Origin: Candidatus Omnitrophota bacterium
GTDB lineage: Bacteria > Omnitrophota > Gorgyraeia > Duberdicusellales > 4484-171
Assembly (NCBI GenBank): GCA_021735655.1
Contig: JAIPGM010000002.1
Span: forward strand, 258,747-322,746
Length of the DNA stretch: 64,000 bases
Direction of reading: 5' to 3'
Shown: piece after piece, positions 1-64,000 of the stretch
How positions within the stretch are numbered: position 1 is the stretch's first letter
How the letters are laid out: each line of letters begins with the position of its first letter
The notes under the pieces: generated by a model
Databases searched by the model: none
What the model saw: the letters and a program-made list of their open reading frames with translations, nothing else
Told to the model about the DNA's origin: nothing
Position numbers and translations under genes: made by a program

Positions 1-249
1 TATTTATCCATATTAACCGGAAGAAAAACGCCCTGAGGACATTTCTTGTAGGCCAAGGATATCGGCAAGCTTGAATATATCCCAAATTTCCGAGCCTCAT
101 AAGAACAAGTTGAAACCACCCCCCTACCATTTCCTTTTTTGGGGTCAGCACCAATAATTATTGGTTTACCAGCTAAATTCGGATTATCGCGCTGCTCAAC
201 AGCAGCGAAAAAGGCATCCATATCTACATGCAGGATGTACTTTAGCATA
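1..249 (-). CDS. dinB: DNA polymerase IV (DinB/Y-family), N-terminal fragment; gene continues beyond window start
   Basis: Minus-strand translation from ATG at 249 gives [36 protein letters not shown]...[14 protein letters not shown], the canonical Y-family polymerase N-terminus. It is not in the ORF track because it is truncated by the window edge. Confidence 0.6.
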
Positions 250-373
250 ATTTTGGGTTTATTTGGCCTATTTGAAGCCTATCGGTTTTAAATGCCCTAA
301 TTATATATATTATTGATATTGTCCAAAATAGAGCTATTTTTGAGCTAAATAGGGGCATTCTAGGGGGCACTTT

Positions 374-1612
374 TTAGGGCATCTTACGAATAGCTTCGAC
401 CCGTTTCAATACCGGCGGATGACTATAATCCAAAAATACCTTTAATCGATGCGGGCTTAAATTAGAAAGATTGTTTACAGTGAGCTTTTTAAGCGCCGAG
501 ATAAAGGCCTCCGGATTTTGATAGGTCCTTACCGCATAGCGATCAGCTTCATATTCATGTTTTCGCGAAAGCAAATTACCGAATATTGAAAAAATAAAAC
601 TAATTGGTGTATAAAGGAAGCTAAAGAATATAAGCCCAGCGTAAACTGATATTTCATCCATTCTAAAAGCATTGAATAGCCCAGGATTTTTTATAAAAAA
701 TGAAAGCAGGTAAAACATCAGACCTTTAGTTAATGCTGAGAGTAAAAGACGTTTTATAATATGTTTCTTTTTATAGTGGCCAACTTCATGTGCTAAAACA
801 GAAACAATTTCTTCAGTAGTGTGTTTTTGAATTAAAGTGTCAAATAAAGCAATCCGACGAGATTTGCCTAAACCAGTAAAAAAAGCGTTAGACTTACTTG
901 ACCGACGCGACCCATCAATTTTAAAAATACCCTTTATCTTGAACTTTTGCGAATTAGCATAATCGCTAACCGCCTTTTTAAGCTCCCCATCTTCTAAGGG
1001 GGTAAATTTGTTAAAAAGCGGTAAAATTAACACCGGAGCAATAAAAATAAAAAAAGTACTTAAGAGAACCGTAGCCAACCAACACCAAAGCCAAGCTCCC
1101 TGATCGCTAAACTCGACAAAAAGACGTACAATTAAATAGAAAGCCGGACCGGCAATAATTACCAACAATATCCAGTTTTTAATTAGATCAGTAATAAAAG
1201 TTTTTACGGTAGTTTTATTGAATCCATACTTCTCTTCAATAACAAAGGTCTGATAAATAGAAAAAGGTATCTCAATAATTTGAAGTCCGAAAACAATAAT
1301 TCCGGCAAAAATTAAACCGCTAAACTCAATATTTGAGCTCAAATCTCGGGAGATTCGGTCAACTAAATTGAATCCTCCGCTTAGAATAAAAATGATAACA
1401 ACTGTCGTAAAGACGGTTTTTTGAATAAGACTAAAGTAAGTATTTTCTTTAAGGTATTTTTGCGAACGACTATAGTCCTCAGGATTATAATAACCTTCAA
1501 ATTCTGCAGGTAGACTAAAACCAACTGAGGAAATATTTAACATCTCTACGGTCACCCGCAAGACATACTCGCCGATTAAAATAGCTAAAATAATAACTAA
1601 ATAAGGATTCAT
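374..1612 (-). CDS. M48-family zinc metalloprotease, Ste24/CAAX-prenyl-protease-like, multi-TM
   Basis: HEVGH zinc motif plus downstream EYEAD; several predicted TM helices; length 412 aa typical for Ste24-type M48A. Confidence 0.7.
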   Translation of the reverse strand: MNPYLVIILAILIGEYVLRVTVEMLNISSVGFSLPAEFEGYYNPEDYSRSQKYLKENTYFSLIQKTVFTTVVIIFILSGGFNLVDRISRDLSSNIEFSGLIFAGIIVFGLQIIEIPFSIYQTFVIEEKYGFNKTTVKTFITDLIKNWILLVIIAGPAFYLIVRLFVEFSDQGAWLWCWLATVLLSTFFIFIAPVLILPLFNKFTPLEDGELKKAVSDYANSQKFKIKGIFKIDGSRRSSKSNAFFTGLGKSRRIALFDTLIQKHTTEEIVSVLAHEVGHYKKKHIIKRLLLSALTKGLMFYLLSFFIKNPGLFNAFRMDEISVYAGLIFFSFLYTPISFIFSIFGNLLSRKHEYEADRYAVRTYQNPEAFISALKKLTVNNLSNLSPHRLKVFLDYSHPPVLKRVEAIRKMP

Positions 1613-1650
1613 AAAACTATTTATTTTTTGAAGTTGAAACTGACAAGATT

Positions 1651-1840
1651 AAAAAAACCGACAAGGGCTTCACGGTGTGTCTACCGGCAACTCAGCCACC
1701 ATCATAGTCTAAGGCTCATACTCGCAAAGTTGGGGAGCGTTGCGTTTTAGGAGAGCTTGCGAATCATCTCGCCCAAGAACTATCTTAGGTCTGTCAGTTT
1801 TGCGCCCCTTACTTTCGTAAGGTTTGCCCTTATCGGCACC
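1651..1840 (-). ncRNA. Candidate structured small RNA (~190 nt), family unknown (6S-like or novel)
   Basis: GC-rich (~50%) island in AT-rich intergenic DNA between mscS-like and M48 genes. On the minus strand: perfect GNRA hairpin CCUUAC-GAAA-GUAAGG; hairpin CUUGGGCGA-GAUGAU-UCGCAAG; 5' CCGAUAAGGGC pairs with 3' GCCCUUGUCGG (11 bp closing stem) followed directly by a U7 tract. No ORF. Confidence 0.4.
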
Positions 1841-1843
1841 TTA

Positions 1844-1873
1844 ATTATACAATATTTTTGGTGCTAATTTCAA
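1844..1873 (-). promoter_or_regulatory. Sigma70-type promoter for the candidate sRNA (-35 TTGAAA, 18-nt spacer, -10 TATAAT)
   Basis: Minus strand reads ttgaaattagcaccaaaaatattgtataat with consensus-like boxes. Predicted TSS sits about 5-8 nt downstream, at the GGUGCCG that starts the closing stem. Confidence 0.35.
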
Positions 1874-1903
1874 CCCAATATTCAGAATATATATACAATA
1901 TCG

Positions 1904-2962
1904 TTACTTTGTCAGATGAACAGTCTGAGTAGGAAAAGCAAATTCAATCTTTTTCTTCTCAAATTCACCCTTAATGCCCAGGTTTATCTCTTGTTGAATA
2001 TCCATATATTTATTATAATCACTGCTAAGCACGTAATAGACTACCTCAAAAATAAGATTAAACTCACCATAAGAAAAGAAATGAGCTCGATCCAAAGTGG
2101 CACCCTCAACACCTTCAATTATCTCCCCAATAATCTTAGGTATTTCTTTTAACTTAGAAAGAGATGTGTCATAAGTAGTACCCAGCTGAAACATCACTCT
2201 TCGTTTCTGCATTCGCTTATAATTACGTAAGCGAGAATCCGTCAAATCAGAGTTAGAAAAAACTAGCTGTTCGCCGCCTAAACTGCGAATTCGAGTAGTT
2301 TTAATTCCAATGTTTTCTACTGTTCCCAAAAGATCGCCAACAATAACAAAATCGCCAACTTCAAAGGGACGGTCAAAAATAATTGAAAAATAACTAAATA
2401 AATCCTTTAGAACTGCTTGGGCAGCCAAAGCAATGGCTACACCACCAATACCCAACCCGGCAATAACCGTTGATATTTTAAAACCTAAGTTGTCTAAATA
2501 GAAAATAATAGCCAGGGCCCAAATAATAAACTTAGTAACCCTCAAAACACCCTCTAGACTATTCTTTAAAGTTTCACTGCGCCTAGACTTTCGCCAATAA
2601 ACATCTAAACTATAGGTAATTATACGAATCAATAAACGGACCGTAAAAAAAGTTATTAGCGCCATCACTAGAACGCCTAGGCCGCGATTAACCTGTTCAC
2701 TTAAGGTCAAGGTTTTAAGACTTAAGTAGAAGGCCGCAAGGTAAAAAATCGGAATAGCTATTTTCTCAATAATTTCAGCTAAGAAATCATCAATACTAGT
2801 AAGCGTCTTTGCAGCTAAACTTCTGAGTTTTTTTAAAATGATGAGCTCGAATATCTTTATTACAACACAAGCTAACAGGAATGCACCAATATGAACAATA
2901 TAATCCTGTAATGAGTTGCCAAGTATAATGTACTCTGAAAATTCTTGCATAGTTACCCCCAA
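1904..2962 (-). CDS. Small-conductance mechanosensitive channel (MscS family)
   Basis: N-terminal TM helices followed by the MscS beta domain signature (...GTVENIGIKTTRIRSLGGEQLVFSNS...). Confidence 0.75.
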   Translation of the reverse strand: MGVTMQEFSEYIILGNSLQDYIVHIGAFLLACVVIKIFELIILKKLRSLAAKTLTSIDDFLAEIIEKIAIPIFYLAAFYLSLKTLTLSEQVNRGLGVLVMALITFFTVRLLIRIITYSLDVYWRKSRRSETLKNSLEGVLRVTKFIIWALAIIFYLDNLGFKISTVIAGLGIGGVAIALAAQAVLKDLFSYFSIIFDRPFEVGDFVIVGDLLGTVENIGIKTTRIRSLGGEQLVFSNSDLTDSRLRNYKRMQKRRVMFQLGTTYDTSLSKLKEIPKIIGEIIEGVEGATLDRAHFFSYGEFNLIFEVVYYVLSSDYNKYMDIQQEINLGIKGEFEKKKIEFAFPTQTVHLTK

Positions 2963-2981
2963 AAAAATATCAGTTAAACTG

Positions 2982-4175
2982 TTAATTTTCCGAAATCGAA
3001 TACCGAACTTTAGATTTTTGTATTTCCAAAGTGCTAGCCAGTTCGGTTTCAGTTACAAACCCGAGTTCTTTTAAAATTTCTCCAAGCATAATTCCTCTTT
3101 TCCAATGAATTAAAAGAGCTTCATCGAGCTGATTTTGAGAAATTGCCTTTCGTTCAATTAATATCTGACCTAAAGGTTTATCATTGGTTGTCTTTCGATG
3201 ATAGATTTCCGGTGTTGCGTCTTTATTTGTTTTGGTGTCACGACGATCAACCATAAATTTGCTCTCAGGGATAGTTTTGAGGTAACGCTTTATTTCGGTA
3301 ACTTTTTCATTAAGCTGAATCATATTTTCGATACCAGAAGTGTACTCTCGATTGACTACGGCAATCGAAATTGTCATCAAAGGTGTATTTGTTAATTTAC
3401 GAGTTCGATCGCGATTAACCACAAAACCTTGGTTGCGATCTATTTCAGAGTAATGAAAAGGAATAATCGTATCGAAACTTTTAATAAAATTGTGGCATAT
3501 TTGTGCGTATTTATCCATGGTGCTGATAAAAACAAAATCATCTCCTCCAATATGACCGATAAAATCATCAGAATTTCCGAATTTTTTTACCGCGTCAATT
3601 AACAAGTGAGTTGTATGAAGAATTACTCCGTCACCTTTACGGTAGCCATAGACATCATTGAAAGATTTAAAATTATCAATATCTAAATAAGCAAATGAAA
3701 ATGGTTTTCCAGTTTTAAACTTTTCATTTAAGGCATCCTCAAATATTTTAGCACCAGGAAGACCAGTTAAGGAACTCGCATAAATACTGTGTTGGGCGCG
3801 TCTTGCAGCCATTTCAATTCGAATACGTAAATCAAGCGGGTCTGGTGGTTTTATCAAATAATCATCGACTCCTTGCTTTAGACTTAATAATTGAGCGCGT
3901 AATTGCCGCTTATTGATTAAAGTTATGACCGGAGTAAAAGCAGTGGCAAAATTTTCTTTTAAAAGCCGACACATGGCTAATTGTTCTTTACGGGCTGATT
4001 GAATATCAATGACTATGACATCAGGGGAAATTCTTTTTATTTTTTCGATATCTTGCGGTTGAGTAAATTCACGTAGGAAAACTTCGTATCCCCAACCGTC
4101 AAAACAAAAGCGCAGAACCTCTTTTAATTGACTATCCGAAGAGATAATTAAAATTTTATGTATAGTATCAATCAT
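2982..4175 (-). CDS. Response regulator: REC domain + degenerate GGDEF (GGDDF) + C-terminal MshEN/T2SSE_N-like c-di-GMP-binding domain
   Basis: N-terminal receiver (DVIVIDIQ... phospho-acceptor Asp region); central diguanylate-cyclase fold with HIGGDDFVFI; C-terminal LGQILIERKAISQNQLDEALLIHWKRGIMLGEILKELGFVTETEL resembles the GspE-N/MshEN motif. Confidence 0.65.
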   Translation of the reverse strand: MIDTIHKILIISSDSQLKEVLRFCFDGWGYEVFLREFTQPQDIEKIKRISPDVIVIDIQSARKEQLAMCRLLKENFATAFTPVITLINKRQLRAQLLSLKQGVDDYLIKPPDPLDLRIRIEMAARRAQHSIYASSLTGLPGAKIFEDALNEKFKTGKPFSFAYLDIDNFKSFNDVYGYRKGDGVILHTTHLLIDAVKKFGNSDDFIGHIGGDDFVFISTMDKYAQICHNFIKSFDTIIPFHYSEIDRNQGFVVNRDRTRKLTNTPLMTISIAVVNREYTSGIENMIQLNEKVTEIKRYLKTIPESKFMVDRRDTKTNKDATPEIYHRKTTNDKPLGQILIERKAISQNQLDEALLIHWKRGIMLGEILKELGFVTETELASTLEIQKSKVRYSISEN

Positions 4176-4183
4176 TTAAACTA

Positions 4184-7100
4184 TTATACCACTTTCTTCT
4201 GTTCCTCAATTATTTTTTGGGCTATTTCCTTTGGTACCTGGGTGTACTTTTTAAAATGCATTGAGCAACTTGCCCGGCCACTAGATAAAGACCTAAGATT
4301 GGTTACGTAACCAAACATTTCCGAAAGTGGAGCCTCAGCCGAAATTAGCTTTTGGTTACCTTTTGAATCCATACCTAAAATTTTCCCCCGACGCGCACAA
4401 AGATAACCAACAATACCACTAGTATGCTCTTCTGGAGTAAGTACTTCCAAGCTCATGCAAGGCTCAAGAAGAACCGGACTCGCTTTTAAAAAAGCGTTTT
4501 TAAAGCAAGTTCTTGCAGCAATTTTAAACGCTAACTCTGAAGAATCAACTTCATGGTATGAACCATCAACGAGCTTTACCTTAACATCGACCACCGGATA
4601 ACCGGCATAAGAACCTTTTTTCATTGCTTCAATAATACCTTTCTCAACTGCCGGTATATAGTTTTTAGGTATTGCTCCACCTTTAATGCTATCTTTAAAT
4701 TCAAAACCAGCAGCTTCTTCATTAGGAGAAAGCTCAATCGCTACGTGGCCGTATTGGCCTCTGCCTCCGCTTTGCTTAGCATGTTTATACTCTTCGCTAG
4801 TAGACTGAAGGATTGTTTCTTTATAGGCAACTTTAGGCTGACCGGCCTGCGCTGAAACCTTAAATTCTTCCTTCAAACGTTCAACGATTATTTCAAGATG
4901 TAATTCTCCCATACCAGAAAGAATTGTTTCAGAGGTTTCCTCGTCGGTATGAGCGTTAAAAGTGGGGTCTTCTTCTGCTAGTTTAGCTAAACCCTTGGCC
5001 ATCCTATCCTGATCGGAACGACTCTCCGGTTTTATGCTGATTGAAACGACTGGCTCAGAAAATTCAATTGACTCAAGTAATATTGGATTTTGAATGTCAG
5101 AGAGTGTATCGCCGGTTAAAGTGGAACTGAGACCGACAATTGCCGCAATATCACCGGCAAACACTGCGTCAACATTTTCTCGTTGGTTAGCATGCATTCG
5201 AACAATTCTCCCGATACGCTCTTTTTTATTTTTAGTTGCATTTAAAACATAAGTTCCGGCCCTTAAGCATCCCGAATAGATTCGAGCATAGATCAATTTA
5301 CCTACATGCTGGTCAGCTTGGACCTTAAAAGCAAGCGCTGAAAAAAATTCATCATCTTGAGGCTTACGTTCCAAGCTTTTTTCTTTATCATCGGGGTCAG
5401 AACCAATAACTGGCGGAATTTCAGCCGGAGAAGGTAGATAGGCAACAACTGCATCAAGCAAGTCTTGAACACCCTTATTTTTTAATGCTGACCCGCAAAA
5501 AACCGGAACAATCTTATTTGAAACTGTAGCTTTGCGCAAAGCCTCAGTCAGATCGTCTTTGCTGATTGACTCCTCTGACTGTAAGTATTTTTCCATTAAT
5601 TTACCATCATAAGAGGCTACCCGATCAACCAAACTATGGCGGTATCTTTGAGCGATTTCTTTATAGCTTTCATGAATATCTTCCGACCTAATATCTTTGC
5701 CTAAGGATTCGTCATTATAAAGATGCATTTTCATATTAATAAGATCAATTATGCCTTTAAAGTCACCTTCCTTACCGATCGGTATCTGTAAGGCAACTGG
5801 TTTAGCCCCAATAGTATTTTCGATCTCTTCTAAAACCTTAAAAAAATCAGCCCCGACCCGATCCATTTTATTTATAAAGGCTATCTTCGGTACATGATAT
5901 TTATCCGATTGGCGCCATACGGTTTCAGTTTGAGACTCTACTCCTCCCACCGCACAAAATACAGCAACTGCCCCATCTAGGACCCTTAACGATCTTTCAA
6001 CTTCAGCGGTAAAATCAACGTGGCCGGGGGTATCAATAATAGTAATTTGGCAATCTTTCCAACTACAAGTGGTTGCAGCTGAAGTTATAGTTATACCTCT
6101 TTCCTGTTCTTGTTTCATCCAATCCATCTGAGCTGCCCCGTCATGAACTTCGCCGATTTTGTGCGACCGGCCGGTATAGAAAAGAACTCTTTCAGTAAGA
6201 GTAGTTTTCCCAGCATCAATATGGGCCATAATCCCAATATTACGGATCTTGCCCAGTTCTATTTTTCTCTCCGGCAGTGGCTCCTCTACTTTTTTTACTG
6301 CTTCAGGCTTAGGCTCGGCTTGTATTTCTGGTTCTTGAGCCGATAGCTCCGGAGTCACTTCTTCACTTGCGGTTTCAGGTTGCCCTTGGGTCAAATCTTT
6401 AGTTTCACCTTCCTGCCCTTGGATTAAAGATTCGTCTTCCTTTAGCGATTCTTTATCTGAAGGTAACTCTTCAAATTCCTTAGTTTCTGAAATAGGTTCA
6501 CTTGGCTGCGCCTGAACTAACTCATTCTCAAGATTGGAAGATTCTTTTTGAGAATCACCGTCCTCAATTAAAAGAATATCTGCTAACTCATCGTCCTTAA
6601 TAACGCCGCTTCGTTTAATCTCGCGTAATTTATTAAGAATACGAATCCGCTCCTGATCAATTTTTTCGATATCTTTACCTTTTAGCTCCAACTCCTTAGA
6701 TTTAATCTCTAACTCATTTTTTAATTCTTCACTTTGTTCTTCTAAAAGAGAGTACTCTTCTTTAGATACCCATTCGCTTTGACGTTGTTTTTCTTTCATT
6801 TGAGCAACTTCAGCAGCATGTGCGACAGTTTCTTTAGATAGCTGGTGCATTCTTTGAGTCTGATCTTTTAGCTCACTTTCCAAAGAAATAATCTTATCTT
6901 TCAATTGATTGATATTGACTTCACGAATTTTGATTACTTCTTCAGCTTGATCAAGTTCTTTTTTAAACTGCACACTCCGGGAAAACTCTTTCTCTAAATC
7001 CTTTTCCTTAGTAATCAATTTAACTCTCAAAGCCTCATAGGGACCTTTTCCTTTTTTCAAAGTAAGCTGCTGACTATTAAGCCATTTTTTATTGCGGTTA

Positions 7101-7393
7101 ATTTCCTCGCCCAATTCTTTAGCCTTGAGGCTAAGCTTTTGATGCTCATCTTGCAAGCTGAGATACTCAGCCTGAGTTTTTGTTAAGGCGACAATTTCAT
7201 TTTTTAATTTTGTTAGTTCCCTTTTTGAAGATTTAAGGTTTTCTGACAAGGCAGAAATTTTTTGTTGTTGCAAGTCAGGCTTAAGGCCAAACTTTGTACC
7301 CAGAGTACCTTTTAAAACTGAATCATCTTCGTTGTTAACTAAATACAGTACTAGGGCAATCGATACTCCAATTACAACAAAAATTAAAGTCAT
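4184..7393 (-). CDS. fusA: Elongation factor G homolog with ~370-aa N-terminal extension (TM helix + coiled coil + acidic linker)
   Basis: Residues ~375-1069 are full-length EF-G ([38 protein letters not shown], domains II-V). The upstream 370 aa are in the same uninterrupted frame: [19 protein letters not shown] (TM), a long heptad-rich K/E/L coiled coil, then an E/P/Q-rich linker. No ATG/GTG/TTG lies just before the EF-G core. Confidence 0.8.
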
Positions 7394-7464
7394 ATTAAAA
7401 TTATATCATATCTTTGCTATAAACAAAGACTTGAGAGTTAAAATATGCGTGCTATAATAAGACC

Positions 7465-7911
7465 ATGTTAGAAGAAAAAATTTACCAGGATTTTATAGCT
7501 GCCCGCAAAGCCAAAGAAAAGGTGAGTTCTGACCTTCTCGGTATTATTCGCTCAGAACTCAAAAACAAGGCTATTGATTTAAAAAAAGATAAAGTTGATG
7601 ATACGGAAGGTTTAACAGGACTCAAAAAACAGCAAAAACGCCTCCTTGATACTAAAAAAAGTATTGCTCAGTCACAAAGAAACGATTTGATTGCTAACAC
7701 TAATCAAGAAATCGCCCTTTTAGAAAAATATCTGCCTAAACCGCTTGCTGATGATGAATTGATAAAAATTATCGAAATAGCTATTTCGGATGCTAATGCT
7801 TCCTCAATTAAAGATATGGGTCGAGTAATGAAAGAAGTGATCGCTAAGGTTGGCGTTCGGGCTGATTCGAAAAAAGTTAGCCAAATAGTTAAAGAGAAAC
7901 TTTCAGCTTAA
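7465..7911 (+). CDS. GatB/YqeY domain protein
   Basis: 148 aa with a YqeY-like helical repeat pattern and typical size; one of only two plus-strand genes in the window. Confidence 0.7.
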   Translation: MLEEKIYQDFIAARKAKEKVSSDLLGIIRSELKNKAIDLKKDKVDDTEGLTGLKKQQKRLLDTKKSIAQSQRNDLIANTNQEIALLEKYLPKPLADDELIKIIEIAISDANASSIKDMGRVMKEVIAKVGVRADSKKVSQIVKEKLSA

Positions 7912-7912
7912 T

Positions 7913-8236
7913 TTACCACTCTCCAGACCATTCAACATCGCCACTTTTGCCTATGTCTTGAAAAAGCTCCTGAATGAATTCAATAATTGGATGAGTGTTT
8001 TTTTGAGCGGCCTTTTTAATTAGATTTTCTAAACGTTGAGGTTTTTCTATTTCCTCACTAACTTTATCAAAATTAAAATCAACTTCCTTGTCAAAATAGT
8101 TTTCTAGATCTTTCATGAAAATTTTTGAATTGTAGTTTTGACGATAATCAGCTAACCTAGTTATTTTCTCAGCTCTTTGACGACGAAAAGATTCAAGTCT
8201 AGGATCCTCTTTTTCGGGCCTTTTTGAATCACTCAT
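7913..8236 (-). CDS. Hypothetical protein
   Basis: 107-aa ORF, charged and helical, no recognisable motif. Confidence 0.35.
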   Translation of the reverse strand: MSDSKRPEKEDPRLESFRRQRAEKITRLADYRQNYNSKIFMKDLENYFDKEVDFNFDKVSEEIEKPQRLENLIKKAAQKNTHPIIEFIQELFQDIGKSGDVEWSGEW

Positions 8237-8244
8237 CTTAAATT

Positions 8245-8871
8245 TTAAGGGTTAATCTTGTCACGATTCCAAGAATGCCAAGTCCGTTGTTGGTTTTCAA
8301 TTTTCCAAGAACCATCTTTTTGCTTAACAACTGAAAGATAAATCCCGGCTCCAGTAGAGCGATTCCATTGATTAGCGACATGCAAGATAGCACGAGTTCT
8401 TTGACGGTTAAAACCTACCCGAGAAAGAGTTAAAATTCCTCCTGAACTAGGATAACGGTCATAATAACTATCCCAGTGAGGATTATGATCAAAAATATAG
8501 TCAATTTCTTTTTGACTAATAATAATGTAATCGACCCGTTGATTTATAAAGCTCTCTAAAGAATAAGTCCTTACATTCTTGGCCTTAAAATCATTAATAA
8601 TTTCATCTTCTAGGACAGGCATTTGCTGTCTAACGTAGTCTAGCTCAGTTTCAATCGGTCTGCCTAATTGGTAAACGCTGGTATGATCTCGAATCAATAT
8701 CTCTTTATTTTGCTCATTTGAATACCACTCGTCAACCACCGTTGAGTAAATTAAATACTCATCCAGTTCAAAGCCATATTCATTAATACCTAAGGCATTA
8801 CCTTGGGGTAAAATGATTAAGCAGACAATCACTATGAAGATATAGCGCTTGATTTCCATTAAAAATATCAC
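8245..8871 (-). CDS. Hypothetical secreted protein
   Basis: N-terminal signal peptide (IFIVIVCLIILPQGNA); W/Y/N-rich; no recognisable catalytic motif. Confidence 0.4.
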   Translation of the reverse strand: MIFLMEIKRYIFIVIVCLIILPQGNALGINEYGFELDEYLIYSTVVDEWYSNEQNKEILIRDHTSVYQLGRPIETELDYVRQQMPVLEDEIINDFKAKNVRTYSLESFINQRVDYIIISQKEIDYIFDHNPHWDSYYDRYPSSGGILTLSRVGFNRQRTRAILHVANQWNRSTGAGIYLSVVKQKDGSWKIENQQRTWHSWNRDKINP

Positions 8872-8893
8872 TAGCTCTAAAGAGGTGAGCTCT

Positions 8894-9127
8894 TTACATC
8901 AAAGTTACTGCTTCTTGAATGAATGGTAAGATTGCTTCAGCTTCTTCTTTAGAAACTCTTCCTAAACGGGTAAGCCTAAAGTCACCGTTTGAATCCCGAT
9001 TTTCGCGGGTAATTTGCAACTTCTTAGCACCTTTGTTGTAAGAAAATACCCCGACTGTGACTTTTGTTGTTTCTGATTCCCAAGATTTAGAAAAAATCTT
9101 CTCGTCTAAATTGCTATCGTATGGCAT
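8894..9127 (-). CDS. PC4/YdbC-like ssDNA-binding small protein (tentative)
   Basis: 77 aa. Pattern VFSYNKGAKKLQITRENRDSNGDFRLTRLGRVSKEEAEAIL matches the bacterial PC4-like fold signature (xFxG...D IRE..D.dG...gkKGISL..ee...L). Confidence 0.35.
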   Translation of the reverse strand: MPYDSNLDEKIFSKSWESETTKVTVGVFSYNKGAKKLQITRENRDSNGDFRLTRLGRVSKEEAEAILPFIQEAVTLM

Positions 9128-9176
9128 ATGCCCTCCTTTTTAACCGATTTATTATATCACATAATTTACAATTCGA

Positions 9177-9896
9177 CTATTCCTGTGCCGAATGAGTTGT
9201 ATGTTTTTCAACAAAAAGTACTATTTTTTCTTGAATTTCAGGATTTATGTCATTAAATTCAAGCCCCATACCGGGAAAATCTTCCGGCTGTATCTCTTGG
9301 TCAGAAATCCAGACTATTTTAGCATCAACTTCAAGTGTACCTGGTTCAGGAATTAGGTGTATTCGAGTATGTAATAAATCACCCATTGAAAATAATTTTT
9401 GGGCAGCTACAAAAACTCCATCCCCGCTTAAATTGATAATTTTTCCGCTATAGAACTCATCTTGACTAGAAAACTTCTGTCGGTATTCAATACTGGAGTT
9501 AAACGGTATTCGTTTAAAGCGTCGACGAAACTGACTGTCTGATGACTCAATGATATTCTTTTCTTCCTTAATCTTCTTTATCGCATGATCTTCGGTAACA
9601 TGATATTCAAAGATTCGATCTAAACCTACGATTGAAAATAATTTCATTACATGGGAGGGAACATTGCATAGCTTCATTGCTCCCTGATGATTCGATACAT
9701 TTTTATAAATTACGGCAATAAGTGATATGCCTACATAATCAATTAAATTAACACCTTCAAAATTACAAATGACGTTCTTGGATTTATTACTAAGAACCCA
9801 GCCAACAGTTTCAACAAAATTAGAGGCATTGATATCAATATTCCCTTCTAGGTCCAAAATGGCCATGCCCTCTTTTTCACGAATATCTATCTTCAT
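9177..9896 (-). CDS. STAS (anti-sigma-factor-antagonist-like) domain fused to C-terminal PilZ c-di-GMP-binding domain
   Basis: N-terminal SpoIIAA-like STAS region (MAILDLEGNIDINASNF...). C-terminal PilZ motifs RRRFKRIP (RxxxR) and NLSGDGVFV (D/NxSxxG). Confidence 0.6.
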   Translation of the reverse strand: MKIDIREKEGMAILDLEGNIDINASNFVETVGWVLSNKSKNVICNFEGVNLIDYVGISLIAVIYKNVSNHQGAMKLCNVPSHVMKLFSIVGLDRIFEYHVTEDHAIKKIKEEKNIIESSDSQFRRRFKRIPFNSSIEYRQKFSSQDEFYSGKIINLSGDGVFVAAQKLFSMGDLLHTRIHLIPEPGTLEVDAKIVWISDQEIQPEDFPGMGLEFNDINPEIQEKIVLFVEKHTTHSAQE

Positions 9897-9940
9897 TTGT
9901 CTCGACGAAATTACCCCTCTAGGGATTTGGTTAAGTTACC

Positions 9941-10675
9941 TTAGACAATTATGCTCAGAATTGCTACTAAAATACAGTAATAACCAAAAATAGCAAATTT
10001 CTCAGATTTTAGCACTTTTTTGACTATTTTCAAAGCTAAAAATCCTGAAGCAAATGCGGCCACAAAACCTCCACTAGCAGCCAAAATTGACATATTTAAG
10101 TCGGGTAGCTCCTTCATTTTTAGCAAAAATGCCCCTAAGGTAACTGGGATCATCATTAAAAACGAGGTCGTAAACGCCTCTTTTGGTTTAAAACCCCTAC
10201 CGATCAATCCAACGATAGTAATCCCTGAACGAGATATCCCTGGAAATATAGCTAAGCCCTGCAATAACCCGATAAATAATGATTCTTTTGTGGTAACAGT
10301 ATCATAATTTCGCTGTCCGAAAACTTTTTTCATACTAAGCAAAATTAGACCATTTATGATGAGAAGTAAACCAATCCAAAGTTTATTTTCAAAAAAACCA
10401 ACTAAAAAAGTGTTAATAGCTAGGCCAATTATTGCAGTAACTAGGGTAGTTATCCCTAATTGAATCAAAATCCTTCTTTTAGACAAAACTGACAATATGT
10501 CTCGACGTAAAAAAATAACGACTGCCAACAAAGTTGCTAAATGAAGAAGAACAAAGAAAGGAAGTAAATTTTGGCTAAAAGACAAAAGTCTTTTTATGAT
10601 ATAAAGATGTCCGGAGCTACTTATTGGAAGGAATTCAGTTAATCCTTGAGTAATGCCCAAAGCTATGGTTTTCAC
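9941..10675 (-). CDS. uppP: Undecaprenyl-diphosphatase
   Basis: TQGLTEFLPISSSGHL signature near N-terminus, PGISRSG second motif, 8 TM segments. Confidence 0.85.
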   Translation of the reverse strand: MKTIALGITQGLTEFLPISSSGHLYIIKRLLSFSQNLLPFFVLLHLATLLAVVIFLRRDILSVLSKRRILIQLGITTLVTAIIGLAINTFLVGFFENKLWIGLLLIINGLILLSMKKVFGQRNYDTVTTKESLFIGLLQGLAIFPGISRSGITIVGLIGRGFKPKEAFTTSFLMMIPVTLGAFLLKMKELPDLNMSILAASGGFVAAFASGFLALKIVKKVLKSEKFAIFGYYCILVAILSIIV

Positions 10676-10679
10676 TAAA

Positions 10680-11375
10680 TTAACCCTTTAAAAGAAGATA
10701 AAGCAAAGCGCCAAAAATAATTATACCAATAGCCAGTATGGTATATTCAAGAATCCCTGCCTTGCTTTTATTAAGTGGGATATCATCTAACACAAATTCC
10801 TCTTCAGGTTCGCTAACCGGTGTTTTTTTCGGCTCTGGCTCCGGTTCTGGTTCTGGCTCGGGAAGAATTTCCTCTTTTTCTGGTTCGGCCAAAGTTTCAG
10901 CGGGAACTGGCTCAATATTTTCGGAAGGCTTTCCTTGATTAGACTCTGGTTCCAAAGAAGCCAAGGCCTCTTCGGTTTTTTCAGGAACAATTTCAGTTAT
11001 CTCCTCAGAAACAACTGGCGTTTCTTTAATTTCTGGCTCTGGTTCTATAGCTGGTATCTCTGAAGAAATATCAGCTGCACCAGGCACATATTCCATATCC
11101 TCTCTTGGCTCAACCGGCAAAGCCGGTTCAGGAGCTAACTCTGGTTGAATCTCTGGAACTTCTTTTTCAACTGAAGGTGTTATTACTGGCTCTGGCTGAG
11201 CTTCTTCTGATTTTACCGATTCTTCGTCAATAGCCAACTTATCCATGAGTTCGCCTAAAGTACTCCGACAATCATGGCAAACACAAAGATGCTCTTCAAC
11301 ATTTTTTATTTCATCTTCATTCGCAGTGTGATTAAAATATTTAGGAATTATAATTTTAATTTCTTCGCAGTCCAT
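10680..11375 (-). CDS. Zinc-finger (HC2-type) anti-sigma-factor-like membrane protein with Pro/Glu-rich repeat linker
   Basis: N-terminal EEHLCVCHDCRSTLGELMDKL motif (zf-HC2); long PEPEPEPEPEP/EPxPE low-complexity stretch; C-terminal TM helix. Confidence 0.5.
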   Translation of the reverse strand: MDCEEIKIIIPKYFNHTANEDEIKNVEEHLCVCHDCRSTLGELMDKLAIDEESVKSEEAQPEPVITPSVEKEVPEIQPELAPEPALPVEPREDMEYVPGAADISSEIPAIEPEPEIKETPVVSEEITEIVPEKTEEALASLEPESNQGKPSENIEPVPAETLAEPEKEEILPEPEPEPEPEPKKTPVSEPEEEFVLDDIPLNKSKAGILEYTILAIGIIIFGALLYLLLKG

Positions 11376-11484
11376 ACAGCCTCTCCTTTTTTTAAGGATA
11401 TATGATTTTGTAATATTATAGCATAGAGAGACCCTATCGCAAGAAAATATTTTAACCAGAGAGGTTATTTAACTTAAAATAGCC

Positions 11485-13455
11485 CTAAAAGCTTACTTTA
11501 CAACCGGCAAAGAAGTTTCTTTCTGGAGAAGGATAAAGTCCTCGCGTGGTACCGGTAAGATTAGTTGCAGCGTACTCACTGTAAAGTTCGTTAAATAAAT
11601 TATTAACACCGGCAAAAAGCTCTAACTTTTTTCCGGTATAACTTAATTTTATATTAGTTGTGTTGTAACTTTTTAACTTAGGGCTGATATTATTAAGATC
11701 ATTAATTAAATAAACTTTATCTCGATAAAGATAATCAGCAAAAAATGAAAAGCGTTCAAAAAAATCATATTTTACCGAAGCTGTAAGCATAGCCTTAGGA
11801 ACGAAAGGAACTTCCTTTCCAGCGTAAACACCGCCACGGAATTTCGCATCGATAAAGCGATAGCCGAGAGTAAACTTTGTATTGTCAAATGGGGTAAGGG
11901 TTGTAGTGAGATTCGCACCTTGACGACGAATTTTACTATAATTTTCGTTAGCGAACGTCCCTGGGTTGTAGTATATTTCGTTATTAACATTCATTTGAAA
12001 ATAATCCAAAGATGTGGTTAAAAAGTCAGTTAAACGCATATTGGCCCCCAAACTTATAGTTTTAGAACGTTGTGGTTTTAAATTTGTATTAATTGCTGCA
12101 GCCGGCCAAGTAACTAAGTATTCATCGGTCTTACCGACCCTCAAACCTCGCGAAAAATTAAGATAAATATTACTTTCGTTATCGATTTTATAGTTAAGTC
12201 CAGTTTCATACAAGCCTTCTCGAAAATTCAATCCATCATCAGTGCTTGTAGAACCAAAATAATCAAAAGTAAACTTTTCTTTTTGCACCCTAGCCCCTAA
12301 ATGCCCAGCAAGTTTTTCATTAAAGCTAATTTCATCCTGTAAAAACCAAGCTAGGCTCTGTCGATCAATGTCAGTAGCCGCGCTTGAGGTATCAGCTGAT
12401 AAATCCGAACTATAAAATTCAAATCCGGCAATTAGCTCTTGTTGAATTCCTCTAGTATCAAAAGACAATAATAGTTGTGGCCGCGCTTGAAAATTAGTTA
12501 TATGTTTGTCAGTAGACATGCTATAAGAAAGTAAATCCTCCAACTCATTTCGGTTACGATAAAATAAATCAACTGAAGCAATCAGCTCAGGTGAAAACTC
12601 GTTTTTAATAGTTAAGCCTAAAGTATTATCCTCTCGTTGATAGTTATTTAAAGGAGTTGTTGAGTCACGACGTGAAGTTCCAGCTAACCGTTCAGCTTCG
12701 GTTATATCATCTGGCAATCCATAGATATATTCGTGATGAGTCAAGTCAGCACTTATCTCTAACTGTTCGGTAGGCCTAGAGTTTAGTTCTATTGAGCTGT
12801 ATTTTGAGCGGTAATGACTATTTTGACGATAACCACTTGTTGAATGGTACTCAGAAAATGTGCGAAACGATAAAAGGTCTTCTCCACCTGAGGCTGAAAT
12901 AGACTCTTTGGTCGAGCGGTAACTTCCGGCTTCAAAGTTAACTTCAACTGAAAGATCCTTAGCTTGAGGATCTTTTGAAATAATATTAACTATTCCTCCG
13001 GCAGCACCCTCTCCATACAGGACAACTCCGCCACCCCGGATTACTTCTATTCGTTCAACATTTTTTAAGGGCAACTCAGTCCAGTTAACTCCGCTCATAT
13101 CGATTTCATTAATTTTTCGACCATTCACTAAAACCAGCATGTTTGATGCAGCATTATCACCAAAACCCATCATATCAACAGTTGTCTTAACGTTAGTTCC
13201 GTAATAATCGCTGACGTGTAACGACGGAACATTTCTTAAGAAATCAATTACTGTGCTTGATCCGCTAGCCTTGATATGTTTCTCGGTATATACTTTGGTC
13301 GCATAAGGAGTTTCAGAAATTGTTGTTTCTTCTACTCCGGCATAAGGAGTTACTACTATTTGCTCTAAATCTATTTGTCCTTGCGCCAACAAAGGACTTA
13401 ATGATCCAAATTGAATAGTCAAAAATAATATTAAAAATACAAAACACCTTTTCAT
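11485..13455 (-). CDS. TonB-dependent outer-membrane receptor (BtuB-like, cobalamin-riboswitch controlled)
   Basis: Signal peptide MKRCFVFLILFLT...LLAQG; TonB-box/plug region; C-terminal beta-barrel ending in aromatic residue (…GCKVSF). True start set at the ATG 8 nt downstream of the AAGGAGGGGG RBS. The upstream 22 codons of the track ORF overlap a terminator hairpin. Confidence 0.8.
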   Translation of the reverse strand: MKRCFVFLILFLTIQFGSLSPLLAQGQIDLEQIVVTPYAGVEETTISETPYATKVYTEKHIKASGSSTVIDFLRNVPSLHVSDYYGTNVKTTVDMMGFGDNAASNMLVLVNGRKINEIDMSGVNWTELPLKNVERIEVIRGGGVVLYGEGAAGGIVNIISKDPQAKDLSVEVNFEAGSYRSTKESISASGGEDLLSFRTFSEYHSTSGYRQNSHYRSKYSSIELNSRPTEQLEISADLTHHEYIYGLPDDITEAERLAGTSRRDSTTPLNNYQREDNTLGLTIKNEFSPELIASVDLFYRNRNELEDLLSYSMSTDKHITNFQARPQLLLSFDTRGIQQELIAGFEFYSSDLSADTSSAATDIDRQSLAWFLQDEISFNEKLAGHLGARVQKEKFTFDYFGSTSTDDGLNFREGLYETGLNYKIDNESNIYLNFSRGLRVGKTDEYLVTWPAAAINTNLKPQRSKTISLGANMRLTDFLTTSLDYFQMNVNNEIYYNPGTFANENYSKIRRQGANLTTTLTPFDNTKFTLGYRFIDAKFRGGVYAGKEVPFVPKAMLTASVKYDFFERFSFFADYLYRDKVYLINDLNNISPKLKSYNTTNIKLSYTGKKLELFAGVNNLFNELYSEYAATNLTGTTRGLYPSPERNFFAGCKVSF

Positions 13456-13485
13456 ACTACCCCCTCCTTTAAAACTAATCTTAAA

Positions 13486-13516
13486 ATAAAAAAACCCTAT
13501 ACCTTCTGGTATAGGG
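13486..13516 (-). terminator. Rho-independent terminator forming the riboswitch expression platform (attenuator)
   Basis: Minus strand CCCUAUACC-AGAA-GGUAUAGGG followed by UUUUUUU. It sits between the B12 aptamer and the RBS of the TonB-dependent receptor. Confidence 0.6.
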
Positions 13517-13590
13517 TGCACCCTGATTTACTTGGCCCTAAAATAAAAAAATTCAGGTAATGTTTCCACGCAAAACCTAAACTTTGCTTC

Positions 13591-13772
13591 TTACGGCAGG
13601 TCTTCTGACTTCCCTACATCTTTTAGCTACCTTCCCACCTGCATTTTAAAACAGATAGTGGTTTAAATCGCTAAAAGGGCCCTAAAATTATCTCTAGGGG
13701 TCGGGATCACAGCACCGGGAGTGTCTCCGATTCTCACGGAGTTCCCTATTAAGCTCCTTTTGAGCACCGTAA
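13591..13772 (-). promoter_or_regulatory. Cobalamin (B12) riboswitch aptamer
   Basis: Minus strand contains AAUAGGGAAC-UCCGUGAGAAUCGGAG (matches the btuB-type AAUAGGGAA...GUGcGAAUC...GGAG core), CCCGGUGCUGUGA, GGUGGGAAGG and the B12-box-like AAGUCAGAAGACCUGCC. P1 closes with UUACGG/CCGUAA. Located in the 5' UTR of a TonB-dependent receptor. Confidence 0.75.
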
Positions 13773-13974
13773 AATTAGCTACTTTTATACAAAGAACATC
13801 TGTATTATAACTTACAACTTTAACCTGTCAACATAAATAGCTCTTCATTTTCGCTAATTTCAAGGCTTTAATTTTACTGAAACTACTTTCAGCAAAGTTA
13901 AAAACTACCTTGAAATATGCATATAAATATGTTATATTTTCCTGAATCGCTAATATATTTAAATAGCAATAACT

Positions 13975-14127
13975 ATGAAAAAATCATTTACTTTAATCGA
14001 ACTCATTGTAATTATGATAATCACCGCTCTCCTAACGATCATTATTAAGCCTCGGGTTTTTATAAGCGCAGAAAAAGCCTATATGGGGCAAAAAAATAAA
14101 GCCTTCTTCCTTTCATCTTTCCAATAA
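13975..14127 (+). CDS. Small type IV pilin-like protein (prepilin N-terminal helix only, 50 aa)
   Basis: MKKSFTLIELIVIMIITALLTIIIKP... is the class-III signal/N-methylation motif (FTLIEL with Glu at +5). The ORF is only 50 aa and is below the ORF-track cutoff. An A/T-rich promoter-like region lies upstream. Confidence 0.4.
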   Translation: MKKSFTLIELIVIMIITALLTIIIKPRVFISAEKAYMGQKNKAFFLSSFQ

Positions 14128-14146
14128 AATGACCGATTTTAAAACA

Positions 14147-14219
14147 TGCCCCCATCCCGACTCGAACGGGAATTTCAGCCTTAGGAGGGCCGCGCTCTAT
14201 CCTGTTGAGCTATAGGGGC
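14147..14219 (-). tRNA. tRNA-Arg (anticodon CCU)
   Basis: Minus strand GCCCCUAUAGCUCAACAGGAUAGAGCGCGGCCCUCCUAAGGCUGAAAUUCCCGUUCGAGUCGGGAUGGGGGCA. 7-bp acceptor stem (one G-U); D-arm GCUC/GAGC; anticodon stem CGGCC/GGCUG with loop CUCCUAA (U33, anticodon CCU, A37); T-arm UCCCG-UUCGAGU-CGGGA; discriminator A. No encoded CCA. Confidence 0.85.
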
Positions 14220-14228
14220 GACGAATGG

Positions 14229-14741
14229 TTAGTATTTGATGAGGGAATAAACTGGATAGTCTATAATCTTGTCTTTACCTTTAAGGCCAACAAGCTCGAT
14301 TAAAAAAGCAATACCAACAATCTCGGCCTTGAGTTCTTTTGCTAGATTAACCATAGCATTAGCAGTTCCGCCAATTGCCAGTAAATCGTCTAGGATTAAG
14401 ACCTTAGCTCCTTCAGGGAAAGCATCCTTGTGAATTTCTAAGGAGTCCTCTCCGTACTCTAAAGCATAAGTATGACTATGAGTCTCAGCCGGAAGCTTTC
14501 CCGGTTTTCTGACCGGGACAAAACCACAACCTAATTTATAAGCCAATGCTCCACCAAAAATAAAACCGCGAGATTCAGCAGCCACAATATAGTCAAACTG
14601 AAGATCTTTAAGTAATTCTGCCAATTGATCAATCGCCAATCTAAAAGCCTCTTTATTATTCAATAATGTAGTAATGTCACGAAACAAAATACCTTTCCTA
14701 GGGAAGTCAGGAATAGCCCTTATGTATTTGCTAAGTTCCAT
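14229..14741 (-). CDS. apt: Adenine phosphoribosyltransferase
   Basis: PRTase type I fold with VLILDDLLAIGGTANA PRPP-binding motif and FPRKGILFRDIT N-terminal motif; 170 aa. Confidence 0.85.
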   Translation of the reverse strand: MELSKYIRAIPDFPRKGILFRDITTLLNNKEAFRLAIDQLAELLKDLQFDYIVAAESRGFIFGGALAYKLGCGFVPVRKPGKLPAETHSHTYALEYGEDSLEIHKDAFPEGAKVLILDDLLAIGGTANAMVNLAKELKAEIVGIAFLIELVGLKGKDKIIDYPVYSLIKY

Positions 14742-15559
14742 TACTCTACCTCCCTTTTTCGCTCTTCTTGAGTATACTTACGTAATTTCTTTAAAGCTTC
14801 TTGCTCGATTTGTCTTACTCGTTCTCGAGATACATTTAAAACACTCGCCACCTCGGCTAAAGTATGCGGTCGACCATCAGTTATTCCAAAGCGTAGATCA
14901 AGCACCGACTTCTCACGGTCACCAATCGAAGTAAGTAGCTGCTTGACTCTTTCTTTAGTAAAAGCCATCTCAACGTTAGCTTCGGTGTCGGCATATTCGC
15001 TACTCTCGATAAAATCACTTAATTGTGATTCGCCTTCGCTTCCTACCGGGGCCTCAAGCGAGGATTTTTTCTGAGACCAAAGTTCAATCTCAGAAATTTT
15101 ATCAACTTTCATCTTTAGCTTTTTAGAAAGCTCAAGTCTAGTTGGTTCGCGACCATTTTTTTGACGTAACTGCTCGCAAGCTTTCTTATACTTTGATTGT
15201 AGCTCACTCATATATACCGGAATGCGAATAGTTTTACCTTGATCGATTAAAGATCTCGTTACGGCTTGGCGTATCCACCAAGCAGCGTAAGTTGAAAAGC
15301 GGTAGCCTCTGCGAGTATCGAATTTGTCGATCGCCCGCATAAGACCAATATTTCCTTCAGCAATTAAATCCATCAAGGTGAGATTAAAGTGACTGTAGTG
15401 TTTAGAAATATTTACCACTAATTTTAAATTACAATTAATTACTTTACGACGAGCATCTCGGCTGCCTTTTTTTGCCTTTTGAATTAAATCTATCTCTTCT
15501 TTTTTAGTAAGCAGCGGTAGATCTTTGATTCTTTCTAAATAGGCTTTAATTGCGTCCAT
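14741..15559 (-). CDS. RNA polymerase sigma factor, RpoD/SigA family (compact, no region 1.1)
   Basis: Region 2 (DLIAEGNIGLMRAIDKFDTRRGYRFSTYAAWWIRQAVTRSL...TIRIPVYM) and region 4 HTH (TLAEVASVLNVSRERVRQIEQEALKKLR). Confidence 0.8.
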   Translation of the reverse strand: MDAIKAYLERIKDLPLLTKKEEIDLIQKAKKGSRDARRKVINCNLKLVVNISKHYSHFNLTLMDLIAEGNIGLMRAIDKFDTRRGYRFSTYAAWWIRQAVTRSLIDQGKTIRIPVYMSELQSKYKKACEQLRQKNGREPTRLELSKKLKMKVDKISEIELWSQKKSSLEAPVGSEGESQLSDFIESSEYADTEANVEMAFTKERVKQLLTSIGDREKSVLDLRFGITDGRPHTLAEVASVLNVSRERVRQIEQEALKKLRKYTQEERKREVE

Positions 15560-15567
15560 AGTATTTT

Positions 15568-18288
15568 TTACTTTTTAGATTTAGTTTTCTTTTTTTGTCC
15601 GTTTTCCATTATTACTGCTTGAGCAGCAGCCAATTTGGCAATCGGCACTCGGTAAGGAGAGCAACTAACATAATTTAATCCGGCCTTGTGACAAAACTTA
15701 ACTGACTCAGAATCTCCGCCATGCTCTCCACAAATACCACATTTGAGCTTCTCATTGGTTGTTCGGCCTAAGCGTACTGCAGTTTTTACAAGTTGCCCGA
15801 CACCTTCTTGATCAATTGTTTGAAAAGGATCATCAGGTAAAATTTTCTTTTCGATGTATTCCGGAAGAAAAACTCCGGCATCATCGCGACTGTACCCGAA
15901 AGTCATCTGAGTAAGGTCATTTGTACCAAAAGAGAAAAATTCAGCTTTTTTGGCAACTCGGTCAGCAGTTAATGCTGCCCGAGGAATTTCAATCATTGTC
16001 CCAACCATATACTTTACCTTAGATTGCGATTTAGCAAGAACTTCCTCAGCAGTCTTACGAACGATTTCTTCTAAATATTCAAATTCATTAGTTGTTCCAA
16101 TAAGTGGGATCATGATTTCCGGAAGAACTTTTACCCCTTTCTTGGCCATGTTACAAGCAGCTTCGATAATCGCTGTTGTTTGCATAACACAAAGTTCAGG
16201 ATAAGTAATTGATAACCGACAACCACGATGACCAAGCATCGGATTTAACTCGTGTAATTTTTTAACCAACTCATTTACTTTTGCTGGTGTAATATCCAAG
16301 CGTTTTGCCATTTCCTTTTGCCCGGCCTCATCATTAGGTAAAAATTCATGTAATGGCGGATCAAGAAGTCGAATTGTTACCGGCAGACCATTCATCTCTT
16401 TAAAAATCCCTTCAAAGTCTTTTCTTTGAAAGGGAAGTAATTTCTTGAGTGCTGCCTCTCGGCCTTTCAAATCTTGAGCTAAAATAAACTCGCGCACAGC
16501 CCAAATTCTTTCTCCCTCAAAAAACATATGTTCGGTCCGGGTAAGCCCAATGCCTTCGGCGCCCAATTTCCGAGCTGCCGCTGAGTCTTTAGGGGTATCA
16601 GCATTGGTTCGAACATTAAGCTTTCGATATTGATCAGCCCAAGCCATTACCTGAACAAACATTTTGTAAATCGGGCTCTTTTTAGCAATTGGATTGTTCT
16701 CAACAACTCCGGCGATTACTGGACTCACCGTAGCTGTTACATCTCCGAGCATAACTTCTCCGGTTGATCCGTCCAAGGAAAGACAATCACCCTCGTTAAT
16801 TATAATATTGCCAACTGATATTTGTTTTTTAGCGTAGTTAATATTTAAAGCGCTACATCCAGCAATACAACATTTACCCCAACCTCTAGCAACTACAGCT
16901 GCATGGGAAGTCATTCCACCGGTTGAAGTCAATATTCCTTCGGCAGCATGCATTCCAGCCACATCTTCAGGAGAAGTTTCGTGACGGACAAGTATAACCT
17001 TTTTTCCTTTTTTCTTCCAAGCTTCGGCATCTTCAGCGGTAAATACGACTGATCCGGAAGCAGCCCCTGGTCCAGCCGGAAGGCCTTTAGCCACTCTTTG
17101 AGCTTTATTTTTAGCTGCGGGCTCAAAGATTGGAAAAAGAAGCTGATTGAGTTGGTCACCCTCAATCCGCATGATTGCTTCTTTCGGTGTAATCATTTTT
17201 TCTTGTACCATATCATAGGCAATCTTAACTGCCGCAAGCCCAGTACGCTTTCCAGTACGAGTCTGAAGCATAAATAGTCTGCCTTCCTGTATGGTGAATT
17301 CTACATCTTGTATATCTTTGTAGTGTTGTTCGAGTTTTTCCTTAATCGCATAAAGTTGTTTGTAAATTTTCGGCATTTCTGTTTTAAGGTCCTCTATCGG
17401 CTCAGGGGTTCTTATTCCAGCAACCACATCTTCACCTTGAGCATTAATAAGAAACTCGCCAAAGAATTTCTTTTCTCCATTTGAAGGATTACGAGTAAAA
17501 GCCACTCCAGTTCCCGAAGTATTACCCATATTTCCAAAAACCATAGCTTGAACATTAACTGCTGTTCCCAAGAGTCCGGTGATTTTATTTATTCTTCGAT
17601 AAATTACGGCTCGCTCAATATTCCAGGAAGCAAATACGGCATTAACTGCCGCCATTAATTGATCTTTTGCGTCAGTTGGAAATGCCTTCTTTACATGTTT
17701 TTTATACACATCTTTATACTCCGCAACCAACTCTTTAAGCTGTGCGGCGGTAAGATCATTGTCCTGCTTTGCTTTATATTTTTTCTTAATCAAGGTTAGT
17801 TTTTCTTCAAAATGTTCATGGTCAACACCCATAACTACATTTCCAAACATATCAATAAAACGTCGGTAAGCATCCCAAGCAAGACGTTCGTTACCAGTTT
17901 TCTTTGCTAGACCGATTACCGCAGCATCATTTAAGCCTAGATTAAGAACTGTATCCATCATTCCCGGCATTGAAACCGCGGCACCGCTGCGTACTGAAAC
18001 TAACAAAGGGTTATTAGAATCACCCAATTTTGCCTGCATGCTTTTTTCTAAATTGCTAATGTTAGCATCGATTTGTCTTTGCAAATCAGCTGGATATTTT
18101 TTTCCGTGTTTATTATAATAGTCGCAAACTTCAGTCGAAATCGTAAACCCCGGCGGCACCGGTACTCCGATGCTACACATTTCAGCCAAATTTGCACCTT
18201 TTCCACCAAGAATATTCTTCATTTTTGCATTACCATCAGATTTTTCCTTGCTGAAAAAATATACGTACTTTTTCTTCTTGTCAGCCAT
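15568..18288 (-). CDS. ppdK: Pyruvate, phosphate dikinase
   Basis: 906 aa with PPDK N-terminus (KYVYFF...[10 protein letters not shown]), central phospho-His domain ([18 protein letters not shown]) and C-terminal PEP-utilising TIM barrel. Confidence 0.9.
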
Positions 18289-18314
18289 TTTTAGCCTCTC
18301 CTTATTTTGCTGCT

Positions 18315-19646
18315 TTAACCTATTTTTGAAGTAATAAATCCAAGCAATTTATCAATTGAAAGTCTTTCCTGCTTCATGGTGTCGCGATCTCGAACTGTAA
18401 CACACTTATCAGTTAGACTATCAACGTCAACGGTTATACAAAACGGTGTACCAATCTCATCCTGCCTCCGGTAAAGTTTCCCGATCGCGCCGGTATCATC
18501 GTAGGTAGCAGGAACCTTATCTTTTATATCATAAAAAATATTTTTTGCAAGTTCAACTAGCTCGGCTTTATTCTTCAATAAAGGAAATATCGCCGCTGCA
18601 TATGGGGAAAGCTTCGGCTTTATCTTTAGAACCGTTCTAAGCTTACCTTTCACCTCTTCTTCATGGTAAGCATCGGAAATTATGGCGAAAAAGGTCCGAT
18701 CCACTCCAGCTGAAGGCTCAATCACAAAAGGAACTACCTTTTCTTTACTTAGTGGATCAAAAAAAGACAGTTCTTTTTTACTTACCCGAGCATGTTCAGA
18801 TAAATCAAAATCACCCCGGTTAGCTATACCTTCCAATTCGCTCCAACCAAAGGGAAAATTAAACTCAATATCGGTGCAAGCTTTAGCATAGTGAGCCAAC
18901 TCATCCTTTGCGTGCTCACGTAACCTTAAACTATCTTTTCTTAAGCCAATTTTATCAGTATAAAAACTCAAGCGATCGCTTACCCAATTTTTATATGAAT
19001 TATTAGCATCCTTGGGATAAACGAAATACTCTATTTCCATTTGTTCGAATTCTTTCATTCGAAAAATAAAACTACCGGTTGTAACCTCGTTACGAAAAGC
19101 CTTTCCGATTTGGGCAATACCTAAAGGGAGCTTTTTATGGGTAGTGTTTAAAACGTTAGCAAAGTTAACAAATATTCCTTGAGCAGTTTCCGGACGAAGA
19201 TAGCCATAGTAAGGATCGTCTTCGGTTGCGCTCATATTTGTTTTAAACATAAGATTAAAACTACGCGGTTTATTTTTAGTAGTATCTATCTTTTCGCTGC
19301 ATTCAGGACAAATATACAGATCCTCTTTACTCTTCTCCATTTTATCAATTCGGAAGCGTTTTTTACAACCTGGGCAATCGACCAAAGAATCAGTAAAACC
19401 TTCAAGATGGCCAGAGGCCCTAAACACATCCTCATGCATAATAATGCTGGAATCGAGACCAACAATATCTTCGCGGGAGTCAACATAGGTTTTCCACCAA
19501 ATGTCTTTTATCTTTTTTTTAAGACGAGCTCCCAATGGTCCATAGTCCCAAACACTGGAAAGCCCTCCATAGAGCTCAGAACCGCCAAAGATAAAGCCCC
19601 GGCGCTTACATAAAGAAACTATCTTAGATAAACGATCTTCAGCCAT
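18315..19646 (-). CDS. glyQS: Glycine--tRNA ligase (dimeric alpha2 class II type)
   Basis: 443 aa; class II aaRS motifs; GlyRS-type insertion with CPECS zinc-like element; C-terminal anticodon-binding domain. Confidence 0.85.
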
Positions 19647-19714
19647 AAGGGTACAATTATACCTTAAAAATTGATTTTTTTAAGCATTATTTTGAAGTTC
19701 TAAAAGATGGGTTT

Positions 19715-20254
19715 TTACTTCTGCTTCCAGATATATTGGCCATTTTCCGGAACCTGAAACCACCAACCACTAGAGGCTCGATCGTAATCATCTTCCAAGA
19801 ACACCTTTCTTGTCTCGGAAATGCTAACCGAATTTCTGGTAGCGGTGTAGGTATATACAGCCTCACGGTCGAAATTCTCCTGAGCGATTAACTCAGCTGC
19901 ATCAGCCGGAGCGCCCTTGCGTGTCTCAAGCAAAGCGTTCTGATTTTCGCCAATAAATCCTTGATTAAAATAGCTCTCAACCTTTTGAGCCCTAGCTCTT
20001 CTTCTATCAATAATTGCCTGAATGTCGGCCGATAAATCAGAAGCATAGGCTTCAGCAAAGTTAAAAAGAGCATTAAATTTCTTTTCTTTATTACCATAAA
20101 TCTGATCGTTGATTGATTCAGCATCTTTAGCAACATGTTGATAAACATCAATTCGCATATTTATGTCGACTTTAATCGGATTTTTAGTCTCAACGCTTAC
20201 CTTAGCGCAACCGAACACAACTAAAGCTAACAAAATTAAACCAAGTTTCCTCAT
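19715..20254 (-). CDS. Hypothetical lipoprotein
   Basis: Signal peptide with lipobox (LVVFGCAK); no catalytic motif recognised. Confidence 0.4.
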   Translation of the reverse strand: MRKLGLILLALVVFGCAKVSVETKNPIKVDINMRIDVYQHVAKDAESINDQIYGNKEKKFNALFNFAEAYASDLSADIQAIIDRRRARAQKVESYFNQGFIGENQNALLETRKGAPADAAELIAQENFDREAVYTYTATRNSVSISETRKVFLEDDYDRASSGWWFQVPENGQYIWKQK

Positions 20255-21018
20255 TGAACACCTCCACCTTTTAATTCCTTCAATTTAGAACTTATATTTT
20301 TTATCCTCTGATCACTGTTTGGATGTGAACTTAGATAAAAAGGTGGCCTGGCCATCCCTTTATTTGCCTCCTTAAGCTTTTCGAATAAACTAATCGCTGC
20401 CCTAGGATCATACCCAGCATCTGAAACATAGTTAAAAGCTAAATTGTCAGCTTGTAACTCATCGCTTCTAGAATAGCCTTTTGCCACAAGACCAAACAAC
20501 TGATTAACTAACTGTTTTGCTTGAGCCTGATCAGGACTCCTTAAAAGGGTAGTCGCCAAGATGCTAAAGCCCAAAGTTGCCCCTAGTTTTTTCAAACTGT
20601 GTCGAGCAGAAATATGACCAATTTCATGAGCTAAAACAAAAGCTAACTCTGAGTCATCAACCGTATCTAATAAACCTTTATATATAAAGACATGCCCTCC
20701 GGGAATAGCCAAAGCATTCATTTGATCCTGATCAATGATATAAAACTTATAGTTAAGGTTGCTGCGATGACTCACCTTTGCTAAAGACACACCGATATCT
20801 TTAATATAATTGATTCGCTTCTGATCATCAAGAAGTTTATTTTCTTTAATAAATTCATTAGCCATGGCGTCGCCCCAGGAAATCTCTCCTTTTTCATCAA
20901 AAAGATACCATTCCTTTTTACCGGTTACCGGATTATAAACTGAGACACATCCAGTTGAGAAAATAATAAAAGTTAAAAAACCAAACCAACTAATCTTAAT
21001 CCAAAATTTGTATCTCAT
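20251..21018 (-). CDS. M48-family periplasmic zinc metallopeptidase (BepA/YcaL-like)
   Basis: Signal peptide and lipobox-like FSTGC; HEIGH zinc motif (LAHEIGHISARH); about 255 aa. Confidence 0.65.
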   Translation of the reverse strand: MRYKFWIKISWFGFLTFIIFSTGCVSVYNPVTGKKEWYLFDEKGEISWGDAMANEFIKENKLLDDQKRINYIKDIGVSLAKVSHRSNLNYKFYIIDQDQMNALAIPGGHVFIYKGLLDTVDDSELAFVLAHEIGHISARHSLKKLGATLGFSILATTLLRSPDQAQAKQLVNQLFGLVAKGYSRSDELQADNLAFNYVSDAGYDPRAAISLFEKLKEANKGMARPPFYLSSHPNSDQRIKNISSKLKELKGGGVQ

Positions 21019-21757
21019 AAGGGGTATTCACAATAATTTCCGGACCATTATACTCTCTAATTCGGCCGGAAACTTCAACTATTTTATTTCGATAAAAAGT
21101 TATAGGATCTATCTTCTGTTGAGTAAACGCACTAAAAGCGTTGTTAAAAATAACTACAGTGAAATCATGCTTATAGTCACCGCCGAAATTTAAGAATAGA
21201 CACTTAGACGATTTGTAGGTACTGAGAACTCTTCCCCGAACAGTCCTTATTTGACCAATATATTTATAAGCCTGTTCCTGGTCTATAACTTCGTAGCTTT
21301 CCCAAAGCCCTTGTTTTTTTGCCCGGGCTTGCTTTTGTAAGCTAACAAATTTATCGACATATTTTACATTAGGTGGATAGGTGTAAAGCACCGCCAACCC
21401 TTCTTGAATCAATTTAGCATTAACGAAAGTATCTCCGATAAAGCAATAGCCTAGTAGTCGACCGTACTTATCCTGTTTTTCTAAATCAAACTCTATTCTT
21501 ACAGCCTTTCCCTCTACTAATTTTCGGTTATATTCTGTAGCTTCTAACGAAAAAGGTTGAGGATCGTAGATAAATTTTCCATCTTTTTTGCTTCGTACTT
21601 CAGGAGTATCAAGTCCGATATAACGCAAAAGTTTCCCGTTAGAAAGCTTGATCGTATCACCATCAATAACTTTTGAAACAAAGATTTGTGAATAATCCGT
21701 AGGAATTCCCGTGCAGGCAATTAAAAAAAGGGCTAAAAAAAGAAGTTTTTTCTTCAC
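20996..21757 (-). CDS. Secreted thermonuclease (SNase-like) lipoprotein with C-terminal OB-like domain
   Basis: Lipobox LIACTG; SNase motifs VIDGDTIKL...RYIGLDTPE...YGRLLGY...GLAVLYTY. Confidence 0.7.
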   Translation of the reverse strand: MKKKLLFLALFLIACTGIPTDYSQIFVSKVIDGDTIKLSNGKLLRYIGLDTPEVRSKKDGKFIYDPQPFSLEATEYNRKLVEGKAVRIEFDLEKQDKYGRLLGYCFIGDTFVNAKLIQEGLAVLYTYPPNVKYVDKFVSLQKQARAKKQGLWESYEVIDQEQAYKYIGQIRTVRGRVLSTYKSSKCLFLNFGGDYKHDFTVVIFNNAFSAFTQQKIDPITFYRNKIVEVSGRIREYNGPEIIVNTPYEIQILD

Positions 21758-22125
21758 TATAAGTCTTCAACAATCTTAAAAAAGACTTTTTGTGCAAGCT
21801 GTGGCTTAGGAAGGAAATTTCTTCGAGCAGAAACCTTTAAGCGTTGACTCTCAGGAGTAAGCGTATTTATCTTTATCACTACGCTGTGATCAGAAACTTT
21901 AGCCTTAATCATCCCCTTAGATTCATTAACAACTAATATTTCTGCCTCCATCACCTCTAGGGTATCTAAACAAATATCCCAAAGTATCCGGTATTCACTT
22001 TTTACAGTACCATTGGCTGAATCATTGCTTATGCCATAACCGGTAACTACTCCGGCAGCAATCAAGGCCGGTACGCATCCGGCTAACAACAATATACCCA
22101 CCATTAGGGAAATTATATTTTTCAT
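21757..22125 (-). CDS. Hypothetical lipoprotein
   Basis: Signal peptide plus LLAGCV lipobox; 122 aa. Confidence 0.35.
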   Translation of the reverse strand: MKNIISLMVGILLLAGCVPALIAAGVVTGYGISNDSANGTVKSEYRILWDICLDTLEVMEAEILVVNESKGMIKAKVSDHSVVIKINTLTPESQRLKVSARRNFLPKPQLAQKVFFKIVEDL

Positions 22126-22198
22126 AATTTATTCTCTTTCGTATTTACTATACCAAATATTTTTTTCTTTTGCAAGCTATAATCATAAAATATCTCAC

Positions 22199-22834
22199 TC
22201 ATTCGATGATGACCTTTAAATGCTTAAGGCTTTTAATAAGTTGCTGATGATTTTCAAATTGAATACAGTTAAGTCCAAGTTTGCTTGCCTCAATTATTAA
22301 ATCCTGACGATCGTCAATATAGATTATGTCTGAAAACCGGGCCCCAGAGATATTGCTTAAAGTCTGATAGATCTTAAGTTCTGGTTTAACTGATTTAACT
22401 TCATAAGACAAAATCAACCGATCAAAAAGAGAAAATACCTGTTTGTATTCTTGGTAAAGATATTCAAAATGAAGCTGATTAATATTAGAAATTAGATATA
22501 AAGGATATTGACCTTTAAGTAACTTAACTAATTCAATAGTCTCAGTAATCGGTGAAAATATTTTACACCAAACATCAACAAATTCAGAATAAGAAAAATT
22601 AATACCGAATTCATCACAAAAGTTCTTATGGAACTGCTCGCCGGAAACTAGACCTTTTTCAAAAGGAATAGTAAAGTTTTTATCATAAAGCGAATAAATA
22701 ACCTCTGAAATAGACAACTTCATCCTGTCTTTAATCTTATTCAGAGCTAAAGTATAGTCAAACTTAAAAAGAACATTGCCGAGGTCAAAAGCTAAAATTT
22801 TACTTTTATTTTCCATAGTACAGTTTTTCAGCAC
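22199..22834 (-). CDS. HAD-superfamily hydrolase (tentative)
   Basis: N-terminal AFDLGNVLF (HAD motif I-like) and C-terminal IYIDDRQDLI (motif IV-like); about 210 aa. Confidence 0.45.
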   Translation of the reverse strand: MLKNCTMENKSKILAFDLGNVLFKFDYTLALNKIKDRMKLSISEVIYSLYDKNFTIPFEKGLVSGEQFHKNFCDEFGINFSYSEFVDVWCKIFSPITETIELVKLLKGQYPLYLISNINQLHFEYLYQEYKQVFSLFDRLILSYEVKSVKPELKIYQTLSNISGARFSDIIYIDDRQDLIIEASKLGLNCIQFENHQQLIKSLKHLKVIIE

Positions 22835-23738
22835 TGATAATAAGACTTTTTTTGGCCTCGAAATGAGGCTTAAATCCTAAAGATTCTATCCTTTTTAAGC
22901 TGTATATTCGATCTTTCAAAAAAAAGCTAATTTTTTTACCTATACCTGGTAAATTAAGCAATAAAAGTTCGGTTAATTTAAAAAGCCTGCCCGGAGGTTT
23001 TGCGCCTATCCCCTTTGCCAAGGCTTTGAAGATATCTTTAACCCTTAGGGCTTCTTTATCGGCAACAAAAAAAGAACCTTTTAAGAATTCATCACTCTCT
23101 AAGCAAAACAGCATCGCCGAAACAACATTTTCAACATAAGCAAGATGAAGTATATTTTCTCCTTGATTAATTAAAGGCAGAAGCCTTGCCTTAAGCAACT
23201 TGAGTAGAAATTTTAAAGCATGGGGCTCATCCTCGCCATAAACTATTGGCGGTCGGAGTATGGTTATGGCTAAGCCTTTATTTCGAAATTCCAAAGCAAC
23301 TTTTTCAGCCTCAATTTTAGACTCACCATAAGCATTAGTAGCTGCGAAAGGTAAATCTTCCCTCAAGGGAAGTTCAGTATTTCCGCTAATAACGGCAACC
23401 GAGCTCAAGTATACCAACCTCGACACTCGATGCTCTAGGCAAATATCACAAACATTCCTTGTGCCTTGAACATTAACCTGGTGCAGTTTTTTAATATTTT
23501 TATTCTCAACATAGGCTGCACAATGAAAAGCAAGGTCAATCTTATACCCTTTAAGCTTAGCTAACGACTTTTTATCGGTGATATCGCCATAAATAAGCTG
23601 AGCCCCTAACCCTTCAAGTAATTTTGCTTTTTTCGGATTACGAACAAAACAAAAAACATCATATTTTTTATGATGTAGCAACTCACGTACTAGATGTCGC
23701 CCGATAAATCCAGTTGCCCCAGTAACTAATACATTCAT
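22806..23738 (-). CDS. NAD-dependent epimerase/dehydratase (SDR family)
   Basis: MNVLVTGATGFIGRHLV Rossmann motif; YxxxK active-site region (YGESK). Confidence 0.7.
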   Translation of the reverse strand: MNVLVTGATGFIGRHLVRELLHHKKYDVFCFVRNPKKAKLLEGLGAQLIYGDITDKKSLAKLKGYKIDLAFHCAAYVENKNIKKLHQVNVQGTRNVCDICLEHRVSRLVYLSSVAVISGNTELPLREDLPFAATNAYGESKIEAEKVALEFRNKGLAITILRPPIVYGEDEPHALKFLLKLLKARLLPLINQGENILHLAYVENVVSAMLFCLESDEFLKGSFFVADKEALRVKDIFKALAKGIGAKPPGRLFKLTELLLLNLPGIGKKISFFLKDRIYSLKRIESLGFKPHFEAKKSLIISAEKLYYGK

Positions 23739-24703
23739 AGCCCCTCTATTTCTCCTTGACGTTGGGTAAGAATTTTATTTATTTTCTGCATATCAACTTC
23801 AGATATTGTCCAACCTAAGCCACCTAAGTTATCTTTAACTTGTTCTAAGTTCCGCATACCAACGATAGTTGAAGTAACCCCCTTCTGGCTAAAATTCCAA
23901 TTTATCGCTAGTTGAGTTAATGTCTTTTTGTAATTAACGGCAATGGTTTTTAACTGACTAAGTGCTTCTTTATTTATCGAAAAAAGCGGTTCTCGCAAAT
24001 GTCTTTTTTTCATTTTTCTATTAGTATCATTAGGAATTGAAACCTTATCGAAAAAAAACTTACCAGTTAATAAACCACTATAAAGCGGTGCGTAAGCTAT
24101 TACCGCTATATTATTTTTTAGACAAAATGGAATGATCTCCTCTTCGATACCACGATTAAACATGCTGTATTCGGGTTGTAAACAATGTAGTGGTGCATAT
24201 TTCATAAATTCGCGCATTTGAGCAACTGAATGATTACTTACACCAATGGATTTGATAATTCTCCGTTGATATAATTCATAGATCACCTCGGCGGTTTCGC
24301 CAATCGGTATATTAGAATCAGGCCAATGGACTTGGTAAAGATCAAAATAATCAGTTTCAAGACGTTTACGTGATATATCTACCTCTTCTAAAATCCTTTT
24401 TTTACTAAGATTATGTAAAATCTTTGGCCCTTCCCAGGAAAGACCGACTTTAGTAGCCAAAACTACCCTTTCACGAAGTTTCCTTTTTCTAATAAAAGCT
24501 CCGATGATCCTTTCTGAACGACCCTTACCATATATCGGCGCAGTATCAATAAGCGTAATGCCACTAGAAATAGCTTTATCTAAAACCGCTACTGAGTTAG
24601 CATCTTCCTGAGGCCCCCACCAACTATCGCCGCCAAAAGACCAAGTGCCTAAAGATATTGGTAAAATAGCTTGATCCAATCCTTTTATTTTTCGATAATC
24701 CAT
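23735..24703 (-). CDS. Aldo/keto reductase
   Basis: LGTWSFGG...IDTAPIYGKGRSE motifs typical of AKR family; 322 aa. Confidence 0.8.
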   Translation of the reverse strand: MDYRKIKGLDQAILPISLGTWSFGGDSWWGPQEDANSVAVLDKAISSGITLIDTAPIYGKGRSERIIGAFIRKRKLRERVVLATKVGLSWEGPKILHNLSKKRILEEVDISRKRLETDYFDLYQVHWPDSNIPIGETAEVIYELYQRRIIKSIGVSNHSVAQMREFMKYAPLHCLQPEYSMFNRGIEEEIIPFCLKNNIAVIAYAPLYSGLLTGKFFFDKVSIPNDTNRKMKKRHLREPLFSINKEALSQLKTIAVNYKKTLTQLAINWNFSQKGVTSTIVGMRNLEQVKDNLGGLGWTISEVDMQKINKILTQRQGEIEGL

Positions 24704-24717
24704 ATTTATTTTTTAAT

Positions 24718-25716
24718 TTAAATTTTTATCTTAATGCCGTCGGCAATAACTGTTGGTTTTAAAAAAACAAAATCCAAATGAGACGGGCAACTTACACGGC
24801 CACCAAAAGATTTATTATTGCCAAAGGCAATGTGAGCAGTGCCCAAACTCTTCTCATCTTCAAGAATGCTTCCAGTTACCTTCGCCTTAGGATTAAGACC
24901 AATGCCCAATTCAGCGACGTTAAGAATCTTTCTACCGTATAAATGCACTAAAGGCCTCATCTTTGCTATCGGAACATTCTCAGCATAACCATTTTTTATT
25001 TTTATTTTAAGCGACTTTTTTAATTTACCAAGAAATGGAGCACTGCCATCAATAACTAACTGCCCATTAGCAGTTCCCTCTAGAGGACTAATACAAGCCT
25101 CACCGGCCGGTAAATTTCCGAAAGCACCGGATTTTATATATAAGCCGTTATCACTAAAACCGCGCCGACCCTTAACTGACATTGTTAAATGAGTTCCGGC
25201 TTCAGTGTAGACTTCAATCTTTTTTGCTTTAGTCAAAGAATTGGCTAACTTTGTTGTTTTTTTTGCCAAATTTGAATAATTAAGACAAATAGCGCGATTA
25301 AGCATCGCCAGAGTTACCCCCGGAAGACTCCCAATGCGCGTCCCATACTTTTTAGAAGCAATTTTACGAGCCTTAGTGTGAGAAAGGGACATCGAAGTAA
25401 ATAACAATGCGGCATCGGCTTTCTTTAAGGCTTCAGCGACCACAGCCGGAGGTTCTTGGCCGTGCATTTGGCGAGGTTTAATCAAAAAACAACTGCTTTC
25501 TATCCCTTGTGACTGCGCTAAACGATAGAACTCATAAGCAAGTTTACAAAGCTTATCATCACACACAATCAAAAGCTCTTCTGATTTTCTCAAACCAAGA
25601 CATTTTCTCGTTATGGTTTTGACGATTTGCTTTTTCACTAAATTTAGTGTTAGTCGAAGGCTTGAGAAATGCCGTAGGCTGCAGCAGCTGAGATGCCGGC
25701 TCCGATAAGAGCGCAA
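24718..25716 (-). CDS. M29-family aminopeptidase (AmpS/aminopeptidase T-like). True start probably internal, around 25638
   Basis: C-terminal GSILEDEKSLGTAHIAFGNN...HLDFV matches the aminopeptidase T signature (ILEDEKVLGTVHIALGNN...H.D.V). The first ~25 codons of the track ORF are R/S/C-rich and overlap a better small ORF in another frame. An in-frame GTG start at 25638 is plausible. Confidence 0.6.
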   Translation of the reverse strand: MRSYRSRHLSCCSLRHFSSLRLTLNLVKKQIVKTITRKCLGLRKSEELLIVCDDKLCKLAYEFYRLAQSQGIESSCFLIKPRQMHGQEPPAVVAEALKKADAALLFTSMSLSHTKARKIASKKYGTRIGSLPGVTLAMLNRAICLNYSNLAKKTTKLANSLTKAKKIEVYTEAGTHLTMSVKGRRGFSDNGLYIKSGAFGNLPAGEACISPLEGTANGQLVIDGSAPFLGKLKKSLKIKIKNGYAENVPIAKMRPLVHLYGRKILNVAELGIGLNPKAKVTGSILEDEKSLGTAHIAFGNNKSFGGRVSCPSHLDFVFLKPTVIADGIKIKI

Positions 25717-25772
25717 CCCTGCATAAGCGGTAATAATACTAAAATTGAAATGATAACAATTCTTTTAATCAT
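25650..25772 (-). CDS. Small membrane/lipoprotein-like peptide (40 aa) with glycine-zipper tail
   Basis: Strong RBS AGGAGGaaaagagg-ATG; MIKRIVIISILVLLPLMQGC signal-peptide/lipobox-like N-terminus, then ALIGAGISAAAAYGISQAFD. Below the ORF-track cutoff. Confidence 0.3.
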   Translation of the reverse strand: MIKRIVIISILVLLPLMQGCALIGAGISAAAAYGISQAFD

Positions 25773-25813
25773 CCTCTTTTCCTCCTTTAAATAATTATAT
25801 CACAAGATATGCT

Positions 25814-27310
25814 CTAGAAAAAGAGATCTCTTTCGCCTTCTTTAATCCTTCGATAATAACTCATGAATTGGTCAAAAACCTGAGGGATGTTTTTGCGGAC
25901 TTCCTCTATTTCTTTCGTGATTACTTTCTCAGCTATATTTTTAGTTTCCTCGCTGGCAAAATCATCTAACCATTCACGAAAAGTTAAAACAGCATTTAAT
26001 TTACAAAATTTACCTTCTTGACCAGTTTTAAGTAACTCCATAATGCATTCACCCGTTCTGCCGCAGCGATAACCAGCAGTACAAAAAGAACTGATTACCC
26101 CCATTGAGGCAAACTCTCTAATCATCTCATCTAGGCTACGAGTATCAGCCAAAATAAATTGCTGTCGGGGGCTGTCTTGAGTTTTACTCTGATCGCTGTA
26201 TGAACCAATTCCTATTTTGGTAGAAGCATCAGTTTGAGTTATTCCTAGCCTGATTGAATCTCTCTTCATCTGAGGGGTTTCCCGACAAGTAATAATTAGA
26301 CCAGTATGAGGCACAGCCAGTCTAAGCACAGTAATTAACTTTTTAAACTGCTGATCCGAAACCTTATATTTTAAATTATCATTAAAAGGCGTGTTTTCTG
26401 CCGGTTCAAGGCGTGGAAAAGATATCGTATGAGCTCCGACACCAAATTTATCCTCTAATTCACGATTATGCGCAACCAAGCTCATTAGCTCAAACTTCCA
26501 ATCGTAAAGCCCAAATAAAACACCCAAGCCAACATCATCAACCCCAGCCTCAAAGGCACGATGCATCGCATAAAGTCGCCAGAAGTAATTTCCTTTTATT
26601 GTAGTTGGCGGATGAATAGTTTTATAGGTGGTCTTATGGTAAGTCTCTTGGAAAACTTGATAGGTACCAATTCCGACATCTTTTAGACGACCCAATTCCT
26701 CTATCGATAAGGGCGGAGCATTCACATTTACCCGACGAATCTGACCAACGCCATTTTTGGTTTTCTCCCGAACATTATAAATAGTACGAATTGAATCAAC
26801 CATGTAATTTATATCATTCGAAGGATGCTCTCCATAAACGACAATTAAACGTTTATGACCAATCTTACCAGCCAAAACAGCGGTTTCCTTCTCAACCTGC
26901 TTTAAGCTTAAGACTCGGCGTTCACTCTTTGTGTTAGATCGTCTGAAACCACAATAAAGACAATCATTAACACAATAATTCCCAAGATAAAGCGGAGCAA
27001 AGGTGACGATTCGATTGTCATAAACCTTTCGCTTCACCCTTAAGGCGCATTCCTTCATCAATTCTAATGTTTTAGAATCAGTTACCCTTAAAAGGGTTGC
27101 CGTCTCATCAAGAGTTAAAGTTTTAATCGCTAAGGATTTATTTAAAATGTCTTCGACTTCTTTGGAATCAGGCTCCTGAGTGCATGATAATTTCGTAAAG
27201 ATTTCTTTCTGAGGAATAAAATCCTTACCCTCAATCATATAACGCTCAATTTGGTCGCGCTTTATACGTTGAGACTCCCAACTCTGAAATTTATTAGTCT
27301 TAATTAACAT
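25814..27310 (-). CDS. HydG-like radical-SAM tyrosine lyase (ThiH family with C-terminal Cys-containing extension)
   Basis: 498 aa. Radical-SAM CxxxCxxC in ThiH/HydG context (PLYLGNYCVNDCLYCGF). Too long for ThiH (~375 aa); C-terminal ~100 aa carry SFCTAGYRCGRTGEC...C, resembling the HydG C-terminal auxiliary-cluster region. Confidence 0.65.
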   Translation of the reverse strand: MLIKTNKFQSWESQRIKRDQIERYMIEGKDFIPQKEIFTKLSCTQEPDSKEVEDILNKSLAIKTLTLDETATLLRVTDSKTLELMKECALRVKRKVYDNRIVTFAPLYLGNYCVNDCLYCGFRRSNTKSERRVLSLKQVEKETAVLAGKIGHKRLIVVYGEHPSNDINYMVDSIRTIYNVREKTKNGVGQIRRVNVNAPPLSIEELGRLKDVGIGTYQVFQETYHKTTYKTIHPPTTIKGNYFWRLYAMHRAFEAGVDDVGLGVLFGLYDWKFELMSLVAHNRELEDKFGVGAHTISFPRLEPAENTPFNDNLKYKVSDQQFKKLITVLRLAVPHTGLIITCRETPQMKRDSIRLGITQTDASTKIGIGSYSDQSKTQDSPRQQFILADTRSLDEMIREFASMGVISSFCTAGYRCGRTGECIMELLKTGQEGKFCKLNAVLTFREWLDDFASEETKNIAEKVITKEIEEVRKNIPQVFDQFMSYYRRIKEGERDLFF

Positions 27311-27952
27311 CTAACTTCCCTGCTTTACAAAAAATATTAAACTCTCTAACTCACAAGCCATATCAACGTTAGAAACAAATATATTATCAGGAACTTTCAA
27401 GGCAATTGGAGCGAAGTTAAGTATTCCCTTAATATTTGAATCGATTAACTGGTTAGCTATGTCTTGAGCTACTTCAGGCGGCGTAGCTATTATTGCTATT
27501 TTTATTCCATCTTTTTTAATCATTTCACTCAAATTATCAATAGCCTGAACTACGATACCTTTTTTTGTTTTACCAATCTTTTTCTGATCATTATCAAAAA
27601 TTGCAGTAATTTTTATATTAAACTTTGAAAAACCATCGAACCCCAACAAGGCCCCACCGACTCTACCTAGGCCTACCAAAGCAATATTCCAATCAATATG
27701 GGTTCCGACTATTTTTTGGATTTGTCCAATTAAAAAATCTACGTTATAGCCCACACCGCGCTTGCCAAATTCACCAAAATAAGACAAATCCTTTCTAAAC
27801 TGAGACGGAGTTACGTTTAAAAACTTAGTTATTTTATCCGAAGAAATAACTTCAACTCCCTGCTTTTTTATTTTTCGTAAGTTACGTAAATACAGAGTAA
27901 GCCTTCTGATCGTTTCCAAAGAAAAATGTTTCTTGTCTTTACTGTTTTTCAT
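27311..27952 (-). CDS. rex: Redox-sensing transcriptional repressor Rex
   Basis: N-terminal winged-helix domain (RLTLYLRNL...) plus Rossmann NADH-binding domain (IALVGLGRVGGALL); 213 aa. Confidence 0.85.
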   Translation of the reverse strand: MKNSKDKKHFSLETIRRLTLYLRNLRKIKKQGVEVISSDKITKFLNVTPSQFRKDLSYFGEFGKRGVGYNVDFLIGQIQKIVGTHIDWNIALVGLGRVGGALLGFDGFSKFNIKITAIFDNDQKKIGKTKKGIVVQAIDNLSEMIKKDGIKIAIIATPPEVAQDIANQLIDSNIKGILNFAPIALKVPDNIFVSNVDMACELESLIFFVKQGS

Positions 27953-29270
27953 CAGATACTCTAGTATCCCGAGCTATACCTAAATCGGTAGGCGCCCGGC
28001 CTAAAGATTTAAGTAAATTAATAGTCTCAGTAATCTGATCATTAATCTCCGCTTCGCCATAGGCCTTATTAGGATAAATTGCATAATACTTTCGATATTT
28101 ACGCGGAGTTAAATTGAGCATTACCGAATTTCCACCCGAAGACAATCCTTTCTTGCGTGCCTCTAAAGATAAGGTCTCAAAGGCTGTGGTTATAAGAATT
28201 TTAGCCGCTTCTGGATCGATTAAACGAGCCAAAGCAAGGTTTTTTAAAACTTCTTCTTCAGAAGGAGCTTTGCAATTGGCCAAGAGACTATTCGGGTGAG
28301 GCAAAAATGGCCCAAATGAGTACATCTCAGAGCCCAAAGCCTTAGTTAGATAAATATCATTTATCGTATCTTGATTAGTTTGACCAGGCAAACCAATCAA
28401 GGCACCAGTCATAACTAAATACCCTAATTCATGGGCTTTTTTTAGATGATCCAGGCGACTATCTAAAGTTTGGCCAGGATGTAATTTCTCATAGATTTTA
28501 GGATTTGAAGTTTCAAAACGCATCAACAATGCTCTTGCCCCAGCCTGATAAAGCTTAAGCAATCCATCAAGCCCGACTTCACCAAAGCTTATACAAATCA
28601 AAACTGGAACCGTTTCTTTAATTTTTCTTATAATTTCCGCTAGATCATCTATGCTATAGTGTGGGTCTTCTCCCGATTGCAAAACTAAAGCCTGGAAACC
28701 ATACTCTTTAACGGCACCAACTGCCGTCTCAATGATTTCCGCCGCTGACATTCGATAACGCATAAGATTCTGGTTGTCAGCTGAAATACCACAATATTGA
28801 CAACTCTGCTTACAAAAATTAGATATTTCGATTATCCCATGAATACAACATGAATTTTTATGGTACTTTTGACGCAAAAAGTTAGCGGTTCGATAAAGAA
28901 TATCTTGAGCCTCAGGCTTATCTAACTTAAGTAAATAAAATAACTCTTCTTTACTCAATTGAATATTTTCTAAAGCTTTATCTAAAATAAGACTTAGCTG
29001 CCTGTCGATATTTTTTTTGCTAAGATCCAAGCGAGACAATCGTAAGTCCATATCCTGAAGTTCGAAAAAAAGCTCATTCCAAGCTGCCAAGGTCTCCTCA
29101 GCCTCCTTTGGGGAAACTTTTTTAATTACAAACCCGCCTTGAGCCGACACATAATCACCGGGTTTGATATCATAAAACTCATTGATTGCTTTTTTTTCTT
29201 CACCAAAGTAATCAACCAGAACGGTTTTCCCAACTATTTCTTTTACCTTGCCAGGTATTGCATAACACAT
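27939..29270 (-). CDS. HypC-domain (N-terminal) fused to HydE-like (BioB-family) radical-SAM enzyme
   Basis: From the second Met: MCYAIPGKVKEIVGKTVLVDYFGEEKKAINEFYDIKPGDYVSAQGGFVIKKVSPKEAEETLAAWNELF, the HypC/HupF signature (MC-x-A-IP...GDYVLVHVGFAI...EA.ETL). A ~40-aa linker follows, then a HydE-type radical-SAM core (IEISNFCKQSCQYCGISADN; Fe-S/SAM motifs; ~350 aa). A single uninterrupted frame of 443-447 aa. Confidence 0.7.
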   Translation of the reverse strand: MCYAIPGKVKEIVGKTVLVDYFGEEKKAINEFYDIKPGDYVSAQGGFVIKKVSPKEAEETLAAWNELFFELQDMDLRLSRLDLSKKNIDRQLSLILDKALENIQLSKEELFYLLKLDKPEAQDILYRTANFLRQKYHKNSCCIHGIIEISNFCKQSCQYCGISADNQNLMRYRMSAAEIIETAVGAVKEYGFQALVLQSGEDPHYSIDDLAEIIRKIKETVPVLICISFGEVGLDGLLKLYQAGARALLMRFETSNPKIYEKLHPGQTLDSRLDHLKKAHELGYLVMTGALIGLPGQTNQDTINDIYLTKALGSEMYSFGPFLPHPNSLLANCKAPSEEEVLKNLALARLIDPEAAKILITTAFETLSLEARKKGLSSGGNSVMLNLTPRKYRKYYAIYPNKAYGEAEINDQITETINLLKSLGRAPTDLGIARDTRVSDEKQ

Positions 29271-29284
29271 AACAAACTCCAATT

Positions 29285-29527
29285 TTACTCTACATCAAAC
29301 GATAGCACCTGTATCACTGTTCCCGGGAAAAAAGTTAGCTCTAGCTCAGCCTTAGCACAAGGAGTCCCCTCAGCTAAAATTTTAAAGGTTTCTCTAAATG
29401 AATCCTCCTTGATCCCGTTCAGCTCACCGATTTTTATATGTATCTTAGACACTACCTTTGAGCCTTCTTTTTCAGCGTGTTCACAAATTCCTTTAATCAA
29501 TGGTTTTATGATATGGGTTTCGTGCAT
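29285..29527 (-). CDS. hypA: HypA N-terminal (nickel-binding MHE) domain protein lacking the zinc-finger domain
   Basis: Starts MHETHIIKPLIKGICEHAEKEGSKVVSKIHIKIGELNGI, matching the HypA N-domain (MHE Ni-site, ...IGELSGV...). Only 80 aa; no CxxC...CxxC zinc module. Flanking genes leave no room for it. Confidence 0.55.
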   Translation of the reverse strand: MHETHIIKPLIKGICEHAEKEGSKVVSKIHIKIGELNGIKEDSFRETFKILAEGTPCAKAELELTFFPGTVIQVLSFDVE

Positions 29528-29982
29528 GTTTTTACCTCAATAATTAAATTAGTTAATTCCTTTAATGTTTTAGCAACACTTTGTGAAATCTCATCACCAA
29601 ACTCAAGAGTTTTCGGTTGCACCCCTAAAAGAAAAATATCAGCTTCGGTTTCTTTACCCAAAAAATCTAAAAACATCCTTGGTGATAAATCATGAGTAGT
29701 GAATCCCGATTTCACGATATCTTCCTTAACTAAAATCTCATAATCTCCTGGCTCTTTACCAAGATCAACAACATCAACTATTAAAATCGTATTTGGACGT
29801 TCTTTGGTTATTTTGCCAATATAGTTTTCTGGTGCTGAACCAACATCAATACAGGTTGCATCCACTTTCTGGTAAACAGTCTCAATGAACTTAGGACCGA
29901 AAGCATCGTCACCACGCATAATATTTCCTACCCCAACGATAACGACTTTCCCTTTAAAAACATTCCGAAAAATATTATTCAT
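29506..29982 (-). CDS. hycI: [NiFe]-hydrogenase maturation endopeptidase (HycI/HyaD family)
   Basis: VVIVGVGNIMRGDDAFGPKF...DVGSAPENYIG...ILIVDVVD motifs of hydrogenase C-terminal-processing proteases; 158 aa. Confidence 0.8.
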   Translation of the reverse strand: MNNIFRNVFKGKVVIVGVGNIMRGDDAFGPKFIETVYQKVDATCIDVGSAPENYIGKITKERPNTILIVDVVDLGKEPGDYEILVKEDIVKSGFTTHDLSPRMFLDFLGKETEADIFLLGVQPKTLEFGDEISQSVAKTLKELTNLIIEVKTCTKPIS

Positions 29983-30022
29983 AGTGTAAAATAAAATTTA
30001 AATGAAACTGTCTTAGTTGATA

Positions 30023-30634
30023 TTACTCAGCAGTAAGGGTGGTTTCACGTCGACAGCGGGCGCATAGAATCTTAACTCGATCAGAACGCCCATCATCCCT
30101 TAAAGCTGAAACAATATTTTCATCTACAATACCAAGACTTTTAAGATGGGAAAGATAAAGCGTAGGACTTGAGTAGGTAAGCTCACCTAATTTTTGAGAA
30201 ATCCATTTAAGGTGATCTTTGCAGGCTATTACATCGCCGCAAACTTCACAAAGTTGTAGTTCTTTTTCTATTTGTTCTTGGGCTTGAGCGCGGTCAAAAA
30301 ATGATAACTCCCAATCAGTAGATAACTTAATACCTTGCTTATCAGCCAAACAGGCTGCTTCACACTGTCCACAAAAAATACAAGTATCAGTATAATGAAT
30401 CATCAGCCGCTTAGGATCATCTTTATTTTCAGTAATATCCTTATGAGAAATCGCTTCAACTGGGCAAACCTCTTCACAACCGCAACAACCAACACATTTT
30501 TGATCATTAAACTTCGGCTGACCGCGAAAGTTAGGATGAGCCACATGGGCCTCTTTAGGGAACTTTGACGTGTAAGGCCCCTTAATCAATGCCTTGATTG
30601 CTTCAACCAACTCTCTTAATTTTGGCAACTTCAT
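30023..30634 (-). CDS. NuoI/MbhN/HycF-like 2x[4Fe-4S] ferredoxin subunit with C-terminal Cys-rich extension
   Basis: CVGCCGCEEVCP and CIFCGQCEAACL cluster motifs in NuoI arrangement, plus extra CEVCGDVIAC and CARCRRE motifs. Confidence 0.6.
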   Translation of the reverse strand: MKLPKLRELVEAIKALIKGPYTSKFPKEAHVAHPNFRGQPKFNDQKCVGCCGCEEVCPVEAISHKDITENKDDPKRLMIHYTDTCIFCGQCEAACLADKQGIKLSTDWELSFFDRAQAQEQIEKELQLCEVCGDVIACKDHLKWISQKLGELTYSSPTLYLSHLKSLGIVDENIVSALRDDGRSDRVKILCARCRRETTLTAE

Positions 30635-30652
30635 AAATTTATCTTAAAAAAG

Positions 30653-30727
30653 AAGCGTAAAACGTAGTCTAGACTCAATATTCTTGAATCACCCGTGGCT
30701 AAAACTTTTCGTCTACGTTTACGCTTC
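30653..30727 (-). repeat. Intra-operon long-stem inverted repeat (15-16 bp arms, ~44-nt loop) between mrpG-like and nuoI-like genes
   Basis: GAAGCGTAAAACGTAG at 30653-30668 and its complement CTACGTTTACGCTTC at 30713-30727; the right arm overlaps the last codons of the mrpG-like ORF. Confidence 0.35.
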
Positions 30728-31057
30728 TCCTTCCTTATCCTCTTTATATTTATCAATTACACTACCTTCCCAAAGTTTAACCCCGGCCCGATGGGCTCCT
30801 CTGGCTACAGCATGGGCAGCTACCGGCGAGGTTAACAAAAGAAAAACCGCACAAAGAAGCGCCTTAAAGCCCGCGGCAATAAAGCCAACAATTAAAAATG
30901 TTCCAAAAAGAATACTACAAGTTCCTAAAGTAACACACTTGGTGGCTGCTTGAAGACGATTATATACATCCGGAAGTCTTACCAAACCTAAGCAACCAAC
31001 TATATCAAAAGCTAACCCACCGGAAATGAATATCAAACCAATAATATCACTCATCAA
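30719..31057 (-). CDS. Mrp antiporter subunit G-like (MbhC-like) membrane subunit
   Basis: RLPDVYNRLQAATKCVTLG...TSPVAAHAVARGA matches the MrpG/PhaG signature; 3 TM. Confidence 0.6.
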   Translation of the reverse strand: MMSDIIGLIFISGGLAFDIVGCLGLVRLPDVYNRLQAATKCVTLGTCSILFGTFLIVGFIAAGFKALLCAVFLLLTSPVAAHAVARGAHRAGVKLWEGSVIDKYKEDKEGEA

Positions 31058-31442
31058 ACCCTCTTCCCTCTAAATATTTCGAAAGAGCTAAGGTGCTAAT
31101 AAAACTTTGAAGCGCCCAAGCAATTCCAATATCCAGATACCAAGATCTTCCAGTCGAAATAGTTAAAACTGCACAAAGCCCCACAATCATAATCCCTAAA
31201 ATATCAATCGCTACAATTCTGTCGGCTCCGGTAGGACCTTTAGCAATACGATAAAGCGCCAGTACACATCCTAGAATTAGAATGTAAAGTGCCCTCCCAA
31301 CAAGACCACTATAGACGAGATTTTCAGGAAAAAGAAAACCAAAAGGCCTAAAAATAATTAAGCCTAAAACAATACTAAGGGTAGTTGCTCCAAACAGCCA
31401 ATTTAACATCTTTTTGCTTTCAGCTTTTTTCTTTTTAGCCAT
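31047..31442 (-). CDS. Mrp antiporter subunit F-like (MbhB-like) membrane subunit
   Basis: YRIAKGPTGADRIVAIDIL motif typical of MrpF/PhaF. Confidence 0.55.
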   Translation of the reverse strand: MAKKKKAESKKMLNWLFGATTLSIVLGLIIFRPFGFLFPENLVYSGLVGRALYILILGCVLALYRIAKGPTGADRIVAIDILGIMIVGLCAVLTISTGRSWYLDIGIAWALQSFISTLALSKYLEGRGFDE

Positions 31443-31447
31443 AGTAA

Positions 31448-31945
31448 TTATTCAAATATTTTTCTTAATATTTTCTCAAACCGCTCAATAATAACTTTGG
31501 TAGCAGCTTCAGTCTGAGTTTCCTTCACGTCAATCCAATGTACATATAAAACACCATCATCCTTGTCAATATCTACAGTTAAAGTTCCTGGAGTAAGTGT
31601 TATTGAATTCGCTAAAAATGTAAGCGCTGTATCTGTCTTAAGCGTAGTTTTCACCTTAACAATGCCAGGTTTTATCGGTAAATTAGGATGTAGAATCCTG
31701 TAGGCAACATCAATATTTGCTTTAAAACACTCCCATAGAAATCTCGGAAGATAATAAACAAAAAAATACCAGTATCTCAAAGGGTGCTTAAGGACATGAG
31801 GACGTTTTACAAACAAATCTCCGGTTAAAAAAGCACAAAGAGCGGCTGCGAATACACCAATAGCTAGATGCTGCCAATCCGGTACCCAGTTCAATAAGCA
31901 CCATACAACAAAGGCAACTAAAAATAAAACTATTTTTCTTTTCAT
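31448..31945 (-). CDS. Mrp antiporter subunit E-like (MbhA-like)
   Basis: 165 aa with two N-terminal TM helices and soluble C-terminus; position and size match MrpE. Confidence 0.45.
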   Translation of the reverse strand: MKRKIVLFLVAFVVWCLLNWVPDWQHLAIGVFAAALCAFLTGDLFVKRPHVLKHPLRYWYFFVYYLPRFLWECFKANIDVAYRILHPNLPIKPGIVKVKTTLKTDTALTFLANSITLTPGTLTVDIDKDDGVLYVHWIDVKETQTEAATKVIIERFEKILRKIFE

Positions 31946-33441
31946 TGGACTGCTCTGATAATATTTATTGTGTAGTTTTTTGTGCCAAGCAAAACCCCAG
32001 AGGCTTTAAGCAGGAATTGTTCTCTTATCCCCGGAAAAAATAAAAACCCACCTAAAAGGCAAACTAAAACTAAGATAATCATCGAAGCCTTCATGAAAGC
32101 AGGCACTTCAGTAATATTTTCCCACTGTTTCCTAAGATTTCCAAAAAATGCATACTTCATAACCTTGGTAAAAGAAGCAAGGGTCAAAATACTAGCCAAC
32201 ACTGCCCAAAAACCATACCAATACTGGTTGGCCTGAACACAAGCAATAATAATAATTAACTTGCTCCAAAAACCATTAAACGGCGGAATTCCAGCGATTG
32301 ACATAGAAGCTCCAAAAGCAGTAGCTGAGGTAACTGGCATTCTTTGACTTAATCCCCCCATTTTTTTTAAATCTCTGGTTCCGGTTGTGTATTCAACAGC
32401 ACCAGAATTTAAAAAAAGAAGAGATTTGAATATTGAGTGATTGAACAAATGGAATAAGCCTCCGATTATACCTAAAGGAGTGCCCAAACCTATCCCCAAA
32501 ATAACATAACCAATCTGGCTTATTGAATGATAGGCAAGCAAACGTTTCAAATCCCACTGTCCGATAGCCAAAAATACACCAACCACCATTGAGAGCGCAC
32601 CGAGCGCCATCAAAATCATTGAAAGCTGACTATTCACACCTAAAATATTAAAGAATATACGGCAAAGAGTGTATACTCCTAATGATTTAATCAATACCCC
32701 AGAAAGCATAGCTGATATTGGAGCTGGTGCTGAAGGATGAGCATCAGGAAGCCAGGCATGAAACGGCACCAAAGCTGCTTTTAAACCAAAACCCATAAGA
32801 AACAATACACTTACTAATATTAAAACATTTGGGCAGTCGGCTTGAGACAAAACTAAACCCATATCAGCCATATTTAGGGTTGAAGTGCAACTATATAGAA
32901 ATACAATACCTAAAAGAATAAATAATGACCCTACGGTACTCATCAGGGCATATTTAAAGGCGGCTTCAAGCTCATGGCGTTCAGTTCCAAAAGCAACCAG
33001 AGCATAACTAGCAACAGAGGCAATCTCTAAAAAAACAAAAAGGTTAAATATGTCGCCAGTTATCAAAACCCCGTTCATCCCTCCCAACATCAATAGAAAT
33101 AAGGTGTAAAATTTCCATTTAGCGGTGAACTTTTCCATGTAGTTAATTGAAAAAAGAGCTACACAAAAAGCAACTAAATTAACCGTAACTAACATAAAAC
33201 TAGTTAGACCGTCTAAGACAAAAGTTATCCCGATTGGCGGCTTCCAAGATCCAGCAGCATAAACCAACACTCCATGCTCAGCCACAAGTTTTACACTGTA
33301 AAGCGACAAAAATAAAAGAGCTGTTGTGCATAAATTACCAATTAAATCCGGCAGCCATTTACTTTTTTTACCAAACAAAACAGTTAAAAAGGCACCCGAA
33401 AGACAAACTACAACAAAAATTGGTATAATATTAGAACTCAT
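31942..33441 (-). CDS. MrpD/NuoN-like proton-pumping antiporter subunit
   Basis: 499 aa, ~14 TM, conserved antiporter-fold motifs (…AHSSISQIGYV…, NSGAVEY). Confidence 0.75.
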   Translation of the reverse strand: MSSNIIPIFVVVCLSGAFLTVLFGKKSKWLPDLIGNLCTTALLFLSLYSVKLVAEHGVLVYAAGSWKPPIGITFVLDGLTSFMLVTVNLVAFCVALFSINYMEKFTAKWKFYTLFLLMLGGMNGVLITGDIFNLFVFLEIASVASYALVAFGTERHELEAAFKYALMSTVGSLFILLGIVFLYSCTSTLNMADMGLVLSQADCPNVLILVSVLFLMGFGLKAALVPFHAWLPDAHPSAPAPISAMLSGVLIKSLGVYTLCRIFFNILGVNSQLSMILMALGALSMVVGVFLAIGQWDLKRLLAYHSISQIGYVILGIGLGTPLGIIGGLFHLFNHSIFKSLLFLNSGAVEYTTGTRDLKKMGGLSQRMPVTSATAFGASMSIAGIPPFNGFWSKLIIIIACVQANQYWYGFWAVLASILTLASFTKVMKYAFFGNLRKQWENITEVPAFMKASMIILVLVCLLGGFLFFPGIREQFLLKASGVLLGTKNYTINIIRAVQ

Positions 33442-33443
33442 AT

Positions 33444-33779
33444 CTATCCCCGCAACTCTCTAATTTTAGTAATATCAAATGTTTGATACTTTTCATAAAT
33501 TCGCATAGCGATTGCAATAAGCAAAGCTGTTGATGCCAAACCAATAACAATTGAAGTCAAAACTACTGCCTGAGGTAAGGCATCGACCATATTATTAATT
33601 GTTGTGTCTGGTGAATATATCGGAGAACGCCCCTTTATCCGATAAGCAACTAAGATAAATAAAAGATTTACTGCATATTCAGCGATGATAACACCAATAA
33701 TAATCTTAATTATATTACGTTTACGTAAAATACAATAAAGACCAACACAAAAAAGCACCAAACAAAGCAAGTAGATCAT
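33444..33779 (-). CDS. MrpC/NuoK-like small membrane subunit
   Basis: 111 aa, 3 TM, NuoK-like size and hydrophobicity. Confidence 0.55.
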   Translation of the reverse strand: MIYLLCLVLFCVGLYCILRKRNIIKIIIGVIIAEYAVNLLFILVAYRIKGRSPIYSPDTTINNMVDALPQAVVLTSIVIGLASTALLIAIAMRIYEKYQTFDITKIRELRG

Positions 33780-34231
33780 TTTCCTTCGGTTCCTCCATCA
33801 AATTTAAGCAAAGTAAGGGCAATAAATATAGCAAACAAACCGGCCCCGACCTTTAAACTAATTGCAATATTACAAAGTGGAATAATCCCAGCTGAAAAAA
33901 GTCTAAACGGCTCCCCCTTAGGAAGAAAGTTTAAAAAGAAATACCCACCAGTAAACCCCAAAAGGGCAATTGCTAAAAACATTATTGCTCCAAAACCTTC
34001 AAAAAAAGAAATAGCTTTCTTAGGCATTCTTTTTAAAGCCGCGTCTTTACCATAAGCAAGCATTAAATGAATAAAGCTGAGTGCAATAATTACCCCTCCG
34101 GCAAATCCTCCACCGGGGGAAACATGACCATGAGAAAGAATATAAATACCAAAAAGAAGTATTATGCCCACGGTAAGACGAGTAATTGTCTTAACGATTA
34201 CCGACATTCCCTTTTCATGCTCTTTGCTCAT
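33776..34231 (-). CDS. MrpB-like (MbhF/G-like) membrane subunit
   Basis: 151 aa, 4 TM; position between MrpA-like and MrpC-like genes. Confidence 0.4.
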   Translation of the reverse strand: MSKEHEKGMSVIVKTITRLTVGIILLFGIYILSHGHVSPGGGFAGGVIIALSFIHLMLAYGKDAALKRMPKKAISFFEGFGAIMFLAIALLGFTGGYFFLNFLPKGEPFRLFSAGIIPLCNIAISLKVGAGLFAIFIALTLLKFDGGTEGK

Positions 34232-34780
34232 TTATTCATCCTCTGGGTCTACTTTCTCATTAATTTTTTTACGCCCGACCCTGCGCACTAGGGTTAAAAC
34301 ACCTATTACTGCGGTAAATAAAACTGTAGCTTCACCTAAGGTGTCATAGGCTCGATAATCAAGAATAACTGAAGCAACAATATTAGTTGCTCCGGTCTTA
34401 GCTAAGCCTTGCTTAAGATAAGTATCGGCCACCCGCATAATTGGATAACCAAAACGTGGCAAATCACCAATTGCCTTATAGGCTGCAAATAAAAATAAAC
34501 TAACAAAGCCTAAAATAATTGAGGTATTAAGTAACCATCGACCACTAGTTGAAAAAGGTAAATCTTTTTTTAAAGTTGCCCGAATCAAAATGATTAAACA
34601 TAATATCTCAACTACTAATTGAGTAATTGCAACATCGGGAGCTTTGAGAATAATAAACGTTATCGAAAGCCCTAGCCCTACGGCACCGACGGCAATAACT
34701 GAGGAAAGCAGATCTTTAAGCTCAACGGCGACAATTGCCCCAACAATCATAAAAATTAATAAAATATATAGCTCAAACAT
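34232..34780 (-). CDS. Mbh-type small membrane subunit (MbhD/E-like)
   Basis: 182 aa polytopic membrane protein directly downstream of the MrpA-like gene. Confidence 0.4.
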   Translation of the reverse strand: MFELYILLIFMIVGAIVAVELKDLLSSVIAVGAVGLGLSITFIILKAPDVAITQLVVEILCLIILIRATLKKDLPFSTSGRWLLNTSIILGFVSLFLFAAYKAIGDLPRFGYPIMRVADTYLKQGLAKTGATNIVASVILDYRAYDTLGEATVLFTAVIGVLTLVRRVGRKKINEKVDPEDE

Positions 34781-34787
34781 ATTTAAG

Positions 34788-36446
34788 TTACTTTAAAAGT
34801 ATATAAAAAAGTATCCCCATACCTAAAAGACACCAGGACAAATAAGTAGATAAAATGCCATTATGCAAATAACGCAAAATACTGTTAAAGCCAAAAGTAA
34901 TTTTACTACCGACTTCATAAATATCGAATAATTTCTTATTAGCTAAACTATAGATAACCTTTAACAGGCCCAACTCTTTGATTGTGTTATAAAAATCAGT
35001 TCCTGAAACTCTCATCTCGGGATATTTTTCAGTGCTTTCTCCGCCCATAAAAATATTAACCTGGCGACTCTTTGAAACTGTGCCCAAAAGATAAACTATT
35101 AGACCAATGACCATGCCAGCAAGAATCAAAGCCGTAGCTAAACTTGCATTCCAGACTCCGGAAAACTCTACTGGCTGCCAAATAACCGGAAAGATAAAAA
35201 ACTTAAGCGGAAGCCGGTAAGCAAATACACCAAAAACTACACATAGTAAGGCTAAAATTGCTCCCGGTATCCACATCGCTAGCCCAACCTCTTTTTTCTG
35301 ATCTTTACTGAGTGCTTTTACGGTTGTGCTTTCTTGACCCAAAAATACAGCATGAACAAGTTTCATGAAACTTGCCAAAGTTAAGGCACTTCCAAACATG
35401 GCTGAAACTAACCAAACGACCCATAACCCACCACTGTTTTTAGCCGTCTCAATGATACCCTGGTAGATCATCCATTTAGAAACAAAACCATTAAATGGCG
35501 GAACCCCAGAGATAGCAAATGAAGCAATCAAAAAAGTAATAAAAGTAATCGGCATATATTTAGCAAGACCGCCAAGTTTATCTAAATTAGTAGTTTTGGT
35601 CCTTTTTTCTACAGAGCCACTGGTTAAAAATAAACAAGACTTATAAATCGCATTATTCAGCATATGAAATAGTCCACCGGCAATACCGATAATTGTACCC
35701 GTACCAATACCTAAAATCATATAACCAACTTGACTTACCGCATGATAACCAAGGAGTCTCTTTAAGTCATGTTGGACTAAAGCCATCATAACCGCAGCTA
35801 TAATAGTAAAGCTACCGATAAACATCAAAAATGTATTCATGCTTAAACCTAAACGAAACATTTCCAAGGAAATTCTAATTAAAAGATATATTCCCAAAAG
35901 TTTGTCCAAAGAAGCAGGCAAATAAGCCGCAACCGGAGTTGGTGAGTCTTCAGCTGCGTCAGGAACCCAGGTATGAAAAGGCATAGCCCCGGCTTTAGCA
36001 AAAGCTCCGACCGCCAAACAAAGATAGGCAAAAGTAGCCACCTTAGAAGTCAATGGTATTGATATTAAATCCATCTCGAATAAACCGGTAAGTTTCCAAA
36101 TTAAGGCAACTCCCAAAAGCATTAAAGCATCGGTTCCACCAATTATAATAAATGCTTTCTTTGCCGTAGCTGAGCTATTATCCTTTTTACCAAAGCCAAT
36201 TAAAAGATAAAGAAGCAACCCCAAGAATCCCCAGAAAACCATGAACAGAATTAAATTATTGGCAAAAACCACACCCAAAGAAGCAATCAAAGTAAAAAAG
36301 ATATAAAGGTAGTAACGTGAAATTCCACGTTGGGCACGCATGTACCCCATCGAATATACAGTTACCAAAATAGAAAAAAACCAAATAAATATTCCGACAA
36401 ATATCGACAAAGCATCAAATCTAAAATAATTCGCTAAAAAATTCAT
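34788..36446 (-). CDS. MrpA/NuoL-like antiporter subunit (MbhH-like)
   Basis: 552 aa, ~16 TM, NuoL/MrpA family motifs (…HAVSQVGYMILGIG…, WVPDA). Confidence 0.75.
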   Translation of the reverse strand: MNFLANYFRFDALSIFVGIFIWFFSILVTVYSMGYMRAQRGISRYYLYIFFTLIASLGVVFANNLILFMVFWGFLGLLLYLLIGFGKKDNSSATAKKAFIIIGGTDALMLLGVALIWKLTGLFEMDLISIPLTSKVATFAYLCLAVGAFAKAGAMPFHTWVPDAAEDSPTPVAAYLPASLDKLLGIYLLIRISLEMFRLGLSMNTFLMFIGSFTIIAAVMMALVQHDLKRLLGYHAVSQVGYMILGIGTGTIIGIAGGLFHMLNNAIYKSCLFLTSGSVEKRTKTTNLDKLGGLAKYMPITFITFLIASFAISGVPPFNGFVSKWMIYQGIIETAKNSGGLWVVWLVSAMFGSALTLASFMKLVHAVFLGQESTTVKALSKDQKKEVGLAMWIPGAILALLCVVFGVFAYRLPLKFFIFPVIWQPVEFSGVWNASLATALILAGMVIGLIVYLLGTVSKSRQVNIFMGGESTEKYPEMRVSGTDFYNTIKELGLLKVIYSLANKKLFDIYEVGSKITFGFNSILRYLHNGILSTYLSWCLLGMGILFYILLK

Positions 36447-37630
36447 TTTATGCCTAGTTTACTTTTTATCTTTTCGGTTTTACTTTGTGAAAGGCGAACT
36501 AAATCCTCACCGTTATATATTTTTTTACCCTTAGTGTTACGTACCGCCACTCTCTCAGTACAACAATAACAAGGATCAATGGACGCTAAAATTATCGTTG
36601 CATCAGAAATCGTCTCGCCAACCACAGTTGCCTTATAGGTCGGTAAATTCATAAAAGTAGGTGCTCTTACTTTGTGACGAGCCGGTCGATTGGTCCCATC
36701 GCTTTTCACATAATGAAAACATTCACCCCGCGGCGCCTCAATATGACCGATACCTTCACCTGAAGGAATACTTTTAATCTTAGCATCAATTTCTGTATCC
36801 GGAAGGTTTAAAAGGCAATACTTAACCATATCTATCGATTCAAAAGTCTCTAAAATTCTTACTACCGCTTTATCGAAAACATCGCCATTTTTAGTCACAA
36901 TCATATTCCAGTTAAACTGATCATATGCCCCATAAGGAGAATTTTTACGTAGATCTCTGGCCACCCCCGAAGCCCGAGATACCGGACCGAGAGCACAAAA
37001 GTTAATTGCCTCATCCTTAGTGAGGATACCTATTCCTTTAGTCCTAGCATGTAACACCGGGTCATCGATTACTGCCTTTTTAAGCATTTCAAGAGTCGGG
37101 ATAATCGAATCTATCTTTTTTATCGCAAAAGGTATATCTTCTTTTTTTATGTCTCGCCGAACCCCTCCCGGCTTAAACATAGCATAGTTGTTGCGATTTC
37201 CCGAAAGTGCCTCCATAACATCAAGGATTTCCTCACGCAACTTCCAAGCCCACATATAAACAGTATTGTAACCTAAAAAATGTCCGGCAAGACCCAACCA
37301 TAAAAGATGTGAATGAATACGTTCTCCCTCAGCGATAATTGTTCGGATATATTTAGCCCTCATTGGCACTTCTAGAGGGATAACATCCTCAACTGCCCGA
37401 GTATAAGCATAAGGATGACTGGTTGAACAAATACCACAGATTCTCTCAATTACAAAAGTAGATTGGTCGAAGGTTTTTCGCTCAGAAAGCTTTTCAATGC
37501 CGCGATGGTTATAACCAATCTGAACATCGATATCAACAACTGTCTCCCCATCTACAGTTAAGCTGAAAAACTCAGGCTCTTCCTGTAAAGGGTGATATGG
37601 TCCGATTGGAACTATAGTTCGTTTTCCCAT
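36443..37630 (-). CDS. [NiFe]-hydrogenase large (catalytic) subunit, group 4 (Mbh/Ech type)
   Basis: N-terminal L1 motif ERICGICSTSH (RxCGxCxxxH) and C-terminal L2 motif DPCYCCTER (DPCxxCxxR), followed by a ~35-aa extension of the kind removed by HycI-type proteases; NuoD-like fold, 395 aa. Confidence 0.85.
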   Translation of the reverse strand: MGKRTIVPIGPYHPLQEEPEFFSLTVDGETVVDIDVQIGYNHRGIEKLSERKTFDQSTFVIERICGICSTSHPYAYTRAVEDVIPLEVPMRAKYIRTIIAEGERIHSHLLWLGLAGHFLGYNTVYMWAWKLREEILDVMEALSGNRNNYAMFKPGGVRRDIKKEDIPFAIKKIDSIIPTLEMLKKAVIDDPVLHARTKGIGILTKDEAINFCALGPVSRASGVARDLRKNSPYGAYDQFNWNMIVTKNGDVFDKAVVRILETFESIDMVKYCLLNLPDTEIDAKIKSIPSGEGIGHIEAPRGECFHYVKSDGTNRPARHKVRAPTFMNLPTYKATVVGETISDATIILASIDPCYCCTERVAVRNTKGKKIYNGEDLVRLSQSKTEKIKSKLGIK

Positions 37631-38103
37631 TATAATCCTCGATCTCTAATTGATGAGTCGTCCCACTCTTGATAATCGCGTCTCAAAGGATATACACCTT
37701 GTGGCCACTCATCGGGCAAAAGCAACCGCTTCAACTCTGGATGACCGCGAAAATTGACTCCTAACATTTCAGCTATCTCACGTTCAATCCAATTAGCACC
37801 TTCAAATATTGGGGCTAATGAATCTATTTCTAATTTGCTCTTATCCAACTTAACCCGGAAAGAAACTACTAAATTTATATCTTCAAAGGTAAAATGATAA
37901 AGAATTTCTATATGTTTAAATGTATCTACTCCCGAAGCAATATTGAATCTGGCCCCCAAATTTTTAAAAACATAGGTCGCAACCTTAACAATCGCCTGAG
38001 GTTTAATCTCAATATAGACCCGAGTTAAGGTCTTATCGAAAATATCTAAAATATCTTCGTCGAATCTTTTCTTTAAATCTTTAATAACTTCGCTTCTGGT
38101 CAT
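37630..38103 (-). CDS. NuoC/MbhK-like hydrogenase subunit
   Basis: 157 aa with NuoC-like (30 kDa subunit) core motif (FEGANWIEREIAEMLGVNFRGHP). Confidence 0.7.
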   Translation of the reverse strand: MTRSEVIKDLKKRFDEDILDIFDKTLTRVYIEIKPQAIVKVATYVFKNLGARFNIASGVDTFKHIEILYHFTFEDINLVVSFRVKLDKSKLEIDSLAPIFEGANWIEREIAEMLGVNFRGHPELKRLLLPDEWPQGVYPLRRDYQEWDDSSIRDRGL

Positions 38104-38540
38104 TTTGCTTGAGGGTTTCCAGCCCCACTTAATTTATCGATTAACTTAACAACCCCGGCAATAATCGCCTCTGGTTTCGGCGGGCACCCAGGTATATATA
38201 CGTCTACCGGAATAATTTTATCAACTGGCAAAGGACAGTTATAGCTATGAATAAACATACCTCGCGACAAAGAGCACTCACCAACAGCCACTACTACACA
38301 AGGCTTCGGCATCTGCTCATATACTTCTTTAATCCGAGGAATGCACTTTCGATTAGCAGAACCAGTTACTAAAAGCACGTCAGCATGTTTTATGCTTCCG
38401 GCTAAAAGCATGCCAAACCTTTCGATATCAAAGCGTGGGGTTAAACAATCCAATATTTCAATATCGCAATTATTGCAACTACCAGTTGAAAGATGAAAAA
38501 CCCATGGTGACTTGAGTAATGCTTTAAGTTTTATGCTCAT
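38100..38540 (-). CDS. [NiFe]-hydrogenase small subunit (NuoB/MbhJ-like, proximal [4Fe-4S])
   Basis: CNNC...GxCxxxG...PGCPP motifs (STGSCNNCDIE, VAVGECS, YIPGCPPKPE). Likely true start is the internal Met (MSIKLK...), avoiding overlap with the upstream gene. Confidence 0.8.
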   Translation of the reverse strand: MSIKLKALLKSPWVFHLSTGSCNNCDIEILDCLTPRFDIERFGMLLAGSIKHADVLLVTGSANRKCIPRIKEVYEQMPKPCVVVAVGECSLSRGMFIHSYNCPLPVDKIIPVDVYIPGCPPKPEAIIAGVVKLIDKLSGAGNPQAK

Positions 38541-39460
38541 AAACCCTTTAAGGCTAAAATAACTGCGATTATAGCAATAATCAACATTGGCCCCCAAAAA
38601 AATCTTATTGCCTGATCAATTCTAACTCTAGGATTAGTATTACGAATAACGGTGATCAAGGCAACCAAACCAACATACCTCAACACCCCGTATATAAGAT
38701 TTAAGCCGTTTAGTCTTAACCCACCAATAAAAGTAATCATTATAAAGAAAGGCAAGACAAAGAACAACATATTTTTCATAAGTTTGTATACCGCAAGCGG
38801 GGCTCCCGAATACTCAACTAACGGTCCACCAATAATTTCGGTCTCAGCTTCAGGAATATCAAAAGGCACTAAGGCTAGTTTTGCCTGTACACACATAATA
38901 ATTACAATAAAAGCCAAAAACCCCGACCAGCTTCCTAAGATTACGCCATTTTGAGCCTGATAAGTGATAATTTCACCTAAACGCAAGCTAAACCCGCTTT
39001 GAATAACCGGAACTAAAACCGCTAGAATAAATGGCAATTCATAACTTAAAACTAATTTCATTTCTCGTGATGCACCAATACTAGCTAAAGGATTGCCTGA
39101 AGCAAAGCCTCCGATAATTATGCTTATTGAAGGAATAGCCAATAAATAAACTACAACAACAATATCACCAACAAAGGTCCTCAGCGGATTAAAATTATTA
39201 AACCAAAGCACCGTAGACACAACAATAACACTCCCTAAACCAATAATCGGAGCGCTCAAAAAACTAAACTGAGAAGCGCCTTTAGGAACCAAAGTCTCTT
39301 TTCCAAGAAGCTTCACCAAATCAATAAGCGGCTGTAGGATTGGCGGCCCAACGCGATACTGAACTCGAGCGGTAACTTTACGGTCAACCCAGCTAGTTAA
39401 CAAACCAATAATGGCGGTTAACAAGAATCCGAAAATAAAAAGATAAACTAAATAAATCAT
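38537..39460 (-). CDS. NuoH/MbhM/HycD-like membrane subunit
   Basis: 307 aa, 8 TM, NuoH-like loops (…GGPLVEYSGAPLA…, EAETEIIGG). Confidence 0.75.
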   Translation of the reverse strand: MIYLVYLFIFGFLLTAIIGLLTSWVDRKVTARVQYRVGPPILQPLIDLVKLLGKETLVPKGASQFSFLSAPIIGLGSVIVVSTVLWFNNFNPLRTFVGDIVVVVYLLAIPSISIIIGGFASGNPLASIGASREMKLVLSYELPFILAVLVPVIQSGFSLRLGEIITYQAQNGVILGSWSGFLAFIVIIMCVQAKLALVPFDIPEAETEIIGGPLVEYSGAPLAVYKLMKNMLFFVLPFFIMITFIGGLRLNGLNLIYGVLRYVGLVALITVIRNTNPRVRIDQAIRFFWGPMLIIAIIAVILALKGL

Positions 39461-40023
39461 ACTTTTTCTCTATCCCAATGAGTAGAATGTACTATTAAAT
39501 TGTCACCAACTAAAAATGAATCTTTGGTTAATAAATCATCCGAATTTACTAATTTTAATGCTCCGTATGGGCATGATTTTATGCAAAGCGGTTCATTTTT
39601 TTTATCTCTTCGATCAAAACAAAAATCACAATTATGAATTAAATAAGGCACATGCTCAGGATAAATGGTTCCGTAAGGGCAAGCATGAGAACAAGTTTTG
39701 CAACTTACGCAACGCATATTATGCCTAATCAAAAGGTTGTCTTTTTCGGTTTGTTGTTCCAAAGCCTCAAATGGGCAAGCATTAACACAGTGAGGTTCTT
39801 GGCATCTACGACAAACCAAAGCATAAGTTGCCAATTCAGCTACTGAAACTATTCCATTATTTATCGGATCTTGAGTGTGGTAAAAATAGCTGCACTCTAA
39901 CTTACATTTTTTGCATTCTCCGGCCGCACAAATATCAAGATCAACAAAAAGCCGTTGACCACTATCAGATTTAGCTTCGGTATTTAATTTTCCTTGATGT
40001 AGTTGTTCGGCACTTGTATCCAT
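39457..40023 (-). CDS. Polyferredoxin (HycB/CooF-like, multiple [4Fe-4S] clusters)
   Basis: At least four Cys clusters of CxxCxxCxxxCP type (CRRCQEPHCVNACP, CVSCKTCSHACP, CDFCFD...CIKSCP). Confidence 0.65.
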   Translation of the reverse strand: MDTSAEQLHQGKLNTEAKSDSGQRLFVDLDICAAGECKKCKLECSYFYHTQDPINNGIVSVAELATYALVCRRCQEPHCVNACPFEALEQQTEKDNLLIRHNMRCVSCKTCSHACPYGTIYPEHVPYLIHNCDFCFDRRDKKNEPLCIKSCPYGALKLVNSDDLLTKDSFLVGDNLIVHSTHWDREKV

Positions 40024-40030
40024 AATAGCT

Positions 40031-40855
40031 CTAATCCCAAATATTAGGAAAATTCTTTATTTTGTCGTAAGTAAACACTGGTCCATCTTTGCAGGCATAA
40101 TAAGTCCCTAGCCGACAATGACCGCATTTACCAATTCCACAAGACATATTTTTTTCCATTGAAAGATAGATATTCTTCTCCTTAAAACCCAACTCAAGCA
40201 ATTTTTTAGTAGAAAACTTCATGGCGATTGGCGGCCCGCAAACAATAGCTATTGCCTCAGGGCAATTCATATCTAAATCATCCAAAATTGTAGTAACAAC
40301 ACCTACGTTACCTTTCCAATCAGGGCTAGCTTTATCAACAGTAAGTCTTAAATTTAAATCATCTCGCTTTGCCCAGCCGGCTATCTCAGTTTTATAGAGT
40401 AGCTCCTGTGAGGTTTTACAGCCACCCCGAAAAGACAGCTTCTTAAACTCCCCGCTTCGGGCAAAAAACTCATACATCAAACTACGCAAAGGAGCAAATC
40501 CACATCCACCACCGACGACAACGATTTCCTTACCTTTAAATTCATCAATCGGGTAACCAGTCCCAAAAGGGCCTCTCACTCCAATCAAATCGCCTTTTTT
40601 AAGCTGATGAACTTTATCGGTAACCTTGCCAACTTTCATTACCGTGACTTCCATTACATCTCTCACTGATGGCCTCGATGAAGGTGTAAATGGCGCCTCA
40701 CCCACGCCGGGAACAGTTAATTCGATAAATTGACCGGTCTCAAAACCCAAAGGCTCTTTAGGACGAAAACGTATGGTTTTAATCGTTGGCGTTTCGGTTA
40801 TTACATCAAGAACTTCGGCCTCAATCGATCTGTAAGGATTCTCGATTTTATGCAT
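40031..40855 (-). CDS. FAD/NAD(P)H-binding oxidoreductase, hydrogenase/sulfite-reductase gamma-subunit-like (PyrK/AsrB fold) with C-terminal [2Fe-2S] motif
   Basis: FNR-like domains (RFRPKEPLGFETGQFIEL; GPFGTGYP; VVVGGGCGFAPLRS) and C-terminal CGIGKCGHCRLG 2Fe-2S motif. Confidence 0.65.
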   Translation of the reverse strand: MHKIENPYRSIEAEVLDVITETPTIKTIRFRPKEPLGFETGQFIELTVPGVGEAPFTPSSRPSVRDVMEVTVMKVGKVTDKVHQLKKGDLIGVRGPFGTGYPIDEFKGKEIVVVGGGCGFAPLRSLMYEFFARSGEFKKLSFRGGCKTSQELLYKTEIAGWAKRDDLNLRLTVDKASPDWKGNVGVVTTILDDLDMNCPEAIAIVCGPPIAMKFSTKKLLELGFKEKNIYLSMEKNMSCGIGKCGHCRLGTYYACKDGPVFTYDKIKNFPNIWD

Positions 40856-41873
40856 TATCCACCAACTTCTTTAAGACTTTTCGAATATCAATTTTAGCCG
40901 GGCAAGCTGTTATACAACGGCCACAGCCGGTACAAGCATACTCAGCGGCCACCTTGGGAAAAAAATCAAATTTTTTCTCAAACCTATTACGCAATCTCAT
41001 CCAAAGCCTCTCTCGAGGATTGGCTCCGCCAGCAACCCGAGCAAAATCTTTTATCATACAAGAATCCCAAATGCGTAAACGCTCCATCTTGTCTTTATCT
41101 TTTTGATCATACAAAAGAAAACAATGGCAGGTTGGGCAAATTGCATTACAGGCTCCACATTCAACGCAAGTTTTTGCTTCGTCTTCCCAAATTTTAGACT
41201 CATAGTTTTTCTGAACCACATCTTTGAAGCTGCTTTGGTCAGGAACGGTATTTTTACTTAGGTTAGCGTTAGCTTCTCCAGTTATTTTTTCACGCTTCTT
41301 ATCTCTGGTAACAACTAGATCTTCTCGAGTTTGACGAAAAAGAAGAGTATATTGCTTCAGAATACTCTCACCTTTATCGGATCCGCTTTCAACAACAAAG
41401 CCATCATCAACCACAGAAAGATTTAGATCAAAATTATCTTTAGGATACGGTTTTAGACCTAAAGCCGCACAAAAGCAAGTATCAATTACGCAAGTGCAAT
41501 CAGCTGAAATAATAAGGCTATCCTGACGTAACTTTAAATAAAAAGGATCCTGATAATCGGGATTATCAAAAACATAGTCTTGAATTTTAAAACCTTTCAG
41601 ATCACAAGCCTTGACTCCGACAATAGCAAAAGGCTTACTCGGAGACTGCGGAAGATCCGGACTAAAACCAGAAGCTACCTTCTGACGAGCCTTCAAAAAA
41701 AATGATTTTACCGGCTCAAAAGCCCTTACCTCGCCAACAACGAATTCACTAGTCGAGCTATCGAACTTATCGTAAAACCGCTGCTGACCTTTTTTGACCG
41801 GAACAAATACCTGATAATCTTTATTTAGGTTTTCAAGAAATTTAGAAAAATTATCGGAAGAGATATAATACAT
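40848..41873 (-). CDS. Fe-S subunit, sulfhydrogenase-beta/AsrA-like (two ferredoxin-type [4Fe-4S] motifs)
   Basis: CVECGACNAICPTCHC and CTGCGRCITACP motifs; pairs with the downstream gamma-like subunit as in HydBG/AsrAB modules. Confidence 0.55.
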   Translation of the reverse strand: MYYISSDNFSKFLENLNKDYQVFVPVKKGQQRFYDKFDSSTSEFVVGEVRAFEPVKSFFLKARQKVASGFSPDLPQSPSKPFAIVGVKACDLKGFKIQDYVFDNPDYQDPFYLKLRQDSLIISADCTCVIDTCFCAALGLKPYPKDNFDLNLSVVDDGFVVESGSDKGESILKQYTLLFRQTREDLVVTRDKKREKITGEANANLSKNTVPDQSSFKDVVQKNYESKIWEDEAKTCVECGACNAICPTCHCFLLYDQKDKDKMERLRIWDSCMIKDFARVAGGANPRERLWMRLRNRFEKKFDFFPKVAAEYACTGCGRCITACPAKIDIRKVLKKLVDNA

Positions 41874-41919
41874 CAGAAGTCCTTGTTCTGTTTATGATTG
41901 ATACTTAAATTAACCATAC

Positions 41920-41940
41920 TTTGTGATTTTATTCACAAAG
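41920..41940. promoter_or_regulatory. Perfect TGTGA-N6-TCACA palindrome (Rex/CRP-type operator) upstream of the hydrogenase operon
   Basis: cTTTGTGAttttatTCACAAAg, an 8-bp perfect inverted repeat ~50 nt upstream of the first operon gene. It matches the Rex box consensus TTGTGAA-N4-TTCACAA, and Rex is encoded inside the operon. Confidence 0.5.
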
Positions 41941-42002
41941 TATTAAAGGCTAAATTAACATAAATGCTATAATCTGTCAAATATTTTTTATCTAATCGTT
42001 GA

Positions 42003-42296
42003 TTAGGTAGGTTTTTTAATATCTACATAATTCGTTAGGGTCGGGTTAAACTTAGCCAGAAAAAGCATTATCCCCCAAATTATAATCGTAGCTAAAGCAA
42101 TAACTACCCCCAACAGCAAATCTCTGCCTATATTTTCAGTAACCAGAAATAGTTCACGATTCCAAAGGTGATCGATAAAACCAAATAAGGCACCACCGTA
42201 AAACAATAGGGTTAACCACCAAATTTTTACATTTTTACTTTTATACCAAGCTAACGATGTTGCGGCAGCGCCCAGTAAAGATACAGCATAACACAT
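42003..42296 (-). CDS. Hypothetical small membrane protein
   Basis: 97 aa, 3 predicted TM helices. Confidence 0.35.
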   Translation of the reverse strand: MCYAVSLLGAAATSLAWYKSKNVKIWWLTLLFYGGALFGFIDHLWNRELFLVTENIGRDLLLGVVIALATIIIWGIMLFLAKFNPTLTNYVDIKKPT

Positions 42297-42391
42297 TTAA
42301 ACACCTCCGTAGTAAAATTAACCTTTTTATAATTAAACTAACGAAACTTTACCAGATTCGAGTCTCATCAAAAATAGTCACTTATCATACC

Positions 42392-43423
42392 CTAAGTTTT
42401 ATTTAAAATCAAGAGCGATTTTTCAACTACTTCTTGAGGGGTAATTTTTCCAAGGCAAATAAAATCTTCTTTACAATTATGAGCAAAACAAACCGAACAA
42501 CCAGAATCCTTATGAAGGTAAGTTGAATTTTCTCCTAAAGGTTTCCAGCGTTTTGGAGAAAGACCAGAATCCTTTCGACCAAAGATAGAAATTACTGGTG
42601 TATTAACGCTAGCGGCAATGTGTACTGGTCCAGAATCATTAGAAATAAAAAGACTTGCCCGTTGCAGAATGGCCCCAATTTCAGAAATATTAAGTCTTCC
42701 ACGAAAATCAATAACCTTATTTTGCTTAGTAATCTTTTGCGCAAAGCTGGCTTCTTTTTTCGAAGTTATAACTACCACCTTAATCTTTAGTTTATCCTGT
42801 AGAATTTTGATAACTTCTGAAAAATAATCTTGCGGCCAACGCTTAGAAGGACACGACGCTGAAGGATGAATTACAATAAACTCATCCTCTACTCCCAAAT
42901 CGGCTTCTTTAAGTAATTTATCTACCCTCTTTTTCGCCTCAACAGATACTGGAAAAAACAACTCCTTATCTTTTACCGGTATCTTTAAATAACGCAAAAT
43001 ATCTAAGGTGTATTCTAACTCATGCTTCTGGCCTTCTTGTTTAGTATGCGGTAACCTTTCACTAAGTGACCAATCCATATTTTTGGCCCAACCAATACGT
43101 CTAGGAATAGCAGCAAAAAAAGACACCAGATGCATTCGATTCGTCGGATGCAAAATTAAAGCTAAATCAAATTTCTTTTTTTTCAGCTCCCAAGCAAATT
43201 TTATCGTTCCCCAAATACTTTTATGCTTACCATATTTATCATAAACAATAATTTCATCCAGATAAGGATTTCCGATCAAAACTTCTTGCGTGTAGGGACG
43301 GCAGATAAAAGCAATGTGCGCCTTCGGATAGTAAAGACGTAAGTTTTTAATTACTGGAGTCGAAAGAATAACATCACCCAATCGATCGGTTCTTGCGATT
43401 AGTATCTTTTTGGGTATACCCAT
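42392..43423 (-). CDS. Glycosyltransferase family 9 (ADP-heptose:LPS heptosyltransferase)
   Basis: GT9 N-terminal RLGDVIL motif and C-terminal nucleotide-sugar-binding domain (SNDSGPVHIAAS). Confidence 0.75.
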   Translation of the reverse strand: MGIPKKILIARTDRLGDVILSTPVIKNLRLYYPKAHIAFICRPYTQEVLIGNPYLDEIIVYDKYGKHKSIWGTIKFAWELKKKKFDLALILHPTNRMHLVSFFAAIPRRIGWAKNMDWSLSERLPHTKQEGQKHELEYTLDILRYLKIPVKDKELFFPVSVEAKKRVDKLLKEADLGVEDEFIVIHPSASCPSKRWPQDYFSEVIKILQDKLKIKVVVITSKKEASFAQKITKQNKVIDFRGRLNISEIGAILQRASLFISNDSGPVHIAASVNTPVISIFGRKDSGLSPKRWKPLGENSTYLHKDSGCSVCFAHNCKEDFICLGKITPQEVVEKSLLILNKT

Positions 43424-43426
43424 TAG

Positions 43427-44356
43427 CTATTTTCCGATTGTTTTTTCTATTGCCTTAAGCACCTGCTCGGGCTCTATCTCCATCCGCTTGAGCAAAACTT
43501 GATAATTCTGTTTTCTCTGCGCTGACGAAGGCGCCATATATTTATTTTTTTGCAAAACCGAATATTTAGCAGACCAGGGTCCGTATCGAACTGGATCACT
43601 GTGCCCAAAAAGAGCAACTATCGGCAAGTCGAGATAACTAGCCAAATGCATAATGCTTGAATCAACACAAAGAAGCAAATCAACATAATTTTTGAGTAAG
43701 AAATAAACCTCGTTCATTTCAGTTTTGCCAACAAGATCAATCACCCCCGGAAAATATAAAATATCCTTATAAAAATCCCGGTCCTTAGCCACACCAAGAA
43801 TGGCCACTGAATGCTTAGCAATTAATTCGCTAACTACCACTTTTAAATATTCGTAAGGATATTGTTTGAGTTTTTCTCTGGAAGAACAAGCAATAAACAC
43901 GGATTTTTTTAACTTTAAACTCTCTAAATTTTTCTTTTTGGACTCCTCAAGGATAAGCTCACTTTTCAATCTCGCTTCTTTAGGGGCAACTTTAGCAATC
44001 AGACTTAAAACTTCATCTTTTGCATGCATTCCTTTAGGGAATTTGCGCACGAATGATGTGCTTTTTCGAACCCCTAAAGCAACCGGAAGAAAAGTGTTTT
44101 TTAAATCAATCATTAAATCATATTTTCCACGAAGATCTAAAACGAACTTCAATTTTTGACCCCAAGGCCAAAGTTTATTGTAAAGAATAACTTCGTCAAT
44201 AAAATTATTCTCAAGAAGAAAAGTTTTTGTTTTTAAAGACGCAATTGCGGTTATTTTTGAATCAGGGTAATTAGTCTTCAAGCGATCGAGTGCCGGCAAG
44301 CTGACAATCGTATCGCCAAGATTACTAAGAAAATTTATCAGTATACTTTTAACCAC
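43427..44356 (-). CDS. Glycosyltransferase family 9 (heptosyltransferase-like)
   Basis: NLGDTIVSLP N-motif; C-terminal CVDSSIMHLAS matches GT9 D-S-G-x-x-H region. Confidence 0.6.
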   Translation of the reverse strand: MVKSILINFLSNLGDTIVSLPALDRLKTNYPDSKITAIASLKTKTFLLENNFIDEVILYNKLWPWGQKLKFVLDLRGKYDLMIDLKNTFLPVALGVRKSTSFVRKFPKGMHAKDEVLSLIAKVAPKEARLKSELILEESKKKNLESLKLKKSVFIACSSREKLKQYPYEYLKVVVSELIAKHSVAILGVAKDRDFYKDILYFPGVIDLVGKTEMNEVYFLLKNYVDLLLCVDSSIMHLASYLDLPIVALFGHSDPVRYGPWSAKYSVLQKNKYMAPSSAQRKQNYQVLLKRMEIEPEQVLKAIEKTIGK

Positions 44357-45359
44357 AGGACAATTGTTTGGCCGCAGCAGCTGCGACCTCTTCTACGGTT
44401 ATATTGCTCATACATTTATTATTTAAACAATTAAGATCATAACAAGGAATTTTACAGTCAAAATCTTTTTGGATTATAATAACTTTTCTGCCACGGGGAG
44501 CTGTTAATTCCCTTGCTGTGGGTCCAAAAAGAGCTATCGTTGTAACACCCAAAGAAGCGGCTAAATGCGCCGGACCAGAGTCATTAGAAATAAAAAGTTC
44601 ACTATTTTTTATTAAAGCACCTAACTCCTTAAGGCTGGTTTTACCGCAAAAATCATAAGCCTTAAACTCCATATTTTTTATAACTTCATCGACAATCGAC
44701 CTCTGATCTTTGGCTCCGATAAAAATTATCGCTGCCCTATGCTTCTTGATTAAAAAATCCGCAAGCCTGGAAAAATTTTTGGCTGGCCAACGCTTCAGCT
44801 TCCAATTTGCCGAAGGATTAATCCCAACAATTAAGCTATGTTTTTGTTTTAAAACCTGCAAGGATACGTCTACCTGTTGCTGTGTTTTACGGTCAATAAA
44901 AAAAGTAGGTATTTTTTCGTTAATTACTATATCCTGACTCTCAAAAAGATTCAAATAGTAATCCTGTCGATGAAGAAAACCTTGAGGCACTGAAACCGTT
45001 TTAGTTAAGAAAAATAAATTTTTGAGTCGCTTGTAACCAATTCGCAAGCTAATACCAGACAACCAGCAAATAATGGCCTTAGTTGCTGAGCGATGTATAA
45101 GAAACGCCGTATCAAACTTTTTTTCTTTTAAAAACTTAATAAACCGTAACTTAGCGATCAATCCCTTCTGATTATTTTTCTCATCAAAAACAATAACTTC
45201 GTCAATAAATGGATTATCATCAAAAACGCCTCGCACTCGCTCAGGAACCATTACCCCTAAATAAGAAGAAGGAAATTGGTCCTTAATCGCCTTAAAAACC
45301 GGGGTAGTCATTAACGCGTCACCTAACCAATTAACCGTAACTATCAGTATTCTTTCCAT
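44349..45359 (-). CDS. Glycosyltransferase family 9 (ADP-heptose:LPS heptosyltransferase)
   Basis: WLGDALMTTPVFKAIK and SNDSGPAHLAASLG motifs. Confidence 0.75.
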   Translation of the reverse strand: MERILIVTVNWLGDALMTTPVFKAIKDQFPSSYLGVMVPERVRGVFDDNPFIDEVIVFDEKNNQKGLIAKLRFIKFLKEKKFDTAFLIHRSATKAIICWLSGISLRIGYKRLKNLFFLTKTVSVPQGFLHRQDYYLNLFESQDIVINEKIPTFFIDRKTQQQVDVSLQVLKQKHSLIVGINPSANWKLKRWPAKNFSRLADFLIKKHRAAIIFIGAKDQRSIVDEVIKNMEFKAYDFCGKTSLKELGALIKNSELFISNDSGPAHLAASLGVTTIALFGPTARELTAPRGRKVIIIQKDFDCKIPCYDLNCLNNKCMSNITVEEVAAAAAKQLSCG

Positions 45360-45370
45360 TATTGCAATAC

Positions 45371-46135
45371 TTAATAAGGATGCTTGGGTTTTCTAAAAAT
45401 ATCATAAAAACCGCTTAATTTAGCCCAAAGCCTTACTCCGCGATCGCGATCAGTGATTTTAATCCTTCGAAGAGTGAACGGAGTTAACTTTTTAGAAAAA
45501 CCACGATTGGTAGTGCAAGCACATAAATAACCTGCCAATTCAACCTCTTTTAATGTTTGCCGATTATACCCACCAATCGTATAAGAAAAAAATTTAATCG
45601 TTTTCGAAAACAGATCCTCTAAGGCTGCCTTTGAATTTCTAATTTCATAGCTAAGCTCATTCGGCCCTAAACTCGGCAAATAAGCCTCGCTTACTGTATG
45701 AGAACCAATAGTTATTTTAGGATTCTCTAAGGCCTGGGCGATATCAACTCTTGATAGATAGCTCGGACTATTTAACTTATCGACAATAATAAAAAATGTA
45801 GCCGGAAAATTAAATCTTTTCAATACCTCAAAAGCAACCAGATTATCTTTATGCCCGTCGTCAAAAGTTATAACCAATGACTTTTTAGGAACTGGTGCTC
45901 CGGCTCGGCGCAAGCGACAATATTCATCAAGCTCAATCACCCGATAACCATGTCTGTCGATATACTCCATCTGCTTAATAAAATTATCCGGAGCAACAGC
46001 CGCATAGTTATCTATCCTTTCTGGGTCAAGTGAATGATACATAAAAATCGGAGTTTCGTAGTTACGATTAAGATACCAAAAAAACGAAAAGAAGATAATC
46101 CATACAATTAACAAAGGAATAAAAATCTTTTTCAT
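45371..46135 (-). CDS. Polysaccharide deacetylase (NodB/CE4 domain)
   Basis: LVITFDDGHKDN (TFDDG motif) and HT...SHT region; N-terminal TM anchor. Confidence 0.7.
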   Translation of the reverse strand: MKKIFIPLLIVWIIFFSFFWYLNRNYETPIFMYHSLDPERIDNYAAVAPDNFIKQMEYIDRHGYRVIELDEYCRLRRAGAPVPKKSLVITFDDGHKDNLVAFEVLKRFNFPATFFIIVDKLNSPSYLSRVDIAQALENPKITIGSHTVSEAYLPSLGPNELSYEIRNSKAALEDLFSKTIKFFSYTIGGYNRQTLKEVELAGYLCACTTNRGFSKKLTPFTLRRIKITDRDRGVRLWAKLSGFYDIFRKPKHPY

Positions 46136-47205
46136 TGCCCAGCCTCCTGATATACTTTTACGGTTTCAGAAACCATACGTTGCAAGGAAAAATTAAAAAC
46201 GTCCCTATAGGCCTGTTCAACGATTCTCTCTCTCAATTCTTTACCCGAAATAACTTCCTCAATCGCCGAAGCTAAAGCAAAAGGTTTATAGTCATAAAAT
46301 AAAATTCCATTTTCACCGTTCCTAATAATTTCTGATATTCCTCCAGTATTGTAGCCAACTACCGGAACCTTTTTAGCAAAAGCTTCAACCACTGAATAAC
46401 CAAAACCTTCTTTTATCGAAGGAGCAATCAATAAATCTACCAGGTCAAGAAACTCCTCGGAAGTAGTTTGAATAAACTTTACATTGCGATTAAGCTCACT
46501 AGCCTCTATCGCCTCTTTTAATTCGTCTTTTAATTTACCTTCACCAGACACTAAAAGATAGGCATCCTTATGCCGGGGAAGTAATTTTTTCATTGCTTCA
46601 AGAGCTAAAAAATGTCCTTTCTCTTGAGATATTCTACCAAGAATCCCAATTAGATAATCTCCGGATCCAAACCCATACTGCTTACGATTGATAACCTTAG
46701 GAGAAAACTCTTCGGCGTCAATACCATTATAAACCACCCGAATCTTTTTTTCACTAATCCCTAAATCATCAACTAAGTGATGCTTTACTTTTTTACTAAC
46801 AGCAATTGACAGAACTCCCGAAAACGAAAATAATTTTCGAAACAACCCCGGCTTATAGAACCCGTGGAATGCACAAATGTAAGGAACCTGATATCTTTTC
46901 TGAATCAAAGCTCCAAGGCTTTGAGTCGCCCGAGTATTAGCATGAATTAGATCAATTTTAGTTTTACGGATTAATCTTTTCAAAACAAAACAAGAAAACA
47001 ATATTTTAAAACTAAAAATAGCCTTTGTTTTTATTGGAATATATTTATGTACTATGCCAACTTTCACTAATTCCGGAACCCAACTCCCACCGCTTGAAGC
47101 CACGAAAACCGTATGTCCTTGTTTAACCAATCCTTTAGCTAAATTTAAAACATAGCGAGAAACTCCACCGGGATTTAGATGGGTCGCTAAAATCAGAATA
47201 TTCAT
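46132..47205 (-). CDS. Glycosyltransferase family 4
   Basis: GT-B fold; C-terminal EGFGYSVVEAFAKKVPVV (E-x7-E motif) typical of GT4. Confidence 0.75.
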   Translation of the reverse strand: MNILILATHLNPGGVSRYVLNLAKGLVKQGHTVFVASSGGSWVPELVKVGIVHKYIPIKTKAIFSFKILFSCFVLKRLIRKTKIDLIHANTRATQSLGALIQKRYQVPYICAFHGFYKPGLFRKLFSFSGVLSIAVSKKVKHHLVDDLGISEKKIRVVYNGIDAEEFSPKVINRKQYGFGSGDYLIGILGRISQEKGHFLALEAMKKLLPRHKDAYLLVSGEGKLKDELKEAIEASELNRNVKFIQTTSEEFLDLVDLLIAPSIKEGFGYSVVEAFAKKVPVVGYNTGGISEIIRNGENGILFYDYKPFALASAIEEVISGKELRERIVEQAYRDVFNFSLQRMVSETVKVYQEAGQ

Positions 47206-49259
47206 TACTTAAACAAGCTCCTAAGCTTATTAAATACTTCCTGCGGTGTTATTTTTTCTAAACAAAGTGAACTTTCAGAAAATTTACATTTTGGTTTATA
47301 GCAAAAGGAACAAGGTAATTTTTGACAGAAAGTACTAAGGTTACTAGCCTCCACAGTATGCCGACTAGGGTCAGTTGGTCCAAAAAGAGCAACCACTGGT
47401 ATTCCGATAGCCATCGCTAGATGAAGAGTTGCTGTGTCGGGGGTGATAAAGACTTTAAGCCTACGCAAGGCTTGAGCTAAACCGCCAAGAGTAGTTTTGC
47501 CGCAAAGGCTGATTGGCGGAATTTTCAAAGCAGCTTCAATCTCGGTGGCTAGTTTCTTAGACTGTTCTTCACCGAAAAGCAGAACTTTAGTTCCTGGTAA
47601 ATTTTTTTGAATCAATTCAATTAACCTAACAATATGTCTAGCCGGCCAATTCTTTGAAACCCAACGTGAAGAGGCCGCTATATTGATTCCAATAAGATTA
47701 GCCTCGGGTAAATTAACCTCAGCTCGATTGTTAGTTTCCCAAAAAATTAACTTTTTTTCTTTAAGCCTTACGCCCAATAATTCTAAAATTGACTCTTGAG
47801 AGCTAAGCGGATCTAAGTTACGTTTACAAGTTATTCGATTGGAGAGCAACTTACCCCAACGAAGACTATAGCCAAATGAGTAGCGTCCAAAACTTAAAAA
47901 AGAAATTAAATGCGAAGCATGATTATTCTGAAAATCAATTATATAATCAAAACTCTCGCGACGTAAATTCTTTGAAAGCTTACAAAGATTAGTAAATTTC
48001 TTATAATTATCCTCCACGGTAATAATCTTATCGACATAAGGGCACCCGTCTAATAAGGAATAATACTTCCTTGAAGTCAAAAGAGAAATTTTAGCCTTCG
48101 GGTAGGCTTGACGAATCGCTTTAAGCGAAGGGAAACTTAAAATAAGATCACCCAAAGAAGAAATTTTAACTACTAAAATATTTAAACCGCTAATCGTGGA
48201 CTCATAAACTTTTTTGGTCTCATCTAAACATTGCTCTGAAGCATAAAACCGTTCTACCTTCCTGCGTGCGCACTCAGTAAGCCTTTGGGCATATTGCGGA
48301 TCCTTCACTAGTTGTAAAATAGCTTGGCCTATTGCTTCAGAGTTTTTAGGTTCAACCAAAATACCATCTTTACCCTGTTCAATTATCTCCTTGAATCCTC
48401 CAAGGTTGCTTGCAATTACCGGAACTCCACAAGCAAAAGCCTCAATCACCACCCGGCCAAATGACTCCTCAATTACTGAAGGTGCAATCAGGACTCGTGC
48501 TTTACTCAAAGCATCTTCGATATCTTTCTTAAAACCAATAAACTCAACATTGTAATTTAAAGAAAAACGGCTTACCAAACTTTTCAAATAATCCAAATAT
48601 CTTAGCTTAGATTTATCGGCCGAACCTATTATTTTTAACTTAAAATAAGGATTAAATCGCACCACTCGCCTAAAACCCTCTATCAAATATTCATAACCCT
48701 TAGTCGATGAAATACGCCCAATACTAACAATCAAATTACTTTGAGCTCTACTCTGATAATCACAAAAGTTAAACTTAGCTAAATCTACCCAACGTGGTAT
48801 AACTTTAATCTTCTCGTCACTAACCCCAAACTGTTCCTTCATATGGCGAGCAACTACTTTGGAAGGACAAATAACATATTTACCCCAGCCCATAACATCA
48901 CTAGACAAAGGGCTTTTGTAAACACCGTGAGCCGTGGTAATAAAGTGGGTCTGAGTTGTCCGTGTTGCAAAAAAGCTTATCCAGGCTGGCACGCGGCTTC
49001 GAGCATGAACAATATCAATATTTTCTTTACGAATAATCTCTCTTAATTTTCGTATATAGAGCAAACTAAAGATAGATTTCCTATGCACTGGTAGTTTATA
49101 GTGAGTAATACCTTGCTTTTCTAGCTCCTCAACGAGTCTCCCTCCGGAGCTAACCACAATATTGTCCACCCCGCGGTCCTTAAAATATTTTACTAAATCG
49201 ATCACTCCCCGCTCGATACCACCAATATTCATAGCTGGAAGAATCTGCATTATGCGCAT
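47205..49259 (-). CDS. Bifunctional fusion: GT4 glycosyltransferase (N) + GT9 heptosyltransferase (C)
   Basis: N-terminal 360 aa: GT4 with ESFGRVVIEAFACGVPVIA. C-terminal 320 aa: GT9 (ISSLGDLILSFP; TPDTATLHLAMAIGIP). Confidence 0.7.
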   Translation of the reverse strand: MRIMQILPAMNIGGIERGVIDLVKYFKDRGVDNIVVSSGGRLVEELEKQGITHYKLPVHRKSIFSLLYIRKLREIIRKENIDIVHARSRVPAWISFFATRTTQTHFITTAHGVYKSPLSSDVMGWGKYVICPSKVVARHMKEQFGVSDEKIKVIPRWVDLAKFNFCDYQSRAQSNLIVSIGRISSTKGYEYLIEGFRRVVRFNPYFKLKIIGSADKSKLRYLDYLKSLVSRFSLNYNVEFIGFKKDIEDALSKARVLIAPSVIEESFGRVVIEAFACGVPVIASNLGGFKEIIEQGKDGILVEPKNSEAIGQAILQLVKDPQYAQRLTECARRKVERFYASEQCLDETKKVYESTISGLNILVVKISSLGDLILSFPSLKAIRQAYPKAKISLLTSRKYYSLLDGCPYVDKIITVEDNYKKFTNLCKLSKNLRRESFDYIIDFQNNHASHLISFLSFGRYSFGYSLRWGKLLSNRITCKRNLDPLSSQESILELLGVRLKEKKLIFWETNNRAEVNLPEANLIGINIAASSRWVSKNWPARHIVRLIELIQKNLPGTKVLLFGEEQSKKLATEIEAALKIPPISLCGKTTLGGLAQALRRLKVFITPDTATLHLAMAIGIPVVALFGPTDPSRHTVEASNLSTFCQKLPCSFCYKPKCKFSESSLCLEKITPQEVFNKLRSLFK

Positions 49260-51064
49260 TAAATTAACTCCTTTAAAGCAAAGGCTAGCTTCTCTTTATT
49301 CTTTAAAAACATATTCGAAGAGCGCAAGGTTATTGATTCTAAGTCATAGGGTGGCTTGAGAAAATTAATCTCATCCTTTATCGAATCTAAAAACACTTTA
49401 TGCTTATCATCTTCAATGCCCAGCCAAACACAAACAGTAAACGGATTAATTGAAACACTTTCTGATATCATTGAAATACTATCATTGGATACAAAAGCAA
49501 TATCCGCTAAAGCATTAAAACCTTCAAAAACAAAATCGAAATTAGCTTGACTTGCCCTGACCCAAGCCTCGGTGTGAGAAAAATGATTAAACTCTTGCTG
49601 TAGATATTCCTCAACCTCCTTAGGCGTACGCCGTGAGCTACTTAAAATGATTTTATAATTATTTTTCTCAGCAAATATTTTCAATCCAAACACGAAAGAC
49701 CTTAAGTTTGTAAAAAACTCTTTTCCGTCTAACAATGGTCCACCGACAAAAAAAGAAATCTTTTTTTCTTCACTTAGTTGAAAAATACTTTTACATTTAT
49801 TAATTTTATCAGTTAAATTTTCAGGATAGCAAAGTGCTCCTTTAATTGACACTGCTTGTGGGCTACGAATTCGATCATGTTCAGGAATAACTGCTAAATC
49901 AAATTTTCGCAATGGCACGTTGGGACGTAAAATAACCGCTGACCTTGCACCTAGATATGAAGCCAGTAACTTATTAACTGGAGCAACAATGCTTCCAGTG
50001 CTTATTACAATATCCATGCAAACGCTATCTAAAGCCTGCCAGCTCTTTTTATCAACCAACAACGAAAGCAACCTTCCGGCAAAAACCATATTTGATCCGA
50101 TACAAGTTGCTAAGATATCGGCAATAAATCTATGCACTTGGCTACGGTAAGTAATTTTAATCACTTGGCTACGTACCGGGTTTTCTCCTTCTTCCAATAT
50201 TTTAAGTAAAGCTTTGGACTGCTTAAGGTGACCAATCTTACCATCGCTTAAAATTACAACATCGCGATTTATCTTGCGCTTGAAGCGTTTATAATACCAA
50301 AAATATTCCCAGGGGTACTTTCTCAAATAATTTTCATAAATCTTATATAAAGATCTCAGAACTTCCTTATCGTCCCTACCAACAACATCAATCGGCTTTC
50401 CAATCTCGCTTACATGATAAAAACGTTCCTTGCGATAACAAAAATCAGGAAATATTTTTTTATTAAACTTTTTAGCTAAATATACCGACCCCCTCGGGGT
50501 AGGAACTAAATGAGAAAAAAACTCAACTACCGGTGCATCTTTTTCAGCGCCATGATCAATAACTATGCCGATTAAATTCTTCTGCTTTAAATAGCGAATT
50601 AATTCCTTTAGGGAAAAAACTACATTGATTTTACCGTCCTGACGTACTTCATTTAAAAAACGGTCCAGCTCTTTATTTTTTTGTTGCTTGGCGAAAACAG
50701 CAAAAGTATGCTTATGAGCGAACAAAGATATTGCTGTCTCCCAATTTCCGGCATGGATTCCGACAAAGATACCACCATCAGCAGTAAGGTTTTCCTCTCC
50801 TTTTATCGTCACATAAGGATATATCCTAGAAGCAATAAGATTTTCAATAACATCTAAAGCTAAATAACAAAAACTCCGCTTAAGAATTGAATGTACCTCT
50901 GAATAAGATTTCTCAGGAAAGGCTAATTTTATGTTTCTAAAAGCTACCCGCCGCTTGCGTGGATGGTAATAAAACCCAAGTCCGATCGTTTTTCCTAAAA
51001 ACCAAATAATCCAAAGTGGCGTTTTTAATAATATTTTTTGCAGCTGCTTACAAAAACGATACAT
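49259..51064 (-). CDS. Lipid A biosynthesis (Kdo2-lipid IVA) acyltransferase LpxL/HtrB-like domain fused to a C-terminal ELM1/DUF1022-like putative transferase domain
   Basis: N-terminal ~290 aa resemble LpxL/LpxM (TM anchor, LKRSFCYLALDVIE, GGIFVGIHAGNWE). C-terminal ~300 aa are a separate alpha/beta domain (VVILSDGKIGHLKQSKALL...) of uncertain function. Confidence 0.55.
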   Translation of the reverse strand: MYRFCKQLQKILLKTPLWIIWFLGKTIGLGFYYHPRKRRVAFRNIKLAFPEKSYSEVHSILKRSFCYLALDVIENLIASRIYPYVTIKGEENLTADGGIFVGIHAGNWETAISLFAHKHTFAVFAKQQKNKELDRFLNEVRQDGKINVVFSLKELIRYLKQKNLIGIVIDHGAEKDAPVVEFFSHLVPTPRGSVYLAKKFNKKIFPDFCYRKERFYHVSEIGKPIDVVGRDDKEVLRSLYKIYENYLRKYPWEYFWYYKRFKRKINRDVVILSDGKIGHLKQSKALLKILEEGENPVRSQVIKITYRSQVHRFIADILATCIGSNMVFAGRLLSLLVDKKSWQALDSVCMDIVISTGSIVAPVNKLLASYLGARSAVILRPNVPLRKFDLAVIPEHDRIRSPQAVSIKGALCYPENLTDKINKCKSIFQLSEEKKISFFVGGPLLDGKEFFTNLRSFVFGLKIFAEKNNYKIILSSSRRTPKEVEEYLQQEFNHFSHTEAWVRASQANFDFVFEGFNALADIAFVSNDSISMISESVSINPFTVCVWLGIEDDKHKVFLDSIKDEINFLKPPYDLESITLRSSNMFLKNKEKLAFALKELI

Positions 51065-51066
51065 AA

Positions 51067-52086
51067 CTACTCACCCTTGCCAATAACCTTCGACCTTACC
51101 TCAGCCAAAAATTCAAGTTCATTCTCAATTTGCAGTTCTATTTCCATAACAATAATATTAAGCTTACAACTCATAGCCGGAAGATGATATCTATCCTTAC
51201 TGGTAATTATTAAGTCATGAATATCTTGCGACAATAAATCAGTTTCAATCTTTTTATATTCTAAATCCGAAAGCTCATGATGATCCGGATAGATAATTTC
51301 AGATACAAGATTCAACCCCGACTCTTTTAACTTATTAAGAAAACCTTGTGGATATCCAATCGCCGTAAAAACTGCTACCCTTTTATTTTGAAGTTTTTTA
51401 GTCTCAATTACTTTCGAACTTAAATCGATAAATTGCCCGAGTCTATAATTAGAAAAATACAAAGAACTGTTACCTGTCAACCGCTTGATTTCTGATATAA
51501 TTTTGTCGCGATCGGAAATCTCATCCGCATAGTTAATAAGCACCAAATCTGCTCTCTTTAGGGAACTCCAAGGTTCCCTAAAAAAATCTGCTGGGATTAG
51601 CTGCCGGCTTCGTGAAAACTCCCTGGCCCCGATAACAACAAGATTAAGCTCCCTTTTTAATCTACGATACTGAAATCCATCATCAAGGATCAGAATCTCA
51701 AATCGAGAACCTAACTCTTTTGCTAGGCGACACCTGTCGGGGCTTGAGTATACATTTTGAGATATCTCTTTGAGCAGCAACTCTTCGTCCCGACCGTAGC
51801 CGCGACGCAATATCGCAACTTTAAATTCAACCGATAGTCTTTCGTTCAGCCAAATCGCTAAAGAAGTTTTTCCTGAACCTGCCCAAGAAATATTACCGAT
51901 ACTAATAACTTTTGCCTGCGACCGATAAGAACTAAACATATTGTGGTCGTAGAAAAAATTACGTAAGCCTACTACAGCTCCATAAACCCAAGAAAGTATC
52001 TCCAAAAACCAATGAAAAACTATTTCCGCTGCGTTTTTTTTATCTTTTTCTAAAAAGCTCAAATAAAGCTGTTTTAATTTAAACAT
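51067..52086 (-). CDS. lpxK: Tetraacyldisaccharide 4'-kinase
   Basis: P-loop in LpxK context (VISIGNISWAGSGKTSLAIWL) and typical length (339 aa). Adjacent to waaA. Confidence 0.75.
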   Translation of the reverse strand: MFKLKQLYLSFLEKDKKNAAEIVFHWFLEILSWVYGAVVGLRNFFYDHNMFSSYRSQAKVISIGNISWAGSGKTSLAIWLNERLSVEFKVAILRRGYGRDEELLLKEISQNVYSSPDRCRLAKELGSRFEILILDDGFQYRRLKRELNLVVIGAREFSRSRQLIPADFFREPWSSLKRADLVLINYADEISDRDKIISEIKRLTGNSSLYFSNYRLGQFIDLSSKVIETKKLQNKRVAVFTAIGYPQGFLNKLKESGLNLVSEIIYPDHHELSDLEYKKIETDLLSQDIHDLIITSKDRYHLPAMSCKLNIIVMEIELQIENELEFLAEVRSKVIGKGE

Positions 52087-53383
52087 TGCCTTTATTTAGT
52101 GCTAACGACTGTAAAACTATTTTTAAATTTTTATCTAAGCTTTGTCGCTCTTGCTGAAAAACCTCATGACAACGACTGCTTAAATTCTTACGTAATGCTT
52201 CATCCTTAACTAACCTTAAGAGAACCTGTCTTAATTGCTCCTTATCCTCTACTTTAATTCCAGCCCCCTTTTCCAAAACAACTTCTTCAACATCGAGAAA
52301 GTTATCCATATGACAGCCAAAGATAGTCGGCTTCTCGAGGTAAATCGGCTCCAGGATATTGTGTCCTCCATCGGGAGATAAACTCCCGCCAACAAAACAA
52401 ATATCAGCAAGACCGTAAAAATAAAATAGTTCACCTATTGTATCTAGAATAAAAACTGGATTTTTGCTCTTGTTTGCGCCCTGCAAAAAGCAATTAGAGA
52501 TTTGACTTACCTTGAAGGGTTCAAAACCTTTAAAACGAGCCAACTTTTCAACAGCTGCCACTCGTTCAGGATGCCGCGGAGCAATCAAAAACCGGAAATT
52601 ACCCGACGGCTCAACAACATCTTTATATACCTCTAACAAAATCTCTTCTTCCCCGGGATGAGTACAACCAGCAACAAAAAGAAGTTTATCACTGCCCTTG
52701 AGAATTGGCTCATAAACTTTTTTGATGTTGGCGGAAACCTTTTGATCAATCGAAATGCTTTCAAATTTCATATTTCCACTAACCACTATCTTACCTTCAT
52801 CGGCTCCCAAAAAACAAAAACGCTCTTTATACATTTCATTTTGAACCGCTATGTAACTACACTTATTAATTACCACCTTAAGTACCGACCGAATTAGCTT
52901 ATAGCGCTTAAAGGCCTTATCGGAAATCCTCCCGTTAATAATCAGAATTGGTATTTTACGAGCTGCCAGCTGAAAAAAAAGGTTTGGCCAAATTTCAGTT
53001 TCAACGGCAATAAAAACCTTTGGCCGGAACACCTTTATGAAATGCTTAATAACAATAGAAAGGTCTAAAGGAAAAAAGACTACTTGAGCGCAATCAGAAT
53101 ATTTATTTTTCGCTATTCTGTTTCCGGTTAAGGTCGTAGTTGATATGATAATTTGATTATCGTAATATTCCCTTATTTTTTGAATTAAACTTCCAATTAC
53201 ATTTGCCTCGCCAACACTAACTACCTGTATCCAGATAGCTTCTCCGGAAGCTAAATTCTTTACTAATCCAAATTTCTGGCAAAAAGCTGAAAAATTTATT
53301 TTCTTACGCCAAATATAAACCGGAAGATAAATAATAAAACCTAGAAAAAAAATACAATCATAAAGTAAAAGTAGTACCTTCAT
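52079..53383 (-). CDS. waaA: 3-deoxy-D-manno-octulosonic acid (Kdo) transferase
   Basis: GT30 family: N-terminal TM, WIQVVSVGE motif (WxHxxSVGE-like), C-terminal GGSL...GGHNILEP. Confidence 0.8.
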   Translation of the reverse strand: MKVLLLLYDCIFFLGFIIYLPVYIWRKKINFSAFCQKFGLVKNLASGEAIWIQVVSVGEANVIGSLIQKIREYYDNQIIISTTTLTGNRIAKNKYSDCAQVVFFPLDLSIVIKHFIKVFRPKVFIAVETEIWPNLFFQLAARKIPILIINGRISDKAFKRYKLIRSVLKVVINKCSYIAVQNEMYKERFCFLGADEGKIVVSGNMKFESISIDQKVSANIKKVYEPILKGSDKLLFVAGCTHPGEEEILLEVYKDVVEPSGNFRFLIAPRHPERVAAVEKLARFKGFEPFKVSQISNCFLQGANKSKNPVFILDTIGELFYFYGLADICFVGGSLSPDGGHNILEPIYLEKPTIFGCHMDNFLDVEEVVLEKGAGIKVEDKEQLRQVLLRLVKDEALRKNLSSRCHEVFQQERQSLDKNLKIVLQSLALNKGNV

Positions 53384-54261
53384 CGTGCTCGTGGGTGCGC
53401 TTTTTGGTAAACGTTTTTTAAAGAATCTATCGTAAGATGGGTATATATTTGAGTAGTAGCTATTGTTGAATGACCTAAAAGCTCTTGGACACTTCGCAAA
53501 TCAGCCCCTCGGTTAAGAAGATGGGTTGCGAAAGAATGCCGAAAAGTATGTGGTGACACATGTAAATTAAGCGCAGCTTTTTTTATATACTTAGAAATAA
53601 TTAACCTAACTCCGCGATCGCTTAGAGGGCCGTTTCTTCGATTCACGAATAAAGCCTTAGTGTCATCCAGACGGGCATCTACGTATTGCTTAATACTAAC
53701 CACTGCCGGTTCCCCCAAAGGAAGAAGTCGTTCCTTGCGCCCTTTTCCCTTAACTTTGACAATTCCTCCAATAAGATCTACCTCATCTATTTTTAAGGCG
53801 GTCATTTCAGAAACTCGGGCCCCAGTTGAATAGAGAAACTCTAAAATTGCCTTATCGCGAAGAACTAAAACACCATCTCCTTTAGGGAGATTCAAAACCA
53901 GGCCAACTTCTTTTTCAGTTAAAAATTTAGGTAACGGCTTATCAAGACGGGGGTAAATTAACGAAGCTGCCGGATTATTCTTCATAATACCTTCGCGTAG
54001 AATAAATTTAAAAAAACTTTTAAGAGTAGATATCTTGCGCGATATGGTTCGCTTATCCAATCTCTTTTCACTCAAAACCCCCAGGAACTTACGTAGCAAA
54101 AAGTAATCAATGCTTTTAATATCCCTGCAGTTACGTGAGTCCAAAAATTCGGAAAACTCGTTTAAGTCCCGTTGATAATTAATAGCCGTATGCTGGGAAT
54201 AATTTTTCTCAATAGTTAGATAATTAATAAATTTATCGATATAGTATGAAAAAGAGTTCAT
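53380..54261 (-). CDS. Tyrosine recombinase XerC/XerD family
   Basis: R...HxxR...Y catalytic signature (ARVSE..., HTFRHSFATHLL, LLGHSTIATTQIYTHL); 293 aa. Confidence 0.8.
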   Translation of the reverse strand: MNSFSYYIDKFINYLTIEKNYSQHTAINYQRDLNEFSEFLDSRNCRDIKSIDYFLLRKFLGVLSEKRLDKRTISRKISTLKSFFKFILREGIMKNNPAASLIYPRLDKPLPKFLTEKEVGLVLNLPKGDGVLVLRDKAILEFLYSTGARVSEMTALKIDEVDLIGGIVKVKGKGRKERLLPLGEPAVVSIKQYVDARLDDTKALFVNRRNGPLSDRGVRLIISKYIKKAALNLHVSPHTFRHSFATHLLNRGADLRSVQELLGHSTIATTQIYTHLTIDSLKNVYQKAHPRAR

Positions 54262-56234
54262 TAGTTAACTATAGTTTGTTCTTCTTCTCCTGGCGACTTA
54301 TCATCAGGAAGACTACGGTTAGTATAAGTACACTTTGGAAAAGAACTGCAACCAAAGAATATTTGACCACGCCGGTTTCTACGCTCAACCAACTCTCCCT
54401 GTTTACACTCCGGACAAACTATTCCAGTGGTAATACTTTCAGCATACTTACATTTAGGAAAATGCTCGCAACTCAAGAAACGACCCTTTCTTGACCATTT
54501 AATTATCATTCGGCCATCACACTTGGTGCAATTTTTATCCGAATATTCAATTTCTTTTTTCGCTAAAATTAATGACCTGTCCACTCGTTCCTTAAACTGC
54601 GGATAAAAATCCTTCAAAATCTTATGCCACTCTATTTTGCCACGCTCAACTTCATCTAGCTTTTCTTCCATCGAAGCGGTGAACCCTTCATCCATAATCT
54701 TAGGAAAAAACTCTACTAAAAGTTTAATTACCTTTGCCCCTAAATCAGTCGGAATAAAAGCACGTTTTTCTCGACGGGCATAATTCCTTCTAATCAAAGT
54801 AAATATAGTCGGCGCGTAAGTGGATGGCCTACCGATACCTTTTTCTTCAAGCAAGCGCACCAAAGATGCATCGTTATAGCGCGGTGGGGGCTTAGTTACG
54901 TGTTCAATCACGTTAAATTCCCCAGCCTCTAAATCTTGCCCTTTTTTAAGGTCGGGCAAAGGGTTATCTTCAGCTCCCGAATCAAGAACTTTAAGATATC
55001 CCGGAAAAACTACCCGCCTCCCATCGGCGGCAAATTCACTGTCCTTTGACAAAATTATTGCTTTTTTTTGCTCCAACAAAGCCTCTTTCATAACTGTCGA
55101 GAGAAATCTTCGCCAAATTAGTTCATACAGCCGTAGTTCATCATCAGAAAGAGAAGAGGCTAAATCCTCAGGTCTACGATATACGCTAGTCGGTCGTATG
55201 GCTTCATGGGCAAGCTGAGCCCCCTTTTTCTTTTTGTAGCGATACTCTTTATCGGCAATATAATCCTGACCAAAGGTTTCACCAACGAACTCTTTAGCTT
55301 CATTTTTAGCTTTTGAGCTTACATGAAAAGAATCAGTACGCATATACGTGATCAGACCGACGCTTTCATCATTAATTTGGATACCTTCGTATAGCTTCTG
55401 GGCAATCATCATTGTTTTTTGAGCCGAGAAATGTAATTTGTTAAAAGCTTCTTGCTGTAAAAGTGAAGTAATATGTGGCGAAGGTGGTTTTCTCGTAGAG
55501 TTTTTCTTTATTATATCTTTTACCGAAAAATCTTGATCTTTAACTATCGCTATACACTGATCGGCATCGGTTATTTTAGTAAATATTCCTTTTTTACTTC
55601 TGTACTTATTAAGTTTGGCCTTAAAAGTTAAATCCTGAGTCTTAAATTGAGCTTCAACTGAATAAGTAGTTTGTGGTTTAAATTTTTCTATTTCTTTTTC
55701 ACGCTCAACGATAAACTTTAAAGCTATCGACTGTACTCTTCCGGCTGAAAGACCGCGAACTATCTTTTTCCACAAAAGCGGTGAAAGACTATAACCAACA
55801 ACTCGGTCTAAAACTCTTCGGGCAATCTGTGAATTAACCCTATTAACATCTAGCTTACTCGGATGCTTAAAAGCCTCAATTAAAGCCTCCTTAGTAATTT
55901 CATGAAAGGTCACCCGACTGAACTTCGTTGTTACTTCTGATAGCTGTTCTTTTATATGCCAACTTATCGCCTCCCCTTCTCGATCCGGGTCAGTAGCCAA
56001 ATAAACTACCTTTTTCTTTTTGGCTTTTTTCTTTAACTGCTTTACTGCTTTTTCTTTTCCCGAAATAATCTTATAGTTTGGTTCAAAATTATTTTCGATG
56101 TCTATTGAAATTTTATTGACCGGTAAATCTACTAAATGCCCCATTGAAGAGACAACTTCGTAATCTTTTCCTAAAATCGAGCCAATGGTCTTTGCTTTTG
56201 TCGGCGATTCAACTATAACTAAATACTTACTCAT
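54261..56234 (-). CDS. topA: DNA topoisomerase I
   Basis: TOPRIM (YLVIVESPTKAKTI), catalytic Tyr region (GLITYMRTDS) and C-terminal Zn-ribbon repeats (CTKCDGRM..., CPECKQGE...). Confidence 0.9.
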   Translation of the reverse strand: MSKYLVIVESPTKAKTIGSILGKDYEVVSSMGHLVDLPVNKISIDIENNFEPNYKIISGKEKAVKQLKKKAKKKKVVYLATDPDREGEAISWHIKEQLSEVTTKFSRVTFHEITKEALIEAFKHPSKLDVNRVNSQIARRVLDRVVGYSLSPLLWKKIVRGLSAGRVQSIALKFIVEREKEIEKFKPQTTYSVEAQFKTQDLTFKAKLNKYRSKKGIFTKITDADQCIAIVKDQDFSVKDIIKKNSTRKPPSPHITSLLQQEAFNKLHFSAQKTMMIAQKLYEGIQINDESVGLITYMRTDSFHVSSKAKNEAKEFVGETFGQDYIADKEYRYKKKKGAQLAHEAIRPTSVYRRPEDLASSLSDDELRLYELIWRRFLSTVMKEALLEQKKAIILSKDSEFAADGRRVVFPGYLKVLDSGAEDNPLPDLKKGQDLEAGEFNVIEHVTKPPPRYNDASLVRLLEEKGIGRPSTYAPTIFTLIRRNYARREKRAFIPTDLGAKVIKLLVEFFPKIMDEGFTASMEEKLDEVERGKIEWHKILKDFYPQFKERVDRSLILAKKEIEYSDKNCTKCDGRMIIKWSRKGRFLSCEHFPKCKYAESITTGIVCPECKQGELVERRNRRGQIFFGCSSFPKCTYTNRSLPDDKSPGEEEQTIVN

Positions 56235-56239
56235 AATTA

Positions 56240-57154
56240 CTAATTACTCTCCAGTTTTACTAAATTTTCCTCTTTATCTTTAAATTTATCAAAATTAATA
56301 TTTAATTCATCTAAAATATCCTCTAAAGTCTCAACTAATTTTGCTCCATCTTTGATTAAAAAATGCGGCCCTTTGCTCAAAAGAGAATTGACTGGCCCCG
56401 GAATAGCGAACACTTCACGATTCTGTTCGCAAGCTAACCGAGCAGTAATTAAGGCGCCGCTTCTTTTGGCTGCCTCAACAACTAATACCCCACATGAAAG
56501 ACCGCTAACAATTCGGTTACGTCGCGGAAAATTTTCCGGTAAAGGCGGGGTATTAAGCGGAAACTCGCTAATAACCACTCCCTTTGCGGTAATTTTTTCA
56601 AAAAGAGCCTGATTTTCCCGAGGATAAACATTAAGCAAACCACTACCTAAAACCGCAACCGTCTCACCGGTCTCTATTGCTCCTTTGTGAGCTGCGGTAT
56701 CAACCCCCCTAGCTAAACCAGAAATAATAACAATACCTAAAGAAGAAAGCTTAACAGCATAATCGTGAGCCAAAGAAATTCCATAATTAGTCGCATTTCT
56801 ACTTCCAACGATAGCAAATAAGGGCTTATTCAAAACAGTTAAATCACCCTCCAGATAAAGAAGTAGCGGCGCTGAATCGATTTCTCTTAATAGGCTCGGA
56901 TAACCAGGGTCAAAAATATCCAGACAAATAACTTTATTCTTTTCAATCAAACGTAGTTCATCATCGAAAACTTTAGAATTTCGAAACTTTAAAATTTTTT
57001 CGATATCATTATTAGTTAAAGAAGAAATCTCCCTTAACTCAGCAACATTTACTCTCAATAGTGAATCTAAATCCGAAAAACTAGCGACTAAGTCTTTTAT
57101 CTTCTTAGGTGAAAGATTTATAAGATTAAGTAAAATTGAACTTTTTTTAGCCAT
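56240..57154 (-). CDS. dprA: DNA processing protein DprA (Smf)
   Basis: Rossmann-like DprA core (AIVGSRNATNYG...ISGLARGVDTAAHKGA...GSGL). Confidence 0.85.
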   Translation of the reverse strand: MAKKSSILLNLINLSPKKIKDLVASFSDLDSLLRVNVAELREISSLTNNDIEKILKFRNSKVFDDELRLIEKNKVICLDIFDPGYPSLLREIDSAPLLLYLEGDLTVLNKPLFAIVGSRNATNYGISLAHDYAVKLSSLGIVIISGLARGVDTAAHKGAIETGETVAVLGSGLLNVYPRENQALFEKITAKGVVISEFPLNTPPLPENFPRRNRIVSGLSCGVLVVEAAKRSGALITARLACEQNREVFAIPGPVNSLLSKGPHFLIKDGAKLVETLEDILDELNINFDKFKDKEENLVKLESN

Positions 57155-57659
57155 TAGTTAACTTTAACAACTCGATAATTTTATAAACTACTCCCTCTGG
57201 GTCTAGTTTATCAGTGTCAACTGTATAGTCAGCCTGTTCATAGTATGGTTTTCGAGCAACAAGTAACCTTTCGATTACCGCCAAAGGATCCTTAGTGTTT
57301 AGCAACGGTCGGTGAATCTTATGCTTAGTTCTTTCATGAATTGTTGAAGCCTTTGCCGAAAGAGAGACCACTACTCCGCTTTCTTTTAAAATACCTAGAT
57401 TATCTTCATTACAGATAAGCCCACCGCCACAGCTAATCACTAAATCACTTTTTGCTGACAATTCCCTAAGTAATTCTTGCTCGAGACGACGAAAATGGGC
57501 TTCGCCCGAATCGGCAAAAATGTTCGTAATCGACTTGCCTTGGTCTTCTTCAATGGCTACATCCATATCAACAAAGCCACGATTTAACTTCTTAGCCAAA
57601 AAACTAGCAACCGTCGTCTTACCGGTTCCCATAAACCCTACGATATATATATTATTCAT
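57147..57659 (-). CDS. aroK: Shikimate kinase
   Basis: P-loop GFMGTGKTT and shikimate-kinase LID/SB regions; 170 aa. Confidence 0.8.
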   Translation of the reverse strand: MNNIYIVGFMGTGKTTVASFLAKKLNRGFVDMDVAIEEDQGKSITNIFADSGEAHFRRLEQELLRELSAKSDLVISCGGGLICNEDNLGILKESGVVVSLSAKASTIHERTKHKIHRPLLNTKDPLAVIERLLVARKPYYEQADYTVDTDKLDPEGVVYKIIELLKLTNG

Positions 57660-57700
57660 AAAAATAAAATGGTTTCTTGTGTGCTATATAGGTAAGTAGT

Positions 57701-57729
57701 ATTATCAACAGATTTATGAAAAAAGTCAA
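57701..57729 (-). promoter_or_regulatory. Putative sigma70-type promoter for aroK-dprA-topA... operon (-35 TTGACT, 17 nt, -10 GATAAT)
   Basis: Minus strand TTGACTttttttcataaatctgtTGATAAT about 40 nt upstream of the aroK start. Confidence 0.35.
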
Positions 57730-57755
57730 GCTGGAGATTAAAAAGACAGTAAATT

Positions 57756-57801
57756 ATAAAAAATAAAACCCTAACCGATTGATTAACAGTCAGTTAGGGT
57801 T
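57756..57801 (-). terminator. Rho-independent terminator downstream of the acyl-CoA dehydrogenase gene
   Basis: Minus strand AACCCUAAC...GUUAGGGUU 9-bp GC-containing stem (extendable) followed by UUUUAUUUUUU. Confidence 0.5.
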
Positions 57802-57833
57802 AGTAAACCGATATCTGGTTTCTTTAGGCTCGT

Positions 57834-59003
57834 TTACTTACCGTATTTCTTTATCAGTTCAAGAGCAATAATATTCCTCTGAATTTGGTTTGTGCCTTCA
57901 TAAATTTGAGTAATTTTGGCATCGCGCATAAATTTCTCAATCGGATAGTCACGCATATAGCCATAGCCACCATAGATTTGAACAGCATTGGTAGTAACCT
58001 CCATGGCCACATCTGAAGCAAACATCTTAGCGGCAGCCGAAGCTACCCCAACATCCTTTGACCCCCGATCAACCATCGAAGCGCAAGCATAAACTAGGCT
58101 TCGAGCAGCCTCAATCTTAGTAGCCATATCCGCCAACATCCATTGTATACCCTGAAATGAGCTTATCGGTTTGCCAAACTGTATACGTTCATGTGCATAT
58201 TTGGTTGCAAGTTCTAAAGCTCCTTGAGCAATACCAACAGCCTGAGCAGCTACCCCCGGACGAGATTGATCAAAAGTCCTCATAGTAGCAATAAAACCTA
58301 ATCCTTCACGGCCACCAAGTAGATTTTCCTGAGGAACCTTAACATCATTAAAAACAAGTTCTCCAGTAGAAGAAGCTCTTATGCCTAATTTTTCTTCCTT
58401 TTTACCAAAAGTAAATCCCTCAGCCCCTTTCTCGACTATAAACGCTGAAACTCCTCGCGGCCCCCTGGATTTATTGGTTACTGCAACAACCGTATAAACT
58501 TGAGCATCACCAGCATTAGTAATAAAATGCTTAGTGCCATTTAAAATATAATAATCACCGTCTTTTTTAGCAGTTGTTTTTACCGCTGCGGCATCTGATC
58601 CGGCCTCTGGTTCAGTTAAACCAAAAGCAGTCAAATGTTTGCCGGAAGCAATGTCCGGTAAATATTTCTTTTTTTGATCTTCAGTTCCATGTAGTAAAAT
58701 TGGAAACATACCCAAAAATGATGCTGCATAAGAAGTTGCCACGCCTCCGTCAACACGAGATATCTCTTCAGTTGCAATACACAGCTCAGCTAGCCCCGAA
58801 CCCATTCCGCCATAGGCCTCTGGGATACAAAGTGAAAAAAGATCCGATTGAGCAAGGATTTGCATAATATCTTTAGGAAATTCCTCCTTCTCATCGAGTT
58901 CCCTGGACTGAGGACGAATCTTTTCCTCAGCAATTTGGCGACATAGCTCCCGTAACATTTTTTGATCTTCAGTTAGATTATGATCAACAATAAACATAAT
59001 CAA
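57834..59003 (-). CDS. Acyl-CoA dehydrogenase (short/butyryl-chain type)
   Basis: ACAD N-terminal, middle and C-terminal domains; catalytic region YEGTNQIQR near C-terminus; 389 aa. Confidence 0.85.
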   Translation of the reverse strand: MIMFIVDHNLTEDQKMLRELCRQIAEEKIRPQSRELDEKEEFPKDIMQILAQSDLFSLCIPEAYGGMGSGLAELCIATEEISRVDGGVATSYAASFLGMFPILLHGTEDQKKKYLPDIASGKHLTAFGLTEPEAGSDAAAVKTTAKKDGDYYILNGTKHFITNAGDAQVYTVVAVTNKSRGPRGVSAFIVEKGAEGFTFGKKEEKLGIRASSTGELVFNDVKVPQENLLGGREGLGFIATMRTFDQSRPGVAAQAVGIAQGALELATKYAHERIQFGKPISSFQGIQWMLADMATKIEAARSLVYACASMVDRGSKDVGVASAAAKMFASDVAMEVTTNAVQIYGGYGYMRDYPIEKFMRDAKITQIYEGTNQIQRNIIALELIKKYGK

Positions 59004-59013
59004 TCCTCCTAGA

Positions 59014-59475
59014 TTATTTACCCTTTAATTTTAAAATTACCGCCTCCTCAGAACAATTAGGAAAACTCATACAATGTATGCAGTCACTCCAAATTTTATG
59101 CGGTAACTTCTTACGAGATATTTTTTTAAAACCTAACTTTTTAAAAAACTGAGGAACAAAGGTTAATGCAAAAATATTACTTACCTCTAACCTTCTAGCT
59201 TCCTCTAAACATTTTAAAACTAGTTTTTTTCCAATGCCGCGGCCTTGAAAACTCTTAGCAATGGCTAAAGACTTTACTTCACCGAGATCTTGCCAACCGA
59301 CAACGCTAAGAGCGCAACAGCCAATTATTCGTTTACCCTGGGTATAAACCCAAAAATCACGTATATGCTCATAGATATAATTTAAAGAACGCTCTAAAAC
59401 TCTGCCCTCTTTGGCCCAAGCATTAATAAGAGCTTGAATTTTTTTACTATCAGTTAGAGTAGCTTTTCTTATCAT
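59014..59475 (-). CDS. GNAT-family N-acetyltransferase
   Basis: Acetyl-CoA-binding motif QGRGIGKKLV; 153 aa. Confidence 0.7.
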   Translation of the reverse strand: MIRKATLTDSKKIQALINAWAKEGRVLERSLNYIYEHIRDFWVYTQGKRIIGCCALSVVGWQDLGEVKSLAIAKSFQGRGIGKKLVLKCLEEARRLEVSNIFALTFVPQFFKKLGFKKISRKKLPHKIWSDCIHCMSFPNCSEEAVILKLKGK

Positions 59476-60107
59476 TCAAAAAAGAATGTGATGCCAGCTA
59501 AATACATTTTTGCATCTATACCTTTGTTCGGATGTTTTATGCTGGCATTAGAAAGGTGGCGGTGACGATATTCACAACTAAAAGCAATATTATCCTTCAA
59601 GCTCCAATGAAACCCAACCGACCCCTGAGGTAAAAAATTCCACTGTGTTCCCTGCTCTTTCGTCTCCTGAGACATATAAATTAAACCAAGACCGCCTTTA
59701 ATATAAGGTTGGAACCAATCAGTAAGCGGAAAATCATATTCAACTAGAAAATTCGAACCTACCTCAAACTCATCGCTGGGACTGGTAATAACATTAAAAA
59801 ATGGTTCGAGTACAAAATCTAGGTAACCTTTAGTGCTAATGCCAACTTTTGAAAAAAAAGGCCTTGCATCGTAACCCAAAGAAACCAAAAGAGATACGCC
59901 TCGATTATCATGCTCGTGCTTCATTCGCTCGTCTAAAAACCCGGTAAAGATTCCAATTTTACGCAAGCCTCCTTCTTTGGCGGTTGGGACTTCAGTAGCA
60001 ACTTTAGCCTGGCCTTTACCTTCAATGCTATCTAAAGTGTCGCTAATACCGGCATAAGTAAAACCTGGAATAAAAAGAAAAACTAAAACAACTACTATCT
60101 TTTTCAT
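59472..60107 (-). CDS. Outer-membrane lipid A deacylase PagL-like / acyloxyacyl hydrolase (tentative)
   Basis: Signal peptide; beta-strand-rich; C-terminal HRHLSNASI...NKGID...AGITFFF resembles the PagL catalytic His/Ser region (HxSNA) and terminal aromatic residue. Confidence 0.45.
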   Translation of the reverse strand: MKKIVVVLVFLFIPGFTYAGISDTLDSIEGKGQAKVATEVPTAKEGGLRKIGIFTGFLDERMKHEHDNRGVSLLVSLGYDARPFFSKVGISTKGYLDFVLEPFFNVITSPSDEFEVGSNFLVEYDFPLTDWFQPYIKGGLGLIYMSQETKEQGTQWNFLPQGSVGFHWSLKDNIAFSCEYRHRHLSNASIKHPNKGIDAKMYLAGITFFFE

Positions 60108-60146
60108 CGTTATATTGTAGCAAAAATACTTACTATTGCAACTTTT

Positions 60147-61379
60147 TTATTGCACTAATAAGGGAATGATTTCAGAAAGGGTAGGATGAATAAAAAGGCA
60201 TTTCTTTAAATCATTCAAATTTAATTGATTCTTTATGCAAAGCGAAAAAATACTGATTAGCTCGCCAGCATGCTTTGAAATTATCCCGGCACCAATTATC
60301 TTCCCCTGGTCATCGATCAAAACCTTCATAAATCCGTCGCTATCGTCATAGACATGAGCCGAAGAAAACTTTAAAAAGTTTGACTTTATAACTTTAAAAT
60401 TAATTCCTTCTAACTTAGCCTCAGCTTCTAAAATACCAACCTTAGCTAGCTGGGGTTGAGAAAATACACATTCCGGTAATCCACTATAATCTTCAAGAAT
60501 ATTTTTACCGCTTATATTGTCAACCGCAAGACGCCCTTGATATTCCGCCACATAGGCCAGAAGGCGTTTTCCAATCACGTCGCCACAAGCATAAATATTA
60601 TCCTGAGAAGTTTTAAGGTAATTGTCTGTTTTAATCCAGCCATTACCGTCAACTAAAACAGCAGCATTTTCTAATTTTAAGCCTTCCAAGCTCGGGCTTC
60701 GGCCAACTGCTTGGACGATCATAGAAAACTTACTGAAATCATACTTATTAGCATCGACTCCGGTTTCCAGCTCAACCCCCTGCCGCTTGAGAATTACTTC
60801 TAAACGCGAGCTAAGTTGGCTATCAAAACTAGGTAAAATCTGATTTTCTTTTTCAATCAGAAGTACTTTTTTACCGAATTTGTGTAAAAGCGAAGATAAT
60901 TCTACCCCCACATAGCCGGCTCCAATAATTAAAATATTATCAGCTAAAATTTTTTGATCAAGAACCGATTCAACTGAAATAGTTTTTGATGATTTAAAAA
61001 TATCTTTGGAAAGAGACCCTGAAGCGATAATAATATTTTTAGCTAAGACTTTTTCTCCGTTTACAGCTAAAGTATTTTTATCGACAAAAGAAGCTTCCCC
61101 GAAAATAATATCTAACCCTTGCTTCTTTAGAGAACCGATTATCGGTAACTTAATTTTTTCAATCAGAGCTTGCTTTAATACCAATAAGTCAGACCAAGAT
61201 TTACTTGAGTTAGAATTTTGAATAAAAAATTTGGTAGGAATGCAACCTTGATTCAAGCAAACACCGCCGAAAGCATTTTCGCTTTTATCAATCAAGATTG
61301 ACTTTAAACCCGCGGCTAAGGCGCTCTTGGCGGCAGATATCCCAGCCGGGCCTGCTCCGATAATCGCTAGATCATACAT
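60147..61379 (-). CDS. Pyridine nucleotide-disulfide oxidoreductase, dihydrolipoyl-dehydrogenase-like
   Basis: FAD motif IIGAGPAGISAA; redox-active disulfide GGVCLNQGCIPTK; NAD motif IIGAGYVGVE; C-terminal HPTLSE. Shorter (410 aa) than canonical LpdA. Confidence 0.75.
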   Translation of the reverse strand: MYDLAIIGAGPAGISAAKSALAAGLKSILIDKSENAFGGVCLNQGCIPTKFFIQNSNSSKSWSDLLVLKQALIEKIKLPIIGSLKKQGLDIIFGEASFVDKNTLAVNGEKVLAKNIIIASGSLSKDIFKSSKTISVESVLDQKILADNILIIGAGYVGVELSSLLHKFGKKVLLIEKENQILPSFDSQLSSRLEVILKRQGVELETGVDANKYDFSKFSMIVQAVGRSPSLEGLKLENAAVLVDGNGWIKTDNYLKTSQDNIYACGDVIGKRLLAYVAEYQGRLAVDNISGKNILEDYSGLPECVFSQPQLAKVGILEAEAKLEGINFKVIKSNFLKFSSAHVYDDSDGFMKVLIDDQGKIIGAGIISKHAGELISIFSLCIKNQLNLNDLKKCLFIHPTLSEIIPLLVQ

Positions 61380-62284
61380 TCTTTAAACAGTTTTTCAGCT
61401 TTTTTAAGAGCGGTTTTTTCTTTTTTAGTCAACTCTACTTCGATAATCTTGGCGATTCCTTTGCGATTAATAAAACAAGGCACGCCTAAACAAATATTAT
61501 TTAAACCATACTCACCCTTAAGCATCGCTGATACTGGAATAAGCTCATTTTTATTGTAAACAATAGTTTCAATCAACCGCGAGCAAGCAGCAGCCGGTCC
61601 AAAACGAGCGCTAGACTTTTTTAAAACACTGACTATTTCAGCCCCGCGAAGCTGAACTCTCTCTTCGATTGTTTTAGCCTTAGATTTACCAACTACGGAC
61701 TCTAAACTTTTTGTAGCAATAGTTATTCGTTTAGACTCAACAATCATATCCTTACTATGCGGTCCATAAGCAAACCCTTGCATCGAAAGTGTCGAAGCTC
61801 CAGTCGAATTGTGTAAAATATTAAAAAGACGGCTCGTATCTAAAGAAGACCCCATGCCAATGACTCGATTACGCGGGAAACCAGTCTCCTTGGCAACTAT
61901 ATAAGTAATAAAATCTAAAGGATTAGTTACGGCGATAACTATCGCATTCTTAGCGAGCTTTTTTATCTTTTCGGAAATTTCTTTAGCAATTTTTGAGTTA
62001 ATTTTTAAAAGGTCAAGACGGGTCATACCTTTTTTACGCGCAAGACCTGCGGTAATAACAACTATATCTGAATTTTTGATATCAGACAGTCTGTTGCTTC
62101 CTTTAATTTTAGTTGAAAATCCAAAAGATCCCCGACAATCCTCCAAATCTAAACCCGAACCCTTGGCCAGATCAGCGTCAATATCAATAAGTGCTAACTC
62201 ATTAACCGGCAGTCGGTTAAGAATAGTAAACGCAAGGGTAGCACCAACTCCACCAACACCAACTATCGAAATCTTATTAACCAT
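61367..62284 (-). CDS. mdh: Malate dehydrogenase (LDH-like MDH family)
   Basis: ISIVGVGGVGATLAF NAD motif; substrate loop ITAGLARKKGMTRLDLL with Arg at the MDH/LDH specificity position; catalytic His region. Confidence 0.7.
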   Translation of the reverse strand: MVNKISIVGVGGVGATLAFTILNRLPVNELALIDIDADLAKGSGLDLEDCRGSFGFSTKIKGSNRLSDIKNSDIVVITAGLARKKGMTRLDLLKINSKIAKEISEKIKKLAKNAIVIAVTNPLDFITYIVAKETGFPRNRVIGMGSSLDTSRLFNILHNSTGASTLSMQGFAYGPHSKDMIVESKRITIATKSLESVVGKSKAKTIEERVQLRGAEIVSVLKKSSARFGPAAACSRLIETIVYNKNELIPVSAMLKGEYGLNNICLGVPCFINRKGIAKIIEVELTKKEKTALKKAEKLFKECMI

Positions 62285-62294
62285 GCAATTAAGC

Positions 62295-62798
62295 TTATTT
62301 GATTTTAAATCCTTTATTTTTCTTAAGATAGCTTAAAATACCCCCACAGTAGATTAACTCCTTCCTAAAGCTATCCCAAGGTTTAAACTCCAGGCAGGCA
62401 GAGCTTTTTTCTTTAGTAATTATGCCTTTATCAAAATTTATGCTGATCTTATCGGCTTCTTTTAAAGAATTAGTATTTGCCTCAACTAAAGCTAAGCCAA
62501 TGTTAAAAGCGTTTCGATAAAAAATTCTAGCAAAGCTCTTGGCCACAACGCAAACTACGCCAGCCTCTTTTATAACCCAGGGAGCTTGTTCGCGCGACGA
62601 ACCCATACCAAAGTTTTCGCCGGCTACAATTATTGACTTTTTCGGTTCAAGTTCATCATAAAACCCCGGACGTATGTCTTCAAAAAGATAATGAGCCAAT
62701 TCTTTCATGTCAGTAATTGAAAACTTATACCGCCCAGAGATTATCCAATCAGTATTGATGTTGTTACCGAATTTAAATACTTTTCCTTTTAAAGTCAT
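62295..62798 (-). CDS. 3-isopropylmalate dehydratase small subunit-like (LeuD/aconitase swivel domain)
   Basis: [15 protein letters not shown] and [17 protein letters not shown] motifs of LeuD type 2; 167 aa. No LeuC adjacent. Confidence 0.65.
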
Positions 62799-62807
62799 TG
62801 CTGTTCT

Positions 62808-63857
62808 CTATAAACTTTCAAACTCGACAACGTTTTTAACCTTTCGCAGGGCTACATCTTTAGTGATAATTTTCTTTTTATAAAGCTCTTTTAAGCTTTT
62901 ATCCATTGTATGCATTCCATATTGTGCACCCATCTGAAGCAAAGAAGGAATCTGGGCGATGTCATTCTCTCTAATTAAATTACGTATACCCGGAGTTGAC
63001 ACCATAACCTCAGTAGCAAGAACCCTTCCTGCATTGTCAGCTCTGGGAAGTAGCACCTGAGATAAAACTCCCTGTAAGCATTCAGCTAGTTGAACAGTAA
63101 CTTGACGTTGTTGGTGCGGTGGAAAAACATCGATGATTCTTTGAACTGTCTGGGGAGCATCTGGTGTGTGCAAAGTAGCTAAAACTAGATGTCCAGTTTC
63201 AGCTGCCGTAAGGGTAGTTGAAATAGTATCTAAATCTCTCATCTCACCGACCACGATAACATCAGGATCCTGGCGCAAAATTCGCTTTAAAGCCTCTGGA
63301 AAGGAGTGGGTGTCAGAATATACTTCTCGTTGTTTTATGATACTCTTTTTATTAACGTGAATAAATTCAATCGGATCTTCTACGCAAATAACCATCTCTT
63401 CACGTTCTTTATTGATAAAATCGATCATCGAAGCAAGGGTCGTACTTTTTCCGGTTCCGGTAGGCCCAGTAACTAAAACCAATCCATTAGGCCTTTTAAC
63501 AAAATCATAAACTACATCCGGCAATCCCAAGCTATCAATGGATGGGATTTCCATCGGTACCCGACGCATCGCCGCCTCAACACTACCCTTTTGAATATGA
63601 ACGTTTACTCTATAGCGGTCCATATCCGGCAAGGCAAAGGAAAAATCTAACTCCTTATCTCGTTCAAATAAAGCCTTCTGCTCATTATTAAGCATACTGT
63701 AAATTAAATGCTTAGTTTCCTCACTGTTAAGCGGATCAAACTCACCGATACTTAACTTGCCGTCAACTCGAAAAATAGGAGGATTATCTGCGCTGAGATG
63801 AAGATCGCTCGCCCCTTTATCCTGTGTTTGTTTAAGAAGCTGATTTATATTAACCAT
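62808..63857 (-). CDS. pilT: Twitching-motility ATPase PilT
   Basis: Walker A GPTGTGKST, Asp box, Walker B DVIVVGEMRD, His box TLHTPDAPQ; 349 aa. Confidence 0.85.
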   Translation of the reverse strand: MVNINQLLKQTQDKGASDLHLSADNPPIFRVDGKLSIGEFDPLNSEETKHLIYSMLNNEQKALFERDKELDFSFALPDMDRYRVNVHIQKGSVEAAMRRVPMEIPSIDSLGLPDVVYDFVKRPNGLVLVTGPTGTGKSTTLASMIDFINKEREEMVICVEDPIEFIHVNKKSIIKQREVYSDTHSFPEALKRILRQDPDVIVVGEMRDLDTISTTLTAAETGHLVLATLHTPDAPQTVQRIIDVFPPHQQRQVTVQLAECLQGVLSQVLLPRADNAGRVLATEVMVSTPGIRNLIRENDIAQIPSLLQMGAQYGMHTMDKSLKELYKKKIITKDVALRKVKNVVEFESL

Positions 63858-64000
63858 ATTGTCCTCCTATGTTAATTGTCCAGTATATTCTACTCTCAAA
63901 ATATCAAGCCATTTATCGCAAGCCCTACATTAGGCTGGAGATAAATGGTAAACTTTTTTATCAGATTGTAATTTAAAATTACTAAAATCTTCAAATACCC

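Follow-up and report, generated by a model that had tools for sequence, protein, structure and literature searches.

The 64-kb stretch of Omnitrophota DNA that was analyzed (further called the window) contains one EF-G gene, and its product carries a predicted membrane anchor, a coiled-coil stalk and an acidic linker in front of a complete translational GTPase. The gene (4184..7393, on the minus strand, like all features given below) is one ORF that starts with ATG and comprises 1069 codons plus a stop codon, and its completeness is supported by the ORF listing, by the coverage of its homologues and by dN/dS. The best explanation, which we consider probable, is that it encodes a genuine membrane-anchored EF-G paralog that is conserved in Omnitrophota and that serves membrane-proximal ribosomes. 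Few proteins are as conserved and as thoroughly studied as EF-G, which is regarded as a freely diffusing cytosolic factor. A phylum-wide EF-G combining a canonical core with a transmembrane (TM) anchor would be an integral-membrane translational GTPase, for which we know of no precedent. Full-text searches of the published literature yielded no description of a membrane-anchored EF-G, and the words ‘membrane,’ ‘transmembrane’ and ‘coiled’ are absent from a survey of translational GTPases (Atkinson, 2015).

The C-terminal part of the protein is an EF-G in every domain. Residues 376-1067 match TIGR00484 from model position 3 to 690/691 with a score of 1051.7 bits (cut-off 659.4), and the five EF-G domains follow each other in order (PF00009, PF22042/PF03144, PF14492, PF03764, and PF00679). 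Together with the ORF listing, this bears out the original prediction of one uninterrupted 1069-codon frame holding a complete EF-G. Two long homologues, P0002 and P0035, reach 1052 and 1077 bits against the same model. The closest solved structures are those of EF-G from T. thermophilus (867 bits) and E. coli (851 bits), and residues 376-1069 are modeled confidently by AlphaFold2, most 10-residue blocks having a pLDDT above 80. The G domain, including G′ (residues 382-655; 5429..6250; PF00009, 7.6e-69), has intact G1-G5 motifs, among them the G1 P-loop, RGITI in switch I, DTPGH with the catalytic His in G3, and NKMD in G4; 57-60 of 60 long cores retain the G1-G4 motifs, which form invariant columns in a 58-sequence alignment. 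Domain II (residues 684-766; 5096..5344; PF22042 and PF03144) is modeled as a confident β-barrel and is followed by domain III (residues 778-851; 4841..5062; PF14492, 1.6e-31). Domain IV (residues 853-972; 4478..4837; PF03764, 1.1e-47) has both tip loops, SGGRGQYGH and GSYHEVDSS. These loops contact the decoding center during translocation, and across 58 long proteins no substitution occurs at G876, G877, G879, Q880, Y881, H883, H947, D950, or S951. The loop 2 motif is present in 59 of 60 long cores, while a strict loop 1 pattern is found in 41/60 long and 5/23 short cores. Nearly all short copies likewise retain the GTPase motifs and the loop 2 motif. Domain V (residues 974-1060; 4214..4474; PF00679, 2.4e-26) includes K1015, the only core position that discriminates the long form from copies of normal length, in which it is Q.

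Type-specific indels between long and short cores were not found either. Given this single discriminating residue and the lack of indels, a neofunctionalized core was rejected. The core likewise lends no support to the earlier suggestion of a stress factor of the EF-G2 or LepA type, as none of the corresponding models is reached: the EF-G2 models NF009377 and NF058620 give 513.1 bits (890 required) and 506.1 bits (1000 required), the LepA/EF4 model TIGR01393 gives 182.2 bits (533.9 required), and the tetracycline ribosomal protection model NF012153 gives 412.5 bits (775 required).

The 375 residues preceding the core consist of an anchor, a stalk and a linker, in agreement with the TM helix, the ~250-aa K/E/L-rich coiled coil and the E/P/Q-rich disordered linker that had been described originally. 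The N-terminal TM anchor (residues 2-20; 7334..7390) is predicted from a mean Kyte–Doolittle value of 2.79 over the 19-mer of residues 1-19, from an AlphaFold2 helix at residues 2-20 and from the family, in which 153 of 169 long proteins have a hydrophobic segment at the N-terminus. It is followed by a flexible juxtamembrane segment (residues 21-40; 7274..7333) with a pLDDT below 50 at residues 21-39; in the alignment, most homologues have a patch rich in K/R here. Across the long proteins, the TM segment is preceded by a median of one residue with a mean of 0.07 K+R, and the 25 residues behind it contain a mean of 5.8 K+R. Because there is no charge ahead of the TM helix and a K/R cluster after it, the N-terminus would be located outside, with the stalk, the linker and the EF-G moiety in the cytoplasm. 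Hydropathy, the positive-inside rule and the helix modeled by AlphaFold2 thus predict single-pass insertion with an N-out/C-in orientation. Residues 21-40 of the window protein are themselves only weakly basic (3 K vs. 4 D/E), so that the predicted topology is supported mainly by the family as a whole.

Residues 26-270 are rich in K, E, and L, with an excess of hydrophobic residues at heptad positions a and d (z = 5.05 compared to shuffled sequences), and AlphaFold2 places three helices in residues 41-261. Stalk helix 1 (residues 41-113; 7055..7273; 41-115 in the AlphaFold2 model of the module only) has a heptad score of 0.77-0.81 over residues 41-80 and terminates at a conserved R..W(V/L) motif, in which W104 is invariant among 58 sequences, and a KGKGP break. 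Helix 2 (residues 119-205; 6779..7039), for which the pLDDT reaches 98 when the module is modeled alone, bears a conserved KEKEL..EFSKNV motif with K129, F137, and the invariant V141. Helix 3 (residues 211-261; 6611..6763) comes after a conserved SEWVSK break (S206, W208) and includes L217 and E248. All eight of these stalk residues are invariant or nearly so, W104, F137, V141, S206, and W208 being invariant or at least 90% conserved. The linker (residues 262-375; 6269..6610) has a pLDDT of 26-35 and is predicted to be disordered at residues 262-369; residues 266-375 contain 31% D+E and have a net charge of -25. Its length and sequence vary across the family. The dN/dS ratio stays below 0.45 in all parts of the gene, with values of 0.08-0.17 for the TM segment and stalk, 0.13-0.42 for the linker (close pairs) and 0.03-0.07 for the core. 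The linker is therefore relaxed yet still constrained, and the whole frame, including the extension, is conserved and under purifying selection.

This architecture is not confined to the window: it was found in 60 genome loci and over 100 protein clusters, essentially all from Omnitrophota. The clusters contain proteins of 1000-1080 aa with 51-77% identity and a query coverage of up to 100%, and all named clusters belong to Omnitrophica/Omnitrophota. In a scan of a genome collection, pattern-restricted to close relatives, 11 assemblies, one of which is a complete chromosome, hold the long form together with an ordinary EF-G of ~695 aa. In these 11 related assemblies the long form is therefore a paralog, which supports the original prediction of a membrane-tethered paralog and answers its call to look for the architecture in related genomes. 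In two loci (L013 and L077) the long and short genes even adjoin. Short copies score 1079-1092 bits against TIGR00484 and share 66-82% core identity with the long copy of the same genome. They also diverge less among themselves, with a mean identity of 78.6% vs. 71.5% for long copies and a higher identity in 55 of 55 genome pairs. Judged from their sequences, the long and short cores are nearly indistinguishable. One genome has a long and a short copy whose G domains are 100% identical at the DNA level for about 810 nt; this is best read as gene conversion between the long and the soluble copy and implies that the two would be interchangeable.

Neither form is located in a str operon. As had been noted originally, rpsL, rpsG, tuf, and rpsJ are absent from the window; this does not set the gene apart, however, since the 27 normal-length relatives examined all lie outside a str operon too. 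Searches by tblastn with E. coli RpsL, RpsG, Tuf, and RpsJ as probes found none of these genes near long or short copies, in agreement with the Pfam contexts of four short copies. A str-operon EF-G has been reported in some Omnitrophota (preprint 10.64898/2026.06.07.730766), and the phylum may thus have a third EF-G of this type beside the long and short copies sampled here.

The origin of the extension can be traced to a separate protein family. A profile search with the module retrieved a family of stand-alone Omnitrophota proteins of 205-236 aa with the same motifs, comprising at least 60 cluster representatives (e.g., HOW35727.1 and MCX7661742.1), which are annotated as ‘hypothetical protein’ and have no Pfam family. 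The profile matches these ~225-aa proteins with E-values of about 1e-17 to 1e-22 over profile positions ~2-230, and in tblastn searches with the stand-alone proteins the E-values are as low as 6e-24 for long EF-G loci and 8e-8 for the window. The alignment of the two forms runs end to end and covers residues 1-~230 of the long form, and both have in common the motifs ..W.., F.(K/R)E(Y/F)S, and (S/T)xWV(S/A)K. Like the long EF-Gs, the stand-alone proteins have a K/R patch, a coiled coil and, in the members inspected, an N-terminal hydrophobic segment of TM length, but they stop 20-40 residues past the WVSK motif and lack both the acidic linker and EF-G. This homology points to the long gene being a fusion of the module with a duplicated EF-G. 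No stand-alone module gene was found beside an EF-G gene, so that neighborhoods give no support of the Rosetta-stone type; the stand-alone genes sit in signaling and TPR neighborhoods. For the stalk module, no known domain was found in Pfam, by sequence profile against the PDB or with Foldseek against the PDB; it has weak, generic coiled-coil matches only (GCN4, tropomyosin, Smc, and Lpp; E > 1e-3) and no fold match. The module thus probably stems from an uncharacterized family of membrane coiled-coil proteins in Omnitrophota, which this analysis brings to light.

Compared to known systems, the protein combines familiar elements in a new way. Residues 376-1069 are a full five-domain match to canonical EF-G (FusA; T. 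thermophilus 1EFG/1DAR and E. coli), whose characterized members do not have the 375-residue TM anchor, stalk and linker and are typically encoded in the str operon, unlike the window gene. The normal-length EF-Gs of Omnitrophota and Auribacterota share with the long form the location outside this operon and differ from its core at one discriminating residue; they have no extension and evolve more slowly. EF-G2, the EF-G1/EF-G2 pair of the spirochaete type and Tet(M)/Tet(O) are likewise extra EF-G members beside a housekeeping factor. However, these specialized paralogs have a divergent core and no membrane anchor, while the core of the window protein is canonical; the specialization of the long form would reside wholly in the added N-terminal module. 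LepA/EF4 has been reported to associate peripherally with the membrane in E. coli, and a membrane-stored pool has been proposed. It thus resembles the window protein in being a translational GTPase tied to the cytoplasmic membrane, but it lacks a TM segment and has a different set of domains. RNase Y and FtsY consist of an N-terminal membrane anchor or acidic A domain, a coiled-coil or disordered spacer and a cytoplasmic enzyme. The design principle is the same, i.e., a soluble RNA- or ribosome-handling enzyme held at the membrane by an anchor and a spacer, although this nuclease and this SRP receptor have no sequence or domain relation to the module, to which no Pfam, PDB or Foldseek match connects them.

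Taken together, the protein is most likely a catalytically normal translocase that is leashed within tens of nanometers of the cytoplasmic face of the membrane. Its EF-G moiety would act as a normal GTP-dependent translocase, possibly also as a recycling factor with RRF, and the anchor would restrict its diffusion to a shell near the membrane. As a result of this confinement, the long form would favor ribosomes close to the membrane, such as those engaged in the synthesis of membrane and secreted proteins, with the free paralog handling the remaining ribosomes. We estimate the reach of stalk plus linker at about 20-70 nm, compared to a cell radius of about 100 nm. As Omnitrophota cells measure only about 0.2 μm (PMC10066038), the leash may limit access very little, which would weaken the case for spatial specialization. 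Spatially divided elongation, in which an integral-membrane EF-G couples a subset of the ribosomes to the membrane through its stalk module, which also exists as a separate protein, is put forward tentatively and is on balance doubtful. If true, this EF-G would be the first known case of a translational GTPase with the build of a membrane protein, and the system would be a bacterial, factor-based counterpart of membrane-bound translation that could organize much of protein synthesis at the envelope of ~0.2-μm cells. The architecture suggests that part of Omnitrophota protein synthesis uses a membrane-tied factor. It makes testable whether membrane-bound and cytosolic ribosomes differ in their access to elongation factors and whether cells use any such difference, and it offers a hint on how translation may be organized in ultra-small, possibly host-dependent cells with few ribosomes.

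Gene context gives little guidance on function. The long EF-G gene is divergent to a gene of which the YqeY domain was confirmed, as in the original description of a GatB/YqeY gene. Downstream, after a gap of 8 nt, lie genes for a response-regulator/GGDEF-like protein, an MscS-like channel and an M48 membrane metalloprotease, which probably form one operon with the EF-G gene. This linkage is confined to the subclade of the window (L001-L012). A family-wide conserved neighbor was not found, nor was a link to Sec, SRP, or YidC in the neighborhood; since the context is not conserved, guilt by association assigns no function. The operon is nevertheless of interest for an improbable alternative, in which the anchor holds a reserve of EF-G in an inactive or remote state and proteolysis of the linker frees soluble EF-G when conditions change, for instance upon host attachment or stress. 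The long, disordered and poorly conserved linker would be an accessible protease substrate, the subclade has the M48 metalloprotease in its probable operon, and membrane storage has a parallel in the proposal made for LepA/EF4. However, the operon is not kept family-wide, the alignment reveals no visible conserved cleavage motif in the linker, the conserved motifs lie in the stalk instead, and the genomes already encode a free EF-G.

According to another explanation, which we also regard as unlikely, the stalk is part of a membrane assembly and the fused EF-G captures ribosomes via their factor-binding site, GTP hydrolysis being the release switch. The module is indeed an independent conserved family with invariant motifs, implying that it has its own function or partner. 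In addition, related ORFs with a TM segment and a coiled coil adjoin the long EF-G genes in two loci (L035 and L045), and in some profile matches a comparable region with a TM segment and a coiled coil is joined to MshEN and PilZ domains, which bind c-di-GMP. A mere handle should show relaxed constraint in domain IV, though, whereas the core retains every catalytic and translocation residue examined and has the lowest dN/dS of the gene. Gene conversion with the soluble copy also argues for functional equivalence.

The long gene could finally be an artefact, either because the upstream 375 codons are untranslated and translation starts at a non-canonical codon near the core, or because an assembly error deleted a stop codon. 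Both scenarios had been named as refuting the original prediction, and both fail at the level of the family. They derive some appeal from the annotation by the NCBI pipeline, in which the gene starts at M199 (871 aa; MCF7907706.1) and two relatives are given as 797 and 700 aa, and from the fact that no Shine–Dalgarno (SD)-like motif was seen upstream of M1. However, SD-like motifs are scarce in this genome (13 of the 51 genes in the window), and the truncated annotations open at arbitrary internal Met codons. The architecture recurs in the more than 100 clusters and in 60 independently assembled loci, conservation of the stalk motifs and of the hydrophobic N-terminus extends down to about 22% identity, and the extension is under purifying selection. 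The two remaining frames over the first 375 codons contain 30 and 51 stops, in DNA of ~36% GC, and hence the upstream open frame is not due to chance. As predicted, the core lacks a canonical start or ribosome binding site just upstream: the nearest in-frame start is V346 (GTG), which has no SD-like motif, no ATG, GTG, or TTG follows in frame from V346 to M389, and M389 itself falls within the G1 motif. In 27 of 61 long genes, the 35 codons ahead of the core do not include a single potential start codon, and a conserved internal start position was not found among the 61. In short EF-Gs, by comparison, an ATG is located exactly 16 codons ahead of G1 in 18 of 23 genes. The artefact explanation is thus effectively refuted, and the long EF-G gene is confirmed as real, being due neither to the assembly nor to the choice of start codon.

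Export of the protein is hardly conceivable. In this case, the N-terminus would be a signal peptide that is cleaved off, and EF-G together with the coiled coil would be secreted or exposed on the surface as a moonlighting adhesin or effector. The hydrophobic segment does lie at the extreme N-terminus, and an epibiontic or predatory lifestyle is assumed for many Omnitrophota (PMC10066038). However, no positively charged n-region of the Sec type precedes the hydrophobic core, the basic residues come after it, opposite to a Sec signal peptide, the stretch of ~19-20 residues has TM length, and a fully conserved GTPase with a tRNA-mimicking domain IV would be useless outside the cell.

An exact look-up of the 1069-aa product returned no match, because public gene calls begin at M199. 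Start calling guided by family length systematically truncates the long EF-G genes (871, 797, and 700 aa vs. ~1050-1110 aa), and as a consequence the long architecture is invisible in public annotation. A putative extended -10 promoter element, TGATATAAT (7400..7408), read from the sequence as a consensus match alone, ends 6 nt ahead of the ATG and would give a leaderless or near-leaderless mRNA starting at M1. In the closest relative (L001), this element is kept with identical spacing.

The window gene at 4184..7393 (minus strand) is a single open reading frame of 1069 codons, starting with an ATG. The two alternative frames are interrupted by 30 and 51 stops over its first 375 codons, and at a window GC content of approximately 36% chance does not account for the open frame of the extension. 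Residues 376-1067 match positions 3-690 of the 691 positions of TIGR00484, the EF-G equivalog model, with 1051.7 bits (cut-off 659.4), and all five Pfam domains of EF-G are found in order. All sequence tests applied assign the C-terminal part to the EF-G family, as a canonical member. The window protein scored far under the cut-offs of the EF-G2, Tet-type ribosomal protection, LepA, BipA and RF3 models, which rules out EF-G2, Tet-protection or LepA membership. The original prediction of an EF-G behind a membrane anchor, coiled coil and acidic linker was correct in description, coordinates and composition. It also held that no canonical start immediately precedes the EF-G core, and indeed no ATG, GTG or TTG occurs in frame between V346 and M389, the latter lying inside the G1 motif.

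The long gene is not restricted to the window. Searching with the whole protein gave over 100 clusters of proteins 1000-1080 aa long, with 51-77% identity and many spanning 99-100% of the query, and the source of every named cluster was Candidatus Omnitrophica/Omnitrophota. In a scan of one genome per species, 60 of 79 loci carried the long form; an assembly error that removed a stop codon, raised as an objection in the original prediction, fails against this recurrence. The architecture is conserved as well: 153 of 169 long proteins start with a hydrophobic segment of TM length, the exceptions being truncated gene calls. Of 23 ordinary, short EF-G genes of the same phylum, 18 start with an ATG located exactly 16 codons ahead of the G1 motif. 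By comparison, codons -40 to -6 offer no possible start in 27 of 61 long genes, and the long genes share no conserved start position. For the seven closest gene pairs with unsaturated dS, dN/dS is 0.08-0.17 for the TM helix and stalk, 0.13-0.42 for the linker and 0.03-0.07 for the core. The second objection, initiation at a non-canonical codon near the core with the upstream frame untranslated, is contradicted by the missing starts and by the low dN/dS of TM helix and stalk. Altogether, recurrence, missing internal starts and low dN/dS show that the extension is translated and under selection. Public annotation truncates these genes, which have conserved, TM-initiated frames of approximately 1050-1110 aa. 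The NCBI model of the window gene (MCF7907706.1) has 871 aa and starts from M199, and relatives are annotated with 797 aa on the complete chromosome CP070797 (L007) and 700 aa on WJKZ01000192 (L006).

An AlphaFold2 model of the whole protein, built from a 58-sequence alignment (mean pLDDT 77), places a TM helix at residues 2-20, followed by a flexible segment (21-39), three long stalk helices (41-113, 119-205 and 211-261), a disordered stretch (262-369, pLDDT ~30) and a confident EF-G fold. Modelled alone, the TM and coiled-coil module gives the same helices with a pLDDT of 85 and a pTM of 0.33, so that confidence is high for the helices as such and low for how they are arranged relative to each other. 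Heptad a/d periodicity over residues 26-270 is well above shuffled controls (z = 5.05). The stalk is no generic coiled coil, as in the 58 sequences W104 and V141 are invariant, K129, F137, S206, W208, L217 and E248 are at least 90% conserved, and the helix breaks coincide with conserved KGKGP and SEWVSK motifs. The linker (266-375) consists of 31% D+E, has a net charge of -25 and varies in length and sequence over the family. Around the TM segment, K+R in the family amounts to 0.07 before it, where a median of one residue precedes, and 5.8 over the 25 residues that follow; this basic patch is weak in the window protein. By the positive-inside rule, the distribution predicts an N-out/C-in signal anchor with the EF-G in the cytoplasm, and the charge pattern argues against a cleavable signal peptide.

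To find where the module came from, 1.84 billion cluster representatives were screened with a profile built on residues 1-263; 570 proteins matched at E <= 1e-3, of which 241 reached E <= 1e-10. The top matches are N-terminal fragments of long EF-Gs. Next comes a length-consistent stand-alone family with at least 60 representatives of 205-236 aa (P0213-P0272). Its members share the TM helix, K/R patch, coiled coil and motifs, end 20-40 residues past WVSK, and are encoded by complete genes that lie within contigs; their annotation is that of hypothetical proteins from Omnitrophota, and no Pfam family covers these ~225-aa proteins. They are homologous to the module: over their whole length they align with long EF-G N-termini (tblastn E down to 6e-24; 8e-8 against the window). 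The best explanation of the long gene is therefore that this membrane protein became fused, via a new acidic linker, to a duplicated EF-G. Genes of the stand-alone family (e.g., P0233, HOW35727.1; loci L082-L088) are surrounded by signalling and TPR genes, in a conserved Hpt/TPR/response-regulator neighbourhood, and were not found beside EF-G in the neighbourhoods inspected. Besides this family, weakly related TM and coiled-coil proteins were seen (P0211, P0212, P0271, L035 9903-10760 and L045 6440-6961), some of them fused to c-di-GMP-binding MshEN and PilZ domains and two of them encoded 1-2 kb downstream of long EF-G genes (L035, L045). The Trp motifs are missing from these proteins, so part of the similarity may be that of generic coiled coils.

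In relatives, soluble copies coexist with the long form. Eleven assemblies contain both the long form and an EF-G of ~695 aa. In five cases both are at one locus (L007, a complete 1.5-Mb chromosome, L013, L057, L059 and L077), directly adjacent in L013 and L077; in the other six, all from the window's own subclade, they are on separate contigs. A neighbour-joining tree of the cores, rooted at the midpoint and influenced by the unequal rates of the two types, groups the short copies into one clade together with Auribacterota sequences and places the long ones on several deeper, longer branches. In 55 of 55 genome pairs, conservation is higher for short copies than for long ones (78.6% versus 71.5%). 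Otherwise the cores can hardly be told apart: both types pass TIGR00484 with similar scores (1052-1092 bits), no type-specific indels were found, and every GTPase motif, as well as the loop 2 motif of domain IV, is retained in nearly all copies of both types. The strict domain IV loop 1 pattern matched 41 of 60 long cores and 5 of 23 short ones, and the sole discriminating core position is K1015, which is Q in the short type. The specialisation of the long form thus resides in the added module rather than in the catalytic core. In CAZAYU01, approximately 810 nt of G-domain DNA is 100% identical between the long (L005, ~7000-7900) and short (L070, ~5100-6000) genes, with an abrupt fall to ~60-65% identity on both sides. 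This indicates recent gene conversion between the paralogs, or possibly an assembly artefact; if the conversion is real, the G domains of long and short EF-G would be interchangeable. Long and short EF-G genes of bacterial type, in typical Omnitrophota gene order, were also observed in JAIWAR01 (L011, L069), a MAG labelled 'Methanosarcinales archaeon', and are probably bin contamination by an Omnitrophota organism. The case is notable given the description of V. archaeovorus as an epibiont of Methanosaeta.

We infer that the long protein inserts into the membrane with a cytoplasmic EF-G, keeps normal translocase activity and is confined near the membrane. By our own geometry, the 211 helical residues would measure ~13 nm folded back or ~31 nm extended, and the ~110-residue linker would add ~8 nm on average and up to ~40 nm. 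The reach of the tether would thus be roughly 20-70 nm, against a radius of ~100 nm for Omnitrophota cells of ~0.2 µm (PMC10066038). The long form would then provide elongation, and perhaps recycling, activity to membrane-proximal ribosomes, with the free paralog serving the remaining ones. As a whole this statement is the most likely reading, held with moderate confidence; its structural part is far more secure. It is doubtful that the long form is instead a stored pool of EF-G, freed by cleavage of the disordered linker, and docking of ribosomes to an assembly formed by the conserved module is equally doubtful. The short public gene models notwithstanding, an annotation or assembly artefact is very improbable given the >100 clusters, and export from the cell hardly credible given the charge pattern of the anchor.

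RNase Y and FtsY are membrane-tethered enzymes. Long EF-G resembles them in design only and is not homologous to either: Pfam, a PDB sequence profile and Foldseek gave no sequence or structure link of the module to them. In the literature consulted, including the translational-GTPase survey (Atkinson, 2015) and the main Omnitrophota papers, no membrane-anchored EF-G is described. Such a protein, its function proposed from sequence, would surprise translation specialists and is readily testable.

The long gene is the only EF-G gene within the window. Neither in 27 short-copy neighbourhoods nor in the long ones were rpsL, rpsG, tuf or rpsJ found near EF-G. However, the order S12-S7-EF-G-EF-Tu-S10 has been reported for several complete Omnitrophota chromosomes (2026 preprint 10.64898/2026.06.07.730766). 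As the genome scan used clade-specific peptide patterns, e.g., QMDWMKQE, it would miss a more divergent str-operon copy, and there may be three EF-G lineages in Omnitrophota. Directly upstream of short EF-G, a ~180-aa NYN-domain gene recurs (L033, L080, L081, L089 and others); it was found there as ORF family f18 in seven loci, and also in the contexts of P0106 and P0118.

Upstream of the long gene lies a putative extended -10 consensus, TGATATAAT, whose end is 6 nt from the ATG at 7393. The closest relative (L001) shares this element, which fits a leaderless mRNA starting at M1. An SD-like motif precedes only 13 of 51 window genes. The divergent yqeY (7465-7911, plus strand) has a near-consensus promoter at 7431-7458 (plus strand; TTGAGA, 16 nt, TATAAT with an upstream TG; 11 of 12 matches), also ending 6 nt before the ATG, so that both divergent genes look leaderless. 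Downstream, after an 8-nt gap, three genes (374-4175, minus strand) probably form an operon with the long gene. They encode a response-regulator/GGDEF-like protein with GGDDF instead of GG(D/E)EF as active-site motif, an MscS-like channel and an M48 membrane metalloprotease, an order that is kept in L001-L012 only. A 231-aa ORF at 10680-11375 (minus strand) combines a Cys/His-rich N-terminus, similar to an anti-sigma-factor zinc finger, with a long E/P-rich spacer and a TM helix at the C-terminus, making it a second membrane protein of the window with an acidic, proline-rich linker like that of long EF-G. Between 12000 and 64000, all 49 ORFs of at least 150 aa lie on the minus strand (52 kb), and the cumulative GC skew declines steadily over the first 12 kb, which together indicate very strong gene co-orientation.

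Follow-up and report, generated by a model that had tools for sequence, protein, structure and literature searches.

The window, by which we mean the whole 64-kb stretch of DNA analysed, comes from an uncultured Omnitrophota bacterium and contains a single minus-strand operon of 21 genes (41873-25814). The operon specifies a membrane-bound, Mrp-linked [NiFe] hydrogenase of group 4, together with a maturation cassette of its own located 3' of the structural genes. It encodes, in order, an AsrA/AsrB/CooF-like electron module, the hydrogenase, HycI, HypA, HypC fused to a HydE-like domain, Rex and a member of the HydG family, and the co-directional gene string described in the first-pass annotation is thus confirmed.

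41921..41938, unstranded: putative Rex operator, TTGTGA-N6-TCACAA
40848..41873, minus: AsrA-like/sulfhydrogenase-beta-like Fe-S subunit, 341 aa, first gene of the operon (Pfam Fer4_22, 108 bits)
40031..40855, minus: AsrB-like/sulfhydrogenase-gamma-like subunit, 274 aa (Pfam NAD_binding_1, DHODB_Fe-S_bind, FAD_binding_6)
39457..40023, minus: CooF-like polyferredoxin, 188 aa (Pfam Fer4_11)
38537..39460, minus: NuoH/HycD-like membrane subunit (Pfam NADHdh, 223.8 bits)
38100..38597, minus: [NiFe] small subunit, NuoB-like (Pfam Oxidored_q6; CNNC and GCPP in the translation)
37630..38103, minus: NuoC-like subunit (Pfam Complex1_30kDa)
36443..37630, minus: group-4 [NiFe] large subunit, 395 aa (Pfam NiFeSe_Hases and Complex1_49kDa)
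30719..36446, minus: Mrp-antiporter-like membrane module, eight genes (Pfam matches)
30640..30722, minus: long stem-loop and T-run between mnhG and the nuoI-like gene (sequence)
30023..30634, minus: NuoI/HycF-like 2x[4Fe-4S] subunit, 203 aa (NCBIfam formate hydrogenlyase Fe-S subunit, 86 bits; NuoI, 64 bits)
29506..29982, minus: HycI-type endopeptidase for large-subunit processing (NCBIfam TIGR00142, 113.7 bits; TIGR00072, 103 bits, cut-off 47)
29285..29527, minus: short HypA, 80 aa (Pfam HypA, profile positions 1-70 of 112)
29040..29270, minus: HypC domain of the fusion (Pfam HypC, 55.9 bits, cut-off 28.5)
27939..29039, minus: linker helix plus HydE-type radical-SAM domain of the fusion (220 bits against the TmHydE sequence)
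27311..27952, minus: Rex redox-sensing repressor (NCBIfam NF003995, 257.6 bits, cut-off 126)
25814..27310, minus: variant HydG, 498 aa (NCBIfam HydG TIGR03955, 448.5 bits, cut-off 312)

The hydrogenase motifs claimed on first reading are found in the translations, CNNC and GCPP in the small subunit and RICGICSTSH and DPCYCCTER in the large subunit, the latter followed by a 34-residue C-terminal tail. Products of the Mrp module are MrpA-like (552 aa), MbhD/E, MnhB, NuoK/MnhC, MrpD (499 aa), MnhE, MrpF and MnhG. Profile matches also agree with the initial identification of HycI, the short HypA and Rex. The MHE nickel-binding N-terminus is present and the zinc domain absent in the 80-aa HypA, a form which is kept in 55 related loci. 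The AsrB-like subunit contains FAD-, NAD(P)- and [2Fe-2S]-binding domains.

Judging from the sequence, the operon is probably under Rex control. The putative operator is the sole perfect match in the 64 kb, with 0.14 expected by chance, and is positioned 48 nt 5' of the operon's first ATG, downstream of a TTGACA hexamer (41980-41975). The stem-loop noted previously is real, with arms GCGTAAACGTAG...CTACGTTTTACGC followed by the T-run; it was not called in a simple terminator scan and could represent an attenuator or internal terminator.

The fusion protein and the variant HydG

The fusion was originally read as a 447-aa ORF initiating at TTG 29282. Both domains are upheld by profile and fold but the start is most likely ATG 29270, yielding 443 aa, because the MCYAIPG with which the HypC domain then opens is invariant among homologues. 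T. kodakarensis HypC matches this domain at 3.5e-12. At the position equivalent to His51 the domain has Gln, as do 197 fused HypC sequences, none having His, whereas stand-alone HypC retains the His (VLVHAGFAI). The second domain, which scores 220 bits against T. maritima HydE, shares its fold and 38% identity with HydE, an AlphaFold model of the fusion aligning with HydE in Foldseek at TM 0.93 and rmsd 1.5 Å, and the 447-aa ORF scores 248.9 bits against NCBIfam HydE (TIGR03956), just under the cut-off of 254.6. Its CX3CX2C is preceded by an invariant NSCC-x-H, and C-[VI]-H-[GA] occurs in 206/206 readable fused HydE domains where canonical HydE has H-x-R.

The HydG family assignment of the last gene likewise stands, the 498-aa protein aligning full length to T. 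italicus HydG with the radical-SAM CX3CX2C present and a His at the alignment position of His265, the ligand of the dangler iron. What is not kept is the canonical C-terminal CX2CX22C, replaced by FCTAGYRCGRTGECIM-x13-C (C-x5-C-x5-C-x13-C), in which the second Cys is missing and two new Cys are present. Since the C-terminal domain of ~90 residues and the His265-aligned His are retained, tyrosine-derived Fe-CO/CN chemistry would be the natural expectation for the variant. An early-branching relative of the variant stands by itself, with no hydrogenase genes around it.

Relatives are labelled 'biotin synthase' or '2-iminoacetate synthase' by several sources, and Pfam matches of the two radical-SAM proteins are limited to Radical_SAM and BATS, as would be expected if these proteins were vitamin or amino-acid enzymes of the ThiH/BioB/PylB type present in the operon by chance. 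In the profile searches proposed at the outset, however, scores for these families fell below their cut-offs. ThiH was rejected for the 498-aa protein at 246 bits (cut-off 380), and PylB and BioB for the HydE-folded 447-aa ORF at 165 (cut-off 348) and 100 bits (cut-off 225), the other BioB score being 37. Moreover, ThiH does not have the C-terminal HydG domain, the fold of the fusion is nearest to HydE and not to PylB or BioB, and no thiamine or biotin genes adjoin. Profile scores and fold thus exclude placement with ThiH, BioB or PylB, and chance residence of such enzymes in the operon is highly improbable.

Distribution of the fusion and exchange of cassettes

Species genomes with the HypC::HydE fusion number 347 and come from at least seven phyla. 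Complete genomes that have it include CP070797.1, CP070684.1 and NZ_CP189974.1, and the gene order of the window recurs in dozens of related loci. The arrangement is therefore far beyond chance. Context was determined within ±10 kb of each locus and across the window. Among 82 fusion loci studied, 63 were informative in having enough upstream sequence, and in 53 of these the fusion is located behind [NiFe] structural genes and HycI/HypA, the hydrogenase directly 5' being of group 4 in 20 and of group 3b type in 33. hydG follows within 1.5 kb downstream in 35/63 by automatic count, while two further hydG genes overlap the fusion at its end; in the Caldatribacterium fusion loci hydG was not found within 10 kb. 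Loci of Saganbacteria (L042, L055, L086) combine a 3b hydrogenase with the fusion and hydG, and in L073 the 80-aa HypA, the fusion and HydG travel alone as a unit. HypC, HydE and HydG are joined in single polypeptides in three lineages (L088, L089 and L016, a closed Omnitrophota chromosome), all within [NiFe] clusters. Triple fusions were seen in hosts with what look like small Patescibacteria-type genomes.

The absence of HydA, HydF, HypD, HypE and HypF from the window, claimed in the first-pass annotation, is borne out, as tblastn with E. coli HypB, HypD, HypE and HypF, an Omnitrophota HydA and a HydF returned no matches there. HypD, HypE and HypF are also absent from all 90 fusion-centred loci, and neither hydA nor hydF is found in loci of the window's type (Type I).

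No role beyond H-cluster assembly is known for HydG and HydE (PMC8855341), and the fusion and HydG might be ordinary [FeFe] maturases acting on a distant hydA, the HypC-like domain being a mere iron carrier and the [NiFe] adjacency reflecting a shared Rex regulon. We regard this as very unlikely. Both 4g and A3 hydrogenases occur in some Omnitrophota (PMC10066038), and in L056 variant hydG is situated between hydF and an unfused hydE, with 3b hydrogenase genes and the fusion immediately 3'; the variant could accordingly act for an [FeFe] enzyme as well. The locus is nevertheless not generally conserved beside hydA, which occurs within 10 kb in only 8/82 fusion loci. Five of these eight (L024, L028, L053, L060, L067) have a separate hydG beside hydA, with the canonical C-terminal motif readable in four and the L067 gene cut by the locus end, and three (L024, L028, L053) also have an unfused hydE, the fusion remaining behind HycI of the [NiFe] cluster. 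The lack of hydA and hydF in the window and Type I loci also argues against [FeFe] maturation, as does the fact that the cassette moves with HypA and HycI and swaps with [NiFe]-specific genes (see below). It is furthermore found in lineages reported without [FeFe] enzymes, none being reported for Omnitrophota MAGs carrying only group 4g (PMC8542988) or in Saganbacteria (PMC6349859).

Two cassettes make mutually exclusive use of the same operon position, with correlated changes in HypC residues. Structural genes of the orthologous operons are all collinear, with large subunits 81-84% identical to that of the window. After HycI and the 80-aa HypA, the operon ends either with the fusion cassette (the window, L104 and 20 genome loci) or with HypF'-HypC-HypD-HypE (L106, L107, L109 and L110; HypD 455 bits, HypE 425 bits), and the two cassettes occur together in 0/170 loci. 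Loci with an adjacent HypD contain neither fusion nor hydG. On a neighbour-joining tree, built like all our trees without support values, of concatenated LSU, MrpD and NuoI-like proteins, the two operon types interleave. Other orthologous operons, for example L100 and L117, have neither cassette within 10 kb, indicating that maturation genes can lie elsewhere in the genome.

This last observation would fit an assisting role, in which the radical-SAM pair supplies one ligand, such as anaerobic CO, to the canonical pathway while HypD, HypE and HypF encoded elsewhere make the cyanides and scaffold. The origin of CO in the Hyp pathway under anoxic conditions is unresolved (PMC12134894), free CO is released by HydG in vitro (PMC8855341), and at least one Omnitrophota genome carries canonical hyp genes (PMC10066038, supplement 6). 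Assistance is nonetheless unlikely, considering that the two cassettes share one slot without co-occurring in any of 170 loci, that HypD-adjacent loci are devoid of fusion and hydG, that fused HypC has lost the His kept by stand-alone HypC, and that triple fusions are found in apparently small genomes.

A candidate tyrosine-derived route to the [NiFe] site

In the HypA-F pathway, the NiFe(CN)2CO cofactor is built with HypCD as scaffold and cyanide derived from carbamoyl phosphate via HypEF. Location of the radical-SAM cassette in the exact place of hypF, hypC, hypD and hypE suggests an undescribed, tyrosine-based route to an iron-carbonyl-cyanide centre, and we consider it likely, from comparative sequence data, that a tyrosine-derived Fe-CO/CN route replaces HypCDEF for a [NiFe] enzyme. 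Four independent comparative lines, the [NiFe] context in 53/63 loci, the triple fusions, the exclusive cassettes in the same slot and the lost His in fused HypC, support the initial proposal that HydG/HydE chemistry may load HypC for [NiFe] maturation. No paper on such a HypCDEF-replacing radical-SAM route was found in the literature. If correct, HypC::HydE and HydG would perform the function of HypF, HypC, HypD and HypE elsewhere, rendering carbamoyl phosphate and the HypCD scaffold dispensable.

Variant HydG would cleave tyrosine by radical-SAM chemistry, Fe-bound CO and CN being built at the C-terminal auxiliary cluster and dangler-iron site. The HydE-type domain would accept this organometallic unit and strip or activate it, in the way that HydE handles the [Fe(Cys)(CO)2(CN)] synthon. 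The unit would next be transferred to Cys2 in the HypC part of the same polypeptide, a step for which the new Cys-x-His motif preceding barrel strand 1 may be a relay. HypC would then load the unit into the apo large subunit, after which nickel would be supplied by the short HypA and the C-terminal tail trimmed by HycI. Counting against the proposed route are the Caldatribacterium fusions with no hydG within 10 kb, the free-standing relative of variant HydG, the eight hydA-linked loci, L056 and the operons with neither cassette nearby. In addition, the known product of HydG is Fe(CO)2(CN) while the [NiFe] site requires Fe(CO)(CN)2.

The locus shares with the HypA-F pathway its client, a [NiFe] large subunit with C-terminal tail, its operon position, HycI, HypA and a HypC module in which the essential N-terminal Cys is present; it differs in that HypC is fused, HypD, HypE and HypF are not encoded and the ligand source would be tyrosine. 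With H-cluster maturation it shares two radical-SAM families, one above the curated HydG cut-off and one of HydE fold, but here the genes reside inside [NiFe] operons, HydE is attached to a HypC chaperone with C-x-H replacing H-x-R, and the HydG cysteine motif is altered. HypX, which generates CO aerobically from formyl-tetrahydrofolate, is similarly an accessory enzyme providing a [NiFe] diatomic ligand outside HypCDEF, although it is an unrelated protein and an aerobic add-on providing CO only, with HypCDEF still needed. HcgA/HmdB of the [Fe]-hydrogenase FeGP cofactor also represents a HydE/BioB-like clade serving a non-[FeFe] hydrogenase, but the match is weak (TIGR03957, 64.5 bits, cut-off 321) and cofactor and gene context differ. 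Archaeal hybrid [FeFe]-[NiFe] complexes (PMC11216029) likewise bring elements of both hydrogenase worlds into one gene cluster; there the group 3 catalytic subunits are mixed, whereas here the enzyme is purely [NiFe] and the maturation machinery hybrid. Precedent for joining consecutive maturases is provided by algal HydEF and by HydF-HydG (P0127) and HydE-HydG (P0124) fusions observed in this analysis, which stay within the [FeFe] set, whereas the partner here is a [NiFe] chaperone.

Organization of the hydrogenase operon

Between window positions 41873 and 25814 every open reading frame is on the minus strand, and neighbours either overlap slightly or are set apart by short gaps. Profile searches gave the following gene order.

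Genes of the operon in the window, in order, as assigned by profile search
1, minus, AsrA/sulfhydrogenase-beta-like Fer4_22 Fe-S protein, 341 aa
2, minus, AsrB/gamma-like FAD/NAD(P)/[2Fe-2S] protein, 274 aa
3, minus, CooF-like polyferredoxin, 188 aa
4-7, minus, NuoH-like protein, NuoB-like small subunit, NuoC-like protein and [NiFe] large subunit (395 aa)
8-15, minus, eight Mrp-type membrane subunits
16, minus, NuoI-like ferredoxin, 203 aa
17, minus, HycI
18, minus, 29285-29527, HypA, 80 aa
19, minus, HypC::HydE-like fusion, 447-aa ORF
20, minus, Rex
21, minus, 25814-27310, HydG-family protein, 498 aa

Translation of the window recovered the hydrogenase motifs described in the first-pass annotation. 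The large subunit has RICGICSTSH and DPCYCCTER, with 34 further residues forming its tail, and the small subunit has CNNC and GCPP. The L1/L2 nickel-binding motifs, NuoB-like small subunit, NuoH- and NuoI-like subunits and Mrp module together identify a group 4, membrane-bound, Mrp-linked enzyme, here termed 4g-like using a subgroup name borrowed from work on Omnitrophota (PMC8542988). The genes on either side are unrelated: those upstream encode heptosyltransferases, and those downstream an M29-like peptidase, an aldo-keto reductase and an epimerase. The operon limits are therefore those originally proposed, 25814-41940. The upstream neighbours include three tandem family-9 glycosyltransferase (heptosyltransferase) genes at 42392-45359. 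The operon opens with an AsrA/AsrB/CooF-like module (39457-41873), suggesting that NAD(P)H is an electron partner of the membrane-bound group 4 hydrogenase; such a module has been noted in Saganbacteria as well (PMC6349859).

HypA retains the MHE nickel site at its N-terminus, beginning MHETHII, and stops at residue 80, matching profile positions 1-70 of 112 and lacking the zinc-binding CxxC...CxxC domain. The 80-aa form is kept in 55 related loci, in radical-SAM-type and Hyp-type operons alike, so it is not a pseudogene.

Rex scores 257.6 bits in the NCBIfam profile search (cut-off 126), and one perfect Rex operator, TTGTGA-N6-TCACAA (TTGTGATTTTATTCACAA), is located at window 41921-41938, 48 nt before the first ATG of the operon. 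With an operator upstream and the rex gene itself between the fusion and hydG genes, autoregulation of the operon in response to NADH/NAD+ is probable. A stem-loop reported previously between mnhG and the nuoI-like gene was found at 30640-30722, consisting of a long-range GCGTAAACGTAG...CTACGTTTTACGC stem and then a T-run. It sets the nuoI-like and maturation genes apart from the structural and Mrp genes and may be an internal attenuator. A simple promoter/terminator scan yielded signal no higher than background.

The two radical-SAM proteins

The HydG-like identity of the 498-aa protein was upheld by profile-HMM search, with 448.5 bits against HydG TIGR03955 (cut-off 312.15) versus 246.1 bits against ThiH (cut-off 380). 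Alignment with Thermoanaerobacter italicus HydG (4WCX, 431 bits) extends over the full length, including the C-terminal domain. The N-terminal radical-SAM CX3CX2C is present as CVNDCLYC, and a His aligns in the 4WCX alignment with His265 of the T. italicus enzyme, a ligand of the dangler iron (PMC8855341). The canonical C-terminal CX2CX22C is absent, the motif there being FCTAGYRCGRTGECIM-x13-C, in which Gly replaces the second Cys and new Cys residues occur at +6 and +12. At the HydG C-terminus CX2CX22C binds the auxiliary [4Fe-4S] cluster. The altered motif is common to all HydGs at least 60% identical to that of the window (31 of 31), other HydGs keeping CX2CX22C, and in a neighbour-joining tree the altered-motif sequences form one clade nested inside HydG. 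An early-branching relative of this variant HydG (locus L091, 2122-3627) has CTAGYRC, lacks the third new Cys and occurs alone among unrelated genes (MatE transporter, porin, tRNA synthetase); the gene context of the early-branching variants P0121 and P0123 gave no clue.

The fusion as a whole protein scores 248.9 bits against HydE TIGR03956, marginally under the curated cut-off of 254.6 and far ahead of PylB (165) and BioB (100). Residues 96-428 match Thermotoga maritima HydE with 220 bits, the radical-SAM motif being CKQSCQYC. An AlphaFold model of the fusion (pLDDT 88, pTM 0.87) superimposes by Foldseek on HydE 3IIZ with a TM score of 0.93, an rmsd of 1.5 Å and 38% identity, closer than on PylB or BioB. 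ThiH, BioB and PylB identities for the radical-SAM pair are ruled out by curated cut-offs and fold.

With the conserved ATG at 29270 taken as the start, the HypC match of the fusion spans residues 1-67 (Thermococcus kodakarensis HypC, 3.5e-12), with 55.9 bits for Pfam PF01455 (cut-off 28.5) and 43.3 bits for NCBIfam TIGR00074 (cut-off 48). The Cys directly following the initiator Met (MCYAIPG) is invariant in the alignments, and MC forms the N-terminus of ∼210 of 228 sequences. At the position of Escherichia coli HypC His51, Gln is found in 197 of the 228 fused sequences and His in none; the stand-alone HypC of Hyp-type sister operons retains His (VLVHAGFAI), versus Gln in the fused form (VSAQGGFVI). 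Fused HypC has thus kept the Cys that carries the iron, in an N-terminal MC[YL][AT]IPG, and has lost the HypD-associated His. Canonical HydE, a stand-alone protein, has H-x-R-[AG] before strand 1 of the barrel, whereas the domain joined to HypC has C-[VI]-H-[GA] immediately before this strand in all 206 readable fused sequences.

Recurrence beside [NiFe] hydrogenases and relation to [FeFe] genes

The HypC plus radical-SAM architecture occurs in >120 protein clusters of 59-80% identity, mainly from Omnitrophota MAGs, and a scan of one genome per species detected the fusion in 347 genomes. Omnitrophota, Margulisiibacteriota/Saganbacteria, Caldatribacterium, Spirochaetota/Brevinematales, Elusimicrobia and Auribacterota are among the best 80 of these. 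Loci were mapped over ±10 kb using the window proteins and E. coli HypA-F, and two types were distinguished. Type I is collinear with the window, comprising a group 4 Mrp-linked hydrogenase, NuoI-like protein, HycI, 80-aa HypA, fusion, Rex and a HydG 60-79% identical to that of the window. Type II consists of a group 3b-type hydrogenase (beta, gamma, small and large subunits), HycI and the fusion, usually followed by hydG. The association with [NiFe] enzymes noted in the window thus recurs, a group 4 or 3b type [NiFe] hydrogenase lying directly upstream of the fusion in 53 of the 63 loci with enough upstream sequence. E. coli queries detected no HypD, HypE or HypF within ±10 kb in 90 fusion-centred loci. 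HydGs with the canonical motif directly follow the fusion in many 3b loci, those of Saganbacteria included, a lineage for which a survey reports [NiFe] enzymes only (PMC6349859).

In the closed Omnitrophota chromosome CP070797.1, HypC, HydE and variant HydG form one 921-aa ORF. About ten triple-fusion protein clusters exist, and the two examined are situated inside 3b-type [NiFe] clusters; a search of 50%-identity representatives showed the canonical HydG motif in triple fusions P0126 and P0130. Single HypC-HydE-HydG proteins of 881-921 aa are encoded at L016 9998-12766, L088 10001-12646 and L089 10001-12721, representing three lineages, each within a [NiFe] hydrogenase cluster.

Several loci contain additional features. 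The closest relatives of the window (L004 9511-9885, also L005 and L006) have an extra 124-aa Pro_CA_2 (Pfam) gene between hypA and the fusion gene. A His-rich membrane protein resembling nickel/cobalt transporters is encoded ∼2 kb upstream of the fusion, near 3b-type clusters, in L032, L034, L038, L043, L047 and L053. In L073 (9751-12807), on a closed 1.28-Mb Omnitrophota chromosome, a trio of 80-aa HypA, fusion and variant HydG occurs with no hydrogenase genes within 10 kb.

A role of the radical-SAM pair solely in [FeFe] hydrogenase maturation was considered. As evidence against its proposal, the first-pass annotation had named a hydA plus hydF elsewhere in the genome, with the locus conserved beside hydA in relatives. 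hydA is present within 10 kb of the fusion in only 8 of 82 related loci, all Type II, and neither hydA nor hydF was found in the 64-kb window or in Type I loci. In the Type II locus L028, the 3b hydrogenase, HycI and the fusion are followed in turn by Rex, a histidine kinase, NuoF, HydA, NuoE, a canonical HydG and an unfused HydE. The L028 fusion is an extra paralogue that stays attached to the [NiFe] genes, a separate HydG and HydE lying beside HydA. Conversely, L056 complicates this picture and favours the [FeFe]-only role. There, hydF (C-terminal part visible), variant hydG and an unfused canonical-type hydE (14-3424) immediately precede the genes of a 3b hydrogenase and the fusion, so that variant HydG may act for an [FeFe] enzyme too. 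Overall, the [FeFe]-only explanation is weakened. Among the fusion loci, hydF was seen within 10 kb only in L053 and L056, besides an 85-aa ORF in L040 (12757-13014), past hydG, similar to the extreme HydF C-terminus only, which could be a remnant or a mini-scaffold. Ace Lake Omnitrophota MAGs contain a single identifiable hydrogenase each, in some group 4g alone (Williams et al., PMC8542988), and the supplements of that paper hold no hyp or hyd entries; in other Omnitrophota, 4g and A3 occur together (PMC10066038).

Cassette exchange and a candidate route to the [NiFe] cofactor

A search of metagenome contigs with the NuoI-like subunit yielded 80 more operons. In the operons compared, all structural genes are collinear and the large subunit is 81-84% identical to that of the window. 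Past HycI and the 80-aa HypA, these operons have one of two endings, either cassette A, the HypC::HydE fusion (L104, L160), or cassette B, the C-terminal half of HypF followed by HypC, HypD and HypE (L106, L107, L109, L110). The cassette B proteins all score above cut-off, HypD with 455, HypE with 425 and HypC with 79 bits. HypF in these four loci (9728-10801 in L106) is the 357-aa Kae1-like C-terminal half, covering profile positions 392-739, and lacks the acylphosphatase, zinc-finger and YrdC-like parts. In none of the 170 collected loci does the fusion or hydG occur together with HypD, HypE or HypF. In a tree built from the large subunit, MrpD and NuoI-like sequences joined end to end, cassettes A and B interleave, L104 (cassette A) being sister to L107 (cassette B). 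One gene set has thus been displaced in place by the other, which argues that both cassettes do the same job.

We consider the chances slightly better than even that the whole Fe(CN)2(CO) unit is built from tyrosine by variant HydG and the HypC-tethered HydE, independently of HypD, HypE, HypF and carbamoyl phosphate. The proposed steps are modelled on the established HydG to HydE sequence (PMC8855341). By analogy, HydG would make an Fe-CO/CN unit out of tyrosine, the HydE domain would process it, and the tethered HypC domain would take the iron unit on Cys2 and hand it to the large subunit, whose maturation HypA and HycI would then complete. This mechanism has weak points. The ligands are mismatched, as HydG yields Fe(CO)2(CN) and the [NiFe] site has Fe(CO)(CN)2, and L056 and the Caldatribacterium loci show that the pairing with a particular HydG is not strict. 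The main rival explanation is that the cassette contributes only in part, providing CO alone, with HypDEF encoded elsewhere.

No paper tying HydG or HydE to the maturation of [NiFe] enzymes, or describing a HypC-HydE fusion, was found in full-text literature searches. According to current reviews all six Hyp proteins are required for every [NiFe] cofactor (PMC12134894); this 2025 review of cofactor synthesis mentions neither HydG nor tyrosine and regards the anaerobic CO source as the most pressing question. A 2021 perspective on how [FeFe] hydrogenases mature states that no radical-SAM enzyme takes part in making the [NiFe] centre (PMC8855341). This generalisation would be overturned by a two-gene cassette, or one gene in the triple fusions, that replaces HypF, C, D and E. 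If the tyrosine-based route is correct, the [NiFe] cofactor would have a second biosynthetic pathway, independent of the known one, and its CO ligand a first defined anaerobic source. Replacement of HypF, C, D and E by the cassette would also open the CO question to a direct test by tyrosine labelling, link the evolution of both hydrogenase maturation systems and provide a much smaller gene set for heterologous [NiFe] hydrogenase production.

Annotation is affected as well. NCBIfam has no model for the fusion and public names are inconsistent. Across hundreds of genomes, most of them metagenome-assembled, the genes go under the names HydE, HydG, biotin synthase or HypC, which can imply a capacity for [FeFe] hydrogenase where there may be none. 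These genomes are from Omnitrophota, Margulisiibacteriota/Saganbacteria, Atribacterota, Spirochaetota, Elusimicrobiota, Auribacterota and Patescibacteria.

Follow-up and report, generated by a model that had tools for sequence, protein, structure and literature searches.

In the 64-kb stretch of Omnitrophota DNA analysed here (the window), a gene for HydG was found as the final gene of an operon for a group 4 [NiFe] hydrogenase, two genes away from one encoding a HypC::HydE-like fusion protein. The conserved placement of HydG and this fusion at the ends of [NiFe] operons suggests that the [NiFe] cofactor is made in some bacteria by enzymes of the [FeFe] type, and we put at about 0.5 the probability that the [NiFe] site receives its Fe-CO/CN from HydG and the fusion. 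The HydG itself belongs to a subfamily in which the auxiliary-cluster motif is CX5CX19C. It is the gene neighbourhood, and not this motif, that suggests an altered destination of the HydG product.

Results

Identity of the HydG gene

The open reading frame lies exactly at positions 25814–27310 on the minus strand, the plus strand there being rich in stop codons, and encodes 498 amino acids. The earlier note had assigned the product to HydG because of its length and its C-terminal extension, and this assignment was borne out. The HydG model TIGR03955 matched the protein over profile positions 7–469 of 470 with a score of 448.5 bits, above the curated equivalog cut-off of 312.15 bits, whereas the ThiH model scored 246, far under its cut-off of 380. 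Alignment with T. italicus HydG (4wcx) covered residues 26–498 (E = 4e-128, 46% identity) and, because it runs to the last residue, the C-terminal domain is wholly covered; the C-terminal extension is thus homologous to the corresponding domain of 4wcx. PF04055 and PF06968 both matched, as they do for a ThiH-like TIM barrel.

Foldseek superposed the AF2 model of the protein (pLDDT 90 overall) on 4wcx_A over 472 columns with TM scores of 0.88 and 0.96 and an rmsd of 1.7 Å, whereas ThiH could be superposed on it over only about 397 columns. ThiH shares with the window HydG the tyrosine-lyase radical-SAM barrel and the BATS domain but is without the C-terminal cluster domain of about 90 amino acids. 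As in the HydGs of T. italicus (4WCX) and C. hydrogenoformans (4RTB), the fold is full-length and the radical-SAM motif CX3CX2C is present, read in the translation as C113-x3-C117-x2-C120 (26951–26974, minus strand); its three cysteines occur in 100% of 145 related sequences with the variant auxiliary motif and in 49–50 of 51 canonical HydGs. Both conserved histidines, H281 and H294, each a candidate for the dangler-Fe ligand known in the literature as His265, are found in 100% of the variants and in at least 96% of the canonical HydGs. Taken together, these comparisons of sequence and predicted structure indicate that the product is a true, full-length HydG with a C-terminal auxiliary [4Fe-4S] domain. 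The model scores, together with the C-terminal domain, led us to reject ThiH, NosL and CofH as its identity.

The auxiliary-cluster motif

The C-terminal string read from the DNA (26003–26083, minus strand) is S408-F-C410-T-A-G413-Y-R-C416-G-R-T-G-E-C422 ... F-C436. This agrees with the spacing C-x5-C-x5-C-x13-C given in the earlier note, which had also recorded a glycine where the second cysteine of the canonical motif was expected. Canonical CX2CX22C is absent from this HydG; instead, the arrangement C410-x5-C416-x19-C436 places three cysteines within the same 27-residue span as in 4WCX and 4RTB. When the protein was paired with 4wcx residue by residue, SYCTACYRMGRTGDRFM...FC stood opposite SFCTAGYRCGRTGECIM...FC, which puts Gly413 at the position of the middle cysteine. 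C410 and C436 were in register with the first and last cysteines of 4wcx, and Cys416 and Cys422 were additional. C410, G413, C416 and C436 are each present in 100% of the 145 related sequences and the extra cysteine C422 in 90%, whereas in the 51 canonical HydGs position 413 is invariably cysteine and none has a cysteine at 416 or 422. The middle ligand of the cluster is thus predicted to have moved three residues, from i+3 to i+6, with glycine at the old site, and the number of ligands, their total span and both candidate dangler-Fe histidines appear to be retained. Apart from the N-terminus, the AF2 model falls below a pLDDT of 50 only at residues 412–417. The homolog P0123 has the glycine without the compensating cysteine.

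The 145 members of the CX5CX19C subfamily are monophyletic in a neighbour-joining tree, and the motif occurs in 0 of the 51 canonical HydGs. About ten further diagnostic changes distinguish the clade, mainly in the C-terminal domain and the GITQTDAS strand. Members were found in Omnitrophota, Phycisphaerae, Kiritimatiellia and Archaeoglobaceae metagenome-assembled genomes (MAGs), and those of Kiritimatiellia and Lentisphaerae have no hydrogenase gene in their neighbourhood. Many homologs are named '2-iminoacetate synthase' by JGI.

The earlier note had proposed a divergent HydG whose modified motif fits the delivery of a different Fe-carbonyl/cyanide product. The non-canonical motif is real, but the product cannot be read from it. 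At six loci (L008–L013), HydGs with the same CT[AS]GYRC motif are part of complete classical [FeFe] clusters that also encode HydA, HydE, HydF and a TM1266-like protein, so that the motif is no mark of a new product. The motif also occurs in the HydG of Ca. Gygaella obscura (P0051), for which an [FeFe] hydrogenase of group A3 is the only hydrogenase reported (PMC8542988); the supplements of that paper hold no Hyp or HydG entries. Canonical CX2CX22C HydGs are likewise found with the fusion module linked to [NiFe] hydrogenases, and the variant motif was therefore rejected as a marker of [NiFe] context. In the tree, the HydGs of fusion contexts are interleaved with those of HydF contexts, which argues that HydG itself carries no [NiFe]-specific divergence. 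One of the six classical loci (L008) occupies a site orthologous to that of the HydG described here: its HydG is 65% identical, and the downstream genes are the same (AKR, epimerase, orf122, SNase, GlyRS, PPDK), but upstream of HydG a HydA-TM1266-HydF cassette stands in place of the [NiFe] cassette. With the cassettes swapped at the orthologous site, HydG is retained whichever hydrogenase is present.

The [NiFe] operon in the window

The operon lies on the minus strand and its genes overlap or abut. It begins with genes for NuoC-like, NuoB-like (small subunit), NuoH-like, polyferredoxin, ShyC/AsrB-like (FAD/NAD) and ShyB/AsrA-like proteins (37630–41873), followed by the [NiFe] large subunit (36443–37630), which has the motifs RICGICSTSH and DPCYCCTER and a 33-amino-acid C-terminal extension. 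A NuoI-like 2x[4Fe-4S] protein and an Mrp-type module (MrpG, F, E, D, C, B, MbhD/E-like and NuoL/MrpA-like) occupy 30023–36446. Assignment to group 4 rests on the pairs RxCGxCxxxH and DPCxxCxxR, the extension, HycI, the Mrp module and the NuoB/C/H/I-like subunits, all of which were found. After the 4g-Mrp hydrogenase come a HycI-type large-subunit C-terminal endopeptidase (29506–29982; TIGR00142, 113.7 bits), a miniature HypA of 80 amino acids (29285–29527) that has the N-terminal MHE nickel motif and is missing the zinc-finger domain (TIGR00100 positions 1–68 of 116), the HypC::HydE-like fusion (27939–29270), the redox-sensing repressor Rex (27311–27952; NF003995, 257.6 bits), whose stop codon abuts the start codon of HydG, and HydG. 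The 80-amino-acid HypA was also found at four other loci (L001, L003, L071 and L073).

A perfect Rex-box palindrome, TTGTGATTTTATTCACAA, lies at 41921–41938, 48 nt upstream of the first operon gene; it is the sole match in the window, and at least one match was obtained in 13 of 100 shuffled sequences. The counts from a promoter and terminator scan equalled the shuffled expectation. Of the window's ORFs, those of the operon and the larger ones outside it were scanned, and none encoded HydA, HydF or HypB/D/E/F; HydE is present in the window only as the HypC fusion. No thiamine genes were found near HydG. The locus is thus unlike a classical HydG locus: its partners are HypA, the fusion, HycI and a [NiFe] hydrogenase, and neither HydF nor HydA is in the window.

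The HypC::HydE-like fusion

The fusion protein, 443 amino acids counted from MCYAIPGKV, starts with a HypC domain of about 75 amino acids, which a linker joins to a HydE-like radical-SAM domain. TIGR00074 (HypC) matched residues 5–80 of the longer, TTG-start ORF. The N-terminus matched T. kodakarensis HypC (E = 1e-10), and the HypC domain matched the structure 2z1c (E = 5e-12). Like HypC, HybG and HupF, the fusion has the MC(Y)AIPG start with Cys2 and an OB-fold match to T. kodakarensis HypC, and it follows HycI and HypA in [NiFe] operons; unlike them, it is joined to a radical-SAM enzyme and has an invariant glutamine where all four solved HypCs have histidine (H51 in E. coli). This histidine is a proposed Fe ligand in HypCD (PMC12134894). 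The HypC domain of the fusion looks HypD-independent.

The radical-SAM domain aligned end to end with T. maritima HydE (7O1O; 8QMK with complex B bound; E = 4e-64), far above PylB or BioB. The fusion scored 248.9 with the HydE model TIGR03956, of which the cut-off is 254.6, whereas unfused HydEs from related loci in Omnitrophota and Phycisphaerae MAGs scored 305–337. The architecture is common to at least 118 of the nearest 120 clusters, and all of 117 fusions begin with MCYAIPG. The fused radical-SAM domains form a single clade, in which identity is 64%, against 39% to unfused HydE, and they represent a separate, old HydE paralog. The fusion and an unfused HydE occur together at four loci (L092, L107, L119 and L123); the unfused protein passes the cut-off, so that it and not the fusion is the HydE of the cell.

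Survey of fusion loci

Where at least 9 kb of upstream sequence was available, a [NiFe] large subunit or Mrp genes lay upstream of the fusion in 34 of 35 loci, and the hydrogenases belonged to two groups, 4g and 3b-like. Twenty loci had flanks of 9 kb or more in both directions; [NiFe] genes were present in all 20, HydG in 14, and HydF and HydA in two each. In 11 of these 20, [NiFe] genes and HydG occurred without HydF, HydA or unfused HydE, and six had no HydG within 10 kb. HydG started within 1 kb of the fusion stop codon in 24 of 52 loci, and Rex was present in 23 of 40 large fusion loci. The pairing of HydG with the fusion was seen in three HydG lineages. Putative shared contigs among the best-120 lists, a weak indicator, numbered 16 for HydG and the fusion, three to four for HydG and HydF, and none for the fusion and HydF.

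No match to sequence signatures of HypD/E/F, used without a positive control, was found in 1.08 Mb around 89 fusion loci, which sets these loci apart from the HypCDEF pathway, and no other conserved unknown family was found in the same sequence. The absence of HypDEF, HydF and HydA at fusion loci refers to flanks of ±10 kb.

Discussion

We propose that HydG and the fusion are the source of Fe-CO/CN for the [NiFe] site, as follows. HydG would still cleave tyrosine to CO and CN-, building an Fe(Cys)(CO)x(CN)y unit on its dangler Fe, and in this genome the unit would bypass HydF and HydA. It would instead be taken over by the HydE-like part of the neighbouring fusion, as T. maritima HydE binds complex B, and the HypC domain would capture the processed Fe-CO/CN through Cys2 and insert it into the group 4g large subunit. 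The mini-HypA would add Ni, and HycI would trim the C-terminus of the large subunit, the whole maturation set being co-transcribed with the hydrogenase under the control of Rex. The proposal draws on the identity of HydG, its clade-wide ligand shift, the gene order of the operon, the recurrence of the module, the separate HydE paralog, the HypC domain without the HypCD histidine, the lack of HypD/E/F signatures around the fusion loci and the swapped cassettes at L008. A broader reading, which we hold only tentatively, is that the Fe(CN)2(CO) part of the [NiFe] site is put together without HypD/E/F in Omnitrophota and perhaps in other anaerobes: HydG would make both CO and CN- from tyrosine, a dedicated HydE paralog would process the Fe synthon, and the HypC domain fused to it would deliver the product to the large subunit. 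Several points count against the route. Known HydG chemistry leads to Fe(CO)2(CN), whereas the [NiFe] site requires Fe(CO)(CN)2 (PMC10114646), and genes for HypD/E/F, HydF and an [FeFe] hydrogenase may lie in other parts of the genome. Some fusion loci also have an [FeFe] hydrogenase or HydF (L072, L092, L100, L104, L107 and L123), at others the fusion is embedded among [FeFe] maturation genes (L113, L116 and L119), the HydGs of fusion and HydF contexts are interleaved, and six of the 20 well-flanked loci have no HydG within 10 kb.

A rival that we judge somewhat doubtful but serious is that an ordinary [FeFe] maturase is parked beside the [NiFe] operon, with HydA, HydF and HypDEF elsewhere and the fusion neutral or bifunctional, the hydrogenase accessory genes being merely co-located under Rex control. 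The variant HydGs of the complete classical clusters, the interleaving of the HydGs of both contexts and the ±10-kb scope of the absences all favour it. So do several loci at which the fusion is flanked by a [NiFe] hydrogenase and an [FeFe] hydrogenase (L072, L100, L104 and L107) and three at which it belongs to an [FeFe] maturation cluster and the short flank shows no [NiFe] gene (L113, L116 and L119). Against it, the fusion occurs together with a HydE that passes the cut-off, its radical-SAM domain is an old paralog in its own right, and its HypC domain is without the HypCD histidine. HydF, which adjoins HydG in classical loci, is missing from 18 of the 20 well-flanked fusion loci. In a complete genome (CP070684.1, 1.275 Mb, L001), HypA80, the fusion and HydG form a trio with gaps of 7 and 2 nt, and no [FeFe] gene was found near it. 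Moreover, each Ace Lake Omnitrophota MAG was reported to have one hydrogenase type, in some cases group 4g only (Williams et al., PMC8542988).

It is unlikely that HydG and the fusion give only the CO ligand, to a normal HypCDEF pathway encoded elsewhere. The module is closely linked to [NiFe] operons, HydG is a proven CO generator (PMC10114646), and the anaerobic origin of CO has been called the most pressing open question, with more than one route possible (PMC12134894). But CN- is an unavoidable co-product of HydG, none of the 89 loci has a HypD/E/F signature nearby, and HypC is fused to a radical-SAM enzyme rather than placed beside HypD, with the equivalent of His51 missing.

We consider it very improbable that the protein has a degenerate auxiliary cluster and acts as a ThiH-like 2-iminoacetate synthase or in another non-hydrogenase role. 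The JGI label, the Kiritimatiellia and Lentisphaerae members with no hydrogenase gene nearby and the P0123 homolog would fit such a role, but the three cysteines never vary among the 145 sequences, the C-terminal domain is conserved over its whole length and modelled with a confident fold, the ThiH score is far too low and thiamine genes are absent nearby. Finally, a sequencing or assembly error behind Gly413, for which one base change (TGT to GGT) would suffice, can be dismissed along with chance, because 145 independent sequences, drawn from many assemblies, all have the glycine, always together with Cys416.

These data suggest that HydG tolerates the relocation of one auxiliary-cluster ligand, although CX2CX22C is treated as defining, and that motif-based annotation and mechanistic models of the dangler Fe should admit CX5CX19C. 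We found no description of the HycI/mini-HypA/HypC::HydE-like/HydG module in the searchable literature. Maturation of [NiFe] hydrogenase is described as needing six Hyp proteins, and its anaerobic source of CO is open (PMC12134894). The module recurs on two [NiFe] groups, mostly without HydF and HydA, and is a candidate for a tyrosine-derived route. If the reading without HypD/E/F is true, the [NiFe] cofactor would be reached by a second route that relies on radical-SAM enzymes, and one anaerobic origin of its CO ligand would be identified.

A HydG with a relocated auxiliary-cluster ligand

ORF calling and translation confirmed that the minus-strand ORF at 25814-27310 is real and encodes a protein of 498 aa with the radical-SAM motif C113-x3-C117-x2-C120. 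The earlier note had described the product as HydG-like, and this description held: the NCBIfam HydG model TIGR03955 scored 448.5 bits against a cut-off of 312 and was covered in its entirety, whereas the ThiH model scored 246 bits, below its cut-off of 380. In a PDB sequence search, the T. italicus HydG structure 4wcx matched residues 26-498 (E 4e-128) and C. hydrogenoformans HydG also matched (E 4e-95). The HydG match thus reached the C-terminus, whereas the ThiH alignment stopped at residue 396. The AF2 model (pLDDT 90, pTM 0.91), when compared with 4wcx_A, gave TM 0.88/0.96 and an rmsd of 1.7 A over 472 columns. Its sole internal low-confidence stretch is the altered loop (residues 412-417), and the model is therefore silent on how Cys416 reaches the cluster.

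The C-terminal segment reads SFC410-TAG413-YRC416-GRTGEC422-IMELLKTGQEGKFC436, and the HMMER alignment to 4wcx placed SYCTACYRMGRTGDRFM...NFC opposite SFCTAGYRCGRTGECIM...KFC. The first and last Cys are in register with those of the canonical CX2CX22C motif, Gly413 occupies the middle-Cys position, and extra Cys lie +3 and +9 from the replaced residue. The Cys spacing reported in the earlier note (C-x5-C-x5-C-x13-C) was therefore exact, as was the Gly seen where the second Cys was expected.

FCTAGYRC was present in all 120 of the nearest database clusters listed (64-80% identity; Omnitrophota MAGs for the most part). Among the species-representative genomes scanned, loci of at least 55% identity all carried CT[AS]GYRC and came from Omnitrophota, Phycisphaerae, Kiritimatiellia/Lentisphaerae/Verrucomicrobia and two Archaeoglobaceae MAGs; loci of 49% identity or less all carried the canonical C..CYR. 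We then aligned 145 variant and 51 canonical HydG sequences jointly. C410, G413, C416 and C436 were 100% conserved in the variant set and C422 90%, and the canonical sequences never had Cys at 416 or 422. The variant HydGs were monophyletic in an NJ tree and kept both conserved histidines near the dangler-Fe ligand of the literature; further clade-diagnostic changes were few, mainly in the C-terminal domain and the GISQISAG-to-GITQTDAS strand. The simplest reading of these sequences would be a compensated ligand migration from CX2CX22C to CX5CX19C, in which the span stays equal and Gly may free room at the old site. We concluded with high confidence that the window protein is indeed HydG and that one of its cluster ligands has been relocated.

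A third HydG-like type, represented by a 497-aa protein (P0123, 50%-identity cluster) 45% identical to the window HydG, has the motif FCTAGYREGRTG...LC, in which Gly takes the place of the middle Cys and the compensating Cys is lacking, so that only two obvious ligands are left in the motif.

The variant motif occurs with both hydrogenase types

The earlier note had also proposed that the altered motif fits delivery of a different Fe-carbonyl/cyanide product. Variant HydGs, however, occur in textbook [FeFe] clusters (L008-L013). Besides HydG, these clusters encode a histidine kinase, NuoE/F-like proteins, HydA (PF02906 plus a small-subunit domain), a protein resembling TM1266, an aspartase-like lyase and HydF, together with unfused HydE, whose scores of 305-337 bits exceed the cut-off of the HydE model TIGR03956. 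The HydG of Ca. Gygaella obscura (P0051) has the variant motif as well, and the only hydrogenase reported for this MAG is a group A3 [FeFe] enzyme (PMC8542988). A new product is therefore not supported by the motif.

The Omnitrophota locus L008 and the window agree in gene order downstream (AKR, epimerase, orf122, SNase, GlyRS, PPDK; 53-75% identity), and the HydG of L008 is 65% identical to the window HydG. Upstream of HydG, L008 has an [FeFe] hydrogenase and HydF, which replace the [NiFe]/HypA/fusion cassette. Between these two loci, HydG is kept whichever hydrogenase is present, and HydGs of [NiFe] and [FeFe] contexts were interleaved in the NJ tree. Ace Lake Omnitrophota MAGs were reported to carry one hydrogenase type each, and in two genera this was group 4g alone (Williams et al., PMC8542988).

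In the Archaeoglobaceae MAGs (L014 6367-9911, and L018), a variant-motif HydG adjoins a 642-aa group A-type [FeFe] hydrogenase with TSCSPGW in place of TSCCPxW; most archaeal genomes encoding [FeFe] hydrogenase were reported to lack HydEFG maturases (PMC11216029). Three bacterial and archaeal loci (L008 11580-11849, L014 9886-10146, and L018) have, directly 3' of HydG, a short conserved ORF (82-89 aa, motif AEI(H/I)GKRWSY) that matches no Pfam or NCBIfam model. Solitary variant HydGs were also seen (L015-L023, L051 and L066; Kiritimatiellia, Lentisphaerae and Verrucomicrobia MAGs); neither a hydrogenase nor a maturase gene lies within 10 kb of them, and genes for a membrane transporter, an SDR and a VIT/rubrerythrin protein are among their neighbours.

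HydG closes a [NiFe] hydrogenase operon

The window operon runs from 41873 to 25814 wholly on the minus strand, and its neighbouring genes overlap or abut. It begins at 41873 with ShyB/AsrA-like and ShyC/AsrB-like subunits and a polyferredoxin, followed by NuoH-like, NuoB-like and NuoC-like subunits, the [NiFe] large subunit (RICGICSTSH, DPCYCCTER, 33-aa tail), eight Mrp/Mbh membrane subunits with a NuoI-like subunit, and HycI. Then come an 80-aa HypA (29285-29527) that has the MHE nickel motif at its N-terminus and lacks the zinc domain (CxxC...CxxC), a 443-aa fusion (27939-29270) in which a HypC domain starting MCYAIPGKV precedes a HydE-like radical-SAM domain, Rex, and finally HydG. The first gene is preceded, at a distance of 48 nt, by a perfect palindromic Rex operator, TTGTGATTTTATTCACAA (41921-41938); the match is unique within the 64-kb window, and the operon itself contains rex. 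No HydA, HydF or HypB/D/E/F was found among the ORFs scanned (all in the operon region and the larger ones elsewhere in the 64 kb).

The 80-aa HypA length recurs in four other loci (L001, L003, L071, L073), with no HypB seen nearby. The ORF after HydG (24718-25716, minus strand) encodes a peptidase M29/NicX-like protein, and its true start probably lies downstream of the listed TTG. Synteny for this ORF holds in L003 and L004, although it lies outside the conserved module. Elsewhere in the window, the GTPase domain of a 1069-aa EF-G-like protein (4184-7393, minus strand) begins only at residue 382; the roughly 380 aa before it form an N-terminal extension that matches no Pfam family.

The HypC::HydE-like fusion and its neighbours

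The fused radical-SAM domain aligned end-to-end with T. maritima HydE (E 4e-64, versus 1e-30 for PylB) and scored slightly below the TIGR03956 cut-off. Fused domains form one clade: identity is 64% within it, 39% between it and unfused HydEs, and 46% among the unfused HydEs. Four loci (L092, L107, L119, L123) carry both the fusion and a regular HydE. The fused domain is thus a putative HydE paralog, distinct in sequence. The HypC domain retains Cys2 and has an invariant Gln at fusion residue 44, where all four solved HypCs have His (E. coli H51); this His, Cys2 and HypD Cys41 were proposed to hold Fe on HypCD (PMC12134894).

The PF01455 plus PF04055 architecture was found in at least 118 of the 120 nearest fusion clusters listed, the named ones nearly all Omnitrophota. 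We collected 89 fusion loci (1.08 Mb in total) from genomes and metagenomes. Where at least 9 kb of upstream sequence was present, a [NiFe] large subunit or Mrp lay upstream in 34 of 35 loci, at a distance of ~8.3 kb for the 4g/Mrp type and ~2 kb for the 3b-like soluble type. Neighbours in the 40 loci of at least 12 kb were the large subunit (35), HycI (33), HydG (24), Rex (23) and the 80-aa HypA (22), with no further conserved unknown family. The HydG beside the fusion belongs to three lineages: 19 loci have the variant CTAGYRC and 21 have one of two canonical types. In the complete genome CP070684.1 HypA80, fusion and HydG form a tight trio distant from any hydrogenase gene. The 1.08 Mb contained none of the signatures that we take to mark HypD (GPGCPVC, GFETT) and HypF (double zinc finger), nor that of HypE (PRIC-stop). 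PRIC as a HypE signature is confirmed by the literature (PMC12130793). A 94-aa HypA-like ORF (weak PF01155 match) precedes the ShyB-like gene in L072 (5235-5519) and six other 3b-type [NiFe] loci.

A possible Fe-CO/CN supply to [NiFe] hydrogenase

The main rival explanation, that [FeFe] maturases are simply co-located with a [NiFe] operon, seems to us possible but less likely than not. In the 20 fusion loci flanked on each side by 9 kb or more, [NiFe] genes were present in 20, HydG in 14, and HydF, HydA and unfused HydE in 2 each; 11 of the 20 had [NiFe] and HydG without any [FeFe]-specific gene. Two points weaken a supply to [NiFe] hydrogenase: in some loci both hydrogenase types are present or the fusion lies within an [FeFe] cluster, and HydG is known to yield Fe(CO)2(CN), whereas Fe(CO)(CN)2 is needed at the [NiFe] site (PMC10114646). 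A 2024 survey of archaeal hydrogenases regarded HydEFG purely as [FeFe] maturases. A review of [NiFe] cofactor biosynthesis describes six Hyp proteins, calls the anaerobic CO source unresolved, and names neither HydG nor radical-SAM enzymes (PMC12134894). Neither the CX5C HydG subfamily nor the HypC::HydE fusion turned up in our targeted literature searches, which covered subscription papers incompletely, and an earlier description is possible.

In the proposed supply route, HydG would cleave tyrosine and form an Fe-CO/CN synthon, the HydE-like domain of the fusion would process it, and Cys2 of the HypC domain would capture the Fe-CO/CN unit before its insertion into [NiFe] hydrogenase, steps that we infer from published HydG/HydE chemistry (PMC10114646, PMC8162317). 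HypC would take the place of HydF as the carrier. We put at about 0.5 the probability that HydG and the HypC::HydE-like protein supply the Fe-CO/CN unit to [NiFe] hydrogenase, here and in many related genomes.
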